From a virus, in the IMG/VR virus record IMGVR_UViG_3300002141_000152, positions 44,971 to 108,970 of that record: a stretch of 64,000 nt of DNA; one strand, written 5' to 3'. The translations under genes were made by a program, and so were the position numbers. Position 1 is the first letter of the stretch. Each line of letters opens with the position of its first letter. Below the pieces are notes generated by a model. The model ran no database searches and was not told where the DNA came from. It saw only the letters and a list, made by a program, of their open reading frames with translations. Below, piece after piece: positions 1-64,000 of this stretch.

Positions 1-1436
1 GAGAATGGAGATTTCTGATTTTTTTCTTCTGATTTAAGTGCAACGAAAACTACTTTATTTCCGTTCTTTTCTTTTAATTTCTGAGCTGCTTTAATATGGC
101 CCATCGTTACTGGTTGAAAATTTCCAATTAATAAGTTAACTGCAATTGTTTCAGGTTTTTTATGTTTACCTTCAGCTACTTCTCTTTCACTAAGTATTGA
201 GTCATCTGCTGGCGTTCCGATAAATTCACTGAAACTTGGGAATAAACTTTCATACACTTGATCACCCATAATAATTTTTCTAATTTTAGTAACAATTAGG
301 TTAAGTTGAGTTAGCAAGTCAGCCGTAAAGAAACCGGAGGATGAGCTCTTTCTGTTACGCCTAAAGAAATTCAGCAGAATTTTATAGATCTCAGCGTAAG
401 TTTCATCTTTAAGTAATTTAATTATCTTTGGATCGTTAATTAGTGCAGCATCTAATTCGAATTCAGGACGCTTTAAGTAGTCTGGAACTTCTAATCTTAA
501 TCCCTCATATTTTCCAGAGTATTCTTTGATAAAATCTTTGAACATTGAATTAATTAGTGCAACATATTTCTCATCAAACGTGTCTCCTTTTTCACACATT
601 GTCTCCAATTCAGAAATATCATACATTTCAAAGAAATTCATTAGGTCAATTACAATCAACCAAATATAATCTTGCGATTTATTTTCTCTAGGCTGAGTTA
701 CTTTAGTGTGATTGAATAGTGGGTCTACTATCTTTGCTAAAAAGACATTTGTCTCAGACCCATCGTTTGATTCATCATAAAATCTAAAGACAATTGTATC
801 AACACTACCCGTTAAATCACTCTTTAGAAAAGATGATTCCTGTTGATCGTTAAGAATTGAGATAATATATTTCGTAAATGAACGAGTTTTAAATTTAGTG
901 AAGAGCTCTTCGGATGGTGCATAAACAAATTCTAAGATTGATGTTTTTTGTTCATCTGTTAAATTTCCTTCAAAAATAATCGGTGTATGCTCTACTCCTA
1001 AATAGTCTGCCCATTTATTAAGTTGCTCTTTGTTCTGAACTGTCGAAATTACTTTACCTGCATCATCTAATTTATGAATGTAAGAAATAACCAAATTATT
1101 TTTTGGAAGACGATCATACTTGTGACTTAAATTGTCACCATTTGTAAAATATTCAAATCCAAAATAGAAGTTAGATGGAATACGATTTCTCTTATCATCT
1201 GAAAGATTTTCAAAATGTGAAATCGCAGTATTATAATATTTCATCAATACTCGGTCAACATAACTAATCTCTCCAGACTTCTTGAAGTATCTAAACTTAT
1301 CGTCCTTGTTCTTCTTTACTCCAAAGAAAGTTCCATCTACTTTTTCATTGATTATGACATAGTTATTGAGAAGACTTGTTAAAAATTCTTCACCTCGCTT
1401 TTCATATACTTCCTTTAAGTTATTAATTCCTGCCAT
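1..1436 (-). CDS. RNA/DNA ligase-like nucleotidyltransferase domain fused to a HIGH-type (cytidylyltransferase-like) domain; runs off the window's left edge
   Basis: Not in ORF track. Manual translation from ATG at 1436 gives MAGINNLKEVYEKRGEEFLTSLLNNYVIINEKVDGTFFG (ligase motif I KxDG). The same frame near 96-125 reads GNFQPVTMGH (HxGH-like). Confidence 0.6.
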   Translation of the reverse strand, partial: MAGINNLKEVYEKRGEEFLTSLLNNYVIINEKVDGTFFGVKKNKDDKFRYFKKSGEISYVDRVLMKYYNTAISHFENLSDDKRNRIPSNFYFGFEYFTNGDNLSHKYDRLPKNNLVISYIHKLDDAGKVISTVQNKEQLNKWADYLGVEHTPIIFEGNLTDEQKTSILEFVYAPSEELFTKFKTRSFTKYIISILNDQQESSFLKSDLTGSVDTIVFRFYDESNDGSETNVFLAKIVDPLFNHTKVTQPRENKSQDYIWLIVIDLMNFFEMYDISELETMCEKGDTFDEKYVALINSMFKDFIKEYSGKYEGLRLEVPDYLKRPEFELDAALINDPKIIKLLKDETYAEIYKILLNFFRRNRKSSSSGFFTADLLTQLNLIVTKIRKIIMGDQVYESLFPSFSEFIGTPADDSILSEREVAEGKHKKPETIAVNLLIGNFQPVTMGHIKAAQKLKEKNGNKVVFVALKSEEKNQKSPF

Positions 1437-1438
1437 AA

Positions 1439-1978
1439 TTATTGGTTCGCTGGGGATTCGTCAGTTGATTCTTTTTCAGGAGAATCTTCGGCTTGTGTAT
1501 TTAATGCTTTTCTAATACTTTCCGCATCCATACTAATTGAAATGCTTCGAACATTATCTGAATCTTCCGCGTTTTGAGTAAAATATTCAATTATTTTTTT
1601 TAAATTCATATTTAACTTCTCTTCACCGAATCCACCAGCTTCTTCGATCTTTTTCTTTAAGTTAGTAGTTGCTTTCCAGCTACCGTTGTAACTAATTGAC
1701 CAACAATAGAATCGAACATCCTCACCTTTACTTTCATAATAGTGCTGCATGTCTTTAATCTTTTGGATTGCTCCATTTGCATCACGATAGGTAGTTGCTC
1801 TACCTAATGTATCTGAAGGAACTCCAAACCGAACAGCATCTGCTAGTATTTCCATCAATTCGGCAATTCGATCAATTATCTGGTCTGCTGTGTAGCCTTT
1901 TAACGGACGCTCAATATTACCTGTGCGCTCCTCTTCTTCTTTAAGGTATTGTAGGAAGGGCTTAATTTCTTTTGCCAT
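1439..1978 (-). CDS. hypothetical protein with capsid-targeting-like leader
   Basis: 179 aa, starts MAKEIKPFLQYLKEE; ATAAATA upstream. Confidence 0.6.
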   Translation of the reverse strand: MAKEIKPFLQYLKEEEERTGNIERPLKGYTADQIIDRIAELMEILADAVRFGVPSDTLGRATTYRDANGAIQKIKDMQHYYESKGEDVRFYCWSISYNGSWKATTNLKKKIEEAGGFGEEKLNMNLKKIIEYFTQNAEDSDNVRSISISMDAESIRKALNTQAEDSPEKESTDESPANQ

Positions 1979-1995
1979 TTTAAAATGGTTTTTTA

Positions 1996-2607
1996 TTATT
2001 TATTAAGAATCGGAGTCACCGAAGATAGACCGTTAATAAGTTCACAGAATTCTGTGACGCTAGTGGCATCAAACTTATTCATATAGTTGATAAAATGATT
2101 GCTCTTTGGCGGCTGGCTAATATATTTACCGAATTTATCTAATACTTCTTCAAATATCTTTTTTTCTGCTAAATAATTCTCAAAATTACCAAAATAATCT
2201 TTTTCTTGCCTAGTTGGTGCGGGCATGTCTTTTCTAGTCGCATATAACAGCACACAATTTTGATATAACTCTCCAGTTAGAACTTTTTCAAATTCATCGA
2301 GCAATCTAGTCTTATCCATTCTTTCACGATAGATTGACCATACATATGCTGAAAAAATCGAACGATCAAAGATCAATATCTTATCTTTTAGGATTGTCCG
2401 GTTTAGTTCAAGAATAGTTAGGACATTTGCAATACTAAAGTAGTGCACTCCTGGGCCAGTTTCCTGGTCTCTCATTCCAAGGTCTTCTATGTACTTTGCA
2501 AATGCAAATTTATAGTACATGACATCTGGATTGGTATTTTGTTTAAAAAATTCATCAAGCAGGAACGTTTTACCGACTGCCCTAGGTCCTTCGATGAATA
2601 CTATCAT
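1996..2607 (-). CDS. P-loop nucleotide (dNMP/thymidylate-like) kinase
   Basis: FIEGPRAVGKT Walker A and LIFDRS motif. Confidence 0.75.
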   Translation of the reverse strand: MIVFIEGPRAVGKTFLLDEFFKQNTNPDVMYYKFAFAKYIEDLGMRDQETGPGVHYFSIANVLTILELNRTILKDKILIFDRSIFSAYVWSIYRERMDKTRLLDEFEKVLTGELYQNCVLLYATRKDMPAPTRQEKDYFGNFENYLAEKKIFEEVLDKFGKYISQPPKSNHFINYMNKFDATSVTEFCELINGLSSVTPILNK

Positions 2608-3194
2608 ATTAAGTTTATTCGGGTTGATTCTGAAAGTTTAAAATTTTCAATACGATACATTTTTGACTTATCGACAATGTATAGTTTAATATTTAGATAT
2701 GGAACTGATCCAATAGGTCGCGTCAGGTACCTTGAAGTATTAAGTCTTTCAAAAAAGTCCTGATACTTGCCTAACTGTTCGATTGAATCTTCAAAAACTT
2801 GAATTTCTTCAACCTCTGGCCACATTTTTTCAAATACTTCTTGTAAAGTAGTCGTTTTATTTGACTTTCTTCCTAGAAAGAACATCTCGTCAAACGATAT
2901 TCCTCGTTTATCAAGGAGTGCAGTAACAGTTTCCCGTAGTTCTTCAATACGATGCGTTATTAATATTGATCGAGTTGTGTCAGAGGCTTTACCTTCTTTC
3001 CAAGCAGCATACACTGGCTCAATAAGCTGAATATAATGTGCTTCTTCAGAAATCGATAGCTGATGATCGTAGAAGTCATATGGCGTATCAAATTTTAGAG
3101 TATCTGTTTCTACACAAAGTTTGCCAGTGTAGCTTGGCATTCTAAAAAAAGTTTCGTCAAGGTCAAATACCTGAAGTATCTTTACTTTGTTCAT
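2604..3194 (-). CDS. HAD-superfamily phosphatase
   Basis: FDLDET motif I, ITHR motif II, VFEDS motif IV. Confidence 0.7.
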   Translation of the reverse strand: MNKVKILQVFDLDETFFRMPSYTGKLCVETDTLKFDTPYDFYDHQLSISEEAHYIQLIEPVYAAWKEGKASDTTRSILITHRIEELRETVTALLDKRGISFDEMFFLGRKSNKTTTLQEVFEKMWPEVEEIQVFEDSIEQLGKYQDFFERLNTSRYLTRPIGSVPYLNIKLYIVDKSKMYRIENFKLSESTRINLI

Positions 3195-3248
3195 GGTTGT
3201 ATGTTTACAATATCTTTTATTGATAAATAATAAAAAGTTTTAATCTAG

Positions 3249-3722
3249 GTGAAACAAAAGTTCATAAAACTATTCGAAGAACACACAGCAGACACTGCTC
3301 CAACCTGGACAGATATTCGCGATACTATTCAAATGAAACGTCCATTTGTCATCATTGTTTTTAGAACAGTTGCTAGTTTTAAAGAGGCAGTAGCATCATA
3401 TTTTAGCGAAACTAGTTATATTAAACAGACCGCGATTATTAACAATAACGGAGAGGCTACTAAATATCCAAGTATATTTCTAGCGTTTGACCGAGATAAA
3501 GATTATCGATCTGAAGTTAAGAGCATATATGAAAAATTCGATATTAAACAAATAATTGTTGGTAAATCTGGTGCTGAATATTCTACGCTATATGCACAAG
3601 ACGGAACCTCAAGCGATTTTGGAAACGAAATTGTCTCAACATTAAGCTCAGACGAATTTAGTACTGAGGACCAATTTAAGATCGGTTCAACTTATTACCA
3701 TTTTATCGAGTTCGAAGGATAA
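3249..3722 (+). CDS. hypothetical late protein with capsid-targeting-like leader
   Basis: MKQKFIKLFEE; ATAAATAA at 3223-3230. Confidence 0.6.
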   Translation: MKQKFIKLFEEHTADTAPTWTDIRDTIQMKRPFVIIVFRTVASFKEAVASYFSETSYIKQTAIINNNGEATKYPSIFLAFDRDKDYRSEVKSIYEKFDIKQIIVGKSGAEYSTLYAQDGTSSDFGNEIVSTLSSDEFSTEDQFKIGSTYYHFIEFEG

Positions 3723-3764
3723 ACTTTAGCTTCTTTTTGAGTATAATACTTTAAAGTTTATAAC

Positions 3765-4211
3765 ATGAGCGAGACAACAGCTAAAGAGACTAAATCTAAT
3801 ATATCCGATAAGTTTCAAAAGAGACGCACTGAAGTCTCTAAGGACATTTATACAAATATTAGTAATCTTTCAAATCTTAAAACTTTAAAAGAAGCACAAG
3901 TTAATATGTTGTCCCTAAGACAACGTTTACTTGAGGACAGTCACGGTCTTCTTGAACATATTACTCTATTACGTAAACGGTTTAGAGATGAGAAAGCAGA
4001 TGCCATGGAAACTATCTCTAAAAACATGCAATTGCGTTACCAGGCAAACGAAAAGAATATTGTAATTGATGGTAAAACCTCAACAACTAAGGAATATCTT
4101 GAAATCTTCGAAAATCAAGTCTCATTCTATAACGAATCTATCAAAACAATTGATAGCGTCATCTTTGGTATAAAAACTCGTCTTGACATCGAGAAAACTC
4201 TAGGACTCTAA
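3765..4211 (+). CDS. uvsY: UvsY-like recombination mediator
   Basis: 148-aa helical protein ending IKTIDSVIFGIKTRLDIEK, adjacent to UvsW as in T4-like phages. Confidence 0.5.
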   Translation: MSETTAKETKSNISDKFQKRRTEVSKDIYTNISNLSNLKTLKEAQVNMLSLRQRLLEDSHGLLEHITLLRKRFRDEKADAMETISKNMQLRYQANEKNIVIDGKTSTTKEYLEIFENQVSFYNESIKTIDSVIFGIKTRLDIEKTLGL

Positions 4212-4227
4212 AAAAATCTGCCATGGA

Positions 4228-5799
4228 TTGTTACTCTTTTCTCTTACTCCAGATAAAAAATTTATTAAGCTAGTTGATTTTAGTTTAAATTCAGAGCGCA
4301 GTGACCTATTCAAATTCTTCAAACGTAAGTCTAAAAAGGCCGCATTCAATGTTTTAGTAGAGCGTGGTATCTGGGACGGACTTGACCCGTTTATCACAAA
4401 GGATGGACTTATCGCAGTCGGTCTTTGGAAAGAAATCTATAATTTTGCAAATCGATACGGCTATGATTGTCAAATCGAAGGAATTGACGAAATGATAAGT
4501 CTAGGACTTGACCGTGACAAATATATTAAGTATGTAAATCGACTATTAGATGGAGTAGTAGATGAAAAAGGACTTCCAATTGTTCCTAGAGATTATCAAC
4601 TCGAAGGAGCATATCGTGCTATTAAATATAAGTTCTGTACACAGGAACTTGCAACCTCTTCTGGTAAAACTCTTATTTTCTATATCTTTAATTCATTTTT
4701 ACGTGATGCCAAGAAAGTAGACGCAATACATAAATCACTACTTATTGTTCCAAATATCTCACTAGTCGGTCAGACTGCTGAAAAATTTGAATTATATTCA
4801 GTTGGCCGAACTCCATGGAAAATCTGTACAATCGGTGGAGATGATAGATTTAATCAAAAGGATTTCGATAATGCCGAGATAGTTATTTCAACCTATCAAA
4901 GTTTACAAAACCTAGATCCTGCAATATTTAAGAACTTTATTACAGTATGTGTCGATGAAACACATAAGAGCCGTGGCAACGTTATTCGAGAGATATTAAT
5001 TAATTGTACTGAATGGAAATATCGACTAGGTCTTTCAGGAACTGTGAAAATTGAAGAGCAGTTTTCTGATTTCTTTAGGGTTCAGGAAAATGTTGGCCCA
5101 CTAGTGATGATTCTTTCAGCAAAGCACTTAATTGACCATGGATATTCTCCAAATATTGAAATTCAAATTGTCAAACTCCAATATAATAGAGCTGATGAAT
5201 ACCTGCAAAAGTATTGGGCATTGAAGAAAGATGGCAGATCGATGTATAAAGATGCCAAAGACTATGGCCGAGACATGCTAGCTATTGAAAAGGGTTTTAT
5301 CTTTGAAAGCAAAGAGAGACTCAATTATATTAATGATCTCGTCAAAAGTTTCGGTAAAAACACGCTAATCCTTTTTTCTGACGTTAAAAATGGCTACGGT
5401 AAAAAGATTCAAGAAAAATTATTAGAATGGAATCCAAATACCTTCTATATTGATGGTGGAGTCGAGTCTTCAAATAGGGACATATTTAAAGATACAATGG
5501 AAGAAAAACATGATGTCGTAATAGTTGCAAGTTTTGGATGTTTTTCCACAGGGATCGACCTAAAAAATGTCCATCATCTTATTCTAGCCGAATCAACCAA
5601 AGCTGAGATAACAATTCGCCAATCTATTGGTCGAGGTATGCGTAAACTTGCTGAAAAGCTCAAAGTTACCGTCTGGGATCTAGTTGATCAGTTAGATGGA
5701 TATGTTGTGAAGCATGGAGCTGATCGAGCAGCCATTTATCGAGACCAGGAATTTAAAATCGTCGAAATCAAAGTAGATTTAACAAAAAAGGCAGACTAG
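4228..5799 (+). CDS. uvsW: UvsW-like SF2 DNA helicase
   Basis: PRDYQ, ATSSGKT, VDETH, FSTGID and QSIGRGMR helicase motifs. Confidence 0.9.
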   Translation: MLLFSLTPDKKFIKLVDFSLNSERSDLFKFFKRKSKKAAFNVLVERGIWDGLDPFITKDGLIAVGLWKEIYNFANRYGYDCQIEGIDEMISLGLDRDKYIKYVNRLLDGVVDEKGLPIVPRDYQLEGAYRAIKYKFCTQELATSSGKTLIFYIFNSFLRDAKKVDAIHKSLLIVPNISLVGQTAEKFELYSVGRTPWKICTIGGDDRFNQKDFDNAEIVISTYQSLQNLDPAIFKNFITVCVDETHKSRGNVIREILINCTEWKYRLGLSGTVKIEEQFSDFFRVQENVGPLVMILSAKHLIDHGYSPNIEIQIVKLQYNRADEYLQKYWALKKDGRSMYKDAKDYGRDMLAIEKGFIFESKERLNYINDLVKSFGKNTLILFSDVKNGYGKKIQEKLLEWNPNTFYIDGGVESSNRDIFKDTMEEKHDVVIVASFGCFSTGIDLKNVHHLILAESTKAEITIRQSIGRGMRKLAEKLKVTVWDLVDQLDGYVVKHGADRAAIYRDQEFKIVEIKVDLTKKAD

Positions 5800-5811
5800 T
5801 GCTGCCTTTTT

Positions 5812-6579
5812 CTATTTTCCATTTAGTTTTTCAGACTCTTCAATACTATCAAAGATATCTTCAAGCTTTTTAATAATTGGGTGTCGAACAATATCCTCTC
5901 GACCCAATTTGACAATTCCTATTTCAGGAATATTGTTAAAATGCTCTATTAGAATTTCAAGAGCACTTTTCTCTCTTTTATTAACTGACTTCTGTTTGAT
6001 ATCACCTAGGAAAATCATTTTTGAGTTGTTTCCTATTCGAGTGATTAGAGTTCGTAGGTTGTCTTTTGATATTTGCTGAGCTTCATCTACTATTATTATC
6101 GAGTCATCTAAGGTTACGCCTAGTGCAAATTTAATGGGTAAAATTTCAATTATTCCTGAACTCTTCAGCTGTTCAGTTGCCGCTTTTCCAATAACCTTAT
6201 GAAAGTTACTGATGAATGGGTACATGTACATCTCCATCTTTTCTTCTAGCGTACCTTTTAGGTAACCAATCTCCTCGTCCTTTGGCACATTCACCGACTT
6301 AATTAAGACGATTTTGCGATAGGTTATCGATTCTTCTTTAATAAATTTCAATGCTTTTGCACATGAAAGATAGGTTTTACCTGTTCCTGGAGGGCCAATT
6401 ATTACTGAAATTACTTTTTCATCAATTGCTCGAAGAACTTCCTTTTGTGCATTAGATCTACACTTAATTTCAATTCTACTGGACATAATCTTTGCCGAAA
6501 GTAAATTCGTGCGCTCACTGTCCCAAACAGAAAAATCTTCATTTTCCTCTCTAGATAATTTTTTTCTGGTTTTTGCCAT
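5812..6579 (-). CDS. phoH: PhoH-family ATPase
   Basis: GPPGTGKT, IGYLKG, DEAQ, GDIKQ, DIVRHP. Confidence 0.9.
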   Translation of the reverse strand: MAKTRKKLSREENEDFSVWDSERTNLLSAKIMSSRIEIKCRSNAQKEVLRAIDEKVISVIIGPPGTGKTYLSCAKALKFIKEESITYRKIVLIKSVNVPKDEEIGYLKGTLEEKMEMYMYPFISNFHKVIGKAATEQLKSSGIIEILPIKFALGVTLDDSIIIVDEAQQISKDNLRTLITRIGNNSKMIFLGDIKQKSVNKREKSALEILIEHFNNIPEIGIVKLGREDIVRHPIIKKLEDIFDSIEESEKLNGK

Positions 6580-6583
6580 CTTA

Positions 6584-7228
6584 TCAGTATATTTTAGCTG
6601 CGATCACTATACCAAGTATTATTTTAGCATAGTGTAATTTAAAATTTAAAAAAGACTTCAGTATTTCTTTCTGTTTTGAGGTAAGCTGAGATTCGCGTAA
6701 TTGAGTGAAACTTAATTTTTGTATTGCTAATAAATGTGATGTAGAAAAAGTAATATTGTAGATTTCACACATGTCTTGTAGCACTTCGATAAATGGCGAA
6801 TCACTAAGGTTACTTAATTCTAATAGATCGATGAATTTTCTACTCTTTTTGATAGCGACAATTTTATCTTTTATTAGATCGCTCTGTAGACTTCCATCTA
6901 AGCATTCTCGAACTGAGTTTAATATTTTAATTTTATGGGAAATATCTTCAATATCGAAGATGTCATCTCTATCAAATACTATCTGAATTTCAGCGTCGTT
7001 TTCAGTGTAATAAAAGGTCAGACTACACTGTGTTCCTAGGGTGCCTAACGCTTTCAGTAGCATTGGCGCTACTCCTGGTTCTGAATCGTCTTCTTCCAGC
7101 GTTATTTTATACTCAGTAAATGGAAATGATTCCATAAATGGAAGTATATTATATAACTCTGAAGTTTTATCCAGTGAACTTTTTTCACTCATACAAAACC
7201 TGTTTTTATTATATATTTCGAAGGCCAA
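6584..7228 (-). CDS. hypothetical protein
   Basis: 214-aa ORF tightly packed with phoH. Confidence 0.55.
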   Translation of the reverse strand: MAFEIYNKNRFCMSEKSSLDKTSELYNILPFMESFPFTEYKITLEEDDSEPGVAPMLLKALGTLGTQCSLTFYYTENDAEIQIVFDRDDIFDIEDISHKIKILNSVRECLDGSLQSDLIKDKIVAIKKSRKFIDLLELSNLSDSPFIEVLQDMCEIYNITFSTSHLLAIQKLSFTQLRESQLTSKQKEILKSFLNFKLHYAKIILGIVIAAKIY

Positions 7229-7302
7229 AGATTCACGTATAGATTTAGAAGAAATACTTTTATTTTTTCAAAAATATTGGTGTATTTAATATACAGGTAA
7301 TA

Positions 7303-8886
7303 TTAGTAAACTAGATTCATCCCATACTTAAGATTTCCAGAATCATATATTCTAATTAGTCCTAACTCCATAAGCAGGTTATCTGTGCTCTTAGTAGGAT
7401 CACATGCATATTTAGTAAGTAGTTTCTTTCTAGTGTAATTAAAACGATGTTCTCGAGTGTCTCCGTTTACATACCAAAAATTAGGAGCAGTCTTCGTTAT
7501 TTCTTTAAATCCTAGAGTCTTGTATATCTTTCCAGTGGACCATCTGCGGTCAGCATATGATAATATGTATTTAGGTTTTACTGAATTAATAAAAAATTTT
7601 AATAGTTTACTTGCCCCACCGACCACACTTATTTCTTTTTTATTACAGAATCTGTACATTTCATATTCGCCAGACTTTGCTCTTGACCCCAAGGATATCC
7701 TTAACGCTCCAAATGTCATTACTGAAACTAATTCAGTATCAAAAAATAAACCATATCTTTTGCTTGATGGAATATTTCCTTGTATATGATTATTATCTAT
7801 GAAGTTTTTGGCTACCTCTGAACTTATTTCTAGGACCACACATTTTCTAGCAAATATTCTACGCTTATTTTTATTAACCAAGTTTAATATTCTAGATAAG
7901 ACTATTTCTCTTCGGTAAATCCATTCATCTTCAAATATGTGAATCAACTGAATTCCTAAAGATTCACATGAATTTGTCTTATCTACATGATATTTAGGCT
8001 CTTTAAAATTGATAGAGTGCCAATAAAGTCCATCTAATTCTATTGCTATATTATGTTCAGGTAAATAAAAATCTAATTCAAACGGGCAAAGAACTGTCCT
8101 GTCTCGTTCAACAAAAGATATATTATTTGTCATTAAGAAGTCAGATAGTTCAGTTTGCCATTTAGTAGAATTAAAACTTCCTATTGGATTACATACTGTG
8201 CATAATTCGATATTGTGCATATTACGCAGATATGCCTGCCACTTGGTTATTTGAAACGTGTGACCACACTTATCTTTTTTAAATGTGCATATTCCAAATT
8301 TTTCATATGAATATTCAATAACCTGTAGATCTACATATTTTTCTTCAAATGCAGCTTTATTATTTGCCTTCTTTGTTACATCCGCACTTCCTCCATTAGA
8401 TAATGCCCAGCGCCTACCGGTTTTCTTTAATGATCGCGCAATCATCTCATTTTTAATCTTACTTGAGTGCATAGGATTGTCTACTCCGTGCCTTACTAAA
8501 TTCGTCGCTCTTATCTTCTTAATTATTTCAGTAGATTGATATGGATTTTCTACTCCATACTTATCTAATGATGCTTGTATTTTTTTATTTTTTACAACAG
8601 AATCGCTATTTGAGCATTTTGATGAACAGTATGCGCTAAATCCAGTGAGTAGCCCTAAGAAAGTCTTCTTATTGTAACATTTTTCTTTCTTACATGTTAC
8701 CGTGCCAGTTACATTATTTAGATAATACCAGACCTTTTCTACAAATCTATTTGTAGAAATATTATTATCTTCAATAAATTTGTTTATCTCAGCATACTTA
8801 TCTGGTAGATGAGATTCCATCCACGAGCCTCTCAGTTTCATTGAATTTACTCTTCCGTATTCATTTAAGAAATCACTAAGTATCAT
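7303..8886 (-). CDS. free-standing Hef-like/PD-(D/E)xK homing endonuclease
   Basis: YCSSKC, YGVENP repeats, ELDFYLPEHNIAIELDGLYWH, LIHIFEDEW, SYADRRWS. Confidence 0.75.
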   Translation of the reverse strand: MILSDFLNEYGRVNSMKLRGSWMESHLPDKYAEINKFIEDNNISTNRFVEKVWYYLNNVTGTVTCKKEKCYNKKTFLGLLTGFSAYCSSKCSNSDSVVKNKKIQASLDKYGVENPYQSTEIIKKIRATNLVRHGVDNPMHSSKIKNEMIARSLKKTGRRWALSNGGSADVTKKANNKAAFEEKYVDLQVIEYSYEKFGICTFKKDKCGHTFQITKWQAYLRNMHNIELCTVCNPIGSFNSTKWQTELSDFLMTNNISFVERDRTVLCPFELDFYLPEHNIAIELDGLYWHSINFKEPKYHVDKTNSCESLGIQLIHIFEDEWIYRREIVLSRILNLVNKNKRRIFARKCVVLEISSEVAKNFIDNNHIQGNIPSSKRYGLFFDTELVSVMTFGALRISLGSRAKSGEYEMYRFCNKKEISVVGGASKLLKFFINSVKPKYILSYADRRWSTGKIYKTLGFKEITKTAPNFWYVNGDTREHRFNYTRKKLLTKYACDPTKSTDNLLMELGLIRIYDSGNLKYGMNLVY

Positions 8887-8968
8887 AATCTTTTTCTTTT
8901 ATTTATATATTACTACGCACCTTACTTTTAGTTTAAACTTATGTCAAATATTTAGTATGATATTACAT

Positions 8969-10399
8969 ATGGAAGATACGACACGCCAAATTAAAAAACT
9001 TGATCTTAAGCAAAATGCAATAAAGATCTTAATCAACAGTATATATGGTGCATTTGGAAATAAGTGGTTCTACTTTTATAATCCGGATATTGCTCAGTCA
9101 ATTACTCTTCAAGGCCAAGACCTAATTAAATTTTCAATTAAGGCAGTAAATCACTATTTTCAAGAAAAGTGGCACTTAGATACTGAATTGCACAAGACTT
9201 TAGGTATTGATCAATATGTTATTCACCAGGTCACAGAAGAGTCTGCAATCTACACAGATACTGACTCAATATATGTTCAATTTGATTCTGCGCTTAGTTC
9301 AATAGAGGGCATCACGTTAACTCGAGATGAATCATTGAAATTATGTGTCGCAATTGACCATCATCGACTTTCTAACTATTTTGATGTGTGTTTTGAAAAA
9401 TATGGTCGAGTATTTAATACCAAGAATCGTCTTAAGTTCAAGCTTGAAAATCTATCTGAGTATGGTATTTGGTTGAAGAAGAAAAACTATGCAATTAAAG
9501 TAGCATACGACCCAAATCCAGCAATGGAACTAATGACTCATGAAAAGAGATACTTAGTCATAAAGGGATTAGATTCAATTAAAGGTTCATATCCAATCTG
9601 GGCAAGAAAAAAACTTGTTGCTCTTACTGAATATGTCATGGAGATAGGAAAGACTCTAGATCTTGAACGCGATATTCTTCCTAAACTAAAGAAATTAAAA
9701 GAAGAATTTAATGGTCTATCAATAGATGAGGTTGCTCTAAACTTTAAAATTACAGTATTTGATAAGTATATTGATAATATTGAAACCTGTTCTTTAAGAA
9801 AAGGAATATCGATATTTGCAAGATCTGCTGCATATTATAATCATCTTCTTATTAAGACTGGTTTAAATGTAAAGTATGCTCCGCTCAGAGAAAAGGACAA
9901 GATCAAATTTTATCACTGTGCACCAAATGAACATAATTTTGATATATTTGCCTACTCTCCTGCAAGTTTTCCAGCAGAGCTTGCCGTACCGATCGACATG
10001 AACCATCAGTTCTTTATGTTAATTATTGAACCTGTAAATAAGTTACTTGCTGCCATGAAAGTTGGTGCAATAGACATACATCTAAAACGTAGTATCGATG
10101 TAATAACCGTAAAGAGTAAAAAACCATTAACTGACGATCAGATATATCCTCTTTATGTAGTTGACCAGGAGTCACTAGCATCAGTAGAAGTTCCAGAAAA
10201 GTTTTGGAAGATTATTGGTAACCCTGATGCAGATATTCCAGAAAGCGATTTTGCTGAGTACTTATCGTTAATAACTACCTATGGTCTAAATTCAATAATA
10301 GTTCCAAAGTTTGAACTTGAAAAATATCTCAAGCGTATAACTAAAAAGAAAGCAGTTTCTCTTAGTAAACTCGAAGAGGCTGACGAAACCGAAGATTAA
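8969..10399 (+). CDS. family B DNA polymerase, C-terminal subunit only (split gp43B-like)
   Basis: KILINSIYGAFG (motif B) within the first 30 aa, YTDTDS (motif C), KKKNY; no exonuclease domain or motif A. Confidence 0.85.
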   Translation: MEDTTRQIKKLDLKQNAIKILINSIYGAFGNKWFYFYNPDIAQSITLQGQDLIKFSIKAVNHYFQEKWHLDTELHKTLGIDQYVIHQVTEESAIYTDTDSIYVQFDSALSSIEGITLTRDESLKLCVAIDHHRLSNYFDVCFEKYGRVFNTKNRLKFKLENLSEYGIWLKKKNYAIKVAYDPNPAMELMTHEKRYLVIKGLDSIKGSYPIWARKKLVALTEYVMEIGKTLDLERDILPKLKKLKEEFNGLSIDEVALNFKITVFDKYIDNIETCSLRKGISIFARSAAYYNHLLIKTGLNVKYAPLREKDKIKFYHCAPNEHNFDIFAYSPASFPAELAVPIDMNHQFFMLIIEPVNKLLAAMKVGAIDIHLKRSIDVITVKSKKPLTDDQIYPLYVVDQESLASVEVPEKFWKIIGNPDADIPESDFAEYLSLITTYGLNSIIVPKFELEKYLKRITKKKAVSLSKLEEADETED

Positions 10400-11541
10400 T
10401 GTTTAACTTGGAAACGGCATATTCGGTAACTGACTTCTGCCAAGACGTTCTTAAAAAACGTTTTCCTGGAGACGTGATTCGCCAGCAGATAAATGACACC
10501 GACTCTGATAAGCTTAATTTTGCGTGTCCCTATTGCGGTGACTCAGAACGTGACCCAAATAAAAAACGTGGAAATCTATACCTGTCTACCCAAACATATA
10601 AATGCTTCAATGATGGCTGCGCAGTTTGGATTAAACTTGAAAAATTTATATCTAATTTTGCACAAAAATATCAACTTGGTGTTCCTGGAGTAAGCACCAA
10701 ACGACTTGAATATAAACCGGTTACTTCAACAAAGAAGCGAGGATTTTTAATTGAATTTCTAATTAATCGAGAAGTTGGTCAAAAACTGCTAGTCTTCAAT
10801 GACTTAATTCGTCGATTTGCACTTAGTCCATGTTCAGGAGCTGATCCTGGAAGTCCAATTGGATTATTTGTTGACAAACGAAAGATTAATCACCTTCCAG
10901 TATTTGAACAGAGTTGCTATTATGATTCACGAGAAGATAAAATTTATCTTTTTAATCTTGACCTTAAGTCAGGTAGGGTACTTGGCTTTGCCATTCGATA
11001 CATTGATGATAACTATCCTGGACCAAAATATAATATCAAAAATTACACTGATTTTAAGAAGACTGGTCTGCTTAGTGATTTAGAAGACGAGTTCATAACT
11101 GAAGTCAATTCAATAAATAACTATTTTAATATCCTAAATATTAATTTCACTCAAATAATTACAATCACTGAGGGACAAATTGATGCAATGTTTGTTCGAA
11201 ACTGCTTAGCAACAACTGGCGTAACCAAAAGCAAACAATTGTTGGCCAGCCTAGTAACTAAGAAGAACTCACGAATCTTATTTGATAATGATAAAGCCGG
11301 AAAGGAACAAAGTCTTGAATTATTAATGAAAGGATATACTGTATTCTTATGGTGTAAAATAACGCATGACTTGCGTAAAACATACCCGACCGCTGCTAAA
11401 ATTATTCGCGATGAGCTCAAAGATATTAATGACCTATATCGATTCTTACTTATTCGCGATTCTGCGCTCACATTTGACTCGTTTAATGACTTTCTGGATA
11501 AATACTTTTCAAATTCTGCATTCGATCTAATGCTTGTTTAA
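10399..11541 (+). CDS. T4 gp61-like DNA primase
   Basis: NFACPYCGDS...YKCFNDGC zinc finger; TEGQIDAMF and FDND TOPRIM motifs. Confidence 0.85.
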   Translation: MFNLETAYSVTDFCQDVLKKRFPGDVIRQQINDTDSDKLNFACPYCGDSERDPNKKRGNLYLSTQTYKCFNDGCAVWIKLEKFISNFAQKYQLGVPGVSTKRLEYKPVTSTKKRGFLIEFLINREVGQKLLVFNDLIRRFALSPCSGADPGSPIGLFVDKRKINHLPVFEQSCYYDSREDKIYLFNLDLKSGRVLGFAIRYIDDNYPGPKYNIKNYTDFKKTGLLSDLEDEFITEVNSINNYFNILNINFTQIITITEGQIDAMFVRNCLATTGVTKSKQLLASLVTKKNSRILFDNDKAGKEQSLELLMKGYTVFLWCKITHDLRKTYPTAAKIIRDELKDINDLYRFLLIRDSALTFDSFNDFLDKYFSNSAFDLMLV

Positions 11542-11567
11542 TAAATAATAAAAATATTAGACAAATC

Positions 11568-11900
11568 ATGAAAAGAATCATGTCACTTAACGAATTTTCA
11601 AATTGCAATACAAGTGGCGCGAATCCAGCGGATGATTCAGTACTTGATGAATTAAATCTTGATGAAACTATGCTTGATGCGTTAGTTGAACTTGTTGGTT
11701 CTGAAGAAGAAGTTGCAGAAGCTGCAGAAGCATCATTTAATGACTTAACCAATTCTTTTGAAAAGAATGAGCTTGAAATGACAGAAGAAGATGTTCCTGA
11801 AAAACTTGCAATCGCCGCACTAATCGTTAAATTAGTTGAACTTGGTAAAATTGGTCCAGAAGAAGCAGATCAGTTTATTTCAGATCACTTAGAAGATTAA
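11568..11900 (+). CDS. acidic hypothetical late protein
   Basis: MKRIMSLNEF leader; ATAAATAA upstream. Confidence 0.6.
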   Translation: MKRIMSLNEFSNCNTSGANPADDSVLDELNLDETMLDALVELVGSEEEVAEAAEASFNDLTNSFEKNELEMTEEDVPEKLAIAALIVKLVELGKIGPEEADQFISDHLED

Positions 11901-11975
11901 GTGTTATTTTCTCTTGCCACTGGGTATAGAGCCAAAAGGAGCCAACTCAGCTCCTTTTTTAATATATAATAATAT

Positions 11976-12479
11976 ATGGCAAAAACGGAAAGAGACATAC
12001 ACGACTTTTTAAAACCTCAGAATGGTCGAGTCAAGCAAGGGTATTTTACTCCGCGCAACCCACACAAATATAGAGGAGATCTCAGTAAAATAATATATCG
12101 TTCAAGTTGGGAACTTAAATTCTTAAGCTATTGTGATCAGAACGACGCAGTAATTGAATATGCATCAGAACCAGTAGGCATAAAATATGCGAATCCAATT
12201 CTAAAGAAGGAAAGTACTTACTGGATTGACTGCTATATGAAAACTAAGAATCATGACGGGTCTTTTACTAAGTGGTTAATAGAAGTCAAACCAAACAAGT
12301 ATTTGACTCCACCGGAACCCCCAAAGCGACTTACTGAGAAACAGACACTAAACTATGCTCGTCATGCAAAAGCATATATTATCAATAATGCAAAGTTCGC
12401 AGCTGCTAGACTCTATGCAGGTAAAAACGCAATGCGCTTCGGGATAATAACCGAAAACTTTTTATTCAATAAGGTGTAA
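11976..12479 (+). CDS. head completion nuclease (T4 gp4-like, TnsA-like fold)
   Basis: QGYFTPRNPHKYRGD, IYRSSWELKF, IEVKP, ITE. Confidence 0.85.
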   Translation: MAKTERDIHDFLKPQNGRVKQGYFTPRNPHKYRGDLSKIIYRSSWELKFLSYCDQNDAVIEYASEPVGIKYANPILKKESTYWIDCYMKTKNHDGSFTKWLIEVKPNKYLTPPEPPKRLTEKQTLNYARHAKAYIINNAKFAAARLYAGKNAMRFGIITENFLFNKV

Positions 12480-12499
12480 AATATCTAAAGTTTAGCAGT

Positions 12500-13117
12500 T
12501 TGAAGAAATTTGAAGAAATAGAGAAAAATAATGGTCAATTTGATCTAACTCAAGTTGCAGAAACTTTTGGAGTCATTCAGCGTCGTAACCAATTTATACC
12601 TGGTAGATTTTATTCTCTTAATATTGTCAGTAATGTTCCTAACTTAACAGAAGAAATAGTTCCTCAGCTTTCTAGCGGCAAACCATACTATGATTTACGT
12701 CCATGTGGATTAGTTCTATTCCATGATAATTGGAAAGAAACTACGCTTATTCTTAATTTAAGAACAATGCCAATTCCAGTTAGTGCAAAACTGTTAGAGG
12801 CATACTATGAATTTTCTGCAAAGAACGGATTTCAGAACTTGTATCGAGATGGTAAACTTATGCCATTGACTGACCGACAATTAATAGATCAGCGCTTCTA
12901 TTTAGTGAACACGACTATTCTGAGCCAGACTATTGGTTTTTCTAACTTAAACTATTCAATAAATAAATATAATATAGATGATATCGCAGAAGCTCGATTA
13001 ATAGATTGGGATAATTTTGGAATGATGGTTCGACCTAGGTTTTCCCAGGTCGGGCTTTTCCCAGATAACCTTAGCATGGAACGAGTTTTCGAAGAGTTTA
13101 TAGCAAATTCAATATAA
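12500..13117 (+). CDS. T4 gp2-like DNA end protector
   Basis: PGRFY...PYYDLRP...LNLRTMP resembles gp2; lies next to gp4. Confidence 0.5.
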   Translation: MKKFEEIEKNNGQFDLTQVAETFGVIQRRNQFIPGRFYSLNIVSNVPNLTEEIVPQLSSGKPYYDLRPCGLVLFHDNWKETTLILNLRTMPIPVSAKLLEAYYEFSAKNGFQNLYRDGKLMPLTDRQLIDQRFYLVNTTILSQTIGFSNLNYSINKYNIDDIAEARLIDWDNFGMMVRPRFSQVGLFPDNLSMERVFEEFIANSI

Positions 13118-13130
13118 TAATTAATAACAT

Positions 13131-14837
13131 ATGAGTGGATTTTTAGACACACCAAGAGGGCGATCTAGTGGTAAATTAGCTGGACTAAGTAAATTCGGTA
13201 CAAAATACGAAGACTTACTTCTTAAAAACTCGCAAGCAATTGGTTTCATTGAGAGCCAAATTGCATCTCGATCAACTCGACTAGGTCCTGGTGATGATTT
13301 ACTTAAATTCTCAATGGCAATTGCCGATACTACTTCACAGCTTCGATCAAAGGCAATTGCCTTCTTTCAGTTGGATTACGTAGTAAAACGTGAACGTCTT
13401 CGTGATGTTGCATCAAATGGTGAAATAGAATTTATCCTTGAAACAATCGTAGATGATATGATTGTAAACGATGATGAAAATCGTTTTTGTTATGCGACTG
13501 ACTTAACTGGAAAAATCATGTATCGTGGATCTACTAAAGAGGAACGACTTAATTTCCAAGAGAAAGTAGTAAAGAGACACGTTGATAATTTCGACAAGAT
13601 GTATAATGCTTGGGGATTTAGTGGCGGTATTTCTGCATGGCAGTATGCATTCCAATTCCTAGTAGAAGGTCACCTGTGTTTTGAAATCATATATAACGAT
13701 TTACAGAAACCAACTGAAATTATTGGTTTTAAAGAACTTGACCCTGCAAGTATTGCACCACAGTTACAAAAAGATGCAAAAGGCAAGCTTTTCTTACAGT
13801 GGTTACAATATGACCAATCAAATGGAGGAACTAGAGTATTAAATGACTCGCAAGTCATCTATATTTCATATGCAAATCACTTTAGAACAAAACGTGTTTC
13901 ATTTGTTGAACGGCTGATTCGGTCGTTTAACTTACTTCGGGTTATTGAACATAGTAAAGTTATTTGGCACGTAATGAATGCGCCAATTCGTTTGACTACA
14001 ACTGTTCCAGTAGGTTCTAAGAGTTTACAAAAGAGTCAAGAAGACGTTCGTGAATTTATGAACTTATTAAAAGAAGATATAGGATTTAATGGAGATACTG
14101 GTGAATTAACAGTTGATGGTAAACCAAATATTTTATTTTATAAGAATTATGTTCTACCTCAAAATGATCAAAATCAATCTGTAAAAATAGAACCGCTACA
14201 GATGCCTGGACCAAACTTGTCTGGTTCTGAATTACTAAATTACTTCTATAAGAAATTAAAAATGGATTCGAAAATCCCATATTCTCGTTGGGAAGGTCAA
14301 AGTGGCATGGGAGCATTTACGCTTAATTCCGAAGGTATTAGTCGTGAGGAAATTCGTTACCAAAAATTTATTAAACGATTACGTTCTGCATTCTCAGAAT
14401 TGATGATTAAACCGTGGTACTTACAAATGTGTTTAGATTTTCCCGAATTAGCTGATGACCATAAATTCGTAAATGCAATCGGTATTACTTATCATAATGA
14501 TAATGTATTTGAAGAAATTAAAGAAAATGAAATTGAAGCGAAACGTATAGCATCGTTTACTGCTAAGAAAGGAATCACTAAAGATGACGGAACACCATTC
14601 TTCTCAACTGAGTACTTGATTCGTAAAGAACTTAAAATGACTGAATCTGAAATTGAAGCAAATCAACAGTGGTTTGATTCAAAAGAGGAAGATGAACCAG
14701 ATGCAGTTGCTGGTCCAGCAGGCGGTGGAGCAGCAGGCGGTGGAGGAGCAGCAGGCGGAGCAGCCGCAAGTGCTCCAGCAGAAGGTGGTTCTGAAACGAT
14801 TGAAGGTGGAGAAACAAAAGGCACAGGTCAACTCTAA
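13131..14837 (+). CDS. portal vertex protein (T4 gp20-like)
   Basis: YFYKKLKMDSKIPYSR, ISREEIRYQKFIKRLRSAFS, Gly/Ala-rich tail; 568 aa. Confidence 0.85.
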   Translation: MSGFLDTPRGRSSGKLAGLSKFGTKYEDLLLKNSQAIGFIESQIASRSTRLGPGDDLLKFSMAIADTTSQLRSKAIAFFQLDYVVKRERLRDVASNGEIEFILETIVDDMIVNDDENRFCYATDLTGKIMYRGSTKEERLNFQEKVVKRHVDNFDKMYNAWGFSGGISAWQYAFQFLVEGHLCFEIIYNDLQKPTEIIGFKELDPASIAPQLQKDAKGKLFLQWLQYDQSNGGTRVLNDSQVIYISYANHFRTKRVSFVERLIRSFNLLRVIEHSKVIWHVMNAPIRLTTTVPVGSKSLQKSQEDVREFMNLLKEDIGFNGDTGELTVDGKPNILFYKNYVLPQNDQNQSVKIEPLQMPGPNLSGSELLNYFYKKLKMDSKIPYSRWEGQSGMGAFTLNSEGISREEIRYQKFIKRLRSAFSELMIKPWYLQMCLDFPELADDHKFVNAIGITYHNDNVFEEIKENEIEAKRIASFTAKKGITKDDGTPFFSTEYLIRKELKMTESEIEANQQWFDSKEEDEPDAVAGPAGGGAAGGGGAAGGAAASAPAEGGSETIEGGETKGTGQL

Positions 14838-14868
14838 ATAACCGATTTACTTACTCTTATTAAACAGC

Positions 14869-14894
14869 AAAATCCCCAATTGGGGATTTTTTTT
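14869..14894. terminator. bidirectional intrinsic terminator
   Basis: AAAATCCCCAATTGGGGATTTTTTTT between convergent genes. Confidence 0.8.
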
Positions 14895-14896
14895 GT

Positions 14897-15274
14897 TTAA
14901 TCGTAGAAGATTGAGAGTGGATTTTTAAGCTCCGGTACATCTATAAGTAGGACAAATATTTCACGGCCGGCTCGATCATCTGAATAGGATGCTGGACGAA
15001 CTCCAATATTTCTTTTTCTAGCTTCGCCAACATACTTGTTAATTTGTCCGCCTGCTTCTTTAGTAAGAGCAAACGGATCAATTGTAAATTCAAATAGGTA
15101 CTTTTCGACATCGAGTCCAAAATCAGGTTCTCCAAGAACTTCTCCTTTTTTAGTGAATAGAGTCATCTTAATCTGCTGTAGAGCAGACTCAAGGTCCTCG
15201 TGCACTTCGAGTTGTTCTGGTCGATATGCTGGGTCAGTTTCAGGTCTAAGATAAAAATCTCTAAGTTGCGACAT
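14897..15274 (-). CDS. gp25-like baseplate wedge protein
   Basis: LFTKKGEVLGEPDFGLDVEKYLFE. Confidence 0.75.
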   Translation of the reverse strand: MSQLRDFYLRPETDPAYRPEQLEVHEDLESALQQIKMTLFTKKGEVLGEPDFGLDVEKYLFEFTIDPFALTKEAGGQINKYVGEARKRNIGVRPASYSDDRAGREIFVLLIDVPELKNPLSIFYD

Positions 15275-15276
15275 AG

Positions 15277-16272
15277 TTAATATATTTTCAAAGAATATTT
15301 AAGTCCTTTTTTAAGAACTGCTTCTTTTTTATTATTTATTTGAGTGTCCTTTTTTACAGTGTATGTTGACTTTACTTCAATTACTCTATTTTCAGAAATA
15401 ATGTAGATATCTGGATAATATCTGTGAGTCTTTCCATTTACATCATACAATATACTTCCAATCTGCTCGGATATTTCAACGTTCCCGACAACTATATCTT
15501 CTTCTTTATATTCGTTTAACAAAAGTTCATCTATACCTTTCCACTCGTAACCTTGAACATGAACTATCTTACCTGATGGAAAAATGTAAGGTTTACGTTT
15601 ATACATTCTACTTTCAAATACTTTTTCATTTTGCATTGGATGAGGTACTCCATATTTTTCTATAGATGAAGATATTGCAGCATCCTTAAATTTTTTGGTT
15701 TTACAGAATGAATTTACTCCATATTTTTCAATACATGTCTTTCTTCTTTTTTCATTTATCTTTTCTTTATTTTTAGAAAGTGATGCACGCACTGCATCAA
15801 TTAAATTAACCGATTGTGTATTCCATTTAACTCCTCTTCTTTCCAAGTTAGTCGCTTGAACTTTTTCTCTCCATTCTGGCGTTTGTGATATATTTTTTAC
15901 TCCATGCTTCTTCATTACTCCATCCTCAGTCTTAATCAAATTATGCTTTTTCTTACACTCAATACTTGAACACGTAGTTATGTAGTGTCCTTGTAATTTA
16001 GGATTAATATGTGAACTTACGATTCTAGCGTTCCGTTCCTTAACTGATCTAGGTTTTCCACAATATCCACATGTTAAAACATAATCTATTTGATTTATAT
16101 AATGATATAACCGCTGATTTGTCGTAATTTCAGAATAATATTCATCTAAAAATGAAGTTGCTTCCAATAATTCATCCAACATTCCGTCTTTATTTTTCTT
16201 CAGCATTAATATTGCAGAAGTAGGTCTACTTGGATTAAATTGGGTTTTTAAATATTGCGATAGATGTGACAT
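15277..16272 (-). CDS. putative free-standing PD-(D/E)xK homing endonuclease
   Basis: KYGV repeats, VQGYE, RYYPDIYIISENRVIEVKS. Confidence 0.7.
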   Translation of the reverse strand: MSHLSQYLKTQFNPSRPTSAILMLKKNKDGMLDELLEATSFLDEYYSEITTNQRLYHYINQIDYVLTCGYCGKPRSVKERNARIVSSHINPKLQGHYITTCSSIECKKKHNLIKTEDGVMKKHGVKNISQTPEWREKVQATNLERRGVKWNTQSVNLIDAVRASLSKNKEKINEKRRKTCIEKYGVNSFCKTKKFKDAAISSSIEKYGVPHPMQNEKVFESRMYKRKPYIFPSGKIVHVQGYEWKGIDELLLNEYKEEDIVVGNVEISEQIGSILYDVNGKTHRYYPDIYIISENRVIEVKSTYTVKKDTQINNKKEAVLKKGLKYSLKIY

Positions 16273-16330
16273 ATATTTGTCTTTTAATTATATATCTCAA
16301 TACACTGTTAGAAAATACACCAGAGTGTAA

Positions 16331-17065
16331 TTATTGATGAACTAACAGCATCCAATCGGGAGTGTTTTCTCCCTTCATCATTGCTTTAACCTCTTCCATC
16401 TCCTTTTCAGCAGTAGTTGTGATATTCTGATAATTTACAGTAACGTCTCCAGGCAAAGTATAATTGAATGTTTGTAACATATGCGCAAGTCTTACTTTTG
16501 AGTGAGCACGAACATATCTTTGAAACACCTCATCCTCATATAATTTATCTGGTTCAAGTTTTTTATAAACTCGAAGAACTGCATTAGCCGGTGGAGTTCT
16601 ACCTAAAACTCCAAGCATTTTAGTGTTCTTATTATAATCATATGCAATAGAGTCAATCATAAAACTTTTAGTAAGATCTAAGAATGAGAAAAGAACAGTA
16701 CGATATACTAAACTTTCTCCAACAAATGGAGTCAAGTAGATTTCAGATCCAATAAATTTTTGTTCACCAAAATCTCGATCAATTGTTCCAAACATTGAAA
16801 CTCCGCGTGCTTCTTTAAAATCAACTACAAATTGTACACAGTCTGGTAACTGAATCTGTCTAAACTTTTTGAATGTTGCATTTTTAAACAGCTCAAGAGG
16901 TAATAATAAGTATCTGCTCTCTACTGCATGTCTCCAATTATCCCAAAAATATCGACAGTCATTTTCGATGATACGCTTAATCTCTTTTTCTGGAAGAGAA
17001 TATGGTAATGCACCAGAGAAGGTGATTTCATTATTAATATCTTCTATAAGTTCTTTTTCGCTCAT
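16331..17065 (-). CDS. neck/head-tail adaptor protein (gp13-like)
   Basis: C-terminal FNYTLPGDVTVNY...AEKEMEEVK; start reassigned to MSEKELIEDI. Confidence 0.6.
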   Translation of the reverse strand: MSEKELIEDINNEITFSGALPYSLPEKEIKRIIENDCRYFWDNWRHAVESRYLLLPLELFKNATFKKFRQIQLPDCVQFVVDFKEARGVSMFGTIDRDFGEQKFIGSEIYLTPFVGESLVYRTVLFSFLDLTKSFMIDSIAYDYNKNTKMLGVLGRTPPANAVLRVYKKLEPDKLYEDEVFQRYVRAHSKVRLAHMLQTFNYTLPGDVTVNYQNITTTAEKEMEEVKAMMKGENTPDWMLLVHQ

Positions 17066-17072
17066 CGTTAGT

Positions 17073-17519
17073 TTATTGATTTGATCCCGGCCCGCCACCT
17101 GAGCCATCGTCACTGAATCTAACACTAGATTTATCAACATCGACTGTAAAGCCTTTGTCTCCTAGCATTCTACCCATTGCCCGCTGGTTCTTTTTTGCAA
17201 TAACTGCATCCTGTTTACCTGCACGTTCCATTGATTTATGCATCATCTGGCCAAGTGCTTTTTGTTTTAATTTCTTTTTCCAGTCACTATGAAAAATAAG
17301 ATTCATAGCTCTGGTAATATCGATATCCTCAATGGTTCCAGTATATCTACCAGGATTTCGAGCAGCTTTTTCATTTGCAAGTTCCTGTGCGATTGCCATT
17401 ACTGAAGTATAGACTCCAGCTAGAGCGCTTTGTACCATGCCAGTAAAGTTAGTCGGGTAAACGACTTCTTTTGTTGCCTCATTAATGAATTCCTGGTATG
17501 ATTTTAATCTATTTTCCAT
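17073..17519 (-). CDS. putative internal head protein
   Basis: MENRLKSYQEFINE closely resembles the T4 CTS MKTYQEFIAE. Confidence 0.6.
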   Translation of the reverse strand: MENRLKSYQEFINEATKEVVYPTNFTGMVQSALAGVYTSVMAIAQELANEKAARNPGRYTGTIEDIDITRAMNLIFHSDWKKKLKQKALGQMMHKSMERAGKQDAVIAKKNQRAMGRMLGDKGFTVDVDKSSVRFSDDGSGGGPGSNQ

Positions 17520-17851
17520 TATGCTGTAGTGACAGGCGCAGCAGCTTTTGCAGCTTCTGCTTTTTGTTGTTCTTCTTGCTGTTTGGTAGAAGCGGCAGCA
17601 TCATATGCAGTCTGTAACTTATTAAGTTCATCCTGTTTCATAACTGTCTGCTTTTGTAAAGTCAATAATTCATTCTTCTTTAGTTGAAGAGCATCATATT
17701 GAGTTCTTAGTGCTGGATCATTTGGAATAGGGTCAGTTGCACCTTCTTCTTGGACCATTTGTGGATTTGCGCCAATCTTTAATTCAGGAGCAGCCTCTTT
17801 TTCTGCGGTTTTCATGAACTTCTTAAAACTTGAAACATATGATGCTGCCAT
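17519..17851 (-). CDS. coiled-coil hypothetical late protein
   Basis: 110 aa, VSSFKKFM leader. Confidence 0.55.
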   Translation of the reverse strand: MAASYVSSFKKFMKTAEKEAAPELKIGANPQMVQEEGATDPIPNDPALRTQYDALQLKKNELLTLQKQTVMKQDELNKLQTAYDAAASTKQQEEQQKAEAAKAAAPVTTA

Positions 17852-17872
17852 TTAATTGTATATTTTTATTAT

Positions 17873-18154
17873 TTATTTTGAAAAATGCTTTGCCGCTTTT
17901 CTAAAATCATGGTACGATAATACATTCTTCTTCTTAATCTTCTTTGGGTTTAATCCGAAGGCGCTGGTTAATCTTCCGCCGCTTAGGAAAGGTGAATTAT
18001 TCCAGTGTGCTGGAATAGATCCAGATGATCCTGCATAAAACATCATTGCGCTTGCACGATCGGTAGCTGGGCTCATAATAATATCTGCTGGATCTCGTTC
18101 CATTGAATCAGTTCCCATTACTTCAACTATATAGTTTGCAAAGCCACTAACCAT
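17873..18154 (-). CDS. hypothetical late protein
   Basis: MVSGFANYIVE leader. Confidence 0.55.
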   Translation of the reverse strand: MVSGFANYIVEVMGTDSMERDPADIIMSPATDRASAMMFYAGSSGSIPAHWNNSPFLSGGRLTSAFGLNPKKIKKKNVLSYHDFRKAAKHFSK

Positions 18155-18155
18155 C

Positions 18156-18608
18156 TTATCCTGGAAAATTTAGAGAATCTTGTGATTGATCTAATGAAAA
18201 AGGTTGTACTGGAGTAGGAGGAGCAACCTGTGCATCTTGCGGAGCAACTGCTGCTGAAAATGTTAAATCATGATCATCCGGTTGATTCATATTAGACATT
18301 GCGTGATCTCCAAACATACTTTGATTCTTTTCAATATATAATTCAAGTCCCATTGCTACCAATGGATCATTCTCTTTACATTTGTTGATGAAATCGCCAA
18401 CAGTCATTGTCATTGGATCAACTGGAGCAGATGCTTGACCTTCTGCTGGAAGTGCAAGCTGTTGTGCTGGATAATCGATTGGCATTTCTGGAGTTTCTGG
18501 AGCTGCTGGTTGAAGTCCTAGTTCTGTCGTTGCATCTGGATTGATTGCTGCAGGCGGTGCTGCTTGTTCAAGAAGTCGTCTAATGCTTTTAAAATTTTTC
18601 ATTCTCAT
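18156..18608 (-). CDS. Pro/Ala/Gln-rich hypothetical late protein
   Basis: 150 aa; ATAAATAA upstream. Confidence 0.55.
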   Translation of the reverse strand: MRMKNFKSIRRLLEQAAPPAAINPDATTELGLQPAAPETPEMPIDYPAQQLALPAEGQASAPVDPMTMTVGDFINKCKENDPLVAMGLELYIEKNQSMFGDHAMSNMNQPDDHDLTFSAAVAPQDAQVAPPTPVQPFSLDQSQDSLNFPG

Positions 18609-18688
18609 GTTATATTATTTTAATAAGATGTGATCTTTAGTTTATTTATTTAGAAACCAAACGATATTTCGTAATATAAAAGTAATGT

Positions 18689-18934
18689 ATGACAAAAATA
18701 AATGATGAACTAATAGTTAAGTCACAGGCAATTCGTAAAGAATTAGAAACAGCGATTTTATTGAAGTTGGGACAAATTAAAGAAAAGATCCTAATACATA
18801 GTTATAAAACAATTGGCGAAGAGATTCAAACTCTTTCGATAGTTCACGATGATTTAGATGATGTTCTATTAAATTGGGAGATTAGTAGTATAAGTATCTT
18901 TCCAACACAATTAGCTGATATTGACGAAGACTAG
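18689..18934 (+). CDS. hypothetical protein
   Basis: 81-aa ORF. Confidence 0.5.
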   Translation: MTKINDELIVKSQAIRKELETAILLKLGQIKEKILIHSYKTIGEEIQTLSIVHDDLDDVLLNWEISSISIFPTQLADIDED

Positions 18935-19031
18935 CCCTTGCATATCATGCAATTGCTTGTGTGGTATACTGCGTATGCGGTGGGATTCTGAGCCAATTGT
19001 ATAAATTCAAATTAGTTTTTAACTAATTTCT

Positions 19032-19637
19032 TCATTTAATATGCGATGATAATTCGCCACTGATCTGTGCAGCAACAACGCGCAATTGTATAATTTCTTC
19101 AGCGGGCAATGTTTTCTTACGATCAGTATATTCAACTCCTAATACTGCAATTAACCGATTTTCTAAATTTCTAATTCCAAATAGGTATGAACTTTTTGTT
19201 CTACATTCATCTGAAAAATATTTTAAACCGTATAGTTCAGCATCAGCATCTTTATAATCAAGTATTGAAAGATAGTCGTCTGTTAATACTTTATGTAGTG
19301 CTTTGCTGAAAAGGTTTACTGGAATATTTTGAAAGTTATCTCTTATTGTATCTTTAGATAATCGTGTGAATTCGTAAATCATACTAAATTTTTGAATCGA
19401 TTTGCCAGTAGGATAGAAGTTTCCGCCATTGTGAAATTGTAAAATCCAAATGCGATCTGCAGTGTACTCACTAAGTACTCGCTCAATCTCATCATTAATA
19501 ATGTTCGCATTATTAACTGCTTCTACTAAAACATCTGGTTTTTTTCGTTTGTTCAAGTTGTATTTAACAATAACCACGATTAATGGTCCAATTACTCCCG
19601 ATAAAAAAGCTATAATTATATTTGATATATCTGCCAA
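19032..19637 (-). CDS. N-terminal TM helix plus GAF-like domain (possible T-type holin)
   Basis: Hydrophobic IIIAFLSGVIGPLIVVIV, then ADRIWILQFHNGG...LIAVLGVEY. Confidence 0.5.
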   Translation of the reverse strand: MADISNIIIAFLSGVIGPLIVVIVKYNLNKRKKPDVLVEAVNNANIINDEIERVLSEYTADRIWILQFHNGGNFYPTGKSIQKFSMIYEFTRLSKDTIRDNFQNIPVNLFSKALHKVLTDDYLSILDYKDADAELYGLKYFSDECRTKSSYLFGIRNLENRLIAVLGVEYTDRKKTLPAEEIIQLRVVAAQISGELSSHIK

Positions 19638-19652
19638 GGGTCCTAATATTTT

Positions 19653-20315
19653 TTACATGTTGCAACCACAGGTTGCTCCAAATTTGTCGTATTCTGCATC
19701 ACAGTTTGAGCAAAATTCATTATTTGATTTTGTTACCGAATTTCTTTTCATTCCACTCCCGTCACAACTTTCACAACCTTCACCTTCACAACTTTTGCAA
19801 AATGGAGATTCAAATCCAAAATCATCATCTTCTTCTTTCCAATCATCATCAAACAGATATTCGTTATGTGACTCGTTAAGGAATCCGCGGAAATTTTTAA
19901 CTTTATATGATTCTTCAACGGTTTTAGGATTCGCACCAGTCTCTGGTTCAGGAACATCTTTATCTTCAGTCTCCTCCTTTTCTGCAGGTTCAGTCACTTC
20001 TTCAGTTTCTTCTTGGTCTACTGGTTCTTCCTCTTCAGTAGAGTCAGCCGTCGTTTCAATTTCTTCTGGTGCATTCAGGTCAGAGTCAACAGCTGATGTG
20101 AATTTAGGTGAACCTACTGCTCCAGGCTGAGGAGGTGTCATTTCGATGCCAGCATCTACTGGTTTGTTCGGGCCAATTGGTTTTTGGTTATATGATTCTT
20201 TGTCAAATCCTTCTTCGAAGTTATTTGATGATTGAGTAAATGAATCTAGGGTCTTTTCATCATCGCTAGAATACTTACCTGCAAATTCTGAGAAATTTAA
20301 AACTCTTCCTGGCAT
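19653..20315 (-). CDS. acidic protein with C-terminal Cys clusters
   Basis: CKSCEGEGCESCDG and CSNC...CGC; leader RVLNFSEF. Confidence 0.6.
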   Translation of the reverse strand: MPGRVLNFSEFAGKYSSDDEKTLDSFTQSSNNFEEGFDKESYNQKPIGPNKPVDAGIEMTPPQPGAVGSPKFTSAVDSDLNAPEEIETTADSTEEEEPVDQEETEEVTEPAEKEETEDKDVPEPETGANPKTVEESYKVKNFRGFLNESHNEYLFDDDWKEEDDDFGFESPFCKSCEGEGCESCDGSGMKRNSVTKSNNEFCSNCDAEYDKFGATCGCNM

Positions 20316-20458
20316 GTCAGTGATTTATTTTAATTTATTTATCAAGAAAATTCTGTCAAAAATTTAATATTGTAATTCGATTTGAGTATAATTGATCTAT
20401 AAATGGAAAAACAAAGAATTTACTTAGACTGCGTTTGAACTCCAATTGATAAATAGCT

Positions 20459-20668
20459 ATGCCACATGAACACAGGGTCGGAGATGCCCATCGTACAAAC
20501 AATTTAAGCCTGGTTCCAGGCGGATCTGTAATTAAACTTGTATACTCAGGTAATAAACACCGAGTGTATGATAAAATAAAAAATGTCGAAGCATATTCTA
20601 CTCATGCTAAACAAAACTCAAATGTAATTGAAATTTGGGTAGATGGAGTTCTGTCATGGAAACGATAA
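20459..20668 (+). CDS. small conserved phage hypothetical protein
   Basis: 69-aa ORF. Confidence 0.5.
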   Translation: MPHEHRVGDAHRTNNLSLVPGGSVIKLVYSGNKHRVYDKIKNVEAYSTHAKQNSNVIEIWVDGVLSWKR

Positions 20669-20673
20669 ATACA

Positions 20674-21462
20674 ATGAAAACATTTAGATTTTATAAAGAA
20701 CAAACAAATCGGTGGTATGCTGACTTTCCGGACTGGCGTGGAACACACGATGAACTTGAAATGATTTCAGGTGCAGATACTTTTTTAAATATTATGGCAG
20801 AAGGCTCATCTGAAATCCATGTAATTTTATCTGACGAATCATTTGAAAATTCAGATCTTCTTGCAATCAAGCAGTATGGTAGATCGGACGGTTGGGAACT
20901 TGGAGAAGGAGCATGGTATAGTATGCCATCCTATCAAGGTATTAAATATCCTGATTTTGAAATGTGGCTTTGTGCCGTTACAAAATTTGTGTTTGGAGAT
21001 TTTCCAGAAATAATCTATTTTAGTAAAGATGCAAATAGCTCAAGTTTTCCTGAAGTAAAAGAAAAAATTAAATTATCTGTCGCAAATATTCCCCAGAACT
21101 TAATATCCGGTGTAGAATCTTTTGGTACTAAACAAGAAGCTAATTCAGAAGCTAAAAAATTATTAGGTAATTCTCCTCATTCTATAGATATGATAGACCT
21201 TGGTATAAGAACCAGAACTACAAGAAGTGTAGGAGAAATGGAAAAATATAATATTAAAGTTGGAGATATTGTAACTCAATTTGGTAAATCGGCTGATGGA
21301 ACTACTAAGAAAATTTTAACAAAAATAACAGCGATTCATTCTAAAGGAACTACTGGATTTTTAGGAACTTGGAATAAAGAAGGTTGGACACAGGAAGGTA
21401 TAAAAGCAATTGAACGATTTAAAGACGGTGCAGCAGCAATAGAATTTAAAGTAATTAATTAA
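20674..21462 (+). CDS. DUF6717-like protein with additional C-terminal domain
   Basis: RWYADFPDW...LEMISGADTFL...MWLCAVTKFVFGDFPEIIYF. Confidence 0.5.
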   Translation: MKTFRFYKEQTNRWYADFPDWRGTHDELEMISGADTFLNIMAEGSSEIHVILSDESFENSDLLAIKQYGRSDGWELGEGAWYSMPSYQGIKYPDFEMWLCAVTKFVFGDFPEIIYFSKDANSSSFPEVKEKIKLSVANIPQNLISGVESFGTKQEANSEAKKLLGNSPHSIDMIDLGIRTRTTRSVGEMEKYNIKVGDIVTQFGKSADGTTKKILTKITAIHSKGTTGFLGTWNKEGWTQEGIKAIERFKDGAAAIEFKVIN

Positions 21463-21477
21463 ATAAAACTAAATAAT

Positions 21478-21729
21478 ATGCCAAACTATCGATATGCAAA
21501 GGTTGATGTTGAAATTACATGTGATGATGTAATAAATTTTATTGACTCAGCATCAACAAAAGAAATAAAACGTATTCGTAAAGCAGTTGATGCTGATTTC
21601 TTTAACGATACAAAAAGGGAAGGAAGCCTTGTTCGCGAAATGAAAATCGAACTGTTATCGCTTGCATTTGATAAGTTTTCACTCGACGAACTAGAAAAAA
21701 AATTAGGAACTAAATTTGATTTAATGTAA
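21478..21729 (+). CDS. hypothetical protein
   Basis: 83-aa ORF within an operon. Confidence 0.5.
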   Translation: MPNYRYAKVDVEITCDDVINFIDSASTKEIKRIRKAVDADFFNDTKREGSLVREMKIELLSLAFDKFSLDELEKKLGTKFDLM

Positions 21730-21738
21730 TAGGGCAAA

Positions 21739-22350
21739 ATGGCAACCGATAATTTTGAACGTATCTTAAAACTTCTTACCTTTGAAAGCGACGACGATTT
21801 TTATCATCTTCAAGTGATAAAGCGTAAGAAAGAACATCCTGAACTTGGATCAAACTCTCAAGTAATTAAGACTTATTATATAAAATCAGTCGATCACTTA
21901 GATGCAGTTAGACCTGAGATTGTCTCCCTTTGTGATTTTCATGGTGCTAGAGCATACATCAATCTAAATGCTAGATCCTTTGAGATGACTGCATTCCATA
22001 CTCTTAAGAAGGTGACTGATATTATTATGAATCGTGACTATAAGTCAGTTCGTAATGCATATGACTCAGTATGTGGAGCTTATTCTACCAGTAAAGAAAA
22101 GCGATGGATAATTGATTTAGATGGAGTCGACCAAGTAAGTCCACTGATGTGCGCTTTTATTGAATATAGATGTGAGCCTATTACTGAGCTAACACCAGAT
22201 TGCAGTTTAGAAAATAGTAAATGTATTGCTGTAATTCCAACAAAAAATGGAATACACTTAATTACTAAGCCTTTTAACTTAGAGAAATTTAAGAAGGAAT
22301 ATCCCGAGGTTGATGTGCATAAAAATAATCCTACTGTACTTTACGTATAA
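21739..22350 (+). CDS. AEP/PrimPol-like fold protein (putative)
   Basis: WIIDLD (DxD) and PTKNGIHLIT (GxH) motifs. Confidence 0.45.
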   Translation: MATDNFERILKLLTFESDDDFYHLQVIKRKKEHPELGSNSQVIKTYYIKSVDHLDAVRPEIVSLCDFHGARAYINLNARSFEMTAFHTLKKVTDIIMNRDYKSVRNAYDSVCGAYSTSKEKRWIIDLDGVDQVSPLMCAFIEYRCEPITELTPDCSLENSKCIAVIPTKNGIHLITKPFNLEKFKKEYPEVDVHKNNPTVLYV

Positions 22351-22399
22351 AACCAAAAAAGCCAGTAATTACTTACTGGCTTTGTAATATTGGTTTAAA

Positions 22400-22963
22400 T
22401 TACATTTCACTTTCCTTGTTGAACATGTTATAATTTATATTCTTTGTCTTTCCATCTTCTGAGGTAAGAGTAATAGTATGCTCTCCAGGTTTTTCGATAA
22501 TATATGGGTCTCCCTTATATACTACTTTCTGACCTTTTTTTAATTTCTTAAAGTTTTCTAATGATATTTTAGCTCCGTGTTTTTTAGTAATGGATTCAAC
22601 AATTCTGGTAAAGCTTTCAAATGTATGAACGAATTCTCCACCAACATTCGGTACTTCGTCTCTATTCCGTTTAGCAAAAGGAGAGTGGTCAGACTCTTTA
22701 GATTCATCACCAATATTATTCCTTAAGAATTCAGCAACTTCTTGGATATCGTCCGTTGATGTTGCAATATGATCGCCTGCCCAATCGTGTCCATTATTTA
22801 AAAGGCTAGTAACTTCTTCTGGATCCATTTGTAATAGAGCATCAATTTCTGCTTTAATTGTTTTTAAATTATCGAAGAACATATATCTATCTCCTTCTGA
22901 TCTTCCAGTTGAACATTCTGATTTAGAATAACCGCAGCCGCATGTACATTTATTTGAGTCCAT
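22400..22963 (-). CDS. hypothetical virion-type protein
   Basis: 187 aa; internal HTFESFTRIVE motif. Confidence 0.55.
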   Translation of the reverse strand: MDSNKCTCGCGYSKSECSTGRSEGDRYMFFDNLKTIKAEIDALLQMDPEEVTSLLNNGHDWAGDHIATSTDDIQEVAEFLRNNIGDESKESDHSPFAKRNRDEVPNVGGEFVHTFESFTRIVESITKKHGAKISLENFKKLKKGQKVVYKGDPYIIEKPGEHTITLTSEDGKTKNINYNMFNKESEM

Positions 22964-23991
22964 TATTTAGATTTATTATTTTTATTAGAAGTTTCCTTTA
23001 TCATTTTTTCGATAATCTCGTGAAGTTTTATCAATTGGTCTTTTGCACCTTTGATTCTACCTTCTTTTGATTCATCAATTGCACCAGACATTTTCATTAG
23101 GGTCTTAGCTAAAACTACTTCTTTATGCTTTTTTGCATCTTTCTTATTTAACTGAAGTCCAGGTTTCGTCTTATCTTTGTCTTTCTTTTCGAGCTTTGCT
23201 CCTTCTTTCTTAAGAACGTCGTTAGTAATTTTATTCTTACCTATATTTTTCTTAAGTTTTCCATTTTTCATATTACTATTTGCAATCCAATTCTTTTTAG
23301 CTTCATGAACAATATATTCATCAAAACTTCGTATTGCTCTTGGATTTGCACCGGTCATTACACCAGGCATCATTTCTCCAGTTGCAGCAATTTCTTCTGC
23401 TTGGTCTGGAGTAATAGTGGGTGGTGGTTCAGGTGTAGTTTCAGTAGGCATCGCAGGTTCAGTAGGTGCAGAGGGCATTCCGCTATTCTTAATAAGTGTA
23501 ATACCAATAGCAGATGATGAATCTCCAGCTTTTGTATTAAGAGATAAACGCACTGGACCAGAGTCAATATTCTCAACTCCTGCAAGTTGGTTTGGTAAAA
23601 CATTAAATATTAATGTCTTTGCTGCATTCTCACCAGTAAGATTTGCCGGTGGATATGTTGGAGTTCCAGTAGTTTCTGCAGATGCAATTGCAAATGCAAA
23701 TGCGATAAAAATATGCGGCTTTTCTCCAGCAGCAACGGTCATTCCAGGAAGAATAATATCTACTTCTGGATTTTTCTTATCAACAAGTCTAGCAGGTCGT
23801 GTGAACACAGTTGCTTCTTTTCCATGTAAAATATTTGATAATTCGGTAAGATCACTATCAGATAGCTCAACAATAATTTGAGCATTTTTCCCAGTTACTT
23901 TTGCCGGCTGTTGCATAGGCTGATCGGTGACAGCTGGTGCTCCAGTTTGTTCCAGTTCAAAAATCTTTTTATAGTCGATGAATCGATACAT
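22963..23991 (-). CDS. hypothetical late protein with basic C-terminus
   Basis: MYRFIDYKKIFE leader; internal RSFDEYIVHE. Confidence 0.6.
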   Translation of the reverse strand: MYRFIDYKKIFELEQTGAPAVTDQPMQQPAKVTGKNAQIIVELSDSDLTELSNILHGKEATVFTRPARLVDKKNPEVDIILPGMTVAAGEKPHIFIAFAFAIASAETTGTPTYPPANLTGENAAKTLIFNVLPNQLAGVENIDSGPVRLSLNTKAGDSSSAIGITLIKNSGMPSAPTEPAMPTETTPEPPPTITPDQAEEIAATGEMMPGVMTGANPRAIRSFDEYIVHEAKKNWIANSNMKNGKLKKNIGKNKITNDVLKKEGAKLEKKDKDKTKPGLQLNKKDAKKHKEVVLAKTLMKMSGAIDESKEGRIKGAKDQLIKLHEIIEKMIKETSNKNNKSK

Positions 23992-24017
23992 ATATTTTTT
24001 ACTTTTTTATTATTTAT

Positions 24018-24758
24018 TTAATCTCGATAGATATTTGCATAGATTTGGCTCGCAGTATTAATAATGTCTTCAATAATTCCATCACGACGTAATTGTTTAA
24101 ATACTAAATTTTCTACTGAAAACTCGCCGTCTTTTGCAAGACCCTCTTTACGATCTGCTAAGATCTTCTTCTTAAATCTTTCTAGGTAATCAAATAATAC
24201 TTTAGCTTCTTCACCAGATGCTCTTTTGATCCTTCCTTTAATCTCTTTAAACTCAGATCGGATTACTCTTATCTTTTCTTTAACATCCTTCTCGTCAATT
24301 TGAGGAGGATTCCAGGTAGGAGTCACTAGCCATTGATTCTTAAGGATTGAAAAGAGACCAGATGAAACGTGCTGTTCATCTTTATGTTGTACATAACACT
24401 CTACATCAAATCCATGAATCACTACAGGATGCCGTTGGTTCCAGACAAATCTCTGTCCATCTAATGCCTTTCGGACTAAGTCAACGTTCTTATCAACTTG
24501 CGCAAAATCAATAATTAGATGCACATCTAAGTCAGATGCTTGGGTCCAGTTAAAATTAGCAAGTGATCCAGTCAATTGAATATCAACTATCTGTACTTCA
24601 AGCTTTAGTGATTCCCAAAAATCTTGAGCAAGAGCTAATAATTTTTTGCGTACTTCTGGATCCATCCGATGGTTGTTCCAGACACTTGGTGATAATTCCT
24701 TATGATATTCGACAGTTTCTGTCAGCCATTGGCTAAATGAATAAACTTGTGTTTTCAA
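24018..24758 (-). CDS. Pol-beta-superfamily nucleotidyltransferase
   Basis: LTGSLANFNWTQASDLDVHL (GS...DxD); leader YSFSQWLTE. Confidence 0.7.
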   Translation of the reverse strand: MKTQVYSFSQWLTETVEYHKELSPSVWNNHRMDPEVRKKLLALAQDFWESLKLEVQIVDIQLTGSLANFNWTQASDLDVHLIIDFAQVDKNVDLVRKALDGQRFVWNQRHPVVIHGFDVECYVQHKDEQHVSSGLFSILKNQWLVTPTWNPPQIDEKDVKEKIRVIRSEFKEIKGRIKRASGEEAKVLFDYLERFKKKILADRKEGLAKDGEFSVENLVFKQLRRDGIIEDIINTASQIYANIYRD

Positions 24759-24879
24759 ACGTATCTCAGGTATTTATGTTATTTATCGCACCAGGAAACT
24801 CAAGTTTGGCTGGACACACAACTATTTAATAATTAGAAAAATTAACTTAATTGCAGAGGAACTGGATATTCATATTGGT

Positions 24880-24958
24880 AAAAAGAAGGCCAGAGCAGGT
24901 GCGAATCACTCTGGCCTAAAACGTACTTTCGTAACGCCTACGGTCCTAAGCCGTGTGT
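24880..24958 (-). ncRNA. candidate late small RNA with three hairpins
   Basis: ATAAATAA at 24961-24968 (minus), then ACGG-CTTAGGA-CCGT, GCGTTAC-GAAA-GTACGT, AGGCCAGAG...CTCTGGCCT and a U tract; no ORF. Confidence 0.5.
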
Positions 24959-25003
24959 AATTATTTATTTTAACAGTCAACTAAATCTTAGTATTATTTC
25001 TAT

Positions 25004-25231
25004 ATGCTACAACAGGGAGATCAAGTTAAACTAACTACATACTTTAAAGATATGCTAAATGCCAACGACTGTGCTGATCATATCAAAGAATTTGGCAAGT
25101 GTATAGGCACCGTCGAAGGACTAGTAGATTATGGAACTCGACTTGGTCCAGAAGTAAATGTGCGTTGGCAACCCAGCGGTTTACGTTATGCATACTGTCC
25201 CTATCGAGACTTAACAAAAATTCTGATCTAG
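25004..25231 (+). CDS. small SH3-like hypothetical protein
   Basis: GDQVKL...VNVRW. Confidence 0.5.
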   Translation: MLQQGDQVKLTTYFKDMLNANDCADHIKEFGKCIGTVEGLVDYGTRLGPEVNVRWQPSGLRYAYCPYRDLTKILI

Positions 25232-25284
25232 AATTAACTTCCATTAATTCGTGTCAAATAAATAAGAAAAAGAACAGTCGGTCA

Positions 25285-25689
25285 ATGAAAAAGCATATTA
25301 TGGAGTATTTTGAAGTCATAAATGAATCATTTGGCGTGGGTTCAGTCATCTTAATTAATGGTAAAGCAGAAGACTCCGGAAAAAAGTTATATGCTACACA
25401 TATTGTCGGCAGCGCTGAACTTAATCCAGGGGCAACTATGCTATTCTTATCTGACGATTTTTATCGTATTAAGAAAGACGGTGAAAAATTAAAAGCTGTA
25501 AGAATTGGTTTCTCAAATGAGGCTGCTCTAAAATCTGCACTAAAAGTATCTTCAGCGGGTAGAATAAGTATTATCAAAAACAATAATAAAACCCCATTCC
25601 ATTGGATTACTCTAAAACATAAAGTACTACACACTGCACTTCATGCAGTTGAGGAAGTTTTAAATAAAGATAATTATATACTCGAATAA
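25285..25689 (+). CDS. hypothetical late protein
   Basis: Start reassigned to MKKHIMEYFEVINE, after ATAAATAA. Confidence 0.55.
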   Translation: MKKHIMEYFEVINESFGVGSVILINGKAEDSGKKLYATHIVGSAELNPGATMLFLSDDFYRIKKDGEKLKAVRIGFSNEAALKSALKVSSAGRISIIKNNNKTPFHWITLKHKVLHTALHAVEEVLNKDNYILE

Positions 25690-25729
25690 TTATTTAAACT
25701 ATTATTCTTTTTTATGTATATTATACCAT

Positions 25730-26692
25730 ATGGGAAAACTACCAAAATATACCCGCCACAATATCCTTACTGAGCTTAATGATATTGAAGATGAATTAGA
25801 GGCAGAAGCCGACGGAGCATCATCAACTAATTATAATAGTTGGACACAACTCAAAGGCGATGAATTTGCACCAGCATTTCCAACCGTACCTCTTATTCCA
25901 TGTGGGTTATATGAAATTCGATGGAACGCAAGTGTGCATTCACATACCTTAGTCAAGCAGCCAATCCATGTAGACGAACTATATGAATTACCATCGGTTG
26001 AGATACAGAGTATTCTTGAAGATATTGAATGCTTCTGGAACAAACGTGCCACTTATAAAACTTACAACTTTGTACACAAACGTGGAATACTTCTTTATGG
26101 AGAACCAGGTTGTGGAAAATCAGGTATTGTACAATTATGCGTGAAGCATATTATTGAGAAGAAAAATGGAATTGTCATCAATATCAAAGATGAGGATGAA
26201 GTTCGACATTTCTCAGAGTTTATTCCAATACTCAGATCAATTGAACCAGATAGACCGCTTATTGTAATCTTAGAAGATCTTGATGCAATCGCTGGAGAAG
26301 ACAGATACTCTACCACAAAGCTCCTGAATATCCTGGATGGGATCAAACAGATCGAGAATGTTGTCTATATCGCAACAACTAACTATCCTGAGAAGCTACA
26401 GGAAAGGATTACAAATCGTCCTTCTAGATTTGACAGAAGATATCAAGTAGATATGCCTTCTACTGAGATTCGTGAAGCGTATATTCGCGCCAAACTTACA
26501 GCAGAAGACCTTGCAAAAATAGATCTACCGAAATGGATTAAATCAACTGATTCAATGTCCCTATCCCATCTAAAGGAATTAGTAATTTCAGTGATTGTGA
26601 TGGGAAAATCATTTGCTGATTCACTTGCACAATTAACAGATTTAAAGAATGCTCCTCGAGTTAAGAAGGGTAGTAAAGTCGGATTCAAATAA
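25730..26692 (+). CDS. AAA+ ATPase
   Basis: GEPGCGKS, LEDLD, ATTNYPE, RPSRFDR. Confidence 0.85.
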   Translation: MGKLPKYTRHNILTELNDIEDELEAEADGASSTNYNSWTQLKGDEFAPAFPTVPLIPCGLYEIRWNASVHSHTLVKQPIHVDELYELPSVEIQSILEDIECFWNKRATYKTYNFVHKRGILLYGEPGCGKSGIVQLCVKHIIEKKNGIVINIKDEDEVRHFSEFIPILRSIEPDRPLIVILEDLDAIAGEDRYSTTKLLNILDGIKQIENVVYIATTNYPEKLQERITNRPSRFDRRYQVDMPSTEIREAYIRAKLTAEDLAKIDLPKWIKSTDSMSLSHLKELVISVIVMGKSFADSLAQLTDLKNAPRVKKGSKVGFK

Positions 26693-26709
26693 CCTGAGGT
26701 TATCTAAAT

Positions 26710-26736
26710 AAAAAAAGCCGCAAGTGCGGCTTTTTT
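26710..26736. terminator. bidirectional intrinsic terminator
   Basis: A7-GCCGCAAGTGCGGC-T6. Confidence 0.8.
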
Positions 26737-26758
26737 ATTGAATTTAATCTTGGATAGT

Positions 26759-28111
26759 TTATAGTGTCCACGTTTCAAAATCCGGTAAGTCTGTAAAATC
26801 TTCTTGATCTGGATCAATACCTAATAGAGCAAGGATATTAATTTTTGGAGCATTAATTCTTCCGCTAATTAAGAAATAAACAAGTCTAAACATTGTTCCG
26901 TCTAATGTATGGTTTTTAATAATACTTGGAATCGATGCATATTGTCCCGGAACTGGTAAATCTCTTTTATATTTCTCAGGTTGGGCTTCTCTAAAGCCTT
27001 GTTCTGGATCACCGCGTTCTTCATCTGGACTAAATTTCTTTTTAGTAATACTATATGTTGCCTGGCTAGATCCGCCAATACTACGTATCGCTCTATTTTC
27101 TGCTTCTAATTCAAATCCACTAGTTTTAGCATACGCTCCGCCGCTACTCTTATAAAATTCACTTCTAAAATCTTTAGTTTTAATAAGTAGATAATACATT
27201 AACATATCTGCATTTACTTCAAGAGAGTCAGCAAGTTCTTTTACTGGAGCAGTTGCATTCGCAGTTCCTCTTACCTCTTCTATTTCTGACATCAATTTAT
27301 TTTTAATTGGGTCCTTTGCAACAGATAATAAATTCTTATATCGATTTGCAAATACATCAATTAGAGTAATTGATGTTACAGGCATAGTTGATTCAACTCT
27401 ACTTTGACGTACTGTTCTAGGCTCAGCGGCACCGCTTGTATCTACATTTAATGTGTAAGCATATAGTGGTTTCGATGTAGATGGAGCATAATGTTTATCT
27501 CCTTCTTTTGTAGCTGATCTAACAAATTCTTGAATCTTATCACTACGATTTCCGCCTTTAGTGTCATGCACTGCACGAATTCTTTCACGATCTACTCCCT
27601 GTGTCGTTAATTCAGAATAACCGAAGTCAACTGCACGCTGACGATCCTTGTCCCACCATAGGATTGCATATTGTAATCCGACTGCACCTTTACTTCTAGA
27701 CTTATCATAAATATACATGTAGAATTCCAAGTCTGGATTCGAGATTAAGACACGATTTTGTCCAAGTGGAAGAGATTCAATAAACCAGTGAAAGTCAGTA
27801 TACTGACTACCAATAGTACGTCCACTATATGGGTCAGTGCTTGTTTTTACACCAGTAAGAACTTTAGGTTCAGTAATTTCAATATCATGAGACGGTCCAT
27901 GGTATTTATATGGCATTGGAATCGCTGAACGACTACGATACGTATGTGCCATTCTTGGATAATTTTCCCAGTGTTCAGCTTTTTTGTGAATTGCGGAAAT
28001 CATCTTTGCAGGCATTCCGGTTTTACTCAAGGTTGATGCTTCAAAAATAGGATCGAAGTTGACAAAGCTTTCAAATGTTCTTGCCCAATATTGGTTACTT
28101 AAATTTGACAT
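26759..28111 (-). CDS. hypothetical late protein (450 aa)
   Basis: ATAAATAA upstream; RTFESFVNFDPIFE leader. Confidence 0.6.
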   Translation of the reverse strand: MSNLSNQYWARTFESFVNFDPIFEASTLSKTGMPAKMISAIHKKAEHWENYPRMAHTYRSRSAIPMPYKYHGPSHDIEITEPKVLTGVKTSTDPYSGRTIGSQYTDFHWFIESLPLGQNRVLISNPDLEFYMYIYDKSRSKGAVGLQYAILWWDKDRQRAVDFGYSELTTQGVDRERIRAVHDTKGGNRSDKIQEFVRSATKEGDKHYAPSTSKPLYAYTLNVDTSGAAEPRTVRQSRVESTMPVTSITLIDVFANRYKNLLSVAKDPIKNKLMSEIEEVRGTANATAPVKELADSLEVNADMLMYYLLIKTKDFRSEFYKSSGGAYAKTSGFELEAENRAIRSIGGSSQATYSITKKKFSPDEERGDPEQGFREAQPEKYKRDLPVPGQYASIPSIIKNHTLDGTMFRLVYFLISGRINAPKINILALLGIDPDQEDFTDLPDFETWTL

Positions 28112-28149
28112 TTTTAACGTATCTTTTTTGTTATTTATCTTAGCGTCTA

Positions 28150-28575
28150 CTAAATACTAATTCGTTCTAGCCGAATAATTGATTCATGTAGATTAATAGG
28201 TTGAATATCCTTAAACTTATCGAGGAAGTTTTCCTCTTCTGCGTCGTCGTCAATCTTGCGTAATTCAGAAATAACTGAATCTATTACATTTAGCTTACCT
28301 GCGGATACATAGAGAAGATCTTCCGTAGTATTATGTAAGGCTTCATACCTTTCGGAATACTCTTCTTCTGATACAGAATTTACATCATTTGATAGCGATC
28401 TTACTGCATTTGAATTTACCGTCTTCAGATCCCAACATTTCCTGTCAAGTTCTCGAAGATCTACTTCCTTTGCAAGAATTTCAGCAACTGTAATAAAAGT
28501 CACCTTATTCCATAGGGCGTTTGCAGCAGTTGTTAGTTTTGTTGCGACTGTTTCATATTTCTTGAAATCGATCAT
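28150..28575 (-). CDS. hypothetical protein
   Basis: 141-aa ORF. Confidence 0.55.
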   Translation of the reverse strand: MIDFKKYETVATKLTTAANALWNKVTFITVAEILAKEVDLRELDRKCWDLKTVNSNAVRSLSNDVNSVSEEEYSERYEALHNTTEDLLYVSAGKLNVIDSVISELRKIDDDAEEENFLDKFKDIQPINLHESIIRLERISI

Positions 28576-28580
28576 TCTAG

Positions 28581-30077
28581 TTATTTACTTTTTATAATAT
28601 TTGTTATTTCTTCAGCAGAAATAAGGCCATTTGTTTTAAACCAGTTCTTCTGTTTAGCCATTTTAATAAATACATCAGCTAACTTATTTTTAGTAAAGAT
28701 TTTAAACTCTGGCAACACAATCAGAGTTTCCCAAGCTTTACGGAAATTATCTTTGGCGGTGGTTTGCCTGCGCGTCTTCATAAAAATATAAAATTGGTTA
28801 GTAGCCATTGAAAATACTCTAGTCATTAACCGGTTTCTTTCGGTTACTATATAAGAACTTGGTGAATAAATCTTTTCGGTTTCCTTAGAAGAGGATTCCA
28901 CATCTTTAGATTCTAGATAGTCTTTAAAGTCTTTTAATATCTTAGTTTTTAAACCTATTGTATACACCTTATTTCCATGATACGTGTGTGGTTTTTTAGA
29001 TGCTGTATTATTCATATCATACATCATATAAAAGGCAAAGTTATTTCTAATTCTAGATTTGACAGATTCTGCCGGAAGATTCAATATGCTGCTTGCAATA
29101 TTAATAATAGTTGCAGAAATAGTTTTAATATCGATACCACTGTTCTTGTTATCATCTACGATTATCATCTTCTTATTATTCTTAATACAGTCAGTTACCG
29201 CATCTAGCCAAGAATTTTCGGTGTAATCATATTTGTTTTTCCAAAGAGATCGGATTCCTCCGAAATTACGCTTACTGCTTCTTACGATAAATGGAATAAG
29301 AGACTTTCCATCAATATCCCTATCTTTAAATACTATTGATAATTCCTGATCATAATTTGGAGAAGTAGGAATTCCATAATCGGTAAAGACCTTTGCTAAT
29401 TCATCAGGTGTAGTAGTCTTTTCTATTTCAGATAAAACTAAATCGCTAGTAAGGAGGCGATCGATATATGTATCTATTAAATGTTTTTTAGTGCTTACAA
29501 ATGTTTTGGACGTAGGGTCTGCTTCAAATTGTCGTTCTACTTGGCTTTTAAATTCTACAAAATCAAATGCATCTGCAGCATTCAAATAAACGACTTTATT
29601 TAAGATAGTTAATGCCGCATCAGAATAAACAGAGTTTATTGATCTGCCTAGCATTCCGGCTAAACCTTCAGTTGAACCAATTGAACATATATAGTCAGGA
29701 GAAAAAATATTTAACTTTAAAAAATTGTATTTAATAAACTTAGATAGTGCGGCTTCTCCAGAATCTCCATCTTCATCGTATATCATAGGATGCTTTTCAC
29801 CATCTTCAGTACGTTCAGCGGCTTTAAGCGCATCCATTGTATACTTAAATCTTCCTTCATGATCTATTTTTCCAACATATTCCTTGTATGTTAATCCCCA
29901 ATAAACTGTAAATATCGAAAGATCCAAGTCTTTTCCAGATTCAGAAGAAGTAGTTTTTAGGACTTCGTCATTATTCTCAGAGTCATTCGTATTTGAAATA
30001 AGTACAATATTTGGATTATTAGGATCTATCCATGCTCCCTCATTAATAAAATTTGAAAATGATTTTAAGAATCTCAT
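28581..30077 (-). CDS. late protein with phosphoribosyltransferase-like motif
   Basis: MIIVDDNKNSGIDI resembles the PRPP-binding loop hhhhDDxxxSG; leader LKSFSNFINE. Confidence 0.45.
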   Translation of the reverse strand: MRFLKSFSNFINEGAWIDPNNPNIVLISNTNDSENNDEVLKTTSSESGKDLDLSIFTVYWGLTYKEYVGKIDHEGRFKYTMDALKAAERTEDGEKHPMIYDEDGDSGEAALSKFIKYNFLKLNIFSPDYICSIGSTEGLAGMLGRSINSVYSDAALTILNKVVYLNAADAFDFVEFKSQVERQFEADPTSKTFVSTKKHLIDTYIDRLLTSDLVLSEIEKTTTPDELAKVFTDYGIPTSPNYDQELSIVFKDRDIDGKSLIPFIVRSSKRNFGGIRSLWKNKYDYTENSWLDAVTDCIKNNKKMIIVDDNKNSGIDIKTISATIINIASSILNLPAESVKSRIRNNFAFYMMYDMNNTASKKPHTYHGNKVYTIGLKTKILKDFKDYLESKDVESSSKETEKIYSPSSYIVTERNRLMTRVFSMATNQFYIFMKTRRQTTAKDNFRKAWETLIVLPEFKIFTKNKLADVFIKMAKQKNWFKTNGLISAEEITNIIKSK

Positions 30078-30130
30078 TAAACGTTTCTTATTTTTATTAT
30101 TTATCAGGAAGATAGTATAGTAATTTTATC

Positions 30131-30589
30131 ATGAAGCATATTGGTTTTACAAAAGTGGCACTTCCTTATGGGTGGCTTGGTAATATGTCCGCCTTTCCAA
30201 TTGAGTATTGTGGGCAGACTTGGAAGACAAGTGAAGCTCTTTTTCAAGCATTACGATTTAATGACCTTGAAATTAAGGCAAAAATCCGGTCACAGCAGAG
30301 TCCAATGGCTGCAAAGATGGTAGCTAAGCCATTTGCAGATAAACAAGTAGTACAACCAAAATCTGAACAGGATTTAAAAAATATGGAACTGTGTCTTAAA
30401 CTCAAATTAGACCAGCACCCAGAACTAAAGAAATTACTGAAGGAAACCGGAGATGCTATTTTATTTGAAGATGTGCGTGCTAGACCTCGAGGTAATAATC
30501 TCTTTTGGGGAGCTATCCTAACCGTTGATGAGTTGATTGGTGAAAATAAATTGTGTGAAATCTGGATGAGATTGCGAGCTAATCTCTAA
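30131..30589 (+). CDS. NADAR-family hydrolase (YbiA / T4 gp30.3-like)
   Basis: WLGNM, TSEALFQA, KLDQHPELKKLLKETG, FWG, GENKL. Confidence 0.85.
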   Translation: MKHIGFTKVALPYGWLGNMSAFPIEYCGQTWKTSEALFQALRFNDLEIKAKIRSQQSPMAAKMVAKPFADKQVVQPKSEQDLKNMELCLKLKLDQHPELKKLLKETGDAILFEDVRARPRGNNLFWGAILTVDELIGENKLCEIWMRLRANL

Positions 30590-30902
30590 ACTTATTTGGC
30601 CAAATACTACGCCATTCATGTCCCTTTGGCACGTCTTTAACTTTGACTCCAAATACTTTCTTTTCTCCTGGATCACACGCATCTTTACCATCCCAACTGA
30701 AACCATTATTACACGCCCAGCTCTTTAAAAAGACAGTAACTAATTGTCCTGACACAAATGGAAATCTGACACCGCTTTGATTATCAACCTCTTCAATTTT
30801 ACCATGTCTTACTGTGATTATGATATCGCGACCCTGTCGTGATGTTAGAGTTATAATCTTTTCAGAACTCCAGTTTTCAAATAGTTTAACGTACTGTTTC
30901 AT
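30579..30902 (-). CDS. hypothetical late protein
   Basis: MKQYVKLFENWSSE leader. Confidence 0.55.
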   Translation of the reverse strand: MKQYVKLFENWSSEKIITLTSRQGRDIIITVRHGKIEEVDNQSGVRFPFVSGQLVTVFLKSWACNNGFSWDGKDACDPGEKKVFGVKVKDVPKGHEWRSIWPNKFRD

Positions 30903-30979
30903 GGTGTATTAGTATACTTAAATAAGGCTGCCGACATATTCTTATCAAAGTTCGGCCATAATAAATCAGATAAAGAAGA

Positions 30980-32536
30980 CTAGGAGATATCTCCCCTAAG
31001 GTCATTTACTGCAATATCATTTGCTCCCATGTGAGAGCCTGCACTCTTTGAATAGTTAACAGCCGCAATCATTTTCTTCTTTGCGTTTAAATTATTGGAT
31101 CCACCGGCTGAATTCTCTCCGCCAGTATAATAGTATTTTACTGTGTCCGGAAAGTCGGCTGTGAGTTTTGTATAGAAATTCTCAGTATTTGCGTTTTGCC
31201 CTATCCAAATGTCAACTAGATAAATTGCGGCCCATTCGGATGCAGCTACTTTAGCTAGCAAGCTCATCCCAGGTAAATATCCGCCAGAGAATAGGTATAG
31301 AATCTTTTTAGCCGGAGTTAAGTTTAAACCAGATATTTCAGACCAGGCTTTAGCGCCGTCTATTTTTGAAGAATTTGCAATAAATGTTGTTGCTTTTGAT
31401 AAAGTATCCTCTTTAAAATAGTCATACATATAAGAACCGCTTGATCTTCCACCGACATCAATTCCACCGAATACAACAATTAACGGCGCTGACTTATTTG
31501 AATTAATATTGATTTTTCCTTGAGAAAGAGTTTGTGTGTAGTTAGGCAAACCCACCTGATTAACTTGATTAACTTGTGTAGGCGAGGCTTTCGCAATTAC
31601 CTCAGGAGAAATTTGAACACCAAAGAGTGCACCATATGTGATAGGTCCAACTATTCCGTCTACTTTAAGCGGTGCACCAGATGTATCTTTATTTTCAGAT
31701 TGAAATTTTCTTACTGCCTGGTCGGTCGCAGCATCATAATTACCAGATTGAGTTACACCAAGCTTTGCTTGAACTTTAGTTACCTCTTCTCCCTGCATAC
31801 CTAATTTTAATAATTTTGCTCCAGATTTAATTTGTGCCATATTAATATCTTGGTTATTTGCTGTTGTAGGTGAATCAATATTATCCTTTGTATCTGCTGA
31901 AAAATCGGTTTTTTGATTAGTAAGTGTTTGACTTATAGTATTTTCAAATTTTTCATCGCGGCTTCCTTTAAAATAATCAATGAATCCAATTAAAGAATTA
32001 GCGCTTAACTCTCTTTTGTTGATTCCAACTCTATCTCCTTCTCCAGATAACTGGTCATTTGTATTTCCTTCAATTGACTTAAATGATCTATTTGTAATAT
32101 CGACTGAAACTACTATTCCGGTGTGTCCTGTTCCCTTTCCAGGTCGACTCATAATAAATATTTGTCCGGGTTTTACTAATCCTGGATTTTTTCTGGCAGC
32201 ATCTATTGTTATTTTTAGTGATGAGTCAGCTTTGCTCCAGTGATTCAGTACACCTGCAGTTTTAGGCAAAGTGTTTGAAATGCCTAATGCTGAAGAAAGA
32301 TCGCTAAACATTGAATAAACAAAAGCCATACACCATGGATATCCAGGACCAAGTCCTGTGGCGCTTAAGTATTTGCTTACTTCTGGTCCTTTATTTGAAC
32401 CCTTTGGCTGCTCTTTTACTTGGTAATTTGATTTTAATATTTCTGCAAAGCGATCGCCTGCAACAGCTGGAGTATCTATTGATAATGCAGTCTCATATAA
32501 TCGCTTCCAGTTTTTATAATTAAGTAGTACTCCCAT
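30980..32536 (-). CDS. CHAP-domain peptidoglycan hydrolase with PG-binding domain
   Basis: PWCMAFV, GHTGIV, IEGNT (CHAP); AVRKFQ...LKVDGIVGPIT (PG_binding_1). Confidence 0.8.
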   Translation of the reverse strand: MGVLLNYKNWKRLYETALSIDTPAVAGDRFAEILKSNYQVKEQPKGSNKGPEVSKYLSATGLGPGYPWCMAFVYSMFSDLSSALGISNTLPKTAGVLNHWSKADSSLKITIDAARKNPGLVKPGQIFIMSRPGKGTGHTGIVVSVDITNRSFKSIEGNTNDQLSGEGDRVGINKRELSANSLIGFIDYFKGSRDEKFENTISQTLTNQKTDFSADTKDNIDSPTTANNQDINMAQIKSGAKLLKLGMQGEEVTKVQAKLGVTQSGNYDAATDQAVRKFQSENKDTSGAPLKVDGIVGPITYGALFGVQISPEVIAKASPTQVNQVNQVGLPNYTQTLSQGKININSNKSAPLIVVFGGIDVGGRSSGSYMYDYFKEDTLSKATTFIANSSKIDGAKAWSEISGLNLTPAKKILYLFSGGYLPGMSLLAKVAASEWAAIYLVDIWIGQNANTENFYTKLTADFPDTVKYYYTGGENSAGGSNNLNAKKKMIAAVNYSKSAGSHMGANDIAVNDLRGDIS

Positions 32537-32620
32537 TAATTTTATTTATTTTCAAAATACCTAGTATTCTACATGAACTAATTTTTTATCATACATCAAG
32601 AGATATACAATATTAATTAT

Positions 32621-33214
32621 CTAAATAATATCTTTGCTTTCTAATAACGTGTAAGTAAACGAATTACCGTGTAGGTCTTTAGCTTTGCGACAGATTGTCA
32701 TAAATGCTTCAAAATCAGCAGATTTTTTAAATACTTGACAACCTTCTGACCAGTTTTCTACGTACGTCGAATCTGCACCAGCTTTATGAATGTTTATACC
32801 AAAAATTCCCTCTTGGATTTGGTTCTCTTCGTAAGTCATGTTACGATTGGCATCACGATATACCTTAACTGGTTTAGCCTGACCTAACGCTTCATATTTT
32901 CCTTGGTGTAAACGAATTGTATGAGATCCTCGATATTGTCCAGGAACTAATCGCGCAACACCAGCTGCATTATGATATTCCATTACTCCTTTTTTTCCAG
33001 GATCAGTTGTTGCTTGCCATGATTTAAACTGCCAAAGTCCATTGACCTTATATGAAATGGTTAAAGTATCATCAAATGAATTAGTTACAACTTGTCCAAC
33101 CGCTGAGTTTCTAACTCCTACAATATTAACATTGTAATCACTCGCACTATCAAACCATAAATATCCTTTAGCTTTAATTGCAGCTTCTATTTTTTCTTTA
33201 GAATAAGGTGTCAT
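32621..33214 (-). CDS. putative lysin, YkuD/L,D-transpeptidase-like
   Basis: TTDPG, GINIH...WSEGCQV (His/Cys motif). Confidence 0.6.
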   Translation of the reverse strand: MTPYSKEKIEAAIKAKGYLWFDSASDYNVNIVGVRNSAVGQVVTNSFDDTLTISYKVNGLWQFKSWQATTDPGKKGVMEYHNAAGVARLVPGQYRGSHTIRLHQGKYEALGQAKPVKVYRDANRNMTYEENQIQEGIFGINIHKAGADSTYVENWSEGCQVFKKSADFEAFMTICRKAKDLHGNSFTYTLLESKDII

Positions 33215-33297
33215 CAGAATAAAAGTATTTATATTATTTATCAGGTAAAACAGTGTTGATAATTTAGTATAATAATCTAACTAGACAATTAATTAAA

Positions 33298-33744
33298 ATG
33301 CAGACAGTAATATTTGACTTAGACGGTACTCTTGCACTAATTAGCAAACGCAGAGACTTTGCAAATGCACATGGAAAATTTGATTGGAGCACGTTCTTTG
33401 ATCCAAAGAATATTAATTTAGATGAGCCAAATTGGCCAGTAATTCACGCATGTAGATCATTAGCTGCTGCTGGATTTACGATTGTGATCTTTAGTGGTCG
33501 GGATGATATTTCTAAAAAGGAAACAGTTGATTGGCTTGAAAATTATGGTATTATATTTAATACTCTGCGAATGCGAAAACATGGAGACAATATGCCCGAT
33601 CAAATTCTAAAGAAGATGTGGCTAGAAGAACTTTTTCCAGACAAGAGCGATATTCTTTGTGTGTTTGATGATCGAGATAAAGTCGTGAAGATGTGGAGAG
33701 CCGAAGGCCTTACTTGTTTTCAAGTAGCAGAAGGTAAATTCTAA
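33298..33744 (+). CDS. PseT-like HAD polynucleotide 3'-phosphatase domain
   Basis: FDLDGTLA, FSGR, LRMR, FDDRDKVVKMWR. Confidence 0.8.
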   Translation: MQTVIFDLDGTLALISKRRDFANAHGKFDWSTFFDPKNINLDEPNWPVIHACRSLAAAGFTIVIFSGRDDISKKETVDWLENYGIIFNTLRMRKHGDNMPDQILKKMWLEELFPDKSDILCVFDDRDKVVKMWRAEGLTCFQVAEGKF

Positions 33745-33773
33745 ATAAAAATCAATTAATATAAAAAATAATT

Positions 33774-34208
33774 ATGGAAAATCTACTTAATCGTATTGAA
33801 AAGGAGGCTGGCAAATATCGATCCGCCTCTGAACAAGCACTTGACCATTTACAAATGGCTCACGCCGTTCTATTTGAAGAGTATTATGGAAATGATCAGC
33901 ATGGATTCTTGACTAATCTTGAATCAATGATTAATACTTTATCAATTAATCCATGTGAATTGGAACTCCTGAATTACGAAGGGCCTGTTCTAAAATTGGT
34001 CAAGATGGCTGATAATAAATTCCATATGATAGATCAATGGAAAGAGGAACTCTCAGTACTCAATAGATCCCAAGTCCTTGCATTCGTCACTGGCGAAACC
34101 CAGGTTATTGATTCTAGAGGAAATAAATATCGATACCCAGAGCACGCAGCCGCTGCAAAACCAACCTGCGAAACGCTAAATAATTTTATTTATGAAAAAA
34201 ATAATTGA
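33774..34208 (+). CDS. hypothetical protein
   Basis: 144-aa ORF. Confidence 0.55.
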   Translation: MENLLNRIEKEAGKYRSASEQALDHLQMAHAVLFEEYYGNDQHGFLTNLESMINTLSINPCELELLNYEGPVLKLVKMADNKFHMIDQWKEELSVLNRSQVLAFVTGETQVIDSRGNKYRYPEHAAAAKPTCETLNNFIYEKNN

Positions 34209-34389
34209 TACGATATTTGACTTACTCAGTAAAGTTCCAAATTGGTTAATTTTCCTAGGAATTATAGTTGGCACTTTCATTTTTTGGGCAGTAATCATCG
34301 CGCTTTGTAAATAGCAACAACTTAATTATTAAACTAAAAAGGCAATTAACTTTACGGTAATTGCCTTTTTATTATTTTGTGTGATGAGA

Positions 34390-36249
34390 TTATTTAATCT
34401 CACAAGATCCACCAGCGCATGCTAATTCTCCAGATAGATTAGTATTATCATCGAATTCAATTACTTGTGTTAAATCAACATCTGATAAACTCTTCATTAA
34501 TTTATCATATGTTTCTTTAGTACAGTCTTCAAATGGTGCTTGTGTGTAAGTTCCACCATCATATGGAAGAACAGATAAGCCATTATAGTAGTTTCTATTT
34601 TCCCACATCCACTGTCCAACTAAATCCCACTCTTCGTCTTTAATTGAAATAGTTGCAGATACATTGTGCGTGTTTGCACCATTTCCATGACCGGAACGAA
34701 CCCATTCAGTAGAAACTTTTTTAACTCGCTCTAATAAACCAAATACTGATTCAGTACGAACGATTGAACCTTCTGGCGCCATTTGCGGAATTGAGATAAT
34801 TGCAGTATCATGTGGACGGAAATAATCGTCTTCGATTAAATCTGGATGATTGGTTACTAAGTAGGTATAAATTGTCTCGTTCTTACCAACACGAAGTCGT
34901 CTGATATAATATGCACTATGCCATGCATGGATTCCAGAGGAAGTTCCAAGAACGAGTGAACTTGTTCCACTTGGTTTTACAGTGGTGGTTCTAGCAGCTT
35001 TATTGATTCCAAGCAGTGCAGCAACTCTAACATTTTCTTCTTTTACAACCTTTGCTGCTTTTTTCATGTCATATCCTAAAACTACTCCCGATCCAATTCC
35101 AGTCATACCAACTCCAATAAGAGCGTCCTTTTCAGTAGTGCGTTTCCAAATATCTCTTAGATAATGGAAGTCAGTGTAGCCTGCTTGTAGAGTTCCAATA
35201 AATGCTGCAGCTTTTACTCGCATTTCAAAATCTTCTTGAGATTCGATATCGGATCCGTTAACTTCACATAGGTTGCAAAATTGGTACGGTCTAAGAGCAA
35301 TTTCACAACATGGATTTGTACCCCAATCTTTATCATTTGATAAGTAGATTCCAGGTTCTCCAGCTCCGCTTAATTCAATACGTTTCCATAAGTCTAAGAA
35401 ATAGTCTTTCGTAATACGATGTCTCATTAAGACCGCTGAGTTGTTTGCTCTACCTCTCTGAGGATTAGTTTCCCACCAATTACCGGATTTACATGAAATC
35501 ATTTCTTCATCGTCTGCTGAGAATAGTGCAATTAATGCAGCTCTACGAATTCCTCCAGCCAACACTGCATCTGCAATATAACATACGATATCATGAGTTT
35601 CAATTGGAGTTAATTTAGAACCGTCAACTTTTGCGTCTAATACTTTTTTAATATTATGTAAGCAGTCCTTAAGTGGCTGAGGTCCTGGTGCTTTACCACC
35701 AGACGTAACTAACCTTGCACCTTTAGGACGAATATCTGAAAAATCAAATACTGGAGCAGAGGACTTTGATCCAAAATAGGATTCCAGTAAGATTTTAATA
35801 GAATCAGCCCATCCTTCAATTGAGTCACTAATTAGGTATCTGCGAGTTCTTCCTGAACTTGGTTTTTTAAGTTCAGGTAATTTTTCTACATGATGTTTTT
35901 GAACCGAGTAACCTACTCCAGTTCCACCAAGTAGTAGGAACATTGTTTCTGAAAAAGCATCAGTGTGGTCAATCGGCAAGTAGGCACAGTTATAGACACG
36001 GTTTGGCGAAATTTCAATTGGTTTTCCACCAAATTGTAAGCTTCGCATAGAAGGCAAGACTTTCTTATCAAACACTAATTTGTATTTTTCACGGATTTCT
36101 CCTTCAAGTGAAGGATATTTTTTAATATGCATATTCATGTTTCGAGTAACGAGTTCTTTCCATGTTTCGCGGCGACTTACTTCAGGCACGTATTTTGCAT
36201 ACTTCATGTGTACTGTCAATTCTGATAAAATTTTCTTTGAGATATCCAT
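34390..36249 (-). CDS. nrdJ: class II (B12-dependent) ribonucleotide reductase
   Basis: TNPCCEI, FCNLCE, TVKPSGT, C-terminal ACAGGSCE; no beta-subunit gene nearby. Confidence 0.9.
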   Translation of the reverse strand: MDISKKILSELTVHMKYAKYVPEVSRRETWKELVTRNMNMHIKKYPSLEGEIREKYKLVFDKKVLPSMRSLQFGGKPIEISPNRVYNCAYLPIDHTDAFSETMFLLLGGTGVGYSVQKHHVEKLPELKKPSSGRTRRYLISDSIEGWADSIKILLESYFGSKSSAPVFDFSDIRPKGARLVTSGGKAPGPQPLKDCLHNIKKVLDAKVDGSKLTPIETHDIVCYIADAVLAGGIRRAALIALFSADDEEMISCKSGNWWETNPQRGRANNSAVLMRHRITKDYFLDLWKRIELSGAGEPGIYLSNDKDWGTNPCCEIALRPYQFCNLCEVNGSDIESQEDFEMRVKAAAFIGTLQAGYTDFHYLRDIWKRTTEKDALIGVGMTGIGSGVVLGYDMKKAAKVVKEENVRVAALLGINKAARTTTVKPSGTSSLVLGTSSGIHAWHSAYYIRRLRVGKNETIYTYLVTNHPDLIEDDYFRPHDTAIISIPQMAPEGSIVRTESVFGLLERVKKVSTEWVRSGHGNGANTHNVSATISIKDEEWDLVGQWMWENRNYYNGLSVLPYDGGTYTQAPFEDCTKETYDKLMKSLSDVDLTQVIEFDDNTNLSGELACAGGSCEIK

Positions 36250-36433
36250 CCAATATTATTTTTTATTATGCACAAGAGTATGTGTGTAGTGTCTTTTTAT
36301 TATATATGAAATCTAATATTAAGTTCTATATAATAGTTAGGTTTTTTCAATAAAAATTTGACAAAATTTACCTAGAGTAGTGTATGTAGTTAACTCAGAT
36401 ATACTTAATTTTTAAAATAAATTTACGATTTAA

Positions 36434-37012
36434 TTAAGTATTAAACTTATTGAAGTAATCTTTCTTCGTTCGGTGTTTTGCCGGAAAGTCTCTACTTTCA
36501 AAGTCAAGATGGTCAACTGCCCACTGCATCGCTTTGGTGTAGAATTCAGGATGTGACATCTCAGCTGGAAATATTTTAATTGTGTCATCCATTGAACCGA
36601 TGCGATTTCGATATGTACCCGTGTGCATCTCTTGTCTTTTTGGAGTCATGCGTCGAACTCGTCTAACATCACCAAAAAATCCTATACCGTATTCTGTATG
36701 ACGATTATATCCTGGTTTTGCAAAAACAATATTTCCACGACTCAATTGTAGTGGCGACGAGCTCACTTCTAAACCTAGGGCAAGTAGTGCCCGTGCTCCA
36801 GGAGTTTCTAGTGCCGCCTTGACTTCAGGTAAAAGTAGGTGTTTACCGCCTTCTCCCCTAAGCATAGCAGCACGGTGTAAAGCTGTAGCCTCTCGCCTAA
36901 ACTCAGCACGATCAATTAGTCCGAGATCAATAAGCGACTGTAATACTTCTAATTGAGTTTCAATACTTGGCTCGCTAGATTCATTAATAAATTGACTAAA
37001 TCCTTTTATCAT
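36434..37012 (-). CDS. CTS-like leader + SHOCT-like helix + variable domain
   Basis: MIKGFSQFINE...LQSLIDLGLIDRAEF. Confidence 0.6.
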   Translation of the reverse strand: MIKGFSQFINESSEPSIETQLEVLQSLIDLGLIDRAEFRREATALHRAAMLRGEGGKHLLLPEVKAALETPGARALLALGLEVSSSPLQLSRGNIVFAKPGYNRHTEYGIGFFGDVRRVRRMTPKRQEMHTGTYRNRIGSMDDTIKIFPAEMSHPEFYTKAMQWAVDHLDFESRDFPAKHRTKKDYFNKFNT

Positions 37013-37029
37013 GTGAGATAATATTTTAA

Positions 37030-37866
37030 TTATTTATTTGAGATACTATGTGTCACATCCTGAATACGAATATTCCAGATTACCATTAGCTCACGGTGTA
37101 AGTCATCAATAAGATGAGGTATATCGCGTTCACTAAAGAAGTCAAGATTTAGTGAATAAGAATTATGCCGACCACCTCCACCTTCAATTGAATTGATTTG
37201 AATATCCTTTGCGCGTAATATCTTTGCTAAGATCGGTTTAAGATCAACATCGCATCCCTCAGCATTAAAATGGATTAGTGTAGCCACATCAGGTTTTAGG
37301 AAACTAGGTCTGAAACCAACGGCTTCATCCAAAGGATTTGGCCATTCGAGTGGCTCGTCAAAAATATCATTACCATTACAGCTAATAAATGAAAATACTC
37401 GACCTAAAAGCCCTGTTAGTGATTGGCGTAGCTCTTCAAGATTATTTTTGCGATTATAATATAGATCAAACCTTGCAAAAACTCGCATAGCATAATTAGT
37501 CACTTCTGACTCATCTTCTTCGTCACCCTGTTCCCAATGGTCCCCTTCCACCCAATCATCAATATCAATACTACCCGGATCAATAAGACTATTCTCTGGT
37601 GTGATCGACCCATCAGCCAACCACCCATTTAGTAGATCGAGTGCTTCGGTTGAGTTATGCCCTGCTGCCCAACCCCAATCGAATTCAAGTTCAATATGGA
37701 ATGTTGCATACTGATCTGGATCAAGGTCAAACTGAAGTTTAGCATATTCGCTTTGAGAAATTAGACCAGTTTTCAATAAGTCAGCTAATACTTGTAATTG
37801 ATCTTCTCTCGATGACTGAGGCTCAGAGTTCTCAAATAGTCCAAGATATTTCTTGATATATTTCAT
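37030..37866 (-). CDS. CTS-like leader + SHOCT-like helix + acidic domain
   Basis: MKYIKKYLGLFE...LADLLKTGLISQSEY. Confidence 0.6.
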   Translation of the reverse strand: MKYIKKYLGLFENSEPQSSREDQLQVLADLLKTGLISQSEYAKLQFDLDPDQYATFHIELEFDWGWAAGHNSTEALDLLNGWLADGSITPENSLIDPGSIDIDDWVEGDHWEQGDEEDESEVTNYAMRVFARFDLYYNRKNNLEELRQSLTGLLGRVFSFISCNGNDIFDEPLEWPNPLDEAVGFRPSFLKPDVATLIHFNAEGCDVDLKPILAKILRAKDIQINSIEGGGGRHNSYSLNLDFFSERDIPHLIDDLHRELMVIWNIRIQDVTHSISNK

Positions 37867-37873
37867 AGTATAA

Positions 37874-38341
37874 TTATTTATTAAGAGAGACATATTTAAA
37901 AATAGATTTTGGAAAGGTTTCTATCCATTTTAATAGTATATCAAGTTGGATGCTTGATCTGAATACGAGGTCAGCCTGTGCCCTGCATCGAAGATCTCGA
38001 TTCATCTGCATTTCTCCTTCCCAAAAATCGTCTCCACTCCACGAGTCAACCCGTATTGAATCCGGATCCACAAACGAACCTGCTGGCGGTGCGCTTAGAT
38101 CACATAATTGCTTAACTAAAAATTCCCGCGCCTCTTCCGAGGTTCCAGCCTGCTCATATGCCCAGTCCCACCAAAATTCAACCTTGATTTTCTTGCGATC
38201 ATAAAGTTGAGGTTCAAATTCTGACATGTACTTGTGATATTCAAGTTCACTGATTAGTCCAAGACGTAGCAGATCTTCAACTACTTCTCCCTGACTAAGA
38301 TCATCAGAGTGTACTTCATATAATCTAATATGTTTCATCAT
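37874..38341 (-). CDS. paralog of 37030-37866
   Basis: MMKHIRLYE...VEDLLRLGLISELEY; shared EFxWxWA and DPxSIxxDxWxxxDxWE. Confidence 0.6.
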   Translation of the reverse strand: MMKHIRLYEVHSDDLSQGEVVEDLLRLGLISELEYHKYMSEFEPQLYDRKKIKVEFWWDWAYEQAGTSEEAREFLVKQLCDLSAPPAGSFVDPDSIRVDSWSGDDFWEGEMQMNRDLRCRAQADLVFRSSIQLDILLKWIETFPKSIFKYVSLNK

Positions 38342-38454
38342 TACTTTTGAAAATATTTTTTATAATTTCTACTAAAGAATAATTTTCAATATTTTTGTGC
38401 AACTAAAATTTCATCAGCTACACCTATTTACACTAAATGAAACTTGTCGTTTAC

Positions 38455-38592
38455 TCAGGATTTGATAAAAATTCTGTTATTGCAGAAATTATGTGTTGCT
38501 CGAACTGCCTGTTCGTATAGTGCCTGCTCCTCGATTTGGCGTCTAATTGCTAATTGCTCTGGGCTCTCTGAACCCCAGTTGATAAATGACAT
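38455..38592 (-). CDS. 45-aa ORF, possibly a truncated late gene
   Basis: MSFINWGSESPEQLAIRRQIEEQALYEQAVR...; ATAAATAA upstream. Confidence 0.35.
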   Translation of the reverse strand: MSFINWGSESPEQLAIRRQIEEQALYEQAVRATHNFCNNRIFIKS

Positions 38593-38708
38593 TTAGGTTA
38601 GTTATTTTTATTATTTATTTACGCTAAATCTTATTAAATACTTTATACTAAAAGAATATCTTAGTATCTTATTTGTAGAAATAGGAGTTTGATTCTTCGA
38701 CCGATTAC

Positions 38709-38835
38709 AAAAGTAGAAACAACGCGTCCCCAGTTTCTTGTTGACCATGCACAGTCAAAGGATTTATAAGGATGCTAAAAGTAGAAACAACATCTCTGAG
38801 TTTCTTGTTCCGTGCATAGGGAAGGAGTTAAAGGG
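38709..38835. repeat. two-copy ~60-bp tandem repeat with conserved two-hairpin structure
   Basis: AAAAGTAGAAACAAC...AGTTTCTTGTT...TGCA.AG...AAGGA at 38709 and 38777. Confidence 0.65.
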
Positions 38836-38893
38836 GAGTGAGATTGGGTGACGTTTATCTTTTGTAACTCAACAACAAACAGAAAAAGGTGTT

Positions 38894-38974
38894 AGTCAGG
38901 TAGTCGCAATTGGTGGCGCTAGTGTAAAATCTGTAAAACAGGCACTGCAGCAGGTTCGAATCCTGTCCTGACTA
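38894..38974 (+). ncRNA. tRNA-like RNA with non-canonical anticodon region
   Basis: AGTCAGG/CCTGACT acceptor stem, GCAGG-TTCGAAT-CCTGT T arm; no 5-bp/7-nt anticodon arm. Confidence 0.65.
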
Positions 38975-39030
38975 CAAAAAACGATACTTATGTCGATTAA
39001 TACAAGGGACACTAATACCAAAGAGGCACT

Positions 39031-39369
39031 ATGAACTTATTACTAGGTATACTATATGGGCTAATAGCTCAAGCGCTCACCTTTATACAATTACAGGGAC
39101 AGTTTAAAATTGACTGGATGAAACACAATATTATATGGGTAATGTGTATGGGTATGCCCATATCATTCCTGTACCTCATGTCAGTAAAGCATCTTGTAGA
39201 TCATTTTGGAGGTCAGCTTTGGCCATCAAGACTACTAGGCTTTGCGCTAGGGGCAGTTGTATTTACAATAATGTCCTCGTGGTGGTTTCAAGAGCCACTG
39301 TCACTAAAAACGATTATCTGTTTAGGACTTGCACTGGGTATCATGGTTGTACAACTAACTGTAAAATGA
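39031..39369 (+). CDS. small 4-TM membrane protein (SMR/DMT-like)
   Basis: 112 aa, four hydrophobic segments, FQEPLSLKT. Confidence 0.55.
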   Translation: MNLLLGILYGLIAQALTFIQLQGQFKIDWMKHNIIWVMCMGMPISFLYLMSVKHLVDHFGGQLWPSRLLGFALGAVVFTIMSSWWFQEPLSLKTIICLGLALGIMVVQLTVK

Positions 39370-39908
39370 AAATACTGGCGATTGCTCTACTTATAACAAT
39401 TCGGGCATCGGCCGTTCAATACGACCCACTAGACTCTACTTACTATATTACTCTACCGACTTGTGATATAGTCGCTGACCGGGTGTTTGGGACAGCTAAG
39501 GAAAGAGCTGAGTGGAATACACTAAAAGCAAACGTTAAAAGGGTCTATCCATACTCAATTTGGGTTAAGCTAAAATTAGCCGAGATGGAGGCTCAACTCC
39601 ATTTTTATGGATCAGAAAAAGAGAAGAACCTATTTATTGCCAAGTCAGAAAAAGAGCTAATTGCCTCCTTTGAATTGGAGATTAGGGGGTTAACTGTTAC
39701 ACAGGGTAAGATATTAGTAAAGTTAATTGGGAAAGAGACGGGGTCCACCGCTTATCAAATTATTAGAGAGAGGAGAGGCCGGGTGCCATCGCTGATATGG
39801 CAAGGGGTATCCCTCGTATTTGGAGGCAACCTAAAAACAGAGTACGATAAAAACAGGGATAAAAATATAGAAGATATTGTTAACTTAATTGAATTAGGAT
39901 TATTATGA
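39366..39908 (+). CDS. DUF4294-like exported protein (Bacteroidota type)
   Basis: Start MKILAIALL (signal-like); NVKRVYPY, LTVTQGKILVKLI.KETG. Confidence 0.65.
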   Translation: MKILAIALLITIRASAVQYDPLDSTYYITLPTCDIVADRVFGTAKERAEWNTLKANVKRVYPYSIWVKLKLAEMEAQLHFYGSEKEKNLFIAKSEKELIASFELEIRGLTVTQGKILVKLIGKETGSTAYQIIRERRGRVPSLIWQGVSLVFGGNLKTEYDKNRDKNIEDIVNLIELGLL

Positions 39909-40630
39909 AGACACTAAACTGGTCCGGCCACGAATGGATAACCCAAGAGAGGTGGGGAGATCTACACCCCGAAAAACCCTACTGCTGGTATGACCCACAT
40001 GCCGTGAGTATTGATGCCGATGGCTACCTACACTTAAAAACACGCTACAATCCAAAGTGGTTTAACGATAAAGGGCTTTGGAGTAATACTGGAGTAGGAC
40101 TCGTCTCCTCCACTACTCAATTTAAGTGGGGAACTTTTGAAATAGAGGCTAAACTACCACGGGGACTAAATTTATGGCCGGCCTTTTGGATGTGGTCTTG
40201 GGACTCTTGGCCACCAGAAATTGATGTGTTTGAAGGCTACTCAGATAAGAATCCAAACTACCTAGACTTATCAAATCTTCTAAAAATTAGAAAGGTAGAA
40301 TCTAATATTCACTGGCGTGAAGAAGGGAATAAGCCAAAAACCTTAGGAGCAAGGAGACACTGGATGGGATTTGGGGATCCAACAAAAAAGTTTATCAAAT
40401 ATAAAATGATATGGCTGCCAGAGTCAATTAGCATCTACTATAATAATCGACTTGTAAGGCGGGTCAAAGATCTAAAAATACTTGAGCAGTTAAATGCAAC
40501 AACACTAAATGTCGTTATTAATAATCACGTAACCCACAAAGCAGACTCTACTTACCGGACTGACCAGCCGGCATCACTGGCTCAAGAGTCAGATTTTGTA
40601 ATCAAACGATTCCACTACACCAGGCTATGA
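39905..40630 (+). CDS. glycoside hydrolase family 16
   Basis: WPAFWM...PPEIDVFE (ExDxxE catalytic motif). Confidence 0.85.
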   Translation: MKTLNWSGHEWITQERWGDLHPEKPYCWYDPHAVSIDADGYLHLKTRYNPKWFNDKGLWSNTGVGLVSSTTQFKWGTFEIEAKLPRGLNLWPAFWMWSWDSWPPEIDVFEGYSDKNPNYLDLSNLLKIRKVESNIHWREEGNKPKTLGARRHWMGFGDPTKKFIKYKMIWLPESISIYYNNRLVRRVKDLKILEQLNATTLNVVINNHVTHKADSTYRTDQPASLAQESDFVIKRFHYTRL

Positions 40631-40691
40631 AAAAATTATCTTAACTACGATCCCATCGAAGAGCAGAATAAATAACAATAAAAAAGAAATT

Positions 40692-41231
40692 ATGCAACAT
40701 ATTAAATTATTTGAGAATTTCCAGGATTCTAGCTGGAATGAGTCATTTCGAACTCTTGCAAAATTAGCTAAGCCAATAACTAAAAATCAGTTTATTCGGT
40801 GGAATGATGATACATCTCTTCCTGAAGAAGGCTGGGAAGCCCTAATACAATTCTTTATTAAAGGCGGCGTTATTGATAATAAAGATAGAATAGCAAAGGA
40901 ACTTGGAGAAGAAAGTAGTCAAGATGTCGTTGACTTACTTAACCTTGGATTAATTAATTGGGATGATATGCTCGATATACTTGATGTTAATATTATGCTT
41001 CTTGAAGGAGAAACTTTTCCAATGGATGTAATAATGAATAACCAAATAATGGATTTTTATAATTATGATATATGGAATGCTCCTAATGAAGGTAAACAGA
41101 TTTATGCTGATCCGGCGGATAATCTTGAAATTTTTGCTACTACGATTAATAATGTAAAATTATGCCAAATTCGAATTGATTCGTATAGTGTTATATGCTT
41201 TTCTTCCAACTTTGAAAAATATTTAAAATAG
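40692..41231 (+). CDS. hypothetical late protein with CTS-like leader
   Basis: MQHIKLFENF; internal VDLLNLGLI. Confidence 0.6.
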   Translation: MQHIKLFENFQDSSWNESFRTLAKLAKPITKNQFIRWNDDTSLPEEGWEALIQFFIKGGVIDNKDRIAKELGEESSQDVVDLLNLGLINWDDMLDILDVNIMLLEGETFPMDVIMNNQIMDFYNYDIWNAPNEGKQIYADPADNLEIFATTINNVKLCQIRIDSYSVICFSSNFEKYLK

Positions 41232-41261
41232 AAAATTGATAAATTTTAGAGAGCGGGCAGA

Positions 41262-42737
41262 CTATTTGGTGTCTACATAACCAAGTTCTCTTAAAATATC
41301 TTTTTCCTGAGCTATTGCATTTTTTATTTGAGGTGGCAGTTTTGTAATTGAACTACTTGCACGATGCACCATTTTGAATTTTTGAATAGTTGACGTAAGA
41401 ATTGACTGTAATTCTGTTTCGGTTAACTCACCCAATAACTCTTTTAATACTTGTGCTGAAAACTTAGATAGTACTCCGTATTGTATATAAAAAGTGACTA
41501 CTTGTTTACGCGACATACCAGATTTTATCCTACCTCGAATAATAGACAGCACGACTTCCATTATTTTCAGGTTATTTTGCAGGTCTACTAAATAACTATT
41601 CTTAAGAATACTGAATAATAATGCTTCTGGAGTAGATGCATCTATTTTTAAGTCAGTAACTATGTTTTTAATTCCCACCTCATTTTGAAACTCTCCAATT
41701 ACAGTTGAAACAAGTTTTTCAGGATAACCCAAGTCAGTCAGATGCTTGGCTGGATCTTCTGACTTTACAATATATTTGTCATTAATATCATGTGAAGTGC
41801 GTACCTTTCCACTGTAATAAATCGTTGTACCAGTCAGGAAGAGAGGATCACTTGGCTCGATTCCAAAATTAAAAATATTTAGTTGTACTCCATCTCTTGC
41901 ATAACTCGTAAATGAACCACGATTAATACACCAGTTTGCAATAGCACAAAGTTTTTTTTGTGAGTCTTCAGTACGGACACTCAATACTAAATATTGGTCA
42001 TCTGAGTAAACAATACCGGCTTCGGGTTCAAGTGCTTCAAGTTCAGCAATTTTTTTACTTAGCCCTAAATTAGAATAACCCTTTACATAATTTGAAGTAT
42101 AGGCAATCACATCTTTAATAGTCCAGCTAGTAAACGCTTTAATCTTTTCAAATAATCGGTTAATTGCAGAGGTACCGATGTCTTTTAGCTGAACAGCCAG
42201 TGTAATTACCGTTGCCTGTTCTGACTTTGACATGGCACGATATTGATCGCGTAGAGGTTTTGGTAAACCATCAATAAACCATTTTGCATCTTTGGCTCTT
42301 TCTAGTGTTCTAATTTCATCGGCCATCGCTTCAAATCCAGTAATGGTAGTACCCTCTTCACTTTTTTGACTCGCATAGTAGTCAATATTGTGTTCTAGCT
42401 GCGAAATAATATGTTTTTTATCTTTAATAATCGACATCAGTCTATCAAGACTCTTTACCTCATTTTCGTTTGCAGGCTGAGTGATAGCGATCTTCTGTTC
42501 AAAGTAGAATCTTAAAAATGCTAAAGTATAACCGGGGTGACCCTTAGTAAGATCAAATATTTGTTTTACTACAGGAGAAGAGAGAGCCGTTTTTTCTAGC
42601 TCTTCAGAAGAAATCTGAACACCTTCTTCTCGTTTTTTAGAAATTTTTTTAGAAATTACTGATATCACATATTGTTTCGCTAATTTAGTATTTTCGTTGA
42701 TTGGTACCCAGTGAGTATATGAAATAATATGGCGCAA
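41262..42737 (-). CDS. hypothetical late protein (491 aa)
   Basis: MRHIISYTHWVPINE leader; WCI motif. Confidence 0.6.
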   Translation of the reverse strand: MRHIISYTHWVPINENTKLAKQYVISVISKKISKKREEGVQISSEELEKTALSSPVVKQIFDLTKGHPGYTLAFLRFYFEQKIAITQPANENEVKSLDRLMSIIKDKKHIISQLEHNIDYYASQKSEEGTTITGFEAMADEIRTLERAKDAKWFIDGLPKPLRDQYRAMSKSEQATVITLAVQLKDIGTSAINRLFEKIKAFTSWTIKDVIAYTSNYVKGYSNLGLSKKIAELEALEPEAGIVYSDDQYLVLSVRTEDSQKKLCAIANWCINRGSFTSYARDGVQLNIFNFGIEPSDPLFLTGTTIYYSGKVRTSHDINDKYIVKSEDPAKHLTDLGYPEKLVSTVIGEFQNEVGIKNIVTDLKIDASTPEALLFSILKNSYLVDLQNNLKIMEVVLSIIRGRIKSGMSRKQVVTFYIQYGVLSKFSAQVLKELLGELTETELQSILTSTIQKFKMVHRASSSITKLPPQIKNAIAQEKDILRELGYVDTK

Positions 42738-42803
42738 TATATCTGTTTTTTTAATTATTTATTTACTACTATCCCATCGAAGAGCAGAATAAATAACTAT
42801 ACC

Positions 42804-43160
42804 ATGGTAGAAGACGGGAAAAATAGAGCAAAGACCTTTAGCAAGTTCTTGTGTGAGCACGAGCAGCTTAATAAAGGTCAATTTGGTTTTGGTGAATCAC
42901 CAAAACCAAAACGAGAAATTCACCACCAACTGCTGGCCAGAGCTAGGCAGGACGGACTCATATCAGATTTACATTATGGTGATAAGAGAATTAGACAAAT
43001 TGCTATTGAATTAGCTGACGAGTTTGAAAAGATGGAAGAACCGGCTAGACAATCAAATAGAGACCTATTTTTAGCTATGTTCTACGAAAGAATACCTCGA
43101 TGGGCATGGGGTGCACCTACCAACTCTACCCTAATGCAGTACGGGTTAAGGAAATCATAA
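42804..43160 (+). CDS. hypothetical late protein
   Basis: Start reassigned to MVEDGKNRAKTFSKFLCE. Confidence 0.5.
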   Translation: MVEDGKNRAKTFSKFLCEHEQLNKGQFGFGESPKPKREIHHQLLARARQDGLISDLHYGDKRIRQIAIELADEFEKMEEPARQSNRDLFLAMFYERIPRWAWGAPTNSTLMQYGLRKS

Positions 43161-43243
43161 ATTAGTGGAAGAGGTCAATCACAGAAACTTTTAATATTGG
43201 CTAAATTGAGATATAGTCAACTATAAAATACAAAAAAGAAATT

Positions 43244-43714
43244 ATGAAACATATTAAATTATTTGAAACCTTTGAATTAAGGCCATACAATATTGTTCTA
43301 AAGATAACATCAAACTTTACTAGTAATTATAAAAATTATGAACCTTGGCGTTCAGAATTGCTATATGACGCAAAAATAGATGGAGATAATGTTTTATATC
43401 ACCCAGGATACTTTTACGAAAATAAAAAAGAGTTTATGCTTGGATGGACATCAGAGAATAAAAACACCGAAAGGGACCAAATTATAATGAGGATATTACC
43501 AGGCAATAGGTTAAGGTATCGTATATATGTTGGTAAGAATATTTGGGACACAAGCACCACACCCGCTAATTCCAGAAAAGATGCTCCAAACCAGTATAAA
43601 AAGTCTAGAGATGATGAAAAAAGTCATTCTTACCAGTATCATGGATCATTTAAAAAGTTAGAAAAAGGATCCACAGATGATAGAGGTTACTTTATTATAG
43701 AGGACATAGAATAA
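43244..43714 (+). CDS. hypothetical late protein with CTS-like leader
   Basis: MKHIKLFETFE. Confidence 0.55.
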   Translation: MKHIKLFETFELRPYNIVLKITSNFTSNYKNYEPWRSELLYDAKIDGDNVLYHPGYFYENKKEFMLGWTSENKNTERDQIIMRILPGNRLRYRIYVGKNIWDTSTTPANSRKDAPNQYKKSRDDEKSHSYQYHGSFKKLEKGSTDDRGYFIIEDIE

Positions 43715-43929
43715 AATTATAATATGGAAGTTCGCGATCACACCTAATACTATTACACTTAATCCTACACTCAACGCTGGGTAGACTAAACCAATTCTTA
43801 AAGTCAGTCGAGATTGGTTTTAGAAGTGACTCTCCAGAAGACTCATCTCTACTATAAAATAAATACAATAGGTGAAACTTTCTTAATTGAAGATACTAAG
43901 CAGTCTTGTCCAAGGAAGTTTTAGGTGCA

Positions 43930-44277
43930 TTAAATATCGGGATTAATTGGCATCGGTAATTCAATACCAATTCGTTTACCAGGTAGTACTTCAGCAACCT
44001 TGTCAAAAAATAGTGTGTTCGCCTTTACAAAATCTTCAGCATACACTGATGCTAAAATTGTTCCTTTTGCAGTGTCAGTTAATTTAATATATGTCGCAAA
44101 TTGGTCTTTCCAAACACAAACCTTATATGGGGTGTTGGTTCCTGTTCCACCCGTTCCTGTACTACTATTACATAACGGATTTTGAGATGTCGGCTGTTGT
44201 TTAGTAGGTTGTGCTGCCGGCTGACTCTCTTCATGTAGGTTAGTTTCGTTGATCCACTGCTTAAATGACTTAATCAT
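43930..44277 (-). CDS. hypothetical late protein with CTS-like leader
   Basis: MIKSFKQWINETNL (start reassigned). Confidence 0.55.
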   Translation of the reverse strand: MIKSFKQWINETNLHEESQPAAQPTKQQPTSQNPLCNSSTGTGGTGTNTPYKVCVWKDQFATYIKLTDTAKGTILASVYAEDFVKANTLFFDKVAEVLPGKRIGIELPMPINPDI

Positions 44278-44377
44278 AATAATATAATATTTTAATTTAT
44301 TTATAAATACTTCGATATTCAAAAAACAAAAACCTCACCTGTATTAGAGAGTGGGGTGCCACTAGTTATTAATTTTT

Positions 44378-44920
44378 TTATTCGTATCCATTTTTCATTT
44401 TTATTAAAAATATATAATCACTACCTTCTTCACCAATGTATTCAATTGTTGTTTTCATAAACGTTTTATGACGCCCATTATTTGAAAAATTTAATAAATT
44501 ACTATTTTCAATTTTGTTTGTTAGGTAATTTGTAAGTTCATCAAGGTCTTTAGTTTTTTTCTCAAGTTCACTTGATATTTCTTCAGGGAAACTATGTGAA
44601 TTTTTATAAATTGCTAACTTCATTTTGTATTCCGATATTGAGTCACTGTCGTTTGTTATTTTTACGGAATCAGGAACAAGATACCTGTCTAGTCGAACAT
44701 CTTTTAGATGTTCGACCATTACACTTTTTTTACGTTCTTCTTCTTGTTTTTTATTTTCTATCCTATTCTTCTCATCATCTTCCGTGTGTCTATTGTTCCA
44801 GGCATCGCCAAGATATTTTTGTTGGTCTAACCATGTTTGGTTATCCTCATTCAGTAAACCAACCTTTCTTTGTTCATATAGGTTAGTTTCGTTGATCCAC
44901 TGCTTAAATGACTTAATCAT
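44378..44920 (-). CDS. hypothetical late protein with identical leader to its neighbour
   Basis: MIKSFKQWINETNL. Confidence 0.55.
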   Translation of the reverse strand: MIKSFKQWINETNLYEQRKVGLLNEDNQTWLDQQKYLGDAWNNRHTEDDEKNRIENKKQEEERKKSVMVEHLKDVRLDRYLVPDSVKITNDSDSISEYKMKLAIYKNSHSFPEEISSELEKKTKDLDELTNYLTNKIENSNLLNFSNNGRHKTFMKTTIEYIGEEGSDYIFLIKMKNGYE

Positions 44921-45242
44921 AACACTAATATTTTAATTTATTTATCACTCCCACTCGGCCACTAACTAATAAAATAGAGAAGGTAAAGTGGCAGACAGCC
45001 CTAATAATTCTACTACTCATATTATTATCAACGCTAGAGAGACTACACTAGACCAGAGTCACCCAGCTAGAAGAGACTCGGTAGAACCACCTAGTAGCAG
45101 CCAAGTCAGGTACCTTCACTACGGAGTCCCGGCTACCAAGAGACCGACTAGACCTAGGAGACCCGACACCGAAGGTTACACCTCCACTACGGAGTCCAGT
45201 GACCAGACACTAGTCGGCCATTGACCAGTCACCATACCAGGA

Positions 45243-45304
45243 GTCGCCAACCCTAATACGAGACGGTGGCCAACCTCAATACGAGAAGTCGCCAACCTCA
45301 ATAC
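45243..45304 (+). repeat. three iteron-like direct repeats (~22-bp period)
   Basis: GTCGCCAACCCTAATACGAGA / GTGGCCAACCTCAATACGAGA / GTCGCCAACCTCAATAC. Confidence 0.75.
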
Positions 45305-45486
45305 CTGGCAGCGCCCTAATTTGTAATGCAAAGCGCGGGCGTCCGCCTACTTTCACTACGGAGTCCCAAGAAAAACGCGTGCCACCGACTATCAACACTT
45401 GCCACCTGTGGCATGTTGCTACCAGGTGCTACTCTTTCCAGATTGTGGCATGCTCGGCGGGATAAATAAAAAGAAAGAAGTAACTT

Positions 45487-46176
45487 ATGTACGCAAACGA
45501 AGCAATCGACTTGCTGGGGTGCAGCTATAACGGCCTACGTAAGTGGGGCAGCCGTGGCAAGATACGCCGGTGGAAGGACGACCATGGCAAGTGGATCTAT
45601 AACGACGATGACGTCTGGTCGATGATCGGCAAGCGGGTCTCAAAAGAAAGCCTGACGACCATCTACTGTCGAGTAGCCGGGACTACGGAGTCCGACCGCA
45701 AGGTCATGGCCGAGCAGCAGCGGATACTCCACCAATGGTGCTCTGCTCGTGGACTCTCAGTAGACAGGCAGTACGAGGACTGGGCCCCATCTACGGAGTA
45801 CTCCCTGGAGGAGAGACCTGGTCTGCACCTCTTGCTACAGGATATAATTCAAAAGCGTGTCTCCGCCGTGGTGGTCGAGACTCCTGACAGGCTGGCTCGT
45901 ATTGGTCGAGAGTTGATCGAACAGCTCTGCCGTTACTACGGAGTCCAGCTCGTGTATGTAAATAGGGTGATTCAAAAACCCGAGTACCTAGCCGAGCAGG
46001 AGGCAGATATTCTCAGGCTCCTAAAGAAGGCCAAGATTGAGAGACTAGCTGAGGTTGGTGTCGAGACCCTGCCTAGACCAAAGAAGGTAAAGTTAAAGGA
46101 TCCAGGCAAGATTGTGCCGACTTGGGAGGGTGAACCCTTACCTGCTAATTCGCGAGACTTGAGTGACTTGATATAA
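45487..46176 (+). CDS. IS607-TnpA-like serine recombinase (MerR-type HTH + resolvase fold) with catalytic Ser replaced by Ala
   Basis: EAIDLLGCSYNGLRKW HTH; YCRVAG in place of YARVSS; ERPGL; DRLARIG; no tnpB adjacent. Confidence 0.8.
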   Translation: MYANEAIDLLGCSYNGLRKWGSRGKIRRWKDDHGKWIYNDDDVWSMIGKRVSKESLTTIYCRVAGTTESDRKVMAEQQRILHQWCSARGLSVDRQYEDWAPSTEYSLEERPGLHLLLQDIIQKRVSAVVVETPDRLARIGRELIEQLCRYYGVQLVYVNRVIQKPEYLAEQEADILRLLKKAKIERLAEVGVETLPRPKKVKLKDPGKIVPTWEGEPLPANSRDLSDLI

Positions 46177-46192
46177 TTCAATTTTGGAGAAA

Positions 46193-46687
46193 TTAAAGAA
46201 GAGAGGAATCATGTACAAAGATAAAATCAAAGGTCAGCACAGAGTCAATTTCGCTGTGGCCATAGAGAGCCTGCTGAATTGCAGTGTCTAGGTCTTCCTC
46301 CGCTAGATCACTTGCGATGGTTAAGATAAATTTATAGAGAGGCTTGCCATAGTAAAGAGATCGATACTTGTCGGATCTAGTCCCCTCTGATCCCTCAAAC
46401 TGGACGTCGGAGACGAGACTCCGGTCGACAGTAGAGACGCTGTCTGCAACAAGTTCAACAAACTGGTCGATGTCTATTTCTTCTAGTGGCAAATTGTGCC
46501 GCATGCGAACGCCAAGAGTGACCTTGTACCTCCACTCAAAATCTTCTGATTGGAGTGGAATCCCGGACTCCTTAGCTAGGGTAACGTATTCACTCTTGCT
46601 AATGAGTCCACTGGTTAAGAGGTCACGTAAGACCTGCTCCTCGTCGTCTCGTGATTCCCGAAGATACCTCTTAAATGACTTTAACAT
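46193..46687 (-). CDS. CTS-like leader + SHOCT-like helix protein
   Basis: MLKSFKRYLRE...LRDLLTSGLISKSEY. Confidence 0.6.
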   Translation of the reverse strand: MLKSFKRYLRESRDDEEQVLRDLLTSGLISKSEYVTLAKESGIPLQSEDFEWRYKVTLGVRMRHNLPLEEIDIDQFVELVADSVSTVDRSLVSDVQFEGSEGTRSDKYRSLYYGKPLYKFILTIASDLAEEDLDTAIQQALYGHSEIDSVLTFDFIFVHDSSLL

Positions 46688-46706
46688 TGACTATTAGTTA
46701 TTTTAA

Positions 46707-46733
46707 TTATTTATCCAGGGCGCCCTATAAATA
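46707..46733. promoter_or_regulatory. back-to-back T4-type late promoters
   Basis: ATAAATAA on minus and TATAAATA on plus (46726-46733), separated by the palindrome AGGGCGCCCT. Confidence 0.6.
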
Positions 46734-46748
46734 AAAATAAAAAAGGAA

Positions 46749-46898
46749 ATGGCCAAGAAATCCACCAACTCTGCCACTGCTACAGCAGTCAGGGTTAAAG
46801 TTAAGAAGAAGAGACCGGGTGTACACTCGAAAACCAAGTGTGATGTGAACAAGCGAAGCAAACACTGGGTCAAACTGAGTAGAGGACAGGGTAAGTAA
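46749..46898 (+). CDS. 49-aa very basic protein ending RGQGK
   Basis: Not in ORF track: MAKKSTNSATATAVRVKVKKKRPGVHSKTKCDVNKRSKHWVKLSRGQGK; late promoter upstream. Confidence 0.65.
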   Translation: MAKKSTNSATATAVRVKVKKKRPGVHSKTKCDVNKRSKHWVKLSRGQGK

Positions 46899-47186
46899 TC
46901 CAGTTCTTCAGTCCGTTATTTAGAAGGGAGCCTCAGACGGGACTCCCTTCGCCAGTTATATTGATACTTTAGTTGAGGGTCGGAGTCACTCCTGTGTCGC
47001 GAGTTGAGGTGACTTTAGGTACTGAGCCGGCTGGAAAAGTGTCTCTACGCCAGAGTGGTCTGGGCTCCATGGCTGCGGGTGAGTCCAAGGCTCCCGCGGG
47101 CAGGGGATTTGCCAGAGACCCGACCGGCGCCACTAGCCAGAGACGCTAGCACGCACCCGCCTGCGGGGAGCCGTCCCTTACTCCAT

Positions 47187-47214
47187 AAAAAAGCCCGCGA
47201 TTAAGCGGGCTCTT
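47187..47214 (-). terminator. intrinsic terminator
   Basis: AAAAAAGCCCGCGATTAAGCGGGCTCTT on the + strand. Confidence 0.7.
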
Positions 47215-47233
47215 ACGGTCGTCAAACCAATAC

Positions 47234-48415
47234 CTACAGTGTCGCGAATTGTGCGAATTGCAAGTCGTATCCGTCCTTAGTACCTTTACCGAAAAGGTGT
47301 CCAGCTTGTTCTTTCAATTGGTGTTTGTTCTCCAATTGCAGGCCGGAATTGTTGGAACCAAGGAATGTCATTGAGTTTACCACGTCCCAAATACTTTGGC
47401 CGGTCTTGATAAAGCTCTTCTGCTTATCGTTCAATCTCATTGGGTCTTGTCCTTTGCGTACGATACGTCCCATAGTCTCAGCATGTGAGTGGAAGTATTT
47501 ACGAGCAACGGTGTCGATGAATGCTTTCTTCAGGGTTGGGTCGTCTTCTCGAACCATTCGTTGTGAGCTAATCATGGCATTCTCGACTTCAAGCAAGCTT
47601 GCTTTTGTATTCACAGCGGACTCTAGTGCGGTGTTGAAACCTACCGGAATAAAACCAGCTTTATTCATTGTCTCAATACGTCCAAGGAAATTCTTAATAT
47701 CGTCGGCACTTGTTCCACCTAGGCGAAACTTCTCTTCGAAATTAATATCACGGTTTGCACCGATCGCACCTTGTCCTAAGCTTACACGAAGTCCATTGCT
47801 ACATACCAATCTCTGATTGTACATTTCAACTGTCGTGTCTTTAGAAGACTGAATAATCGAGAAACCAAATTTAAAGAACTCGTCTTTACCGGCTCCAGGA
47901 AAACCTACCTCTTCTCCATTCAGCAAGTTGATAACTGTTTTTCCACTATGTGGATTGAAGTCAATTGTCTCGATACTTAAGTTTGAGTTACCATTCATAA
48001 TACGAGATGTCATATCAAAAACAGTTTCATTGGTCATTCTACGAAAACGTTTAGGATCGCAGATGTCAATAATTTCGCGACTTGTTGGGCTAGCAATCAA
48101 CATGATTTCTGTACCTCCATGCGCTTGACGATAGGATTTCAAGCCATTCAATAAACTTGTAGCAATCTTGCCGTCCTCGTTCTTAATCATCTCACGAGTT
48201 AAGGACTGATTTACCTTTAGCATTCCTGCTAATTTTTGAAAGAATCCTTGGCCAACAGGTACAGCTTGTCCGCTGACGTTGATTGTTCCTCGTGCGATGG
48301 AGTTGTCGTCCAGCTCGATTGCGCCTAGTGGCACGGTTTTTGTAATACACTCAGCTTTTGCGAGTGTCTCGCGAATCTGTTCGAATTCGTGGTCTGATAC
48401 TTCTTTTTTTGCCAT
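47234..48415 (-). CDS. DUF932-like protein
   Basis: RLVCSNGL motif and WDVVNSMT. Confidence 0.5.
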   Translation of the reverse strand: MAKKEVSDHEFEQIRETLAKAECITKTVPLGAIELDDNSIARGTINVSGQAVPVGQGFFQKLAGMLKVNQSLTREMIKNEDGKIATSLLNGLKSYRQAHGGTEIMLIASPTSREIIDICDPKRFRRMTNETVFDMTSRIMNGNSNLSIETIDFNPHSGKTVINLLNGEEVGFPGAGKDEFFKFGFSIIQSSKDTTVEMYNQRLVCSNGLRVSLGQGAIGANRDINFEEKFRLGGTSADDIKNFLGRIETMNKAGFIPVGFNTALESAVNTKASLLEVENAMISSQRMVREDDPTLKKAFIDTVARKYFHSHAETMGRIVRKGQDPMRLNDKQKSFIKTGQSIWDVVNSMTFLGSNNSGLQLENKHQLKEQAGHLFGKGTKDGYDLQFAQFATL

Positions 48416-48496
48416 GATAAGATTTTTTTTAAATTGGTTTGACTTAATTATAATACTAAAAACTTACTACATTTTAAAACTATTGTATACAAATAT

Positions 48497-49612
48497 TTAT
48501 TCCTGTTTCGCAGGTTCTTCTACGGAGTCCACCGTTTCTGGCTTCTTAGTAAGGAAGATTTCTTCAAACTTACGAGTCAGGTCGTGTTGGCGTATTGACT
48601 CCTTGTTCTCAATCTTATTCATCTCCTCACTTTCAGTGTATCGTTCTGAATCGTAAACTACTGCACCCTGTTTATCAAGCGTGTAATATAATCTCTTGTT
48701 TACTCCGCCACCACCTCGACGATTTTTTGAAAACTCAACATATCGATTACCACTTAGGTCAAAACGAATTTCAAGCATGGCAGTCGTTGCGTGTTTTAGG
48801 TAGGTGCTACCGACATAGGTACCTCCTTTGGTCATGTGTTGAATTGCCAAGACCGCGCAGCCATCTTTTTCAGCAGCAGTAATCATCATGCCAGTTAACC
48901 AAGACTCGGCTTGCGTTGATTTCCATTGCTGTGCTTCTTTCAATTTTACTAGAACATCTTGGTAGGAGTCAAGCACAATAATATCATAACCTCCATTGAA
49001 GGCTACCGATAATACTTCACTCAGCTTTCCGTTAGCAATATAGTCCATCAGCAATAGTGTTGGTACCTTACCGATTGATGGAGTTTTCTTGTAGTAAAAC
49101 AGGATATCATTACGGGTCATTTCACTTGATATATAAAGTATCTTTGCCTCAGGATTGGTGTCCTGTACAGAAGAAAGAACGTCTAATAAGATAGTCGACT
49201 TGCCGACACCCGACTCACCAATTACAATATTAACAGTTCCACCATAGACTCCACCGCCAGGTTCATGGTCCGAGAAGAGGTCATCGATCTTTTTGCCAGT
49301 CTTGTGCAACTTGAATTCAGGAAAGACGAGGTCTTCTACTTTAATAACGTTCGGCACGATTGGGACTACGGAGTCCAGCTCGACTGCACTCACATCAGTT
49401 TTGGTTTCGCGCACTCCGCCTTCTGCTAGGATTTTCTTCAGTACTCCATTAAAGAGTCCATACGAAACTTCTTCATCGAGTGCAGCGCCGACTCGATTTT
49501 CAAAATCGATAAATGAGTCTAACACTTTACCTCGCGGTACCTTGCCGTCGTGCGACTTGTTAATCCATCGACGAACACTCTGTTCTTTTTTACCGCCCTT
49601 AATTTCTATCAT
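48497..49612 (-). CDS. RadA/Sms-like RecA-fold ATPase
   Basis: GESGVGKST, LYISSEM, VLDSYQ, HMTKGG..VGSTYLKH, KNRRG. Confidence 0.75.
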   Translation of the reverse strand: MIEIKGGKKEQSVRRWINKSHDGKVPRGKVLDSFIDFENRVGAALDEEVSYGLFNGVLKKILAEGGVRETKTDVSAVELDSVVPIVPNVIKVEDLVFPEFKLHKTGKKIDDLFSDHEPGGGVYGGTVNIVIGESGVGKSTILLDVLSSVQDTNPEAKILYISSEMTRNDILFYYKKTPSIGKVPTLLLMDYIANGKLSEVLSVAFNGGYDIIVLDSYQDVLVKLKEAQQWKSTQAESWLTGMMITAAEKDGCAVLAIQHMTKGGTYVGSTYLKHATTAMLEIRFDLSGNRYVEFSKNRRGGGGVNKRLYYTLDKQGAVVYDSERYTESEEMNKIENKESIRQHDLTRKFEEIFLTKKPETVDSVEEPAKQE

Positions 49613-49676
49613 AGTTTTAGATTTTATTGGTTTGACTTAATTATAATACTAAAAAACTGAAGATTTATAAAACTTA

Positions 49677-50165
49677 TTACAAACTTTCTTTTGACAATTC
49701 ATCAAGTCTAATGCGCTCAGTATTTGATAAATTAGTAAGACCTACCTTACTGACAAGATCGAGCAACTGATCTAGCGATAGCTTCACCTCAACTCTAGCT
49801 TCTACTGGAATATCCTCAGCTAGGGGTTCAGGTGTCGTGCCTTTCTTAATCTCCCGAGTCAGTAACTCAAATGCCTTACTTACAGCTGGTCCAAAGTCTT
49901 CGGAATTTATTGCAAAACCGGGAGAAGTCGTGTCCATTACAAGTACAGGTAGCCTATCGCCGGTTCCCTTGCCGACTTCATAGAATCCTTCGGCTATCTT
50001 TGTCGGGCTCCAATCAGTATAGATTAAAGTTATCATACCCTTATTTGGAACTGGTATGCCGAGTGCTAGGCGAGCGTTGCAGCCTGCAATTGCGGCAAGC
50101 AGTGGCATCTCATTACCGACAGGTGCGTCCTTGCCGAACCTGAATATTAGAACTATTCTTTTCAT
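49677..50165 (-). CDS. hypothetical protein
   Basis: C-terminal LDQLLDLVSKVGLTNLS..E...L helix pair. Confidence 0.55.
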   Translation of the reverse strand: MKRIVLIFRFGKDAPVGNEMPLLAAIAGCNARLALGIPVPNKGMITLIYTDWSPTKIAEGFYEVGKGTGDRLPVLVMDTTSPGFAINSEDFGPAVSKAFELLTREIKKGTTPEPLAEDIPVEARVEVKLSLDQLLDLVSKVGLTNLSNTERIRLDELSKESL

Positions 50166-50170
50166 ATTAT

Positions 50171-50518
50171 TTAGAATTTATAAAGTAAAATAACTCTATT
50201 GATAAAATTATCAAAGTCATCTTTTGTAATTTGATCAGGTCTCACTGGATAAGGATTGAGGCACATCATCATGTCTCTCTCTTCACGTGCAGTATTTGCT
50301 GCAGTTGGATATGGTGTTGCATCGTGCCATAATTGTACTAAATCCTGATCATAATAGATTACGACAATTGGTGGCTCTTGATCTGGAATCGGATTTGGAC
50401 TAACTGAACACTGGAAAAAGTTTCCAAACTCTTCATCTGGGCCATTCTCTTGCGCGGAATCAAGATCGATTAATAGATCTACTCCAAATAATTCTTGTAA
50501 TTTAGTGTGGGTTGTCAT
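50171..50518 (-). CDS. early hypothetical protein
   Basis: Directly downstream of a repeated promoter. Confidence 0.55.
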   Translation of the reverse strand: MTTHTKLQELFGVDLLIDLDSAQENGPDEEFGNFFQCSVSPNPIPDQEPPIVVIYYDQDLVQLWHDATPYPTAANTAREERDMMMCLNPYPVRPDQITKDDFDNFINRVILLYKF

Positions 50519-50584
50519 GTGTGTTTAAGTTTTAATATTGAGTAAATGTAATAAATTAGTTTGACACTAAAAAATCGGGGCAAA

Positions 50585-50809
50585 TTAAAACCAGCTCTTA
50601 CAATTATAGCATTTAGATGAGTCATCTACTTTGTATGCGCCAATTCTCCAAAACCACTTTTCAGTATTTCCTGGGTCAACGGCCGATGCATATACTTCGC
50701 GCGCTCCACAGTGTGGACACTGCAGCCCCTGTTTGTCAGGCTTCTCTCCGCATTTTTCAATAATTGCAGATTTAATTGATTCTTCTAAAATCTCAGATAG
50801 TGTATCCAT
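50585..50809 (-). CDS. small Zn-ribbon protein
   Basis: CPHC...CYNC. Confidence 0.55.
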   Translation of the reverse strand: MDTLSEILEESIKSAIIEKCGEKPDKQGLQCPHCGAREVYASAVDPGNTEKWFWRIGAYKVDDSSKCYNCKSWF

Positions 50810-51021
50810 ATGTCTTGTTTTTAATGTTAAGTAAATATAACTACTTATGTTGACACTAAAAAATCGGGGCAAAATATTTTTTTCGCCGCGAGTGGGTCTC
50901 TATCAGAGACGCGCCCAGCGCACGCCGAAAGCAGAGACGCCACGGATCCACTCGCGGCCGGTTTTTTAAAACAAAAAAAGCTCCAATCTCTTGGAGCTTT
51001 TGATAAGTCAGTATTTAATTG

Positions 51022-51420
51022 TTATTCAATTAGGGTTTGTGGATTACGATTATTATATGTTGCAAATACCCATTTATCTTCCTTAGTAAGAAGATACCCA
51101 TACTCTTCAATATCTCCATGGAAGAATTCATCAACGCTTGCATGATCGGCGGCACCTGTTCCTAACTCTCCACGGTCACGATGATATGCAACAACTACAC
51201 CACCTTGTGGGTTAGAAAATGAATGCGGACCTGTCGGGGATATCTCTTCGCTAAGTGAGGATATATCACCTAACTTAATTAGGGCTCTAACCTTCTCCCG
51301 ATCAGTGTAAAAGTTATTTAGGATTCTACCATTATGGTCAAGGTAGCCATCGTTGTGGCAGTAAATAGATTTAACCTTTCCGTCTGGTAATTCGATTGCG
51401 ATTCTGCTTCTTGTTGACAT
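51022..51420 (-). CDS. conserved phage early hypothetical protein
   Basis: MSTRSRIAI...SIYCHNDGY...AYHRDRGE. Confidence 0.6.
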   Translation of the reverse strand: MSTRSRIAIELPDGKVKSIYCHNDGYLDHNGRILNNFYTDREKVRALIKLGDISSLSEEISPTGPHSFSNPQGGVVVAYHRDRGELGTGAADHASVDEFFHGDIEEYGYLLTKEDKWVFATYNNRNPQTLIE

Positions 51421-51480
51421 AACTTATAGTTTTAATGTTGAGTAAATATAACTAGTTAGTTTGACACTAAAAAATCGAGG

Positions 51481-51903
51481 CTAATCTTTATTATTAAATA
51501 TTACTTCAAACAATCCTTTTGAATTAATTTGGATTGGAGTTCCAGTATATTGAAGTAATGCTTTCTTCAAGGAGGAAACAGACTCTCTACGCTCACGACT
51601 TTCCAGTGACCATTCATCATTATCACAGGCATCAATCATCTTGGTTTTAACTGTCTTAGTTAATTTAGCACCGCTGTGCAAGACAGCTACTGCCAATACT
51701 TGCCATGCAATCTCTGGCTGGTAATCGGCATGTCGCTTCACCTCAGCGATAAATGCTTTCATGTTCTTCTCTACCGCTTCCTTTGAAAGAGTGGCTATTC
51801 CGCCAGACATTGGAAATTTTTGTACTTGTGCAATTTCGAAGAATGTATCTTCTACATCGAGCGGACTATCTCCACCCATGATATCGGTTGACCACCATCC
51901 CAT
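51481..51903 (-). CDS. early hypothetical protein
   Basis: 140 aa, starts MGWWS. Confidence 0.55.
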   Translation of the reverse strand: MGWWSTDIMGGDSPLDVEDTFFEIAQVQKFPMSGGIATLSKEAVEKNMKAFIAEVKRHADYQPEIAWQVLAVAVLHSGAKLTKTVKTKMIDACDNDEWSLESRERRESVSSLKKALLQYTGTPIQINSKGLFEVIFNNKD

Positions 51904-51973
51904 AGTTATTTGGTTTTAGATTTATTAGTAAGTATTTCGATTTATAGAGTAAATATAACTAGTTAGTTTGACA

Positions 51974-52255
51974 CTAAAAAATCGGGGCAGACTTTCTTTT
52001 CTCTTTATAGTATTCAGCCGTAACTTCTTCCTCTACTAATTTTCCAAACATCCACTTCTTGGTCCGGGTCAGACTCTCTATTCTAGCACGTGAAGAACGA
52101 GCAGATCTGTTTTTAAGGTCTTCGATCGTTGCATCAAGAACTCGAATATGGGATTTCAAATATATTATATTGTTAATACATTGAAGTCTTAAGTCCACCC
52201 AATCAATTTGTGGTGGAGGTGCTACCGGTTTCTTCCTGAATATCCCAAATATCAT
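51974..52255 (-). CDS. hypothetical protein
   Basis: 93-aa ORF. Confidence 0.5.
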   Translation of the reverse strand: MIFGIFRKKPVAPPPQIDWVDLRLQCINNIIYLKSHIRVLDATIEDLKNRSARSSRARIESLTRTKKWMFGKLVEEEVTAEYYKEKRKSAPIF

Positions 52256-52485
52256 TATCGTATTTTTCTAATTACCGCAATTACACATCCTGTACTGTCC
52301 TTTGCAAGGAATAACATTCCTTTATTATAGGAACGCTGGTTTTCCCAATTCCATTCAATCGGAGTTCCATCACACGTTGTGGCTGGAATATCCGCAGGTC
52401 GAGTTGGGTGATACGGGTCAATTTCTGGTCGGCCATCATTGCATGAGGCAATAATTAATCCAACAAATAATAATATCTTTTTCAT
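52255..52485 (-). CDS. putative lipoprotein
   Basis: MKKILLFVGLIIASC lipobox. Confidence 0.55.
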   Translation of the reverse strand: MKKILLFVGLIIASCNDGRPEIDPYHPTRPADIPATTCDGTPIEWNWENQRSYNKGMLFLAKDSTGCVIAVIRKIR

Positions 52486-52527
52486 ATAGTAAATATAACT
52501 AAATTTGGTGAAACAAAAAAATCGGGA

Positions 52528-52794
52528 CTAATAAATTTTTACTGTAATAATTGTGGCTGAGTGTCCAATACCACTACTCTGCTTCACAGTCACTGCACCA
52601 TTCTTTTTAATTAGGTCAAGCACCTTACGATATTTCAAATCAGGCTTGGTGATTCCGCCTAGGAACTTTGCTATCTCATAGGCTTTAGCTATCGTGTGAC
52701 AGATTCCCATAGACTCTTGCAAAGAGTTTTCCCAAGCGAGACCCACTCGCGGCGGAGCATCAGATATAATTACGTATTTTGTATTTTTTGGCAT
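52528..52794 (-). CDS. hypothetical protein
   Basis: 88-aa ORF. Confidence 0.5.
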   Translation of the reverse strand: MPKNTKYVIISDAPPRVGLAWENSLQESMGICHTIAKAYEIAKFLGGITKPDLKYRKVLDLIKKNGAVTVKQSSGIGHSATIITVKIY

Positions 52795-53078
52795 TCAATA
52801 ATTTTCTGTTTTAAATTAAGTATAAAAGCACAATCTTCATACTCTTCCACACCTTCAAAATATTTCAGCAGTGACTCTAACGCTTTTATCTTCTCAGCAG
52901 TTGGCGCATCATCGTCAACCGCAAGTTCAGGATATTTCTTTAGTGCAGCTAATATCATCTTCATAAAAGCCGCTGGGTCCTTCTTCTTAATATCGTTTAA
53001 GGCTCGGATCAGTTCTTCATCTCTTAATGGGTTCATCTTACTACGGAGTAAAGGGTTAATACTTAGCTTCAAACTCAT
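52770..53078 (-). CDS. protein with UVR-like helical hairpin
   Basis: LLKYFEGVEEYEDCAFILNL. Confidence 0.5.
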   Translation of the reverse strand: MSLKLSINPLLRSKMNPLRDEELIRALNDIKKKDPAAFMKMILAALKKYPELAVDDDAPTAEKIKALESLLKYFEGVEEYEDCAFILNLKQKIIECQKIQNT

Positions 53079-53505
53079 TTGCTTGACAGACGGCCAGATA
53101 TTCAGCCACTAACTTCGGCCACTGTTCTCGATAAAAATCTTCTGACTCTGTCCTCTTATTCATTATAATACATGATTCATGCGATAAGTGAAAGACTGCG
53201 TGTCCTAGTTCATGATACACGGTACACATAGTCGAGTATGGTCCGGTTGCAAACTGTCTCCTATCTACGATAACCGTCTTTGTAGTAGAGAATCCAACAC
53301 GGTCTCCGTTGAGGTTACCTACCTTCACCTCATCGACTCTATTAAAACCATTAGTATAGTCTATACCCACTCCAACCATTTCATCTTGCCACTTTTTCAC
53401 GATTGGTTTAAGGGTTACGTTTACTTGCGGTGGTGCTGTGTCTCTATCTATGGTGAACGAAATACCGACGGTCACTAGTAGAAGTAGGATTACGATTAGT
53501 TTCAT
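53056..53505 (-). CDS. secreted zinc metallopeptidase (metzincin-like)
   Basis: Signal-like N-terminus; HELGHAVFHLSH...IM. Confidence 0.7.
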   Translation of the reverse strand: MKLIVILLLLVTVGISFTIDRDTAPPQVNVTLKPIVKKWQDEMVGVGIDYTNGFNRVDEVKVGNLNGDRVGFSTTKTVIVDRRQFATGPYSTMCTVYHELGHAVFHLSHESCIIMNKRTESEDFYREQWPKLVAEYLAVCQANEFEAKY

Positions 53506-53780
53506 ATTATTTTATCTAAGAGTAATGCTGCACTTATCTCTGCGGCACGCATCGCAGCTGAGTCTAATCCGTGTTCTAATTTAATTCTTTGGAATAGGGC
53601 TTCATATCCATCTGTGATATTGACATACTTCTTCATCAGTCGAATATCTTTGGCTAGATACTCTTTACATACATCTCGATAGACTGCAGTTGCTTCAAAC
53701 AAGCGAAGTACAGCTTCGTTATCTAGTTGGGTTGGGTCAACAAGTATCTCGTCTTCCCCATCAAATATTAATACCTTCAC
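53502..53780 (-). CDS. hypothetical protein
   Basis: 92-aa ORF. Confidence 0.5.
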   Translation of the reverse strand: MKVLIFDGEDEILVDPTQLDNEAVLRLFEATAVYRDVCKEYLAKDIRLMKKYVNITDGYEALFQRIKLEHGLDSAAMRAAEISAALLLDKII

Positions 53781-53792
53781 CTTACTACGGAG

Positions 53793-54509
53793 TTAAATAA
53801 CTTCTTTCATTTTTTGTATAGCACTCTTCACGATTTGTGATACTCTAACATTCGTTATATCGAAACGCTCAGCGATAACATCAGTCGGTAGTTCACAGTC
53901 TCGACCAATACCGAAATAGGCAGATACGATATTACGATCGCGTTCTTTAAGTACGCCCAACACTCTGCGAATCGTGTATTGCACCTGGTCTACTTCCATT
54001 TGAAACTCGGATTCATGTGGAGTATTAAGTAGAATATCTCCAATTGTGGTGTCGCTGTCGACTGAAATAGGTGCATCAATTTCAACAGTCGACAAGTTTG
54101 GTGTTTCTATTCCAGCCATCTTAGCTTTATAGATATCGTACTCCTGATTATGCGGTAGTCGAACAATACGACCGTGTGCAACGACTGCTTCATTAATACG
54201 CTTGCGTACCCATAATCCAGCGTAGGCTACAAATCGCGTATTGGATTTAGGTTCGAACCGTTGTGCAGCTTCGTATAATCCAATATTACCTTCTTGTATG
54301 AGGTCATCGATTGGAACTCCTTGGCCAACGTGCCGATTTGCAATAGTCACAACTATTTTTAAGTTGTGCTGCACCAATTTATGGATGGCAGCCTGGTCTC
54401 CGGCTTTAATACTGAGTGCCAACCCTTTTTCTTCTTCGATTGTAAGTGGATTCATTTTAGAAATCGACTTAAAATACTTTGGTAAATTGTCTGATGTTTC
54501 GAATGACAT
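53793..54509 (-). CDS. sigma70-family RNA polymerase sigma factor
   Basis: LVQHNLKIV, DLIQEGNIGL, RFVAYAGLWVR, RIVRLP, region 4 HTH RVSQI. Confidence 0.9.
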   Translation of the reverse strand: MSFETSDNLPKYFKSISKMNPLTIEEEKGLALSIKAGDQAAIHKLVQHNLKIVVTIANRHVGQGVPIDDLIQEGNIGLYEAAQRFEPKSNTRFVAYAGLWVRKRINEAVVAHGRIVRLPHNQEYDIYKAKMAGIETPNLSTVEIDAPISVDSDTTIGDILLNTPHESEFQMEVDQVQYTIRRVLGVLKERDRNIVSAYFGIGRDCELPTDVIAERFDITNVRVSQIVKSAIQKMKEVI

Positions 54510-54575
54510 AGTATATAGTTTTTAATGTTAAGTAAATGTAACAAATTAGTTTGACACGAGAAAATCGGGGCTCAC

Positions 54576-54755
54576 TTATTTTTTGCAAGTCTCTGGCGGT
54601 ATTTCAGTGTCGATACTCTCCATTGGCTTGCCAGTCATAAGTACGTTCACGCATTTCCAGCAAACCACTGCAGTTACATCACTGTTTACGTTCTTAACTA
54701 TCTCGCCGCATTCTTTACAAGCAAGATCCTGTGGTACTCTTTGTTCAAATGACAT
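54576..54755 (-). CDS. 59-aa Zn-ribbon protein
   Basis: Manual translation MSFEQRVPQDLACKECGE...VVCWKC. Confidence 0.5.
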   Translation of the reverse strand: MSFEQRVPQDLACKECGEIVKNVNSDVTAVVCWKCVNVLMTGKPMESIDTEIPPETCKK

Positions 54756-55002
54756 ATCCTTTAGATTTTAAATGATTCATAATTTATCTTTAATATTATA
54801 TCATAAAAGTAACCAAAAGTTCTGACCTGATAAAATCGGGGCTCACTTATTTTGAGGATGAAAAACCAGAGACACAGTAGGAGTCTGCTAAGCAGACGTC
54901 TGGCCACCAGAGACCCCGTTAATCCCCTCCTTTTCCAGTGGGTTAAACAAAAAAAAGACCCCAATTTCTTGGAGTCTTTTCAATAAGCTAAGCAATTATT
55001 AA

Positions 55003-55275
55003 TTACTTGCGTTTTCCTACTAACTCATAAGCAACATTTGCAATTCTTCCACATGGATTTTTACGTTCTCCACGGATTACTCGAGCAACGTGTGATGCGT
55101 CATATCCAGTAATTAAGGAGATTGTCGTTAAGTCACCATGACGTAATTTTTTTTTCGCGATTGATAATTTCTCACCTGCGGATTTTCGTCCAGACTTTGA
55201 AGTAGTTGATTTAGTCGCGGTCTTCGACTTAGCTTTCGCAGAAATCGGTGTTACTCTAATAGATGTTTTTCTCAT
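55003..55275 (-). CDS. small basic HTH DNA-binding protein
   Basis: Lys/Ser-rich tail then ISLITGYDASHVARVIRGER. Confidence 0.55.
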   Translation of the reverse strand: MRKTSIRVTPISAKAKSKTATKSTTSKSGRKSAGEKLSIAKKKLRHGDLTTISLITGYDASHVARVIRGERKNPCGRIANVAYELVGKRK

Positions 55276-55544
55276 AATAAAAAGATTATTTTTTTGTTTA
55301 ACTTAATTATAATACTAAGTATTTAGGTAAACATAAAATATTCCGATAATTATTTCTTGGCGGTGCCATCAACAACCGCTCCAATAAACTTAATTACCTG
55401 GCCGGCTGCAAGTCTGGTCTCTGAAAACCAGTGAACATCTTTCTTCTTGTGTGTGTTATCCCAAAGGACACATGCAGTAAGAGCAAAGAATATAAATGTA
55501 ATACCTAGGAATATCGTTTTCATATTATAATAATACTAATAGGT

Positions 55545-55868
55545 TTATAATTGTTTCTCTAAATCGATTAGAACACTACATAACTCGTATTGTTCGCTGT
55601 CTGTAAAATACGTTAAACAATCCTGCAACCAGCGTGGGTACTCGTCTCTAGCAATGTTCACTACGGAGTCCGAGTCTTTTACTGCAAATGCAGGTACTAT
55701 CGATAGATTCCCTGTGATACCATTATATAGGGCTGAAAGAAATGCAGCGTGTACTGCAGCATGCTCTCCTTCCATGAATTCTTTAATATCTCGGTATGGA
55801 GAAGCATCTAACTCTGGAATTTCAAAGTCAGTATCTAATTCTTCGACATACTGAATAATATAATTCAT
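55545..55868 (-). CDS. protein with UVR-like helical hairpin
   Basis: CLTYFTDSEQYELCSVL. Confidence 0.5.
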   Translation of the reverse strand: MNYIIQYVEELDTDFEIPELDASPYRDIKEFMEGEHAAVHAAFLSALYNGITGNLSIVPAFAVKDSDSVVNIARDEYPRWLQDCLTYFTDSEQYELCSVLIDLEKQL

Positions 55869-56119
55869 CGCTTCTTCTTTTTATTATTTATAAGCTCAAG
55901 CTCTTCTGCCCAGTCCATTAACTGTACGTTATCTTCAGCCCACTCCTTTGCACCAGCCAGGGTCTCATCGCGTTCTGTCCTAGGCACGAGCTTGTCAGTA
56001 ACAGCAAATAGGGTATAGATACCGGTTACTTTATCTTCACGATTAAGCCGTATCCATACCACTCCGCGGTTGCATGTGCCGCGTACATGTCTCTCTAATA
56101 GGGGTTCCCAACGAATCAT
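55865..56119 (-). CDS. hypothetical protein
   Basis: 84-aa ORF. Confidence 0.5.
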   Translation of the reverse strand: MIRWEPLLERHVRGTCNRGVVWIRLNREDKVTGIYTLFAVTDKLVPRTERDETLAGAKEWAEDNVQLMDWAEELELINNKKKKR

Positions 56120-56454
56120 TTTCTATTTGGATTTAATTCGTATATATGTACTTCTTTTATTGCGGCCGGTGGGATTCTCTTAGGACTTACCAGCGACTTT
56201 CCCACACCAAATATTGTAACCATTATCGGGCTGTGATCTGTGCCCTCAATTAATCTGGAGGGATCGACTTCCACTTCAATAATCGCCATATACTTTTCTC
56301 CCATCGCTGCAAATCTAAATCCCATCCAGCGCATTGCACTCTCTGCAGAATCAGTTAGGTATACTCCTTCCCACTTAGATATTAATCCTTCCATTTTAAT
56401 GCGATCAACATTATCTACGTGAGTTGCGTGGAATAGTCTTACTTTCTTGGCCAT
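56116..56454 (-). CDS. ADP-ribosyltransferase-fold protein (Tpt1/KptA-like NAD-binding half)
   Basis: LFHAT...IKMEGL...GVYLT...IPPAAI. Confidence 0.55.
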   Translation of the reverse strand: MAKKVRLFHATHVDNVDRIKMEGLISKWEGVYLTDSAESAMRWMGFRFAAMGEKYMAIIEVEVDPSRLIEGTDHSPIMVTIFGVGKSLVSPKRIPPAAIKEVHIYELNPNRK

Positions 56455-56457
56455 GGC

Positions 56458-56640
56458 TTAGTAATTTAAAGGTTCAATCGTTGGCACGTCTCTTACAATC
56501 ATCCACTGGCAGTTAGATAAGCTATACTCTAATACACCTTCGATAAACTCCTCAGCGTCCATCGTGTTGGAATCATTTATACCTAGTAGATATAAGCATT
56601 CTACTTTACCTGTTTCAAAATTTAGGATAACTGCATACAT
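56458..56640 (-). CDS. small early hypothetical protein
   Basis: Has its own promoter copy. Confidence 0.5.
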   Translation of the reverse strand: MYAVILNFETGKVECLYLLGINDSNTMDAEEFIEGVLEYSLSNCQWMIVRDVPTIEPLNY

Positions 56641-56672
56641 AATATATAAGTTTTAATGTTGAGTAAATATAA

Positions 56673-56933
56673 CTAACTAGTTTGACGCGAGAAAATAGGG
56701 GCAATAATTTGTTCCACCTTTTCTGGATTCTGGTCAAACCACTCAATGAGTCTCCCAAACTCGGATAAACCCAGGTTCGACCGCATAAAGTCAAACACTC
56801 CATCGTAGTCTTCCATACTATAGAAACCAGGAGTATCGATATACTCGTCTCCCATTATTTCGCGAAGCTGACCTTCACCAGTGGCATCGATTGCAATTAA
56901 AAATTGCTCTAATCTATCTTTTACTTTTCCCAT
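56673..56933 (-). CDS. hypothetical protein
   Basis: 86-aa ORF. Confidence 0.5.
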   Translation of the reverse strand: MGKVKDRLEQFLIAIDATGEGQLREIMGDEYIDTPGFYSMEDYDGVFDFMRSNLGLSEFGRLIEWFDQNPEKVEQIIAPIFSRQTS

Positions 56934-56938
56934 TCTAT

Positions 56939-57226
56939 TTAAGTTTTAATGTTTGCTGTGAACTGTTTAATTATTTCTTCTAAATCTTCAATTACGGCAC
57001 CTGCCTTACTGCATCTCAATAGTGCAATATCAAATACAATATCATTATCTGCAGTTTGCTGTATTGCCCAAAGATATGTTCTCACAAACTCTGAACCTTT
57101 TTTGCTCTCCGGTTTTAAGTCAAGCATTGCTAAACCTCCTTGAATACGAGTAAGATGTTTTTGTAGATTCGGTGCTCTAACTGTTTGGTTGTGCACCTCT
57201 TGTTCTGTTGGAATTTTTGTCATCAC
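56939..57226 (-). CDS. early hypothetical protein
   Basis: Has its own promoter copy. Confidence 0.5.
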   Translation of the reverse strand: MMTKIPTEQEVHNQTVRAPNLQKHLTRIQGGLAMLDLKPESKKGSEFVRTYLWAIQQTADNDIVFDIALLRCSKAGAVIEDLEEIIKQFTANIKT

Positions 57227-57311
57227 TTTAGTTTTTAAGTTTTAATTATAGAGTAAATATAACTAATAGCCCCGACCTGTAACAATCGGGGCTAGAATAT
57301 TTACTACGGAG

Positions 57312-57947
57312 TTAAGCTGCTAATTGCTTAGGGTCAACTGGGCCAGACATCCATGCTCCACGGCGACCGCTCATCTTCGTCGGGTACCAACTGTATAACT
57401 TCTTTAAGATTAGTGTTGCTTCTTTCTGGAATTCGCGCAACTCCCGGTTCCATCGCTTCTCTGCAAGTTTGTCAATTGCTGCCGCAACACTCTTGCCTCT
57501 AGCATCATACCATGCTCGACGGTCTTCTAATTCAAACTCGGCATCCTCTAAAAACGTTTCGAATTTAAAAGTCGGAATTACCGCAATTGGAAGGTGCGAG
57601 TATTCTGCACTCGTCTCAGTAATAACGTATACTCGTTGACCTTCTGCTAGGATAAGACCCTCATTTCGAAAGGCACTGGATAATTCTTCATATCCATTGG
57701 CTCGAGATTGCAAGTCCCATGGGGTCAATCTTAGTTCTGATGCTAGACACTCTGCCAGGTCTTCGAAACCAAACTCAGACTGTTGGTCAACCTCCGCATA
57801 AACATCATCATCATCTGGTTCTTTACCAAACTCTTCTGCAAGTCTTTCTTTCACCGAGTCAAAGTCCTCGCTGAGGTCAATAAAGTAAGTGTTGGGTTCG
57901 AACTTATCATTGTCGAACGATCGTAAGTGTGGATTGCCTGCGCCCAT
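57312..57947 (-). CDS. acidic early hypothetical protein
   Basis: 211 aa; own promoter copy. Confidence 0.55.
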   Translation of the reverse strand: MGAGNPHLRSFDNDKFEPNTYFIDLSEDFDSVKERLAEEFGKEPDDDDVYAEVDQQSEFGFEDLAECLASELRLTPWDLQSRANGYEELSSAFRNEGLILAEGQRVYVITETSAEYSHLPIAVIPTFKFETFLEDAEFELEDRRAWYDARGKSVAAAIDKLAEKRWNRELREFQKEATLILKKLYSWYPTKMSGRRGAWMSGPVDPKQLAA

Positions 57948-58010
57948 AGTTTTGTAGTTTTAGTTTTTAATTATAGAGTAAATGTAACAAATTAATTTGA
58001 CACTAAAAAA

Positions 58011-58214
58011 TTACTGTAAATATATTTTTAAACATTTTTCACATCCAATGTGTTCTACGTTTTCAATTCTAGCATGGTTTGAACTTAACATTGGTGTTCC
58101 ACACAACGTTGTTCCACTAAATGTACCTGCTTGGGCAATGTGGGCTGTGTTGCTCCAAACATTTCCTTTGTTGCCGAACATGTAAAAATTTTCTTTTAAG
58201 TCTGCTGTTTTCAT
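58011..58214 (-). CDS. small His/Cys early protein
   Basis: AHI...TLCG...CEKC. Confidence 0.5.
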   Translation of the reverse strand: MKTADLKENFYMFGNKGNVWSNTAHIAQAGTFSGTTLCGTPMLSSNHARIENVEHIGCEKCLKIYLQ

Positions 58215-58442
58215 CTTTTATAGTTTTTAATTATAGAGTAAATATAACTAATTAGTTTGACACGAGAAAATCGGGGCACAAAAATTATCTTGTCCCTGGC
58301 CAGATCGAACATCTCTGTCAGAGACTCTTCCCAGCCATCCGTGGATTTGGTCAAAAAAAAGACCAGCAATCGCTGGTCTCCTTAGGTCAATTTCTTGGTG
58401 GCGGCACCTTTACCCGGCCGTGACCCGCACTTAGGAAGCTCT

Positions 58443-58652
58443 TTATGCTTCGATAATGTCCGCTTCGCTAACTTCGAATGTAAAAATCTCAAAGTCTTCA
58501 TCAATCGTTTCTTCGCTATACTCATACTCCAGTAACAGTTCGCGTGTACACTTCTCAGCATGGTCCATTGTTTCGGCCTTGATGTGGAAGATAATTGGAC
58601 TGCGGAATGTTCCTTGGAAATCTGTAACTACTGTGCAAAATAATCTTTTCAT
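58443..58652 (-). CDS. small acidic early protein
   Basis: Start MKRLFC after promoter copy. Confidence 0.5.
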   Translation of the reverse strand: MKRLFCTVVTDFQGTFRSPIIFHIKAETMDHAEKCTRELLLEYEYSEETIDEDFEIFTFEVSEADIIEA

Positions 58653-58721
58653 AATTTCTAGTTTTAATTGGTTATGAAGTAAATATAACAAATTAGATTG
58701 AACTCTTAAAATCGGGGCAAA

Positions 58722-58952
58722 TTACTTAATGTTTCTATCCGGTGGGTGATATAATTCTTCTAATTTATCTAAAACCTCACTCGAACTATCCGCATCATGG
58801 TGTAATATAATATCTAGAATGATTTCACGCCAAGTGGTTGGCTCCTTTGTAACACTAACCTCCTCTGGTCTTAGCGCACGTTGCGCTTCTTTGTATGCTT
58901 CAAATGTCCCATATTCATCTAAAATTTCTTGATATTTTTCGTTTGAGTTCAT
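58722..58952 (-). CDS. hypothetical protein
   Basis: 76-aa ORF. Confidence 0.5.
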   Translation of the reverse strand: MNSNEKYQEILDEYGTFEAYKEAQRALRPEEVSVTKEPTTWREIILDIILHHDADSSSEVLDKLEELYHPPDRNIK

Positions 58953-58974
58953 ATATTTTTTAAATTTTTATTTA

Positions 58975-59283
58975 CTAATTTAGGTCAGATGTATCTGGAA
59001 TCATACACGCTCCAAATTCACTTACTCCGCTTGCTGCGACTTCCGATATAAGTGCCATTGATGCTGTTAAAAATCTGTACAAATCTAATACTTCTCTACG
59101 ATCCTTTACAGACAGTCGTGAAAATGCTTTACTTACTATAAACTCTTCCTGTTCAGATATTTTCATCTGCATTTCAATCAACGTTGCTACTTTCGACCCA
59201 GGAATAATTTGTGGCATTTCATCTTTAACTCTAGGTTTACGTTCTGGTTTATCCCAGCTACATTTGAATCCTACTTTGCTCAT
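58975..59283 (-). CDS. early hypothetical protein
   Basis: Has its own promoter copy. Confidence 0.5.
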   Translation of the reverse strand: MSKVGFKCSWDKPERKPRVKDEMPQIIPGSKVATLIEMQMKISEQEEFIVSKAFSRLSVKDRREVLDLYRFLTASMALISEVAASGVSEFGACMIPDTSDLN

Positions 59284-59480
59284 AGCTTTATATTTTTAAT
59301 TAGTTATGATGTAAATATAACACATTAGGTTGACACTAAAAAAATCAGGAGAATAATAATTTAGCAGAGACCCACTCGCCCGGCAGATGTCAAGCTGCAG
59401 TTCAGCTAAAACAAGAAAGGAGCAGATACCTCTGCCCCAATCCCGAACTTAAACCATGCTATTACTACGGAGTAAACCGG

Positions 59481-59735
59481 TTATTTTCCTTTTGCATCAT
59501 TATATAGCTGTGCAGCCGTATCATAATCAAAATTTGAACTGAGTATTGCTCCTATCTCCATTGAGAAATTGGTATGAAAAAATTTTAGTGTCTTTGGTGT
59601 TGTGTTTACGTATGGAATTACAGTGTGCAGCACACGCATCCGCTCTCTGATTCCTAGCTTCTTTAGGTAGCTTCTTACCTGCTGCTCAGCTCCTGTCTGT
59701 AGGAGGTTGCTTATTTGTATTGGGCTCATTCGCAT
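59481..59735 (-). CDS. hypothetical protein
   Basis: 84-aa ORF downstream of the tRNA-like RNA. Confidence 0.5.
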   Translation of the reverse strand: MRMSPIQISNLLQTGAEQQVRSYLKKLGIRERMRVLHTVIPYVNTTPKTLKFFHTNFSMEIGAILSSNFDYDTAAQLYNDAKGK

Positions 59736-59759
59736 AGTAGTTTAGTTCAACCTATAGAG

Positions 59760-59877
59760 TAGTCAGGACAGGATTCGAACCTGTATTTACACTTTACTTG
59801 TATTAGCTGTGTCCGATAGATTGGGTATCAATACATTTCCCTCACTACCTGCTCTTAACCATTAGAGCTACCTGACT
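59760..59877 (-). ncRNA. tRNA-like RNA, 118 nt, with expanded anticodon/variable region
   Basis: AGTCAGG-TA-GCTC-TAATGGTTAA-GAGC D arm, ~65-nt insert, ACAGG-TTCGAAT-CCTGT-CCTGACT-A. Confidence 0.7.
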
Positions 59878-59902
59878 ATTTAATTATTATACTAACCTTA
59901 GT

Positions 59903-60181
59903 CTAATCATTTATAAAAAGAAATTTAAACTCGGCAATTACTGGCGTCTTGCCTCTATACCACCAACCTGCAATATCCTCTCCACTATCTGACGAGTCTA
60001 CCTTAAATCGGGTCATCTTTACCTGACCTCCTGTTCTAGGATTCTTCACATAGATCGGGGCTCCTTCAAAACATAGGTTAGTAATTTCAAAGCGAGTCTG
60101 CTCTAGGCTAGACAGCTCTGCGACAAACGTTCTGTCTGCTGGGTCAAATGTAATTGCTGGGTGTGTTACGTCTATTATCAT
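59903..60181 (-). CDS. early hypothetical protein
   Basis: Has its own promoter copy. Confidence 0.55.
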   Translation of the reverse strand: MIIDVTHPAITFDPADRTFVAELSSLEQTRFEITNLCFEGAPIYVKNPRTGGQVKMTRFKVDSSDSGEDIAGWWYRGKTPVIAEFKFLFIND

Positions 60182-60383
60182 AGTCTTTCGGTTTTTAAGT
60201 TAAGTAAATATAACTATAATCTTTGACATAATAAAATCAGGATAATAATAGTGCATCCGCAGCCAGTGCCGGCGTGTGAGTCTCTACCTAAAAAGCAGAG
60301 ACACTCTTGCTGGCGGCCTAGCGGGTGGACAAAGAAAAAGGCGGGAACCACCCCGCCTTTTGCTAACTTAAACTTAAAACTAA

Positions 60384-60806
60384 CTAACCAAAAACTATCT
60401 TCTTATAAAATACTGTTTGAATAATACAGTCTGCTGTGTCTGCATCATCTCGCTCTTCAATCGCATCCATCAAGTGGTGGATAGGAGTTTTTGCAACTCG
60501 CGAGTGCACATCCTTTAGGGTTATCTTCTTATCTCCAACGGCGTTCTCTTCGTCTACCATGATAAGGGTTCCACCGGTTCGTAGGATTTCCATCCAAATA
60601 TCTTCGCAGCATATTCGGGTCATCTTCTCTCCACATGAGTCAATTGCAGTTCCTGCTTTCATCTTTGTGTGAAGACTCTTCTTCGCAAGTTTATAATCCT
60701 TTTCAGAATAATCTAGGTGTATTCCATAATATCTGATTTGGCTGCCGTTACATAACGCATTGTGGAAATGTTTTTCGGCTTCTGCTTTTTCTAATACTAT
60801 TTTCAT
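60384..60806 (-). CDS. early hypothetical protein
   Basis: C-terminal DADTADCIIQTVFYKKIVFG. Confidence 0.55.
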   Translation of the reverse strand: MKIVLEKAEAEKHFHNALCNGSQIRYYGIHLDYSEKDYKLAKKSLHTKMKAGTAIDSCGEKMTRICCEDIWMEILRTGGTLIMVDEENAVGDKKITLKDVHSRVAKTPIHHLMDAIEERDDADTADCIIQTVFYKKIVFG

Positions 60807-60868
60807 GGGTTTTAAGTTTTAATTATAGAGTAAATATAACTATTAAATGTGACACTAGAAAATCGGGG

Positions 60869-61216
60869 TTAAAGATTATTTAATTTAATGTTACGTTTTT
60901 CAACATATTTTAAGCTACCGAAATTTTTCCAGCGAAAAACCCATTCGATTTCTCTTAGTGACTCTTTGCCATACGTCTTGGAAATTTTAGTCTCTATTCG
61001 ATCCACCTTTTTACTCCACTTATTAATATCGTGACTGCCCTCATTGATTGCCGCTAGCAGCATGTCTCTTTCTCCTGCCGGCCGGACACAGTAATACTCT
61101 TCTCTCCAGTCTGAAATATTCTGGCCCATTGCATCTATTTTTCTGGTTAGTCGATACACTTCTTTTACTAGCAAGTTGCTTGCGTAAAGTGTCGGTATTT
61201 TCTTTTTAGATTTCAT
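60869..61216 (-). CDS. early hypothetical protein
   Basis: Has its own promoter copy. Confidence 0.5.
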   Translation of the reverse strand: MKSKKKIPTLYASNLLVKEVYRLTRKIDAMGQNISDWREEYYCVRPAGERDMLLAAINEGSHDINKWSKKVDRIETKISKTYGKESLREIEWVFRWKNFGSLKYVEKRNIKLNNL

Positions 61217-61295
61217 AGGTCAAGTTTTTAATGTTAAGTAAATATAACTAAAAACCACCAAGATAAAAAATCCTGGTGGCCAAAGTTATGAACAA

Positions 61296-61496
61296 TTAAT
61301 CTTTCACCTCTACATAGTTTCCTGCATCATTAAAGTTACTCATCCACAGGGAAAGGATTCGACGAGCCTCTGACTTTTCAAGTCCAAACTCTTCAATTAC
61401 ATAGGGTGTGGCACCAAACATATTGGTCGCACCACTCTCTCGTAGGGAGTTAAGGAATTCCATTACTTCTTTTTCTGATTGGGTTGTTTTTCTCAT
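61296..61496 (-). CDS. small conserved phage protein
   Basis: LRESGATNMFGA. Confidence 0.6.
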   Translation of the reverse strand: MRKTTQSEKEVMEFLNSLRESGATNMFGATPYVIEEFGLEKSEARRILSLWMSNFNDAGNYVEVKD

Positions 61497-61865
61497 AGTC
61501 TTTAGGTTTTTAAGTTAAGTAAATATAACACAATATATTTGCACCGAACAATCGGGGCCAAAGTATTTTCAATTACAGTCCACTCTTGGTTGAGCTCTTG
61601 GCGCCATGCGGGTGGGCGCTCTCTGAAGTCCGACGGGCAGGCGTTCACTACGGAGTCCAGCTGAGACACCACTGGATCCGCCGCACAGGAAACCAAAAAA
61701 AAGCCGGAACTAGTCCGACTCTTTTTAACGCTAGTCCCGTTATCTCCGCTATAGGAAAGTATGAAAACTTATAGCATCATAGACAATTACATAACCACCA
61801 TAGCTGACCTACTTCTTCTTCGCTTTTTTATAATATTGGTAATGAGGACTCTTATGTATATTTAT

Positions 61866-62129
61866 TTATTTTATTACTAAATAATATAATCCACCGGCTG
61901 GCGTGTCATCGTCTCCATTAAAGAAATGATATATTTGACCCCTGCTGTCGGTAACTATAAAATTCATACAATACAAAGGAATCAACTTTTCAGGTAGCTG
62001 CACCGACTCTCCAATAAGAGTGTCAAGTTTACGCTGCACCTTTGCTCTACGGTTTACACCAAGCTGGGCTTTCCACCTGAACTTGATATACTGGTCTCCA
62101 GTTACGGGATGGGTTTTCCAATTTGCCAT
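61866..62129 (-). CDS. hypothetical protein
   Basis: 87-aa ORF. Confidence 0.5.
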   Translation of the reverse strand: MANWKTHPVTGDQYIKFRWKAQLGVNRRAKVQRKLDTLIGESVQLPEKLIPLYCMNFIVTDSRGQIYHFFNGDDDTPAGGLYYLVIK

Positions 62130-62130
62130 G

Positions 62131-62346
62131 TTATCTTGGGATTAGGTGAAGTAACTCTTGGTGTAGGATCTCTGGGTCTTCGTCATATCTTCCGTCTTCC
62201 CATGCAGTGACTAGGGATTTAAGATTCTTATTATTCTTGTTGGTGACTCCGCTGGTCCGAGCTCTCGCTAACTGGTCAGCTGGTGTAGATATCCAGGTTC
62301 CCATCTCTAGTAGCATGCACTCTAGTGTAATAGTTGTTTTTGCCAT
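62131..62346 (-). CDS. early hypothetical protein
   Basis: Own promoter copy; GRYDEDP. Confidence 0.5.
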   Translation of the reverse strand: MAKTTITLECMLLEMGTWISTPADQLARARTSGVTNKNNKNLKSLVTAWEDGRYDEDPEILHQELLHLIPR

Positions 62347-62530
62347 AGTCTTTAGGTTTTTAAGTTAAGTAAATATAAAACAATTATTCCACACCCAAAA
62401 ATCAGGGCTAAAATTATTTTTTAGCAGAGACGTTTCACACGCCGGTCAGGTAACACTCTTACTACGGAGTAGACATGAAAAAAGGCCGGATAAAAATCCG
62501 ACCTCTAATCAACTTAAACCTAATGTTCTC

Positions 62531-62839
62531 TTACTCGTCGAGTCTGGCTAATGCGTTACTAATTTCAATTGCTGCTTGTGCTGTCTCAACCAAACGCTGC
62601 CCACCGATATGCCACTCTATCTCCTCGTCATCGGCAATTCGGCGATATTCTTTCCAATCATACACGGTAAATGGGGCGCCTCCATCGGTCTCCATTTCCC
62701 ATTCGAAATTGACCTTATCTCCACTATCGTTGCACTCATACGCGGGCTGACCTAGTATCTGGCGTAGCTGGCTTACTGTTGCATGGATTACTGTGCTGTG
62801 GAAGCTTGTTCCGTTTACTGATTTTGTTGTTGGCTTCAT
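62531..62839 (-). CDS. conserved phage early protein
   Basis: Start MKPTT; GDKVNFEW...FTVYDWK...WHIGG. Confidence 0.55.
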   Translation of the reverse strand: MKPTTKSVNGTSFHSTVIHATVSQLRQILGQPAYECNDSGDKVNFEWEMETDGGAPFTVYDWKEYRRIADDEEIEWHIGGQRLVETAQAAIEISNALARLDE

Positions 62840-62907
62840 AGTTTTAGTTTTTAAGTTATAAGTAAATATAACAATAATACTATAACACCCAAAAATCGGG
62901 GCTAGAA

Positions 62908-63150
62908 TTAATTTACTTGAAATACACTCTTTGCTCTTGGGTTTCCGTCCTGGTCCATCACCCACAGTCTCCCATTGACGAGGCAATAGTGTACACTATG
63001 GAGTAACGGATGCTCTGACTGGATTGTGACCAGGCTATGCTCCTCGCCAGCGACTCTGATTGTGGTTAGGATATTAAGTTCCTCCTTCCCAAGGAGAACT
63101 GTCGGGAACTTCACAGGTTCCTCTTGATTTAGATATTCGGTTAGTGTCAT
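62908..63150 (-). CDS. hypothetical protein
   Basis: Start MTLTEY. Confidence 0.45.
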   Translation of the reverse strand: MTLTEYLNQEEPVKFPTVLLGKEELNILTTIRVAGEEHSLVTIQSEHPLLHSVHYCLVNGRLWVMDQDGNPRAKSVFQVN

Positions 63151-63362
63151 ATTATTTTTTTGATTTAACAAGGTTAATGTACTTCATCTCATAATCTTCT
63201 GCCAATAGTGGATTACTCTTCCTAAGAGTGGTTATCGCATGTATCACTTCTGCACCGGTTTTTGTTCCGTGTCTGAAGCCTAATAGTGCTCCAATTACTT
63301 TCTTCTCTAAATGTTCTGACATGCTTTTATTTTAAATAATTACTACTACGGAGTAAAATGGT

Positions 63363-63536
63363 TTAACAACTTTCGTGAAATGTAAGTCTCCAGATAGTGT
63401 CGCTCGCTTCCTTCTCGGAGGCCACTGGGATAAGGTTACCATGGCCAATAACGTACCATCCATCCGATCTTTCTTCCTTTCTGAAGGCGCCGGATGTATC
63501 GAATTCTTCGCCGTCTGTGAATCTTAGTATACTCAT
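63363..63536 (-). CDS. small early protein
   Basis: Start MSILRF after promoter copy. Confidence 0.5.
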   Translation of the reverse strand: MSILRFTDGEEFDTSGAFRKEERSDGWYVIGHGNLIPVASEKEASDTIWRLTFHESC

Positions 63537-63607
63537 GCTTTCTAGGTTTTTAAGTTTAAGTAAATATAACAATTAGCCCCGACCTGGAAAAATCGGGGCT
63601 AACATTT

Positions 63608-63856
63608 TTAAAGCATAAATACCTCAACTCGTTTTGACAGGCTTCGCCACTGTCTCTTTTCTTTGTCGAAGAACACGACCACCTTGTCCGAACTCTCTCC
63701 GCGACCGGACGGGTGGAACTCGCGTGGTACCTCTGCCAAGTCGGTCGTTCCGATTGCGGTTCTTAGGTCACCGTTTAATTTTTTAAATGCGAAGGTTACA
63801 ACGCCACGTCTCAAACGAGTGCGTAGGTCTTCATGGGAAACTGGTGTTAGGTTCAT
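63608..63856 (-). CDS. WYL_2/DUF2693-like SH3-fold protein
   Basis: VVTFAFKKLNGDLRTAIGT...FFDKEKRQWRS. Confidence 0.65.
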   Translation of the reverse strand: MNLTPVSHEDLRTRLRRGVVTFAFKKLNGDLRTAIGTTDLAEVPREFHPSGRGESSDKVVVFFDKEKRQWRSLSKRVEVFML

Positions 63857-64000
63857 AGGTATATGTTTTAAGTTATAAGTAAATATAAAACTATTATTTA
63901 ACAGGAGAAAATCGGGGCTAAAAAATATTTGAGCAGATTTGCAGAGGCACTTGGAATTCTGACAACTTAGTGACACTTACCTGACATCTGGAACATCTTG

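Follow-up and report, generated by a model that had tools for sequence, protein, structure and literature searches.

Why should a short DNA word recur many times over one part of a viral genome, always on the same strand? We addressed this question in a window of 64,000 nucleotides, which corresponds to bases 44971-108970 of a single contig of 108,970 bp.

A one-strand word confined to one region

The word CTACGGAGT is present in 16 exact copies, all on the + strand between positions 45119 and 63354 of the window, and in none on the - strand (Table 1). The original prediction put the compositional expectation below one copy, and this is borne out by 100 dinucleotide shuffles, which gave a mean of 0.22 copies and a maximum of 2. 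A search of both strands revealed no further copy anywhere else in the 108,970-bp contig, in agreement with the claim that the first 45 kb of the window lack a full copy; the partial reverse copy noted near 41473 is present (ACTCCGTAT). Six copies cluster at 45.1-45.95 kb, as had been described, and the spacing beyond them is 744-3675 bp. The proposed count of k-mers over the whole genome uncovered neither a second locus nor a flip of orientation at a genome end. The words do begin abruptly at 45.1 kb. At this point, the G+C content climbs from ~0.35 to 0.41-0.46, and late-type and early-type genes meet. Since 86% of 110 sites have an A immediately before the word, the unit is the 10-mer ACTACGGAGT, whose flanks favour T[TG]A...[AC][AC].

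Table 1. Coordinates of the word and of neighbouring features in the window.
Feature	Position	Strand	Remarks
Starts of CTACGGAGT, first eight copies	45119, 45187, 45356, 45683, 45791, 45936, 48520, 49366	+
Starts of CTACGGAGT, last eight copies	53041, 53785, 55661, 57304, 59465, 61648, 62462, 63346	+
Master array, three ACTACGGAGT sites	45118..45365	+	Sites at 45118-45127, 45186-45195 and 45355-45364
Putative late-type promoter word ATAAATAA	45462..45469	+	Precedes the TnpA-like start codon by 18-25 nt
IS607-TnpA-like protein	45487..46176	+	N-terminal MerR-like HTH and resolvase domain; the gene contains the sites at 45683, 45791 and 45936
Conserved 393-aa protein	47234..48415	-	Invariably flanked by the ATPase and TnpA-like genes
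RecA-superfamily ATPase	48497..49612	-	Nearest to RadA helicase/KaiC; carries two sites
Site in the ATPase C-terminal tail	48520..48528	+	Frame DSVE
Site in the variable ATPase linker	49366..49374	+	Frame DSVV
Early-gene arm	49677..64000	-	~35 small ORFan genes
Dispersed site	53041..53049	+	7 nt past an early-gene stop codon
Dispersed site	53785..53793	+	Abuts the stop of a sigma-70-like gene; same place in relative L006
Dispersed site	55661..55669	+	Within a 107-aa early ORF (frame DSVV)
Dispersed site	57304..57312	+	Abuts a stop codon, followed by a hairpin
Dispersed site	59465..59473	+	8 nt past a stop codon
Dispersed site	61648..61656	+	Doubtful 64-aa ORF or intergenic
Dispersed site	62462..62470	+	Just 3' of a terminator-like hairpin
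Outermost site of the window	63346..63354	+	9 nt past a stop codon

The sites lie in intergenic DNA, in disordered linkers, and in coding DNA read in different frames. Among the frames listed in the original prediction, TTES, STEY, YYGV, DSVE, and DSVV are found, and LRS, absent from the ORFs of the window, is encoded at a homologous site in relatives. Non-coding DNA or gene edges hold 27 of 55 dispersed sites in an arm that is only 17-22% non-coding, and 13 of these 27 are at most 9 nt 3' of a stop codon. The sites in the ATPase, at residues 80-83 and 362-365, coincide with segments of low pLDDT (71-81 and 358-371), and in relatives the linker site shifts from one alignment column to another.

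The same word, ACTA[C/G]GGAGT, is found in ~50 related contigs, all from uncultured freshwater jumbo phages of one family. Each of five relatives carries 10-17 copies, in one field and on one strand. The field spans 8-27 kb across relatives (a single field of 19-27 kb in clade A), i.e., 3-20% of the genome; complete genomes of 271 kb have one internal field of 8 kb, and the word is absent from them outside that field. The sites are all-or-none, with 49 exact copies in three fields versus 2 with one mismatch, and they are conserved at 9/9 positions amid flanks that are only 50-75% identical. This conservation and the variety of settings and frames indicate selection on the DNA and not on the protein, as had been proposed. 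The word is thus a selected DNA-level signal, and the results support the idea that it is a directional mark of the early-gene arm. A signal tied to ejection, which had also been suggested, or to genome termini is unlikely because the 8-kb field is internal and because near-identical contigs of 270-271 kb begin at different places.

The field includes a gene for a serine-less IS607-type protein

Three conserved genes are always in the field, encoding a RadA/KaiC-like ATPase, a protein of 393 aa, and an IS607-TnpA-like protein. The fold comparison of the AlphaFold2 model of the 393-aa protein (pLDDT 78) gave no convincing match. The TnpA-like gene is present in every one of the ~50 field-bearing contigs, with the array directly upstream and with the 393-aa gene and late genes as neighbours in the same order, a linkage that is confounded by shared descent because all carriers belong to one phage family. 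A database search with a two-site pattern returned 33 unrelated-looking matches, of which only 3, those also encoding the TnpA-like protein, were relatives. The early arm has a different set of repeats, made of ~18 copies of the unit "hairpin, 30 nt, TATATTTAC, 31 nt, ATG", in which TATATTTAC is the early promoter; these promoters and hairpins are separate from the word.

The array of the window occupies non-coding, G+C-rich DNA and has a putative late-type promoter on either side, the two being divergent. All relatives have 3-5 co-oriented 10-bp sites at most 600 bp upstream of the TnpA-like gene. The 4-5 sites of clade B follow an exact period of 57-58 bp with non-conserved spacers, and one subfamily has a site at -34 from the TnpA-like start codon. 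The word ATAAATAA upstream of this gene is kept in relatives. It also precedes 23 of 109 non-arm genes by 20-30 nt and is probably a late-type promoter.

The protein itself matches Pfam PF00239 (Resolvase, E=1.9e-12) and HTH_17 (E=7e-4), and its profile matches the structures of catalytic domains of IS607-family TnpA (3lhk, 3lhf, 6dgc, 3ilx, and 6dgb, E=4e-20 to 7e-10). It has the IS607-TnpA architecture, a MerR-like HTH followed by a resolvase-type domain. Yet, where the canonical motif is Y-x-R-V-S, the window protein reads YCRVAG, with Ala at the position of the nucleophile Ser, and retains DRLxR. All 14 aligned homologues have A, P, N, D, or G in place of the serine, which is also replaced in most of the top 46 database clusters; matches at a greater distance have the canonical YxRVS. 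A few family members (P0019, P0026) keep the serine, so some may be catalytically active. The gene lacks the tnpB and defined ends of a mobile insertion sequence; no tnpB was seen among the screened arm proteins of the window. This adjacent serine-less gene, whose link to the words was absent from the original prediction, is the best candidate for their reader.

The polarity of the whole field reverses in place

Sites on both sides of the array share one orientation, which is forward throughout in ~40 contigs and reverse throughout in 9. The latter, whose gene order and promoters are unchanged, belong to at least two lineages. In one genome (G2), all 16 sites are flipped, while genes, promoters, and synteny remain the same. 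Three contigs are mixed, with ratios of 1:8, 2:6, and 3:4. The flips occur in place, through exactly two substitutions that leave the flanks as they were; one of them, from CTC CGT to CTA CGG, is synonymous and lies inside the conserved protein motif GLRS. Polarity is tied to no visible feature of the genome map. Whole lineages and single sites thus flip against an unchanged background of genes, which argues that polarity is judged against the other sites and not against transcription. The words seem to need agreement with each other rather than with genes.

The field consists of a master array and satellites in one region of a 270-kb genome, and nature provides "mutants" in which every site is reversed in place, sometimes synonymously within a gene, together with intermediates. 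These reversed-polarity phages rule out explanations based on the sense of transcription, and they point to cooperation between sites.

A candidate mechanism and its alternatives

The reading that we favour, with a confidence that approaches even without reaching it, is that the word is the binding site of a dead TnpA-like transposase that pairs or coats the early arm. ACTA[C/G]GGAGT would be a double-stranded DNA site bound by the product of the adjacent gene, a presumably domesticated serine transposase that has lost its nucleophile and is apparently made from a late-type promoter. This protein would nucleate on the array upstream of its own gene and on satellites found every 1-3 kb through the arm, form cooperative polar nucleoprotein filaments like its transposase relatives, and capture a second DNA segment in parallel. 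If such pairing or coating requires sites pointing the same way, each site would be selected to match the others, above all the array, and not transcription. There would then be two stable states, all forward or all reverse, and mixed intermediates would be rare. The likely outcome would be the organisation or silencing of the early region late in infection, together with autoregulation of the TnpA-like gene. The protein coating listed in the original prediction comes close to this reading. Besides the shared descent of all carriers and the serine kept by a few family members, three points weigh against it: all-or-none exactness is what enzymes or tracking motors typically require, more so than regulators, the known TnpA motifs are ~10 bp apart near transposon ends and not 57 bp or kilobases apart, and the reading gives no reason for a coat or synapse to be limited to this region.

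A bolder form of the same reading is one that we put forward tentatively, as we think it rather unlikely to hold in full. The words would be a self-referential polarity code, by which a serine-less transposase descendant zips the early-gene arm late in infection, into a nucleoprotein structure that is either parallel-paired or polar-coated. The sole rule would be agreement with the master array, and the field would have two mirror states, switching over evolutionary time by two-base in-place flips. Such a mechanism, by which a virus organises or silences a region of its genome, would have no described precedent, and a domesticated serine transposase would have met a new fate. More generally, the recruitment of such an enzyme as a genome-organising protein, if true, could be a model for other polar word fields.

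We regard as unlikely, while giving it some weight, the view that the words serve, as polar signals, to guide or stop a one-directional DNA motor loaded at the array, for which the RadA/KaiC-like ATPase, the replication fork, and the packaging terminase are candidates. The array would set the direction of travel and the dispersed words would have to match it. The word shares with Chi, KOPS, or SRS its exactness, its short length, its asymmetry, and its all-or-none character, and a RecA-superfamily ATPase is always adjacent; moreover, if the array defines direction, its flip would select for the flip of all sites, which fits the mixed and flipped genomes. Yet both sides of the array have the same orientation, the field stops after 8-27 kb, the exact 57-58 bp phasing points to static cooperative binding, and the ATPase is only generically RecA-like.

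It is improbable that the array is a replication origin made of iterons, or a pac site. The TnpA-like protein would recognise it, acting as an initiator or a small-terminase-like factor in partnership with the ATPase and the 393-aa protein, and the dispersed copies would be accessory or handcuffing sites. A direct-repeat array does lie beside the candidate reader gene, which is predicted to encode a site-specific DNA-binding protein, and near a helicase-like ATPase. The HTH is of the MerR/excisionase type, also used by some small terminases, and the gene would have a late-type promoter. Against this, the array region is G+C-rich with no AT-rich unwinding element, there is no inflection of skew at the field in a complete genome (G006), and the 10-17 strictly conserved satellites spread over 20 kb, even within genes, are left unexplained.

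We give slightly less credit still to the idea of a strand-specific nicking enzyme that recognises the word, of the kind known from T5 or LUZ24/tf-like phages. Exact words strictly on one strand suit such an enzyme, since shared polarity would keep one strand intact, and the choice of the nicked strand could be arbitrary, thereby allowing two states. But genomes of mixed orientation exist, the 30 arm proteins searched revealed no nuclease domain, the adjacent recombinase-like protein lacks its nucleophile, and known nick sites have neither phased arrays nor a site at -34 of a start codon.

Finally, an action in transcription or on RNA (as a promoter, a terminator, a processing site, or a stoperator-like polar roadblock to RNA polymerase) has hardly any credibility left: the word is on the sense strand of early genes in most genomes and intergenic DNA holds about half of the dispersed sites, frequently 0-9 nt past a stop codon, but the flipped lineages largely refute this reading, since nine contigs have the word antisense with genes and promoters unchanged and mixed genomes also occur, distances to starts or promoters are not fixed, the word has no Rfam match, its flanks show no hairpin covariation, and stoperators fail when reversed (PMC9283540). 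The more specific proposal of an early promoter or terminator was rejected because TATATTTAC and the hairpins are distinct repeats located elsewhere and flipped lineages keep their genes.

Comparison with known systems

Chi (RecBCD/AddAB), KOPS (FtsK), and SRS (SpoIIIE) resemble the phage word in being exact, asymmetric words of 8-10 nt with a strong strand bias, which recur about every kilobase or few kilobases, genes included. They differ in being genome-wide, with a polarity tied to replication arms or dif, whereas the phage word is confined to a small part of the genome and its polarity is reversible in place. Of the Chi/KOPS/parS-like signal originally predicted, the directional and DNA-level character stands, while polarity flips under an unchanged gene order fit poorly a word of the Chi/KOPS type, tied to replication arms or DNA ends. 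RacA-ram and ParB-parS share region-restricted, dispersed sites and an HTH reader that organises DNA, for which the phage has a candidate whose HTH matches RacA marginally (E=0.005). In contrast, ram and parS sites are palindromic and non-polar, and the phage has no ParA-like partner.

The stoperators of Cluster A mycobacteriophages, read by L5 gp71 (PMC9283540, PMC6550527), are also present in more than 10-20 copies of one asymmetric site, of the 13-bp class, dispersed with a preference for short intergenic spaces, and read by one phage DNA-binding protein (here, the proposed reader) with a site at its own promoter. Their orientation follows transcription and its reversal abolishes function (PMC9283540), unlike here, where whole phage lineages carry the reverse word. 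Furthermore, their reader is a repressor with an HTH and a stoperator domain and not, as the candidate here, a dead serine transposase; this phage is not evidently temperate, its field is confined to one arm, and its sites are invariant.

A close parallel to the proposed reader is IS1535 TnpA, of the family to which our candidate is related; this protein recognises four direct repeats of 9 bp each, forms a spreading filament, and takes hold of a second DNA (PMC6188088). IS607-family TnpA have the same succession of an N-terminal MerR-like HTH and a resolvase-type domain, and their short (9-10 bp), asymmetric, directly repeated motifs include several beside the gene, to which the array would correspond in position and orientation. 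The phage protein differs in the replacement of its nucleophile and in the lack of tnpB and transposon ends. Intervals of ~10 bp separate the IS607 motifs, which are at most 60 bp from an end, compared with 57-58 bp between the phage sites of the array and kilobases between those across a field of 8-27 kb. Lastly, the IS607 element is mobile, whereas the TnpA-like gene has a conserved place in a jumbo-phage genome.

A polar word confined to one field of the genome

The window contains 16 copies of the word CTACGGAGT, on the + strand only and between positions 45119 and 63354, against 0.22 copies expected from dinucleotide shuffling. The original prediction of a strand-polarised motif with an abrupt start extends to the whole 108,970-bp contig, which has 0 copies outside the window, its final 64 kb, on either strand. 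The G+C content climbs from about 0.35 to 0.41-0.46 where the field of words begins. Among 110 sites pooled from this genome and from related ones, A precedes the word in 86% and the favoured flanks are T[TG]A...[AC][AC]; the unit is thus the 10-mer ACTACGGAGT within an asymmetric site of 13-14 bp. Its 3-bp inverted arms (ACT/AGT) flank an asymmetric centre (ACGG). A reading of the word as a hairpin (GGACT-ACGG-AGTCC) was rejected because flank covariation did not exceed marginal frequencies in 206 distinct sites. A literature search for the sequence returned primer matches only.

We recovered about 50 related contigs from IMG/VR and metagenomes by searching with the ATPase, a profile of the IS607-TnpA-like protein (hereafter TnpA-like) and a TnpA-like subfamily, and all carriers of the word belong to one phage family. 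Each of five contigs between 118 and 137 kb long carries 10-17 copies, all on one strand and in one field of 20-27 kb. The sister clade (clade B) uses the variant ACTAGGGAGT (ACTCCCTAGT on the opposite strand); both centre variants are found in one array, so the reader of the word would tolerate C or G at that position only. The complete 271-kb genomes (CheckV 100%) carry 10 copies of the variant, all of them inside a single internal stretch of 8 kb, and near-identical contigs of 270-271 kb begin at differing places, which argues for a circular or permuted map and makes a role tied to a genome end unlikely. The original reading of a directional signal in the DNA is thus partly supported. A scan of IMG/VR with a two-site pattern gave 33 matches, about the number expected by chance, among which the only relatives were L041, L052 and L057. 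Neither P0014 nor P0029, two more distant TnpA-like relatives, turned up in viral contigs.

Two side observations concern clade B. One of its complete genomes (G006) has G+C-rich islands at 75-80 kb and 200-210 kb (0.45-0.46 versus 0.35-0.40), the first with little coding sequence. In the early region of another member, a 21-kb locus (L018, contig G010) carries another strongly polar pair of words, AAAGAGTTTACC 26 times and GGCTGTAC 19 times, all on one strand.

Selection on the DNA

Comparison among relatives bears out the claim that selection acts on the DNA and not on the protein: the 9-mer is identical at 9/9 positions in alignable sites, while the flanks are indel-rich and 50-75% identical. 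The sites in the ATPase gene lie in a linker of variable length and in the C-terminal tail, both low-confidence (disordered) segments of the AF2 model, and their alignment columns shift among relatives. Three fields together contain 49 exact sites on the favoured strand; sites with one mismatch number 2 there versus 5 on the other strand. Since near-matches are no commoner on the favoured strand, sites are all-or-none. Non-coding DNA makes up just 17-22% of the arm (the early-gene arm), yet 27 of the 55 dispersed sites fall in such DNA or at the edge of a gene, and 13 of these lie at most 9 nt past a stop codon. We read this bias as placement where harm is least.

A conserved gene trio and its array

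Three genes stand at the inner end of the arm (see table), and their order is kept wherever the relatives' contigs reach them. The nearest solved relatives of the 229-aa protein are catalytic domains of IS607-family TnpA. Its start codon is preceded, 18 nt upstream, by the late-type promoter word ATAAATAA. The 393-aa protein had no match in Pfam or PHROGs and none by Foldseek at E<=0.001, and its best VIA-align Z was 5.9. Long forms of the TnpA-like protein (window 46100-46176; L001, L002, L006, P0003, P0019, P0034) share a C-terminal ...LSDL(I/M) peptide after a variable K/P/E-rich linker; short forms are without it. The peptide looks like a tethered docking motif for a partner.

Features of the gene trio and the early-gene arm (window coordinates)
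Feature	Position	Strand	Setting	Description
229-aa TnpA-like protein	45487-46176		convergent with the ATPase and 393-aa genes	MerR-like HTH and resolvase domain
393-aa protein	47234-48415		inner end of arm	
RecA-superfamily ATPase	48497-49612		inner end of arm	nearest RadA helicase and KaiC
Composite unit, about 18 copies	50500-64000	-		hairpin GCCCCGAT..., 30 nt, TAGTTATATTTACTTA, 31 nt, ATG
Early sigma-70-family protein	53793-54509	-	arm	regions 1.2, 2 and 4
WYL_2 domain protein	63608-63856	-	arm	

Every relative that reaches the trio has an array of sites upstream of the TnpA-like gene. Our genome has six sites here: three within this gene and three in the 560 bp of non-coding DNA that precede it. 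In the sister clade, as in L057, L041 and L052, the array consists of 2-5 sites with an exact period of 57-58 bp, separated by G+C-rich spacers that are not conserved. Between the array sites of the window, a GCCAACC(C/T)(C/T)AATAC repeat occurs three times (45222-45304); it is absent from the relatives' arrays.

The exactness of the words and the adjacent ATPase would suit the guidance of a one-directional motor loaded at the array, an explanation that fits less well with the phasing of the array, the limited field and the sites that point in the same direction on both sides of the array. An origin of replication or a pac site would account for the array, but leaves its satellites, the dispersed sites, unexplained. 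A role as a nick site is possible but unlikely: 30 arm proteins showed no nuclease domain, and known nick sites do not come in arrays.

Reversed polarity and in-place flips

The polarity of the word is not fixed relative to the genes. In the 127.5-kb contig G2, 16/16 sites and their flank preferences are reversed with respect to the early genes, the early promoters (putative word TATATTTAC) and the TnpA-like gene. Because G2 is collinear with a second contig, G1, on either side of the arm, the arm itself is not inverted. Across the relatives, sites are all forward in about 40 contigs and all reverse in nine, the latter falling in two separate lineages on the TnpA-like tree. Three contigs have mixed orientations (L133, 1:8; L122, 2:6; L121, 3:4). 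A comparison meant to detect physical inversion of the array in the reverse lineages gave no HSPs between the groups in either orientation, an outcome that speaks neither for nor against inversion.

Flips in place become visible when four related contigs, 72-80% identical, are aligned. At position -34 relative to the start codon of the TnpA-like gene, L134 has ACTACGGAGT and L127, L130 and L133 have ACTCCGTAGT, with the same flanks around both orientations (GTGTATAGGG ... AACACTTAAAA). A second flip, within the 393-aa gene (forward in L134 and L133, reverse in L130), is synonymous: CTC CGT becomes CTA CGG and the protein reads GLRS either way. The aligned forward and reverse sites indicate that one flip takes exactly two substitutions; palindromic ACTCCGGAGT intermediates were looked for and none was seen. 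Flips have affected many sites within the same genomes, and leftovers are detectable. To account for this pattern, sites must be selected to agree with one another or with the array; transcription as an external reference does not explain it. The flipped lineages largely exclude a transcription or RNA role for the word, as do the missing covariation in the hairpin and an Rfam search of 44-64 kb that returned no family at E<=1. A tRNA search found none, and in a scan for sigma-70 promoters and terminators the word coincided with neither.

The early-gene arm and its repeats

The contig belongs to a phage that encodes a portal, a DNA polymerase, a helicase, a ribonucleotide reductase and an endolysin. 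It starts (genome bases 1-200) within a reverse-strand gene of collagen-like Gly-X-Y repeats, where the assembly was probably interrupted by the repeat; judging by CheckV-type estimates for relatives, the full genome would be about 250-270 kb. Megablast of the arm against GenBank phages gave no match, and no cultured relative emerged from tblastn of the ATPase. A scan of genome contigs matched a single contig of 1.6 kb, which was binned into a CPR MAG.

Between 49.7 kb and the end of the window, the arm has about 35 small ORFan genes on the - strand, and almost all of those other than the sigma-70-family and WYL_2 genes are without a Pfam match. The composite unit, whose hairpin runs GCCCCGATT...GGGGC, probably serves these genes as an early promoter preceded by a hairpin, and it resembles the TAnnTTTG element of Bacteroidota. 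The corresponding unit differs among relatives, with TTCTTATATTTA...TATAACTTAAAACAAA in G2 and TTGTTAATAACTTT in clade B. No fixed distance relates the word to these units, and the two are separate elements. Outside the arm, ATAAATAA stands 20-30 nt upstream of the start in 23/109 genes; it resembles the T4 late promoter.

Contigs from four lake or aquatic runs join the arm differently within window 50178-62390 (for example 50583 to 62344, 50874 to 57234 and 58266 to 58708). Recombination at promoter/hairpin repeats thus appears to shuffle early-gene cassettes between strains and to cause their gain and loss. Recombination or cassette exchange at the word itself finds no support, as these joints, weak evidence from the contigs of four runs, fall at such repeats and none at the word.

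A candidate reader of the word

At the place of the nucleophile Ser in the Y-x-R-V-S motif, 14/14 aligned homologues of the TnpA-like protein have A, P, N, D or G instead, and DRLxR is retained. In a search of 1.8 billion representatives, the Ser is missing from most of the 46 best-matching clusters and kept in two; matches beyond these clusters are canonical IS607 transposases. IS1535 TnpA binds four 9-bp direct repeats, spreads as a filament irrespective of sequence and captures a second DNA (PMC6188088). The protein family, the direct repeats of 9-10 bp, the array beside the gene, the site in the gene's own promoter region and the mutual orientation of sites all fit a descendant of such a transposase. 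We tentatively propose that the TnpA-like protein is a domesticated, DNA-binding descendant that reads the word, nucleating on the polar sites and then pairing or coating the DNA. The late-type promoter of its gene suggests that it would act on the early arm late in infection, where it might silence or organise the DNA or prepare it for packaging or replication.

The closest described dispersed asymmetric sites in phages are the stoperators, which lose function on reversal (PMC9283540). The word would represent a variant of known dispersed polar site systems, set apart by its candidate reader and by a polarity that is reversible and has the other sites as its sole reference.

Follow-up and report, generated by a model that had tools for sequence, protein, structure and literature searches.

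A single-copy gene related to the IS607-family transposase TnpA, whose product has lost the catalytic serine, was found at the edge of the early-type gene block of a lake-water T4-like jumbo phage, beside an array of a 10-bp motif whose copies all point the same way. Judged by sequence comparison, the gene product is supported as an exapted homolog of IS607-type TnpA that lacks the catalytic serine and is under purifying selection, and the motif is a DNA-level signal in which co-orientation is selected, and not a promoter or RNA signal. The serine-less protein may be the reader of the motif and may bridge its co-oriented copies; this reading, drawn by analogy with IS607 transposases, is held tentatively, at slightly below an even chance.

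The window, i.e. the whole stretch of 64,000 nucleotides analysed, comprises bases 44971-108970 of a 108,970-bp IMG/VR virus record with an estimated completeness of 43%; positions given below are those of the window. The sequencing runs containing the record, used as Logan contigs, i.e. assembled sequence, were aquatic, freshwater or lake metagenomes, and close relatives were taken from metagenome contigs. The phages carrying the gene are uncultured freshwater T4-like phages of about 250-270 kb. No matches were obtained in Rfam (gathering threshold) and tRNA scans of the window, nor in a blastn comparison of the early-type block with deposited phages. The gene lies in a GC-rich island (52-57% versus 34%) at a compositional boundary. 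Capsid-leader-type paralogs flank this island at 43930-44920 and 46193-46687 (- strand; starts MIKSFKQWINE and MLKSFKRYLRE), and their presence on both sides argues against an assembly chimera at the step from 34% to 40% GC near 45000.

The gene under study is the following.

45487..46176, + strand: serine-less IS607-TnpA-like gene, 229-aa ORF, characterized with Pfam, NCBIfam, AF2 and Foldseek.

An earlier reading, made from the sequence only, had assigned to this ORF the IS607 TnpA layout of N-terminal HTH, resolvase domain and DRLAR, and Pfam, NCBIfam and the DRLAR residues agree with it. The Pfam Resolvase match (PF00239) had an E value of 1.9e-12 and 47.9 bits against a cut-off of 23.3, the HTH_17 and MerR matches were weak, and the NCBIfam IS607 transposase model NF033518 scored 92.8 bits, under its equivalog cut-off of 110. 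Together with the AF2 model (pLDDT 76), from which the secondary-structure limits were taken, and the Foldseek matches, these give the IS607 TnpA domain order of a MerR-like winged helix (residues ~1-50), a resolvase domain (fold at ~56-160) and a helix-E region (helix E at 165-189). Residues 190-224 form a disordered yet conserved tail, followed by a short C-terminal helix ending in DLSDL(I/M). The best Foldseek matches were the catalytic domains of IS607-type TnpA proteins 6DGC, 3ILX, 3LHK and 6DGB, with TM scores of 0.70-0.76 on the target. A two-copy complex prediction for residues 1-192 scored 0.26 (mark 0.42) and counts neither for nor against any reading.

The changes at the active site were also read as first noticed. 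Codon 64 (45676-45678) is GCC, encoding Ala, in YCRVAG, where the IS607 family has Y-x-R-V-S, and EDWAPST stands where the family usually has ED-x-GSG. DRLAR is kept, and R62, R135 and R138, i.e. the arginine and the D-R-x-x-R of serine recombinases, are invariant or nearly so. The end of the tail loosely resembles SLDFLFG, the clamp-binding end of T4 gp43, and the tail might bind a clamp; a gp45 homolog was not found in this and four related records with T4 gp45 or PF02916, and the PF02916 control also gave no match.

The protein collection contained at least 120 homologs, which are 47-96% identical and differ little in length. Position 64 was Ala in 94 of the 114 aligned members, Gly in 9, Thr in 7, Asn in 2, and Val and Pro in one each (Ser 0/114), and Y60, R62, V63, G65, T66 and the DRLAR arginines were invariant or nearly so. 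Pairwise dN/dS values of close relatives were 0.10-0.30. The winged helix was the least conserved domain, with a mean frequency of the commonest residue of 0.64 versus 0.79 in the catalytic domain. It was also mosaic: the first ~40 codons (45487-45603) could not be aligned with the N-terminal alleles of the loci L056 and L053, the rest of the gene being 86-90% identical in nucleotides in those close relatives (example starts MYANEAIDLLGCSYNGLRKW, MYIDEAMELLGITYNTLKGW and MLVRETMKVLNKSYATVRRW). In a further relative, 72% identical (L057, 1805-2491), the frame ends at 104 aa although all 229 residues are matched by tblastn. A frameshift or an error of assembly may account for the early stop; this locus has an intact motif array of 11 copies.

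The absence of tnpB, likewise noted at first reading, was corroborated: a single resolvase domain was found in the 109-kb record and in each of five related records, of which two are 94% and 100% complete, and a TnpB Zn-ribbon domain in none of them, the control for the latter being positive in 8 of 14 genomes. The order TnpA-like gene, 393-aa gene, ATPase gene and sigma-factor gene was kept across at least three clades, down to 28% identity of the TnpA-like protein. None of the marks of a mobile element, i.e. defined ends, tnpB, or variable location or copy number, was found, the gene being single copy and in fixed synteny. Ser was kept only in distant homologs (25-34% identity) of unrelated phages, which have Y-x-R-V-S and whose loci are without the motif.

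The GC-rich island at a compositional boundary would fit a decaying or recently inserted IS607 copy, as would the Ser-bearing IS607 TnpA genes present in other phages, but the family is large, with intact ORFs of constant length and dN/dS values indicating constraint, and synteny and promoter are conserved over clades down to 28% identity, in single copy and without tnpB. This reading is refuted by the conservation data and retains next to no probability. The claim of a domesticated TnpA therefore holds: serine loss, absence of tnpB and an oriented repeat, which the sequence-only reading had proposed to look for together in homologs with dN/dS below 1, do co-occur, and the contrary case that it had named, close homologs keeping Ser within complete IS607 elements, was not seen.

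The surroundings of the gene are listed below.

44988..45460, no strand assigned: non-coding spacer, GC-rich (52-55%) and C/A-skewed, with a late promoter on either side (the two divergent), holding 3 motif copies.
45461..45468, + strand: late-type promoter element GATAAATA, 26 nt before the ATG.
46193..64000, - strand: one-direction gene block with the dispersed array, running off the contig end.
47234..48415, - strand: 393-aa syntenic neighbour, DUF932-like as a lead only.
48497..49612, - strand: 371-aa AAA_25 / RecA-DnaB-like ATPase, syntenic neighbour, from domain match and synteny.
53793..54509, - strand: phage sigma-70-family factor inside the block, with regions 1.2, 2 and 4 (phrog_351, E 1.7e-43).

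The late-type element seen upstream at first reading was confirmed. GATAAATA was invariant in 10 relatives, and its spacing equals that at the capsid-leader late genes; NATAAATA stands ~26-28 nt before the start of many genes, including those with T4-type capsid-targeting leaders. Such a promoter suggests that the TnpA-like protein acts late in infection. The spacer was fast-evolving except for the motif. The 22-bp repeats reported earlier do exist, at 45241-45304, but were not conserved in relatives and, on this comparison, probably do not belong to the system.

In the window's clade the TnpA-like gene is convergent to the block of small one-direction genes and stands at its end; the block measures 19-25 kb in relatives where it lies wholly inside the contig. 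The sigma-70-family factor was syntenic in all clades examined. Small block genes are fronted by a ~70-nt intergenic cassette, present in at least 18 copies between 50511 and 63930 (- strand; e.g. 51415-51492, 58203-58289 and 60800-60891), with the order GCCCCGATTTT ... GTGTCAAACTAA ... GTTATATTTACT ... ATTAAAAC, ~10 nt and ATG. In one DNA run (X4), contig joints link cassettes of this kind over distances of 0.4-10 kb, a pattern suggestive of modular shuffling or of assembly jumps at them. Another upstream element, TTTTTTAGTATTATAATTAAGTCAAACCAAT, with a sigma-70-like TATAAT, is common to the 393-aa and ATPase genes (48390-48459 and 49626-49683, - strand), suggesting a promoter class different from that of the block cassette.

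Further observations concern the region between the gene and its neighbours. A very basic 49-aa ORF (46749-46898, + strand) with a late-type promoter TATAAATA at 46727 lies between the capsid-leader gene and a GC-rich element. This element, a conserved non-coding core at ~47040-47125 (- strand) in a GC-rich gap (46900-47185) downstream of the terminator of the 393-aa gene, is common to relatives down to ~50% protein identity; the consensus structure predicted for it is modest, 5 of its 17 pairs having compensatory changes, and it has no Rfam match. The deepest contigs of two lake metatranscriptome runs sit on the 393-aa gene (47240-48664), which indicates presence in RNA libraries and not expression level. 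Contigs of the two runs were found on block genes and none on 45335-46668, a result uninformative on the transcription of the TnpA-like gene.

The motif CTACGGAGT occurs in 16 exact copies in the 109-kb record, all of them on the + strand between 45119 and 63346 of the window, and is absent from the first 90 kb of the record. The copies are the following.

45119..45127, + strand: copy 1, upstream cluster, exact match.
45187..45195, + strand: copy 2, upstream cluster, 68 bp past copy 1, exact match.
45356..45364, + strand: copy 3, 131 bp before the ATG, place conserved in most relatives.
45683..45691, + strand: copy 4, intragenic, codons T66-T67-E68, at nt 197 in every W-clade locus examined.
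45791..45799, + strand: copy 5, intragenic, close relatives only.
45936..45944, + strand: copy 6, intragenic, close relatives only.
48520..48528, + strand: copy 7, 3' end of the ATPase gene, exact match.
49366..49374, + strand: copy 8, variable linker of the ATPase gene; in the G004 ortholog, roughly this place holds an inverted copy.
53041..53049, + strand: copy 9, intergenic, orthologous place in 5 genomes.
53785..53793, + strand: copy 10, right after the sigma-factor stop codon, orthologous place in 5 genomes.
55661..55669, + strand: copy 11, within an ORF, exact match.
57304..57312, + strand: copy 12, intergenic, by a terminator and promoter cassette, exact match.
59465..59473, + strand: copy 13, intergenic, before a terminator, exact match.
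61648..61656, + strand: copy 14, exact match.
62462..62470, + strand: copy 15, intergenic, after a terminator, exact match.
63346..63354, + strand: copy 16, intergenic, exact match.

The three intragenic copies, one of them beside the active site, and the three within 370 bp upstream that had been noted at first were all found, the latter spanning 131-368 bp before the ATG, and the array extends well beyond them, to the contig end. The 16 copies compare with 0.22 expected, and none of 100 shuffles reached 16; one-mismatch variants were at chance (4 extra versus ~5.6 expected). The core is the 10-mer ACTACGGAGT on the sense strand of the gene, its final T being present in 85% of copies; it is near-palindromic, with the asymmetry confined to the four central bases. 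Neighbouring copies lie 0.06-3.7 kb apart. The three intragenic copies fall in three different reading frames of the TnpA-like gene, so coding does not explain the motif. A hairpin was also considered and rejected, flank complementarity being no better than base frequencies predict.

The 9-mer was the top strand-biased word in 8 of 8 viral-contig loci with a serine-less homolog and was missing from each of the 32 loci whose homolog bears Ser. Eight related records together held 112 co-oriented copies versus 1; in whole related records, copies on the same and the opposite strand numbered 14/0, 6/0, 17/0, 16/0, 18/1, 16/0 and 9/0. Where both edges were inside the contig, the copies were confined to 19-25 kb of early-type genes, with the gene and the densest motif cluster at the edge of the block; as in matS or parS systems, the site is limited to a single domain of the genome and has a nucleation cluster. 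Copies 9 and 10 kept their orthologous places in five genomes in which flanks and neighbouring genes had diverged. Gene and array co-occurred in every record spanning the array edge; one 140-kb record (G008) held 9 co-oriented copies and no detected gene, its contig start cutting the array exactly at the expected place of the gene. Viral contigs scanned for a 14-mer gave mostly chance matches, and in one unrelated lineage of small phages the 9-mer serves as a ribosome-binding region, which is judged coincidental.

One lineage (G004) is informative on what is selected. Its gene order (TnpA-like, 393-aa, ATPase, sigma) is unchanged, and all 16 motif copies are inverted relative to the genes, the inverted copy in the variable linker of the ATPase reading G-T-T-E-S where the window has D-S-V-V. 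This inversion of the whole array indicates that mutual co-orientation at the DNA level is what is selected. It contradicts a transcription- or RNA-level signal of the early block (sigma-factor promoter, processing or translation site), which would be suggested by the motif standing on the sense strand of all block genes in the window's clade, often close to terminators, just past stop codons or 2-7 nt ahead of a start codon, and by the sigma factor encoded within the block. The block also has its own conserved ~70-nt promoter cassette at other positions, the motif has neither a -10 or -35 partner nor a hexamer at fixed distance, its order relative to terminators varies, and the copies inside the TnpA-like gene are antisense. 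A promoter was rejected on the own cassette, the missing partner hexamer and the antisense copies of G004, and a signal at the RNA level is hardly credible.

A more distant syntenic clade was recovered by a search with the neighbouring ATPase (~50% identical) and comprises one 253-kb record and records of 270-271 kb, one of 271 kb having direct terminal repeats (complete). Its TnpA-like gene is 28-31% identical, in the same place and on the same strand, and has mostly Ala and rarely Ser at the nucleophile position. Its motif, ACTAGGGAGT, differs in one central base; in five records 55 copies stand on one strand versus 1 on the other, within 8-11 kb. Two to five copies, phased 57-58 bp apart, lie 100-400 bp upstream of the gene in a spacer that is GC-rich and C/A-skewed; next comes a late-type promoter, and one more copy lies inside the gene. 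A motif cluster 130-400 bp upstream of the gene was found in all clades, the array being confined to 3-10% of the genome. The two motif variants are mixed in some lineages (L232, L234), and L235 combines the recognition helix of the distant clade with mostly the C-type motif. With the same arrangement in a deeper clade, gene, upstream cluster and dispersed polar array make up one old module.

The position of a recombinase gene at the end of a direct-repeat array among small co-oriented genes, with invariant active-site arginines and DRLAR and a near-invariant G65-T66 in the window's clade, would also suit an active recombinase with a non-canonical nucleophile, e.g. T66, exchanging cassettes in the early region as in an integron. 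T66 is absent in G004-type and distant clades, however, so that no hydroxyl residue of this loop is conserved across clades, and the residue at position 64 is free to be A, G, T, N, V or P, and rarely S. The serine-to-glycine change abolishes IS607 transposition (PMC6188088). Segments between motif copies are orthologous and not swapped, and the contig joints in DNA runs lie at the ~70-nt promoter cassettes and not at motif copies; an integron-like cassette array was rejected because breakpoints did not fall at the sites. An active recombinase is accordingly considered very improbable.

In IS607-family TnpA, the N-terminal winged helix is required for DNA binding, several short motifs internal to the transposon ends are read at ~10 bp per unit, binding starts by nucleation and spreads from there, and two segments of DNA are paired in parallel by dimers (PMC6188088). 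From this family behaviour, together with co-location and co-occurrence, the TnpA-like protein would be predicted to bind CTACGGAGT. In the mechanism proposed, the exapted TnpA would have lost the serine nucleophile and retained winged helix, resolvase fold and helix-E region. It would be made late in infection, and each winged helix would bind one copy of ACTA(C/G)GGAGT. Binding would nucleate on the dense cluster beside and inside its own gene, and dimers would pair scattered co-oriented copies in the adjacent early-gene block, as TnpA dimers pair transposon ends in parallel. Such pairing would fold or occlude the early-gene DNA domain without any cutting.

A serine-less TnpA would keep the binding and pairing of IS607 without cutting, which fits the 10-bp site, the nucleation cluster, which lies where the IS607 left end would be, the co-orientation and the whole-array flip; the inversion within an unchanged gene order, in particular, fits parallel synapsis. 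Of the earlier proposal of a non-cutting TnpA organising the array, the serine loss, the exaptation and the place beside a polar array stand, and the organising role keeps the tentative grade given above. Against this mechanism, the winged helix is least conserved and mosaic in close relatives although the motif is invariant, copies are 0.06-3.7 kb apart versus ~10 bp in IS607 ends, the residues of the recognition helix do not change cleanly with the motif variant, and canonical phage IS607 loci have no similar motif upstream of tnpA. Any particular purpose, be it silencing or early shut-off, recombination exclusion, packaging, terminus synapsis or an origin, is less probable than the reading role as such. 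The fuller version, in which the late serine-less TnpA pairs co-oriented 10-bp sites and folds the early block into a closed domain, is rather unlikely as it stands; if true, the closed domain might be silenced, shielded from recombination or presented for packaging, and the phage would have a counterpart of MatP/matS in which site orientation matters and sites vary by lineage.

Another protein of the block could be the reader. More broadly, the motif may be read by another factor or process, such as a nicking enzyme, a Chi-like or translocase signal, or priming, with the serine-less TnpA at the block edge having some other role, e.g. at its own upstream cluster only or in docking a partner through the conserved tail. 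Strand-specific nick sites occur in T5 and phiKMV-type phages. A motif that is exact, with one-mismatch copies at chance, strictly one-stranded and present in coding and non-coding DNA alike is typical of enzyme-recognition or polar signals. The poorly conserved HTH beside a constrained catalytic domain and C-terminal tail points the same way, as does the tail itself (190-229), disordered and with conserved short motifs and the gp43-like DLSDL(I/M) end. It would leave unexplained why the gene is in every case flanked and entered by the densest cluster, whose copies are phased at 57-58 bp in the distant clade, and why gene and array co-occur in every record with an array edge; for a Chi-like signal, confinement to 3-10% of a circularly permuted genome would be odd. 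Such a reader is rated unlikely, though it is a serious contender.

An origin module was likewise considered, with the copies as iterons, the TnpA-like protein as origin binder, the AAA_25 protein as helicase, and the dispersed copies serving titration or handcuffing. In the lambda origin the repeats lie inside or beside the O gene, which is the gene of their own binder, and the repeats here are placed in the same way relative to the putative binder; the phased 57-58 bp array adjoins a strongly skewed GC-rich stretch, and a RepA/DnaB-like AAA_25 ATPase is a fixed neighbour. The late-type promoter, common to structural and capsid-leader genes, implies the wrong timing for an initiator, the copies are spread over 8-25 kb, and an AT-rich unwinding element was not identified. 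An origin is regarded as improbable.

Catalytically dead exapted transposases are well documented in eukaryotes; to our knowledge they are rare in bacteria and phages, and we know of no described example from the serine recombinases. Full-text literature searches found no paper on a serine-less IS607 TnpA family, and the motif strings appeared there only in unrelated primers and in no phage-context paper. A serine-less TnpA is conserved here over a wide group of uncultured freshwater T4-like phages. The system would be an exapted transposase with a cognate repeat. Whatever reads the motif, the array, which is strictly co-oriented, limited to a small part of the genome, retained at its orthologous places and, in one lineage, wholly inverted, constitutes a genome-organisation signal. 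The exact 10-bp motif, with its natural one-base variant and orientation flip, is a predicted ligand that is directly testable with purified protein.

IS607-family TnpA is the closest to the 229-aa protein both in sequence family and in fold. IS607, IS1535 and ISC1926 TnpA (6DGC, 6DGB) have the same winged helix followed by a resolvase fold with helix-E region, and the motif cluster just upstream occupies the place of the IS607 left end. Unlike IS607 TnpA, the protein has neither serine nor tnpB nor IS ends, is single-copy and syntenic, and in the window's clade has an added conserved C-terminal tail; IS607 has ~10-bp tandem units within 70 bp, whereas the copies here are tens of bp to kb apart over 8-25 kb. 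The RAYT/REP systems are alike in having a single-copy domesticated transposase flanked by a short repeat that is also dispersed elsewhere. RAYTs, however, are IS200/IS605 TnpA proteins with an HUH tyrosine and keep their catalytic residues, in contrast to a protein from the serine-recombinase superfamily without serine nucleophile, and REPs are hairpin-forming and genome-wide, whereas the flanks of the motif here are complementary only at chance level and the motif stays within one block. PeSL cassettes of T4-type phages are also repeats in the plastic early-gene region of T4-like genomes; their counterpart here is the ~70-nt promoter cassette, from which the 10-bp motif is a separate and independent repeat. 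MatP/matS, ParB/parS and the P1 or lambda iterons share with this array a short site restricted to one domain of the genome, where a nucleation cluster is accompanied by outlying copies, and the bridging or spreading proposed here would be a further likeness. The sites matS and parS are palindromic and their polarity is not selected, whereas the present array is co-oriented, and the candidate reader, unlike those of the MatP and ParB systems, derives from a transposase.
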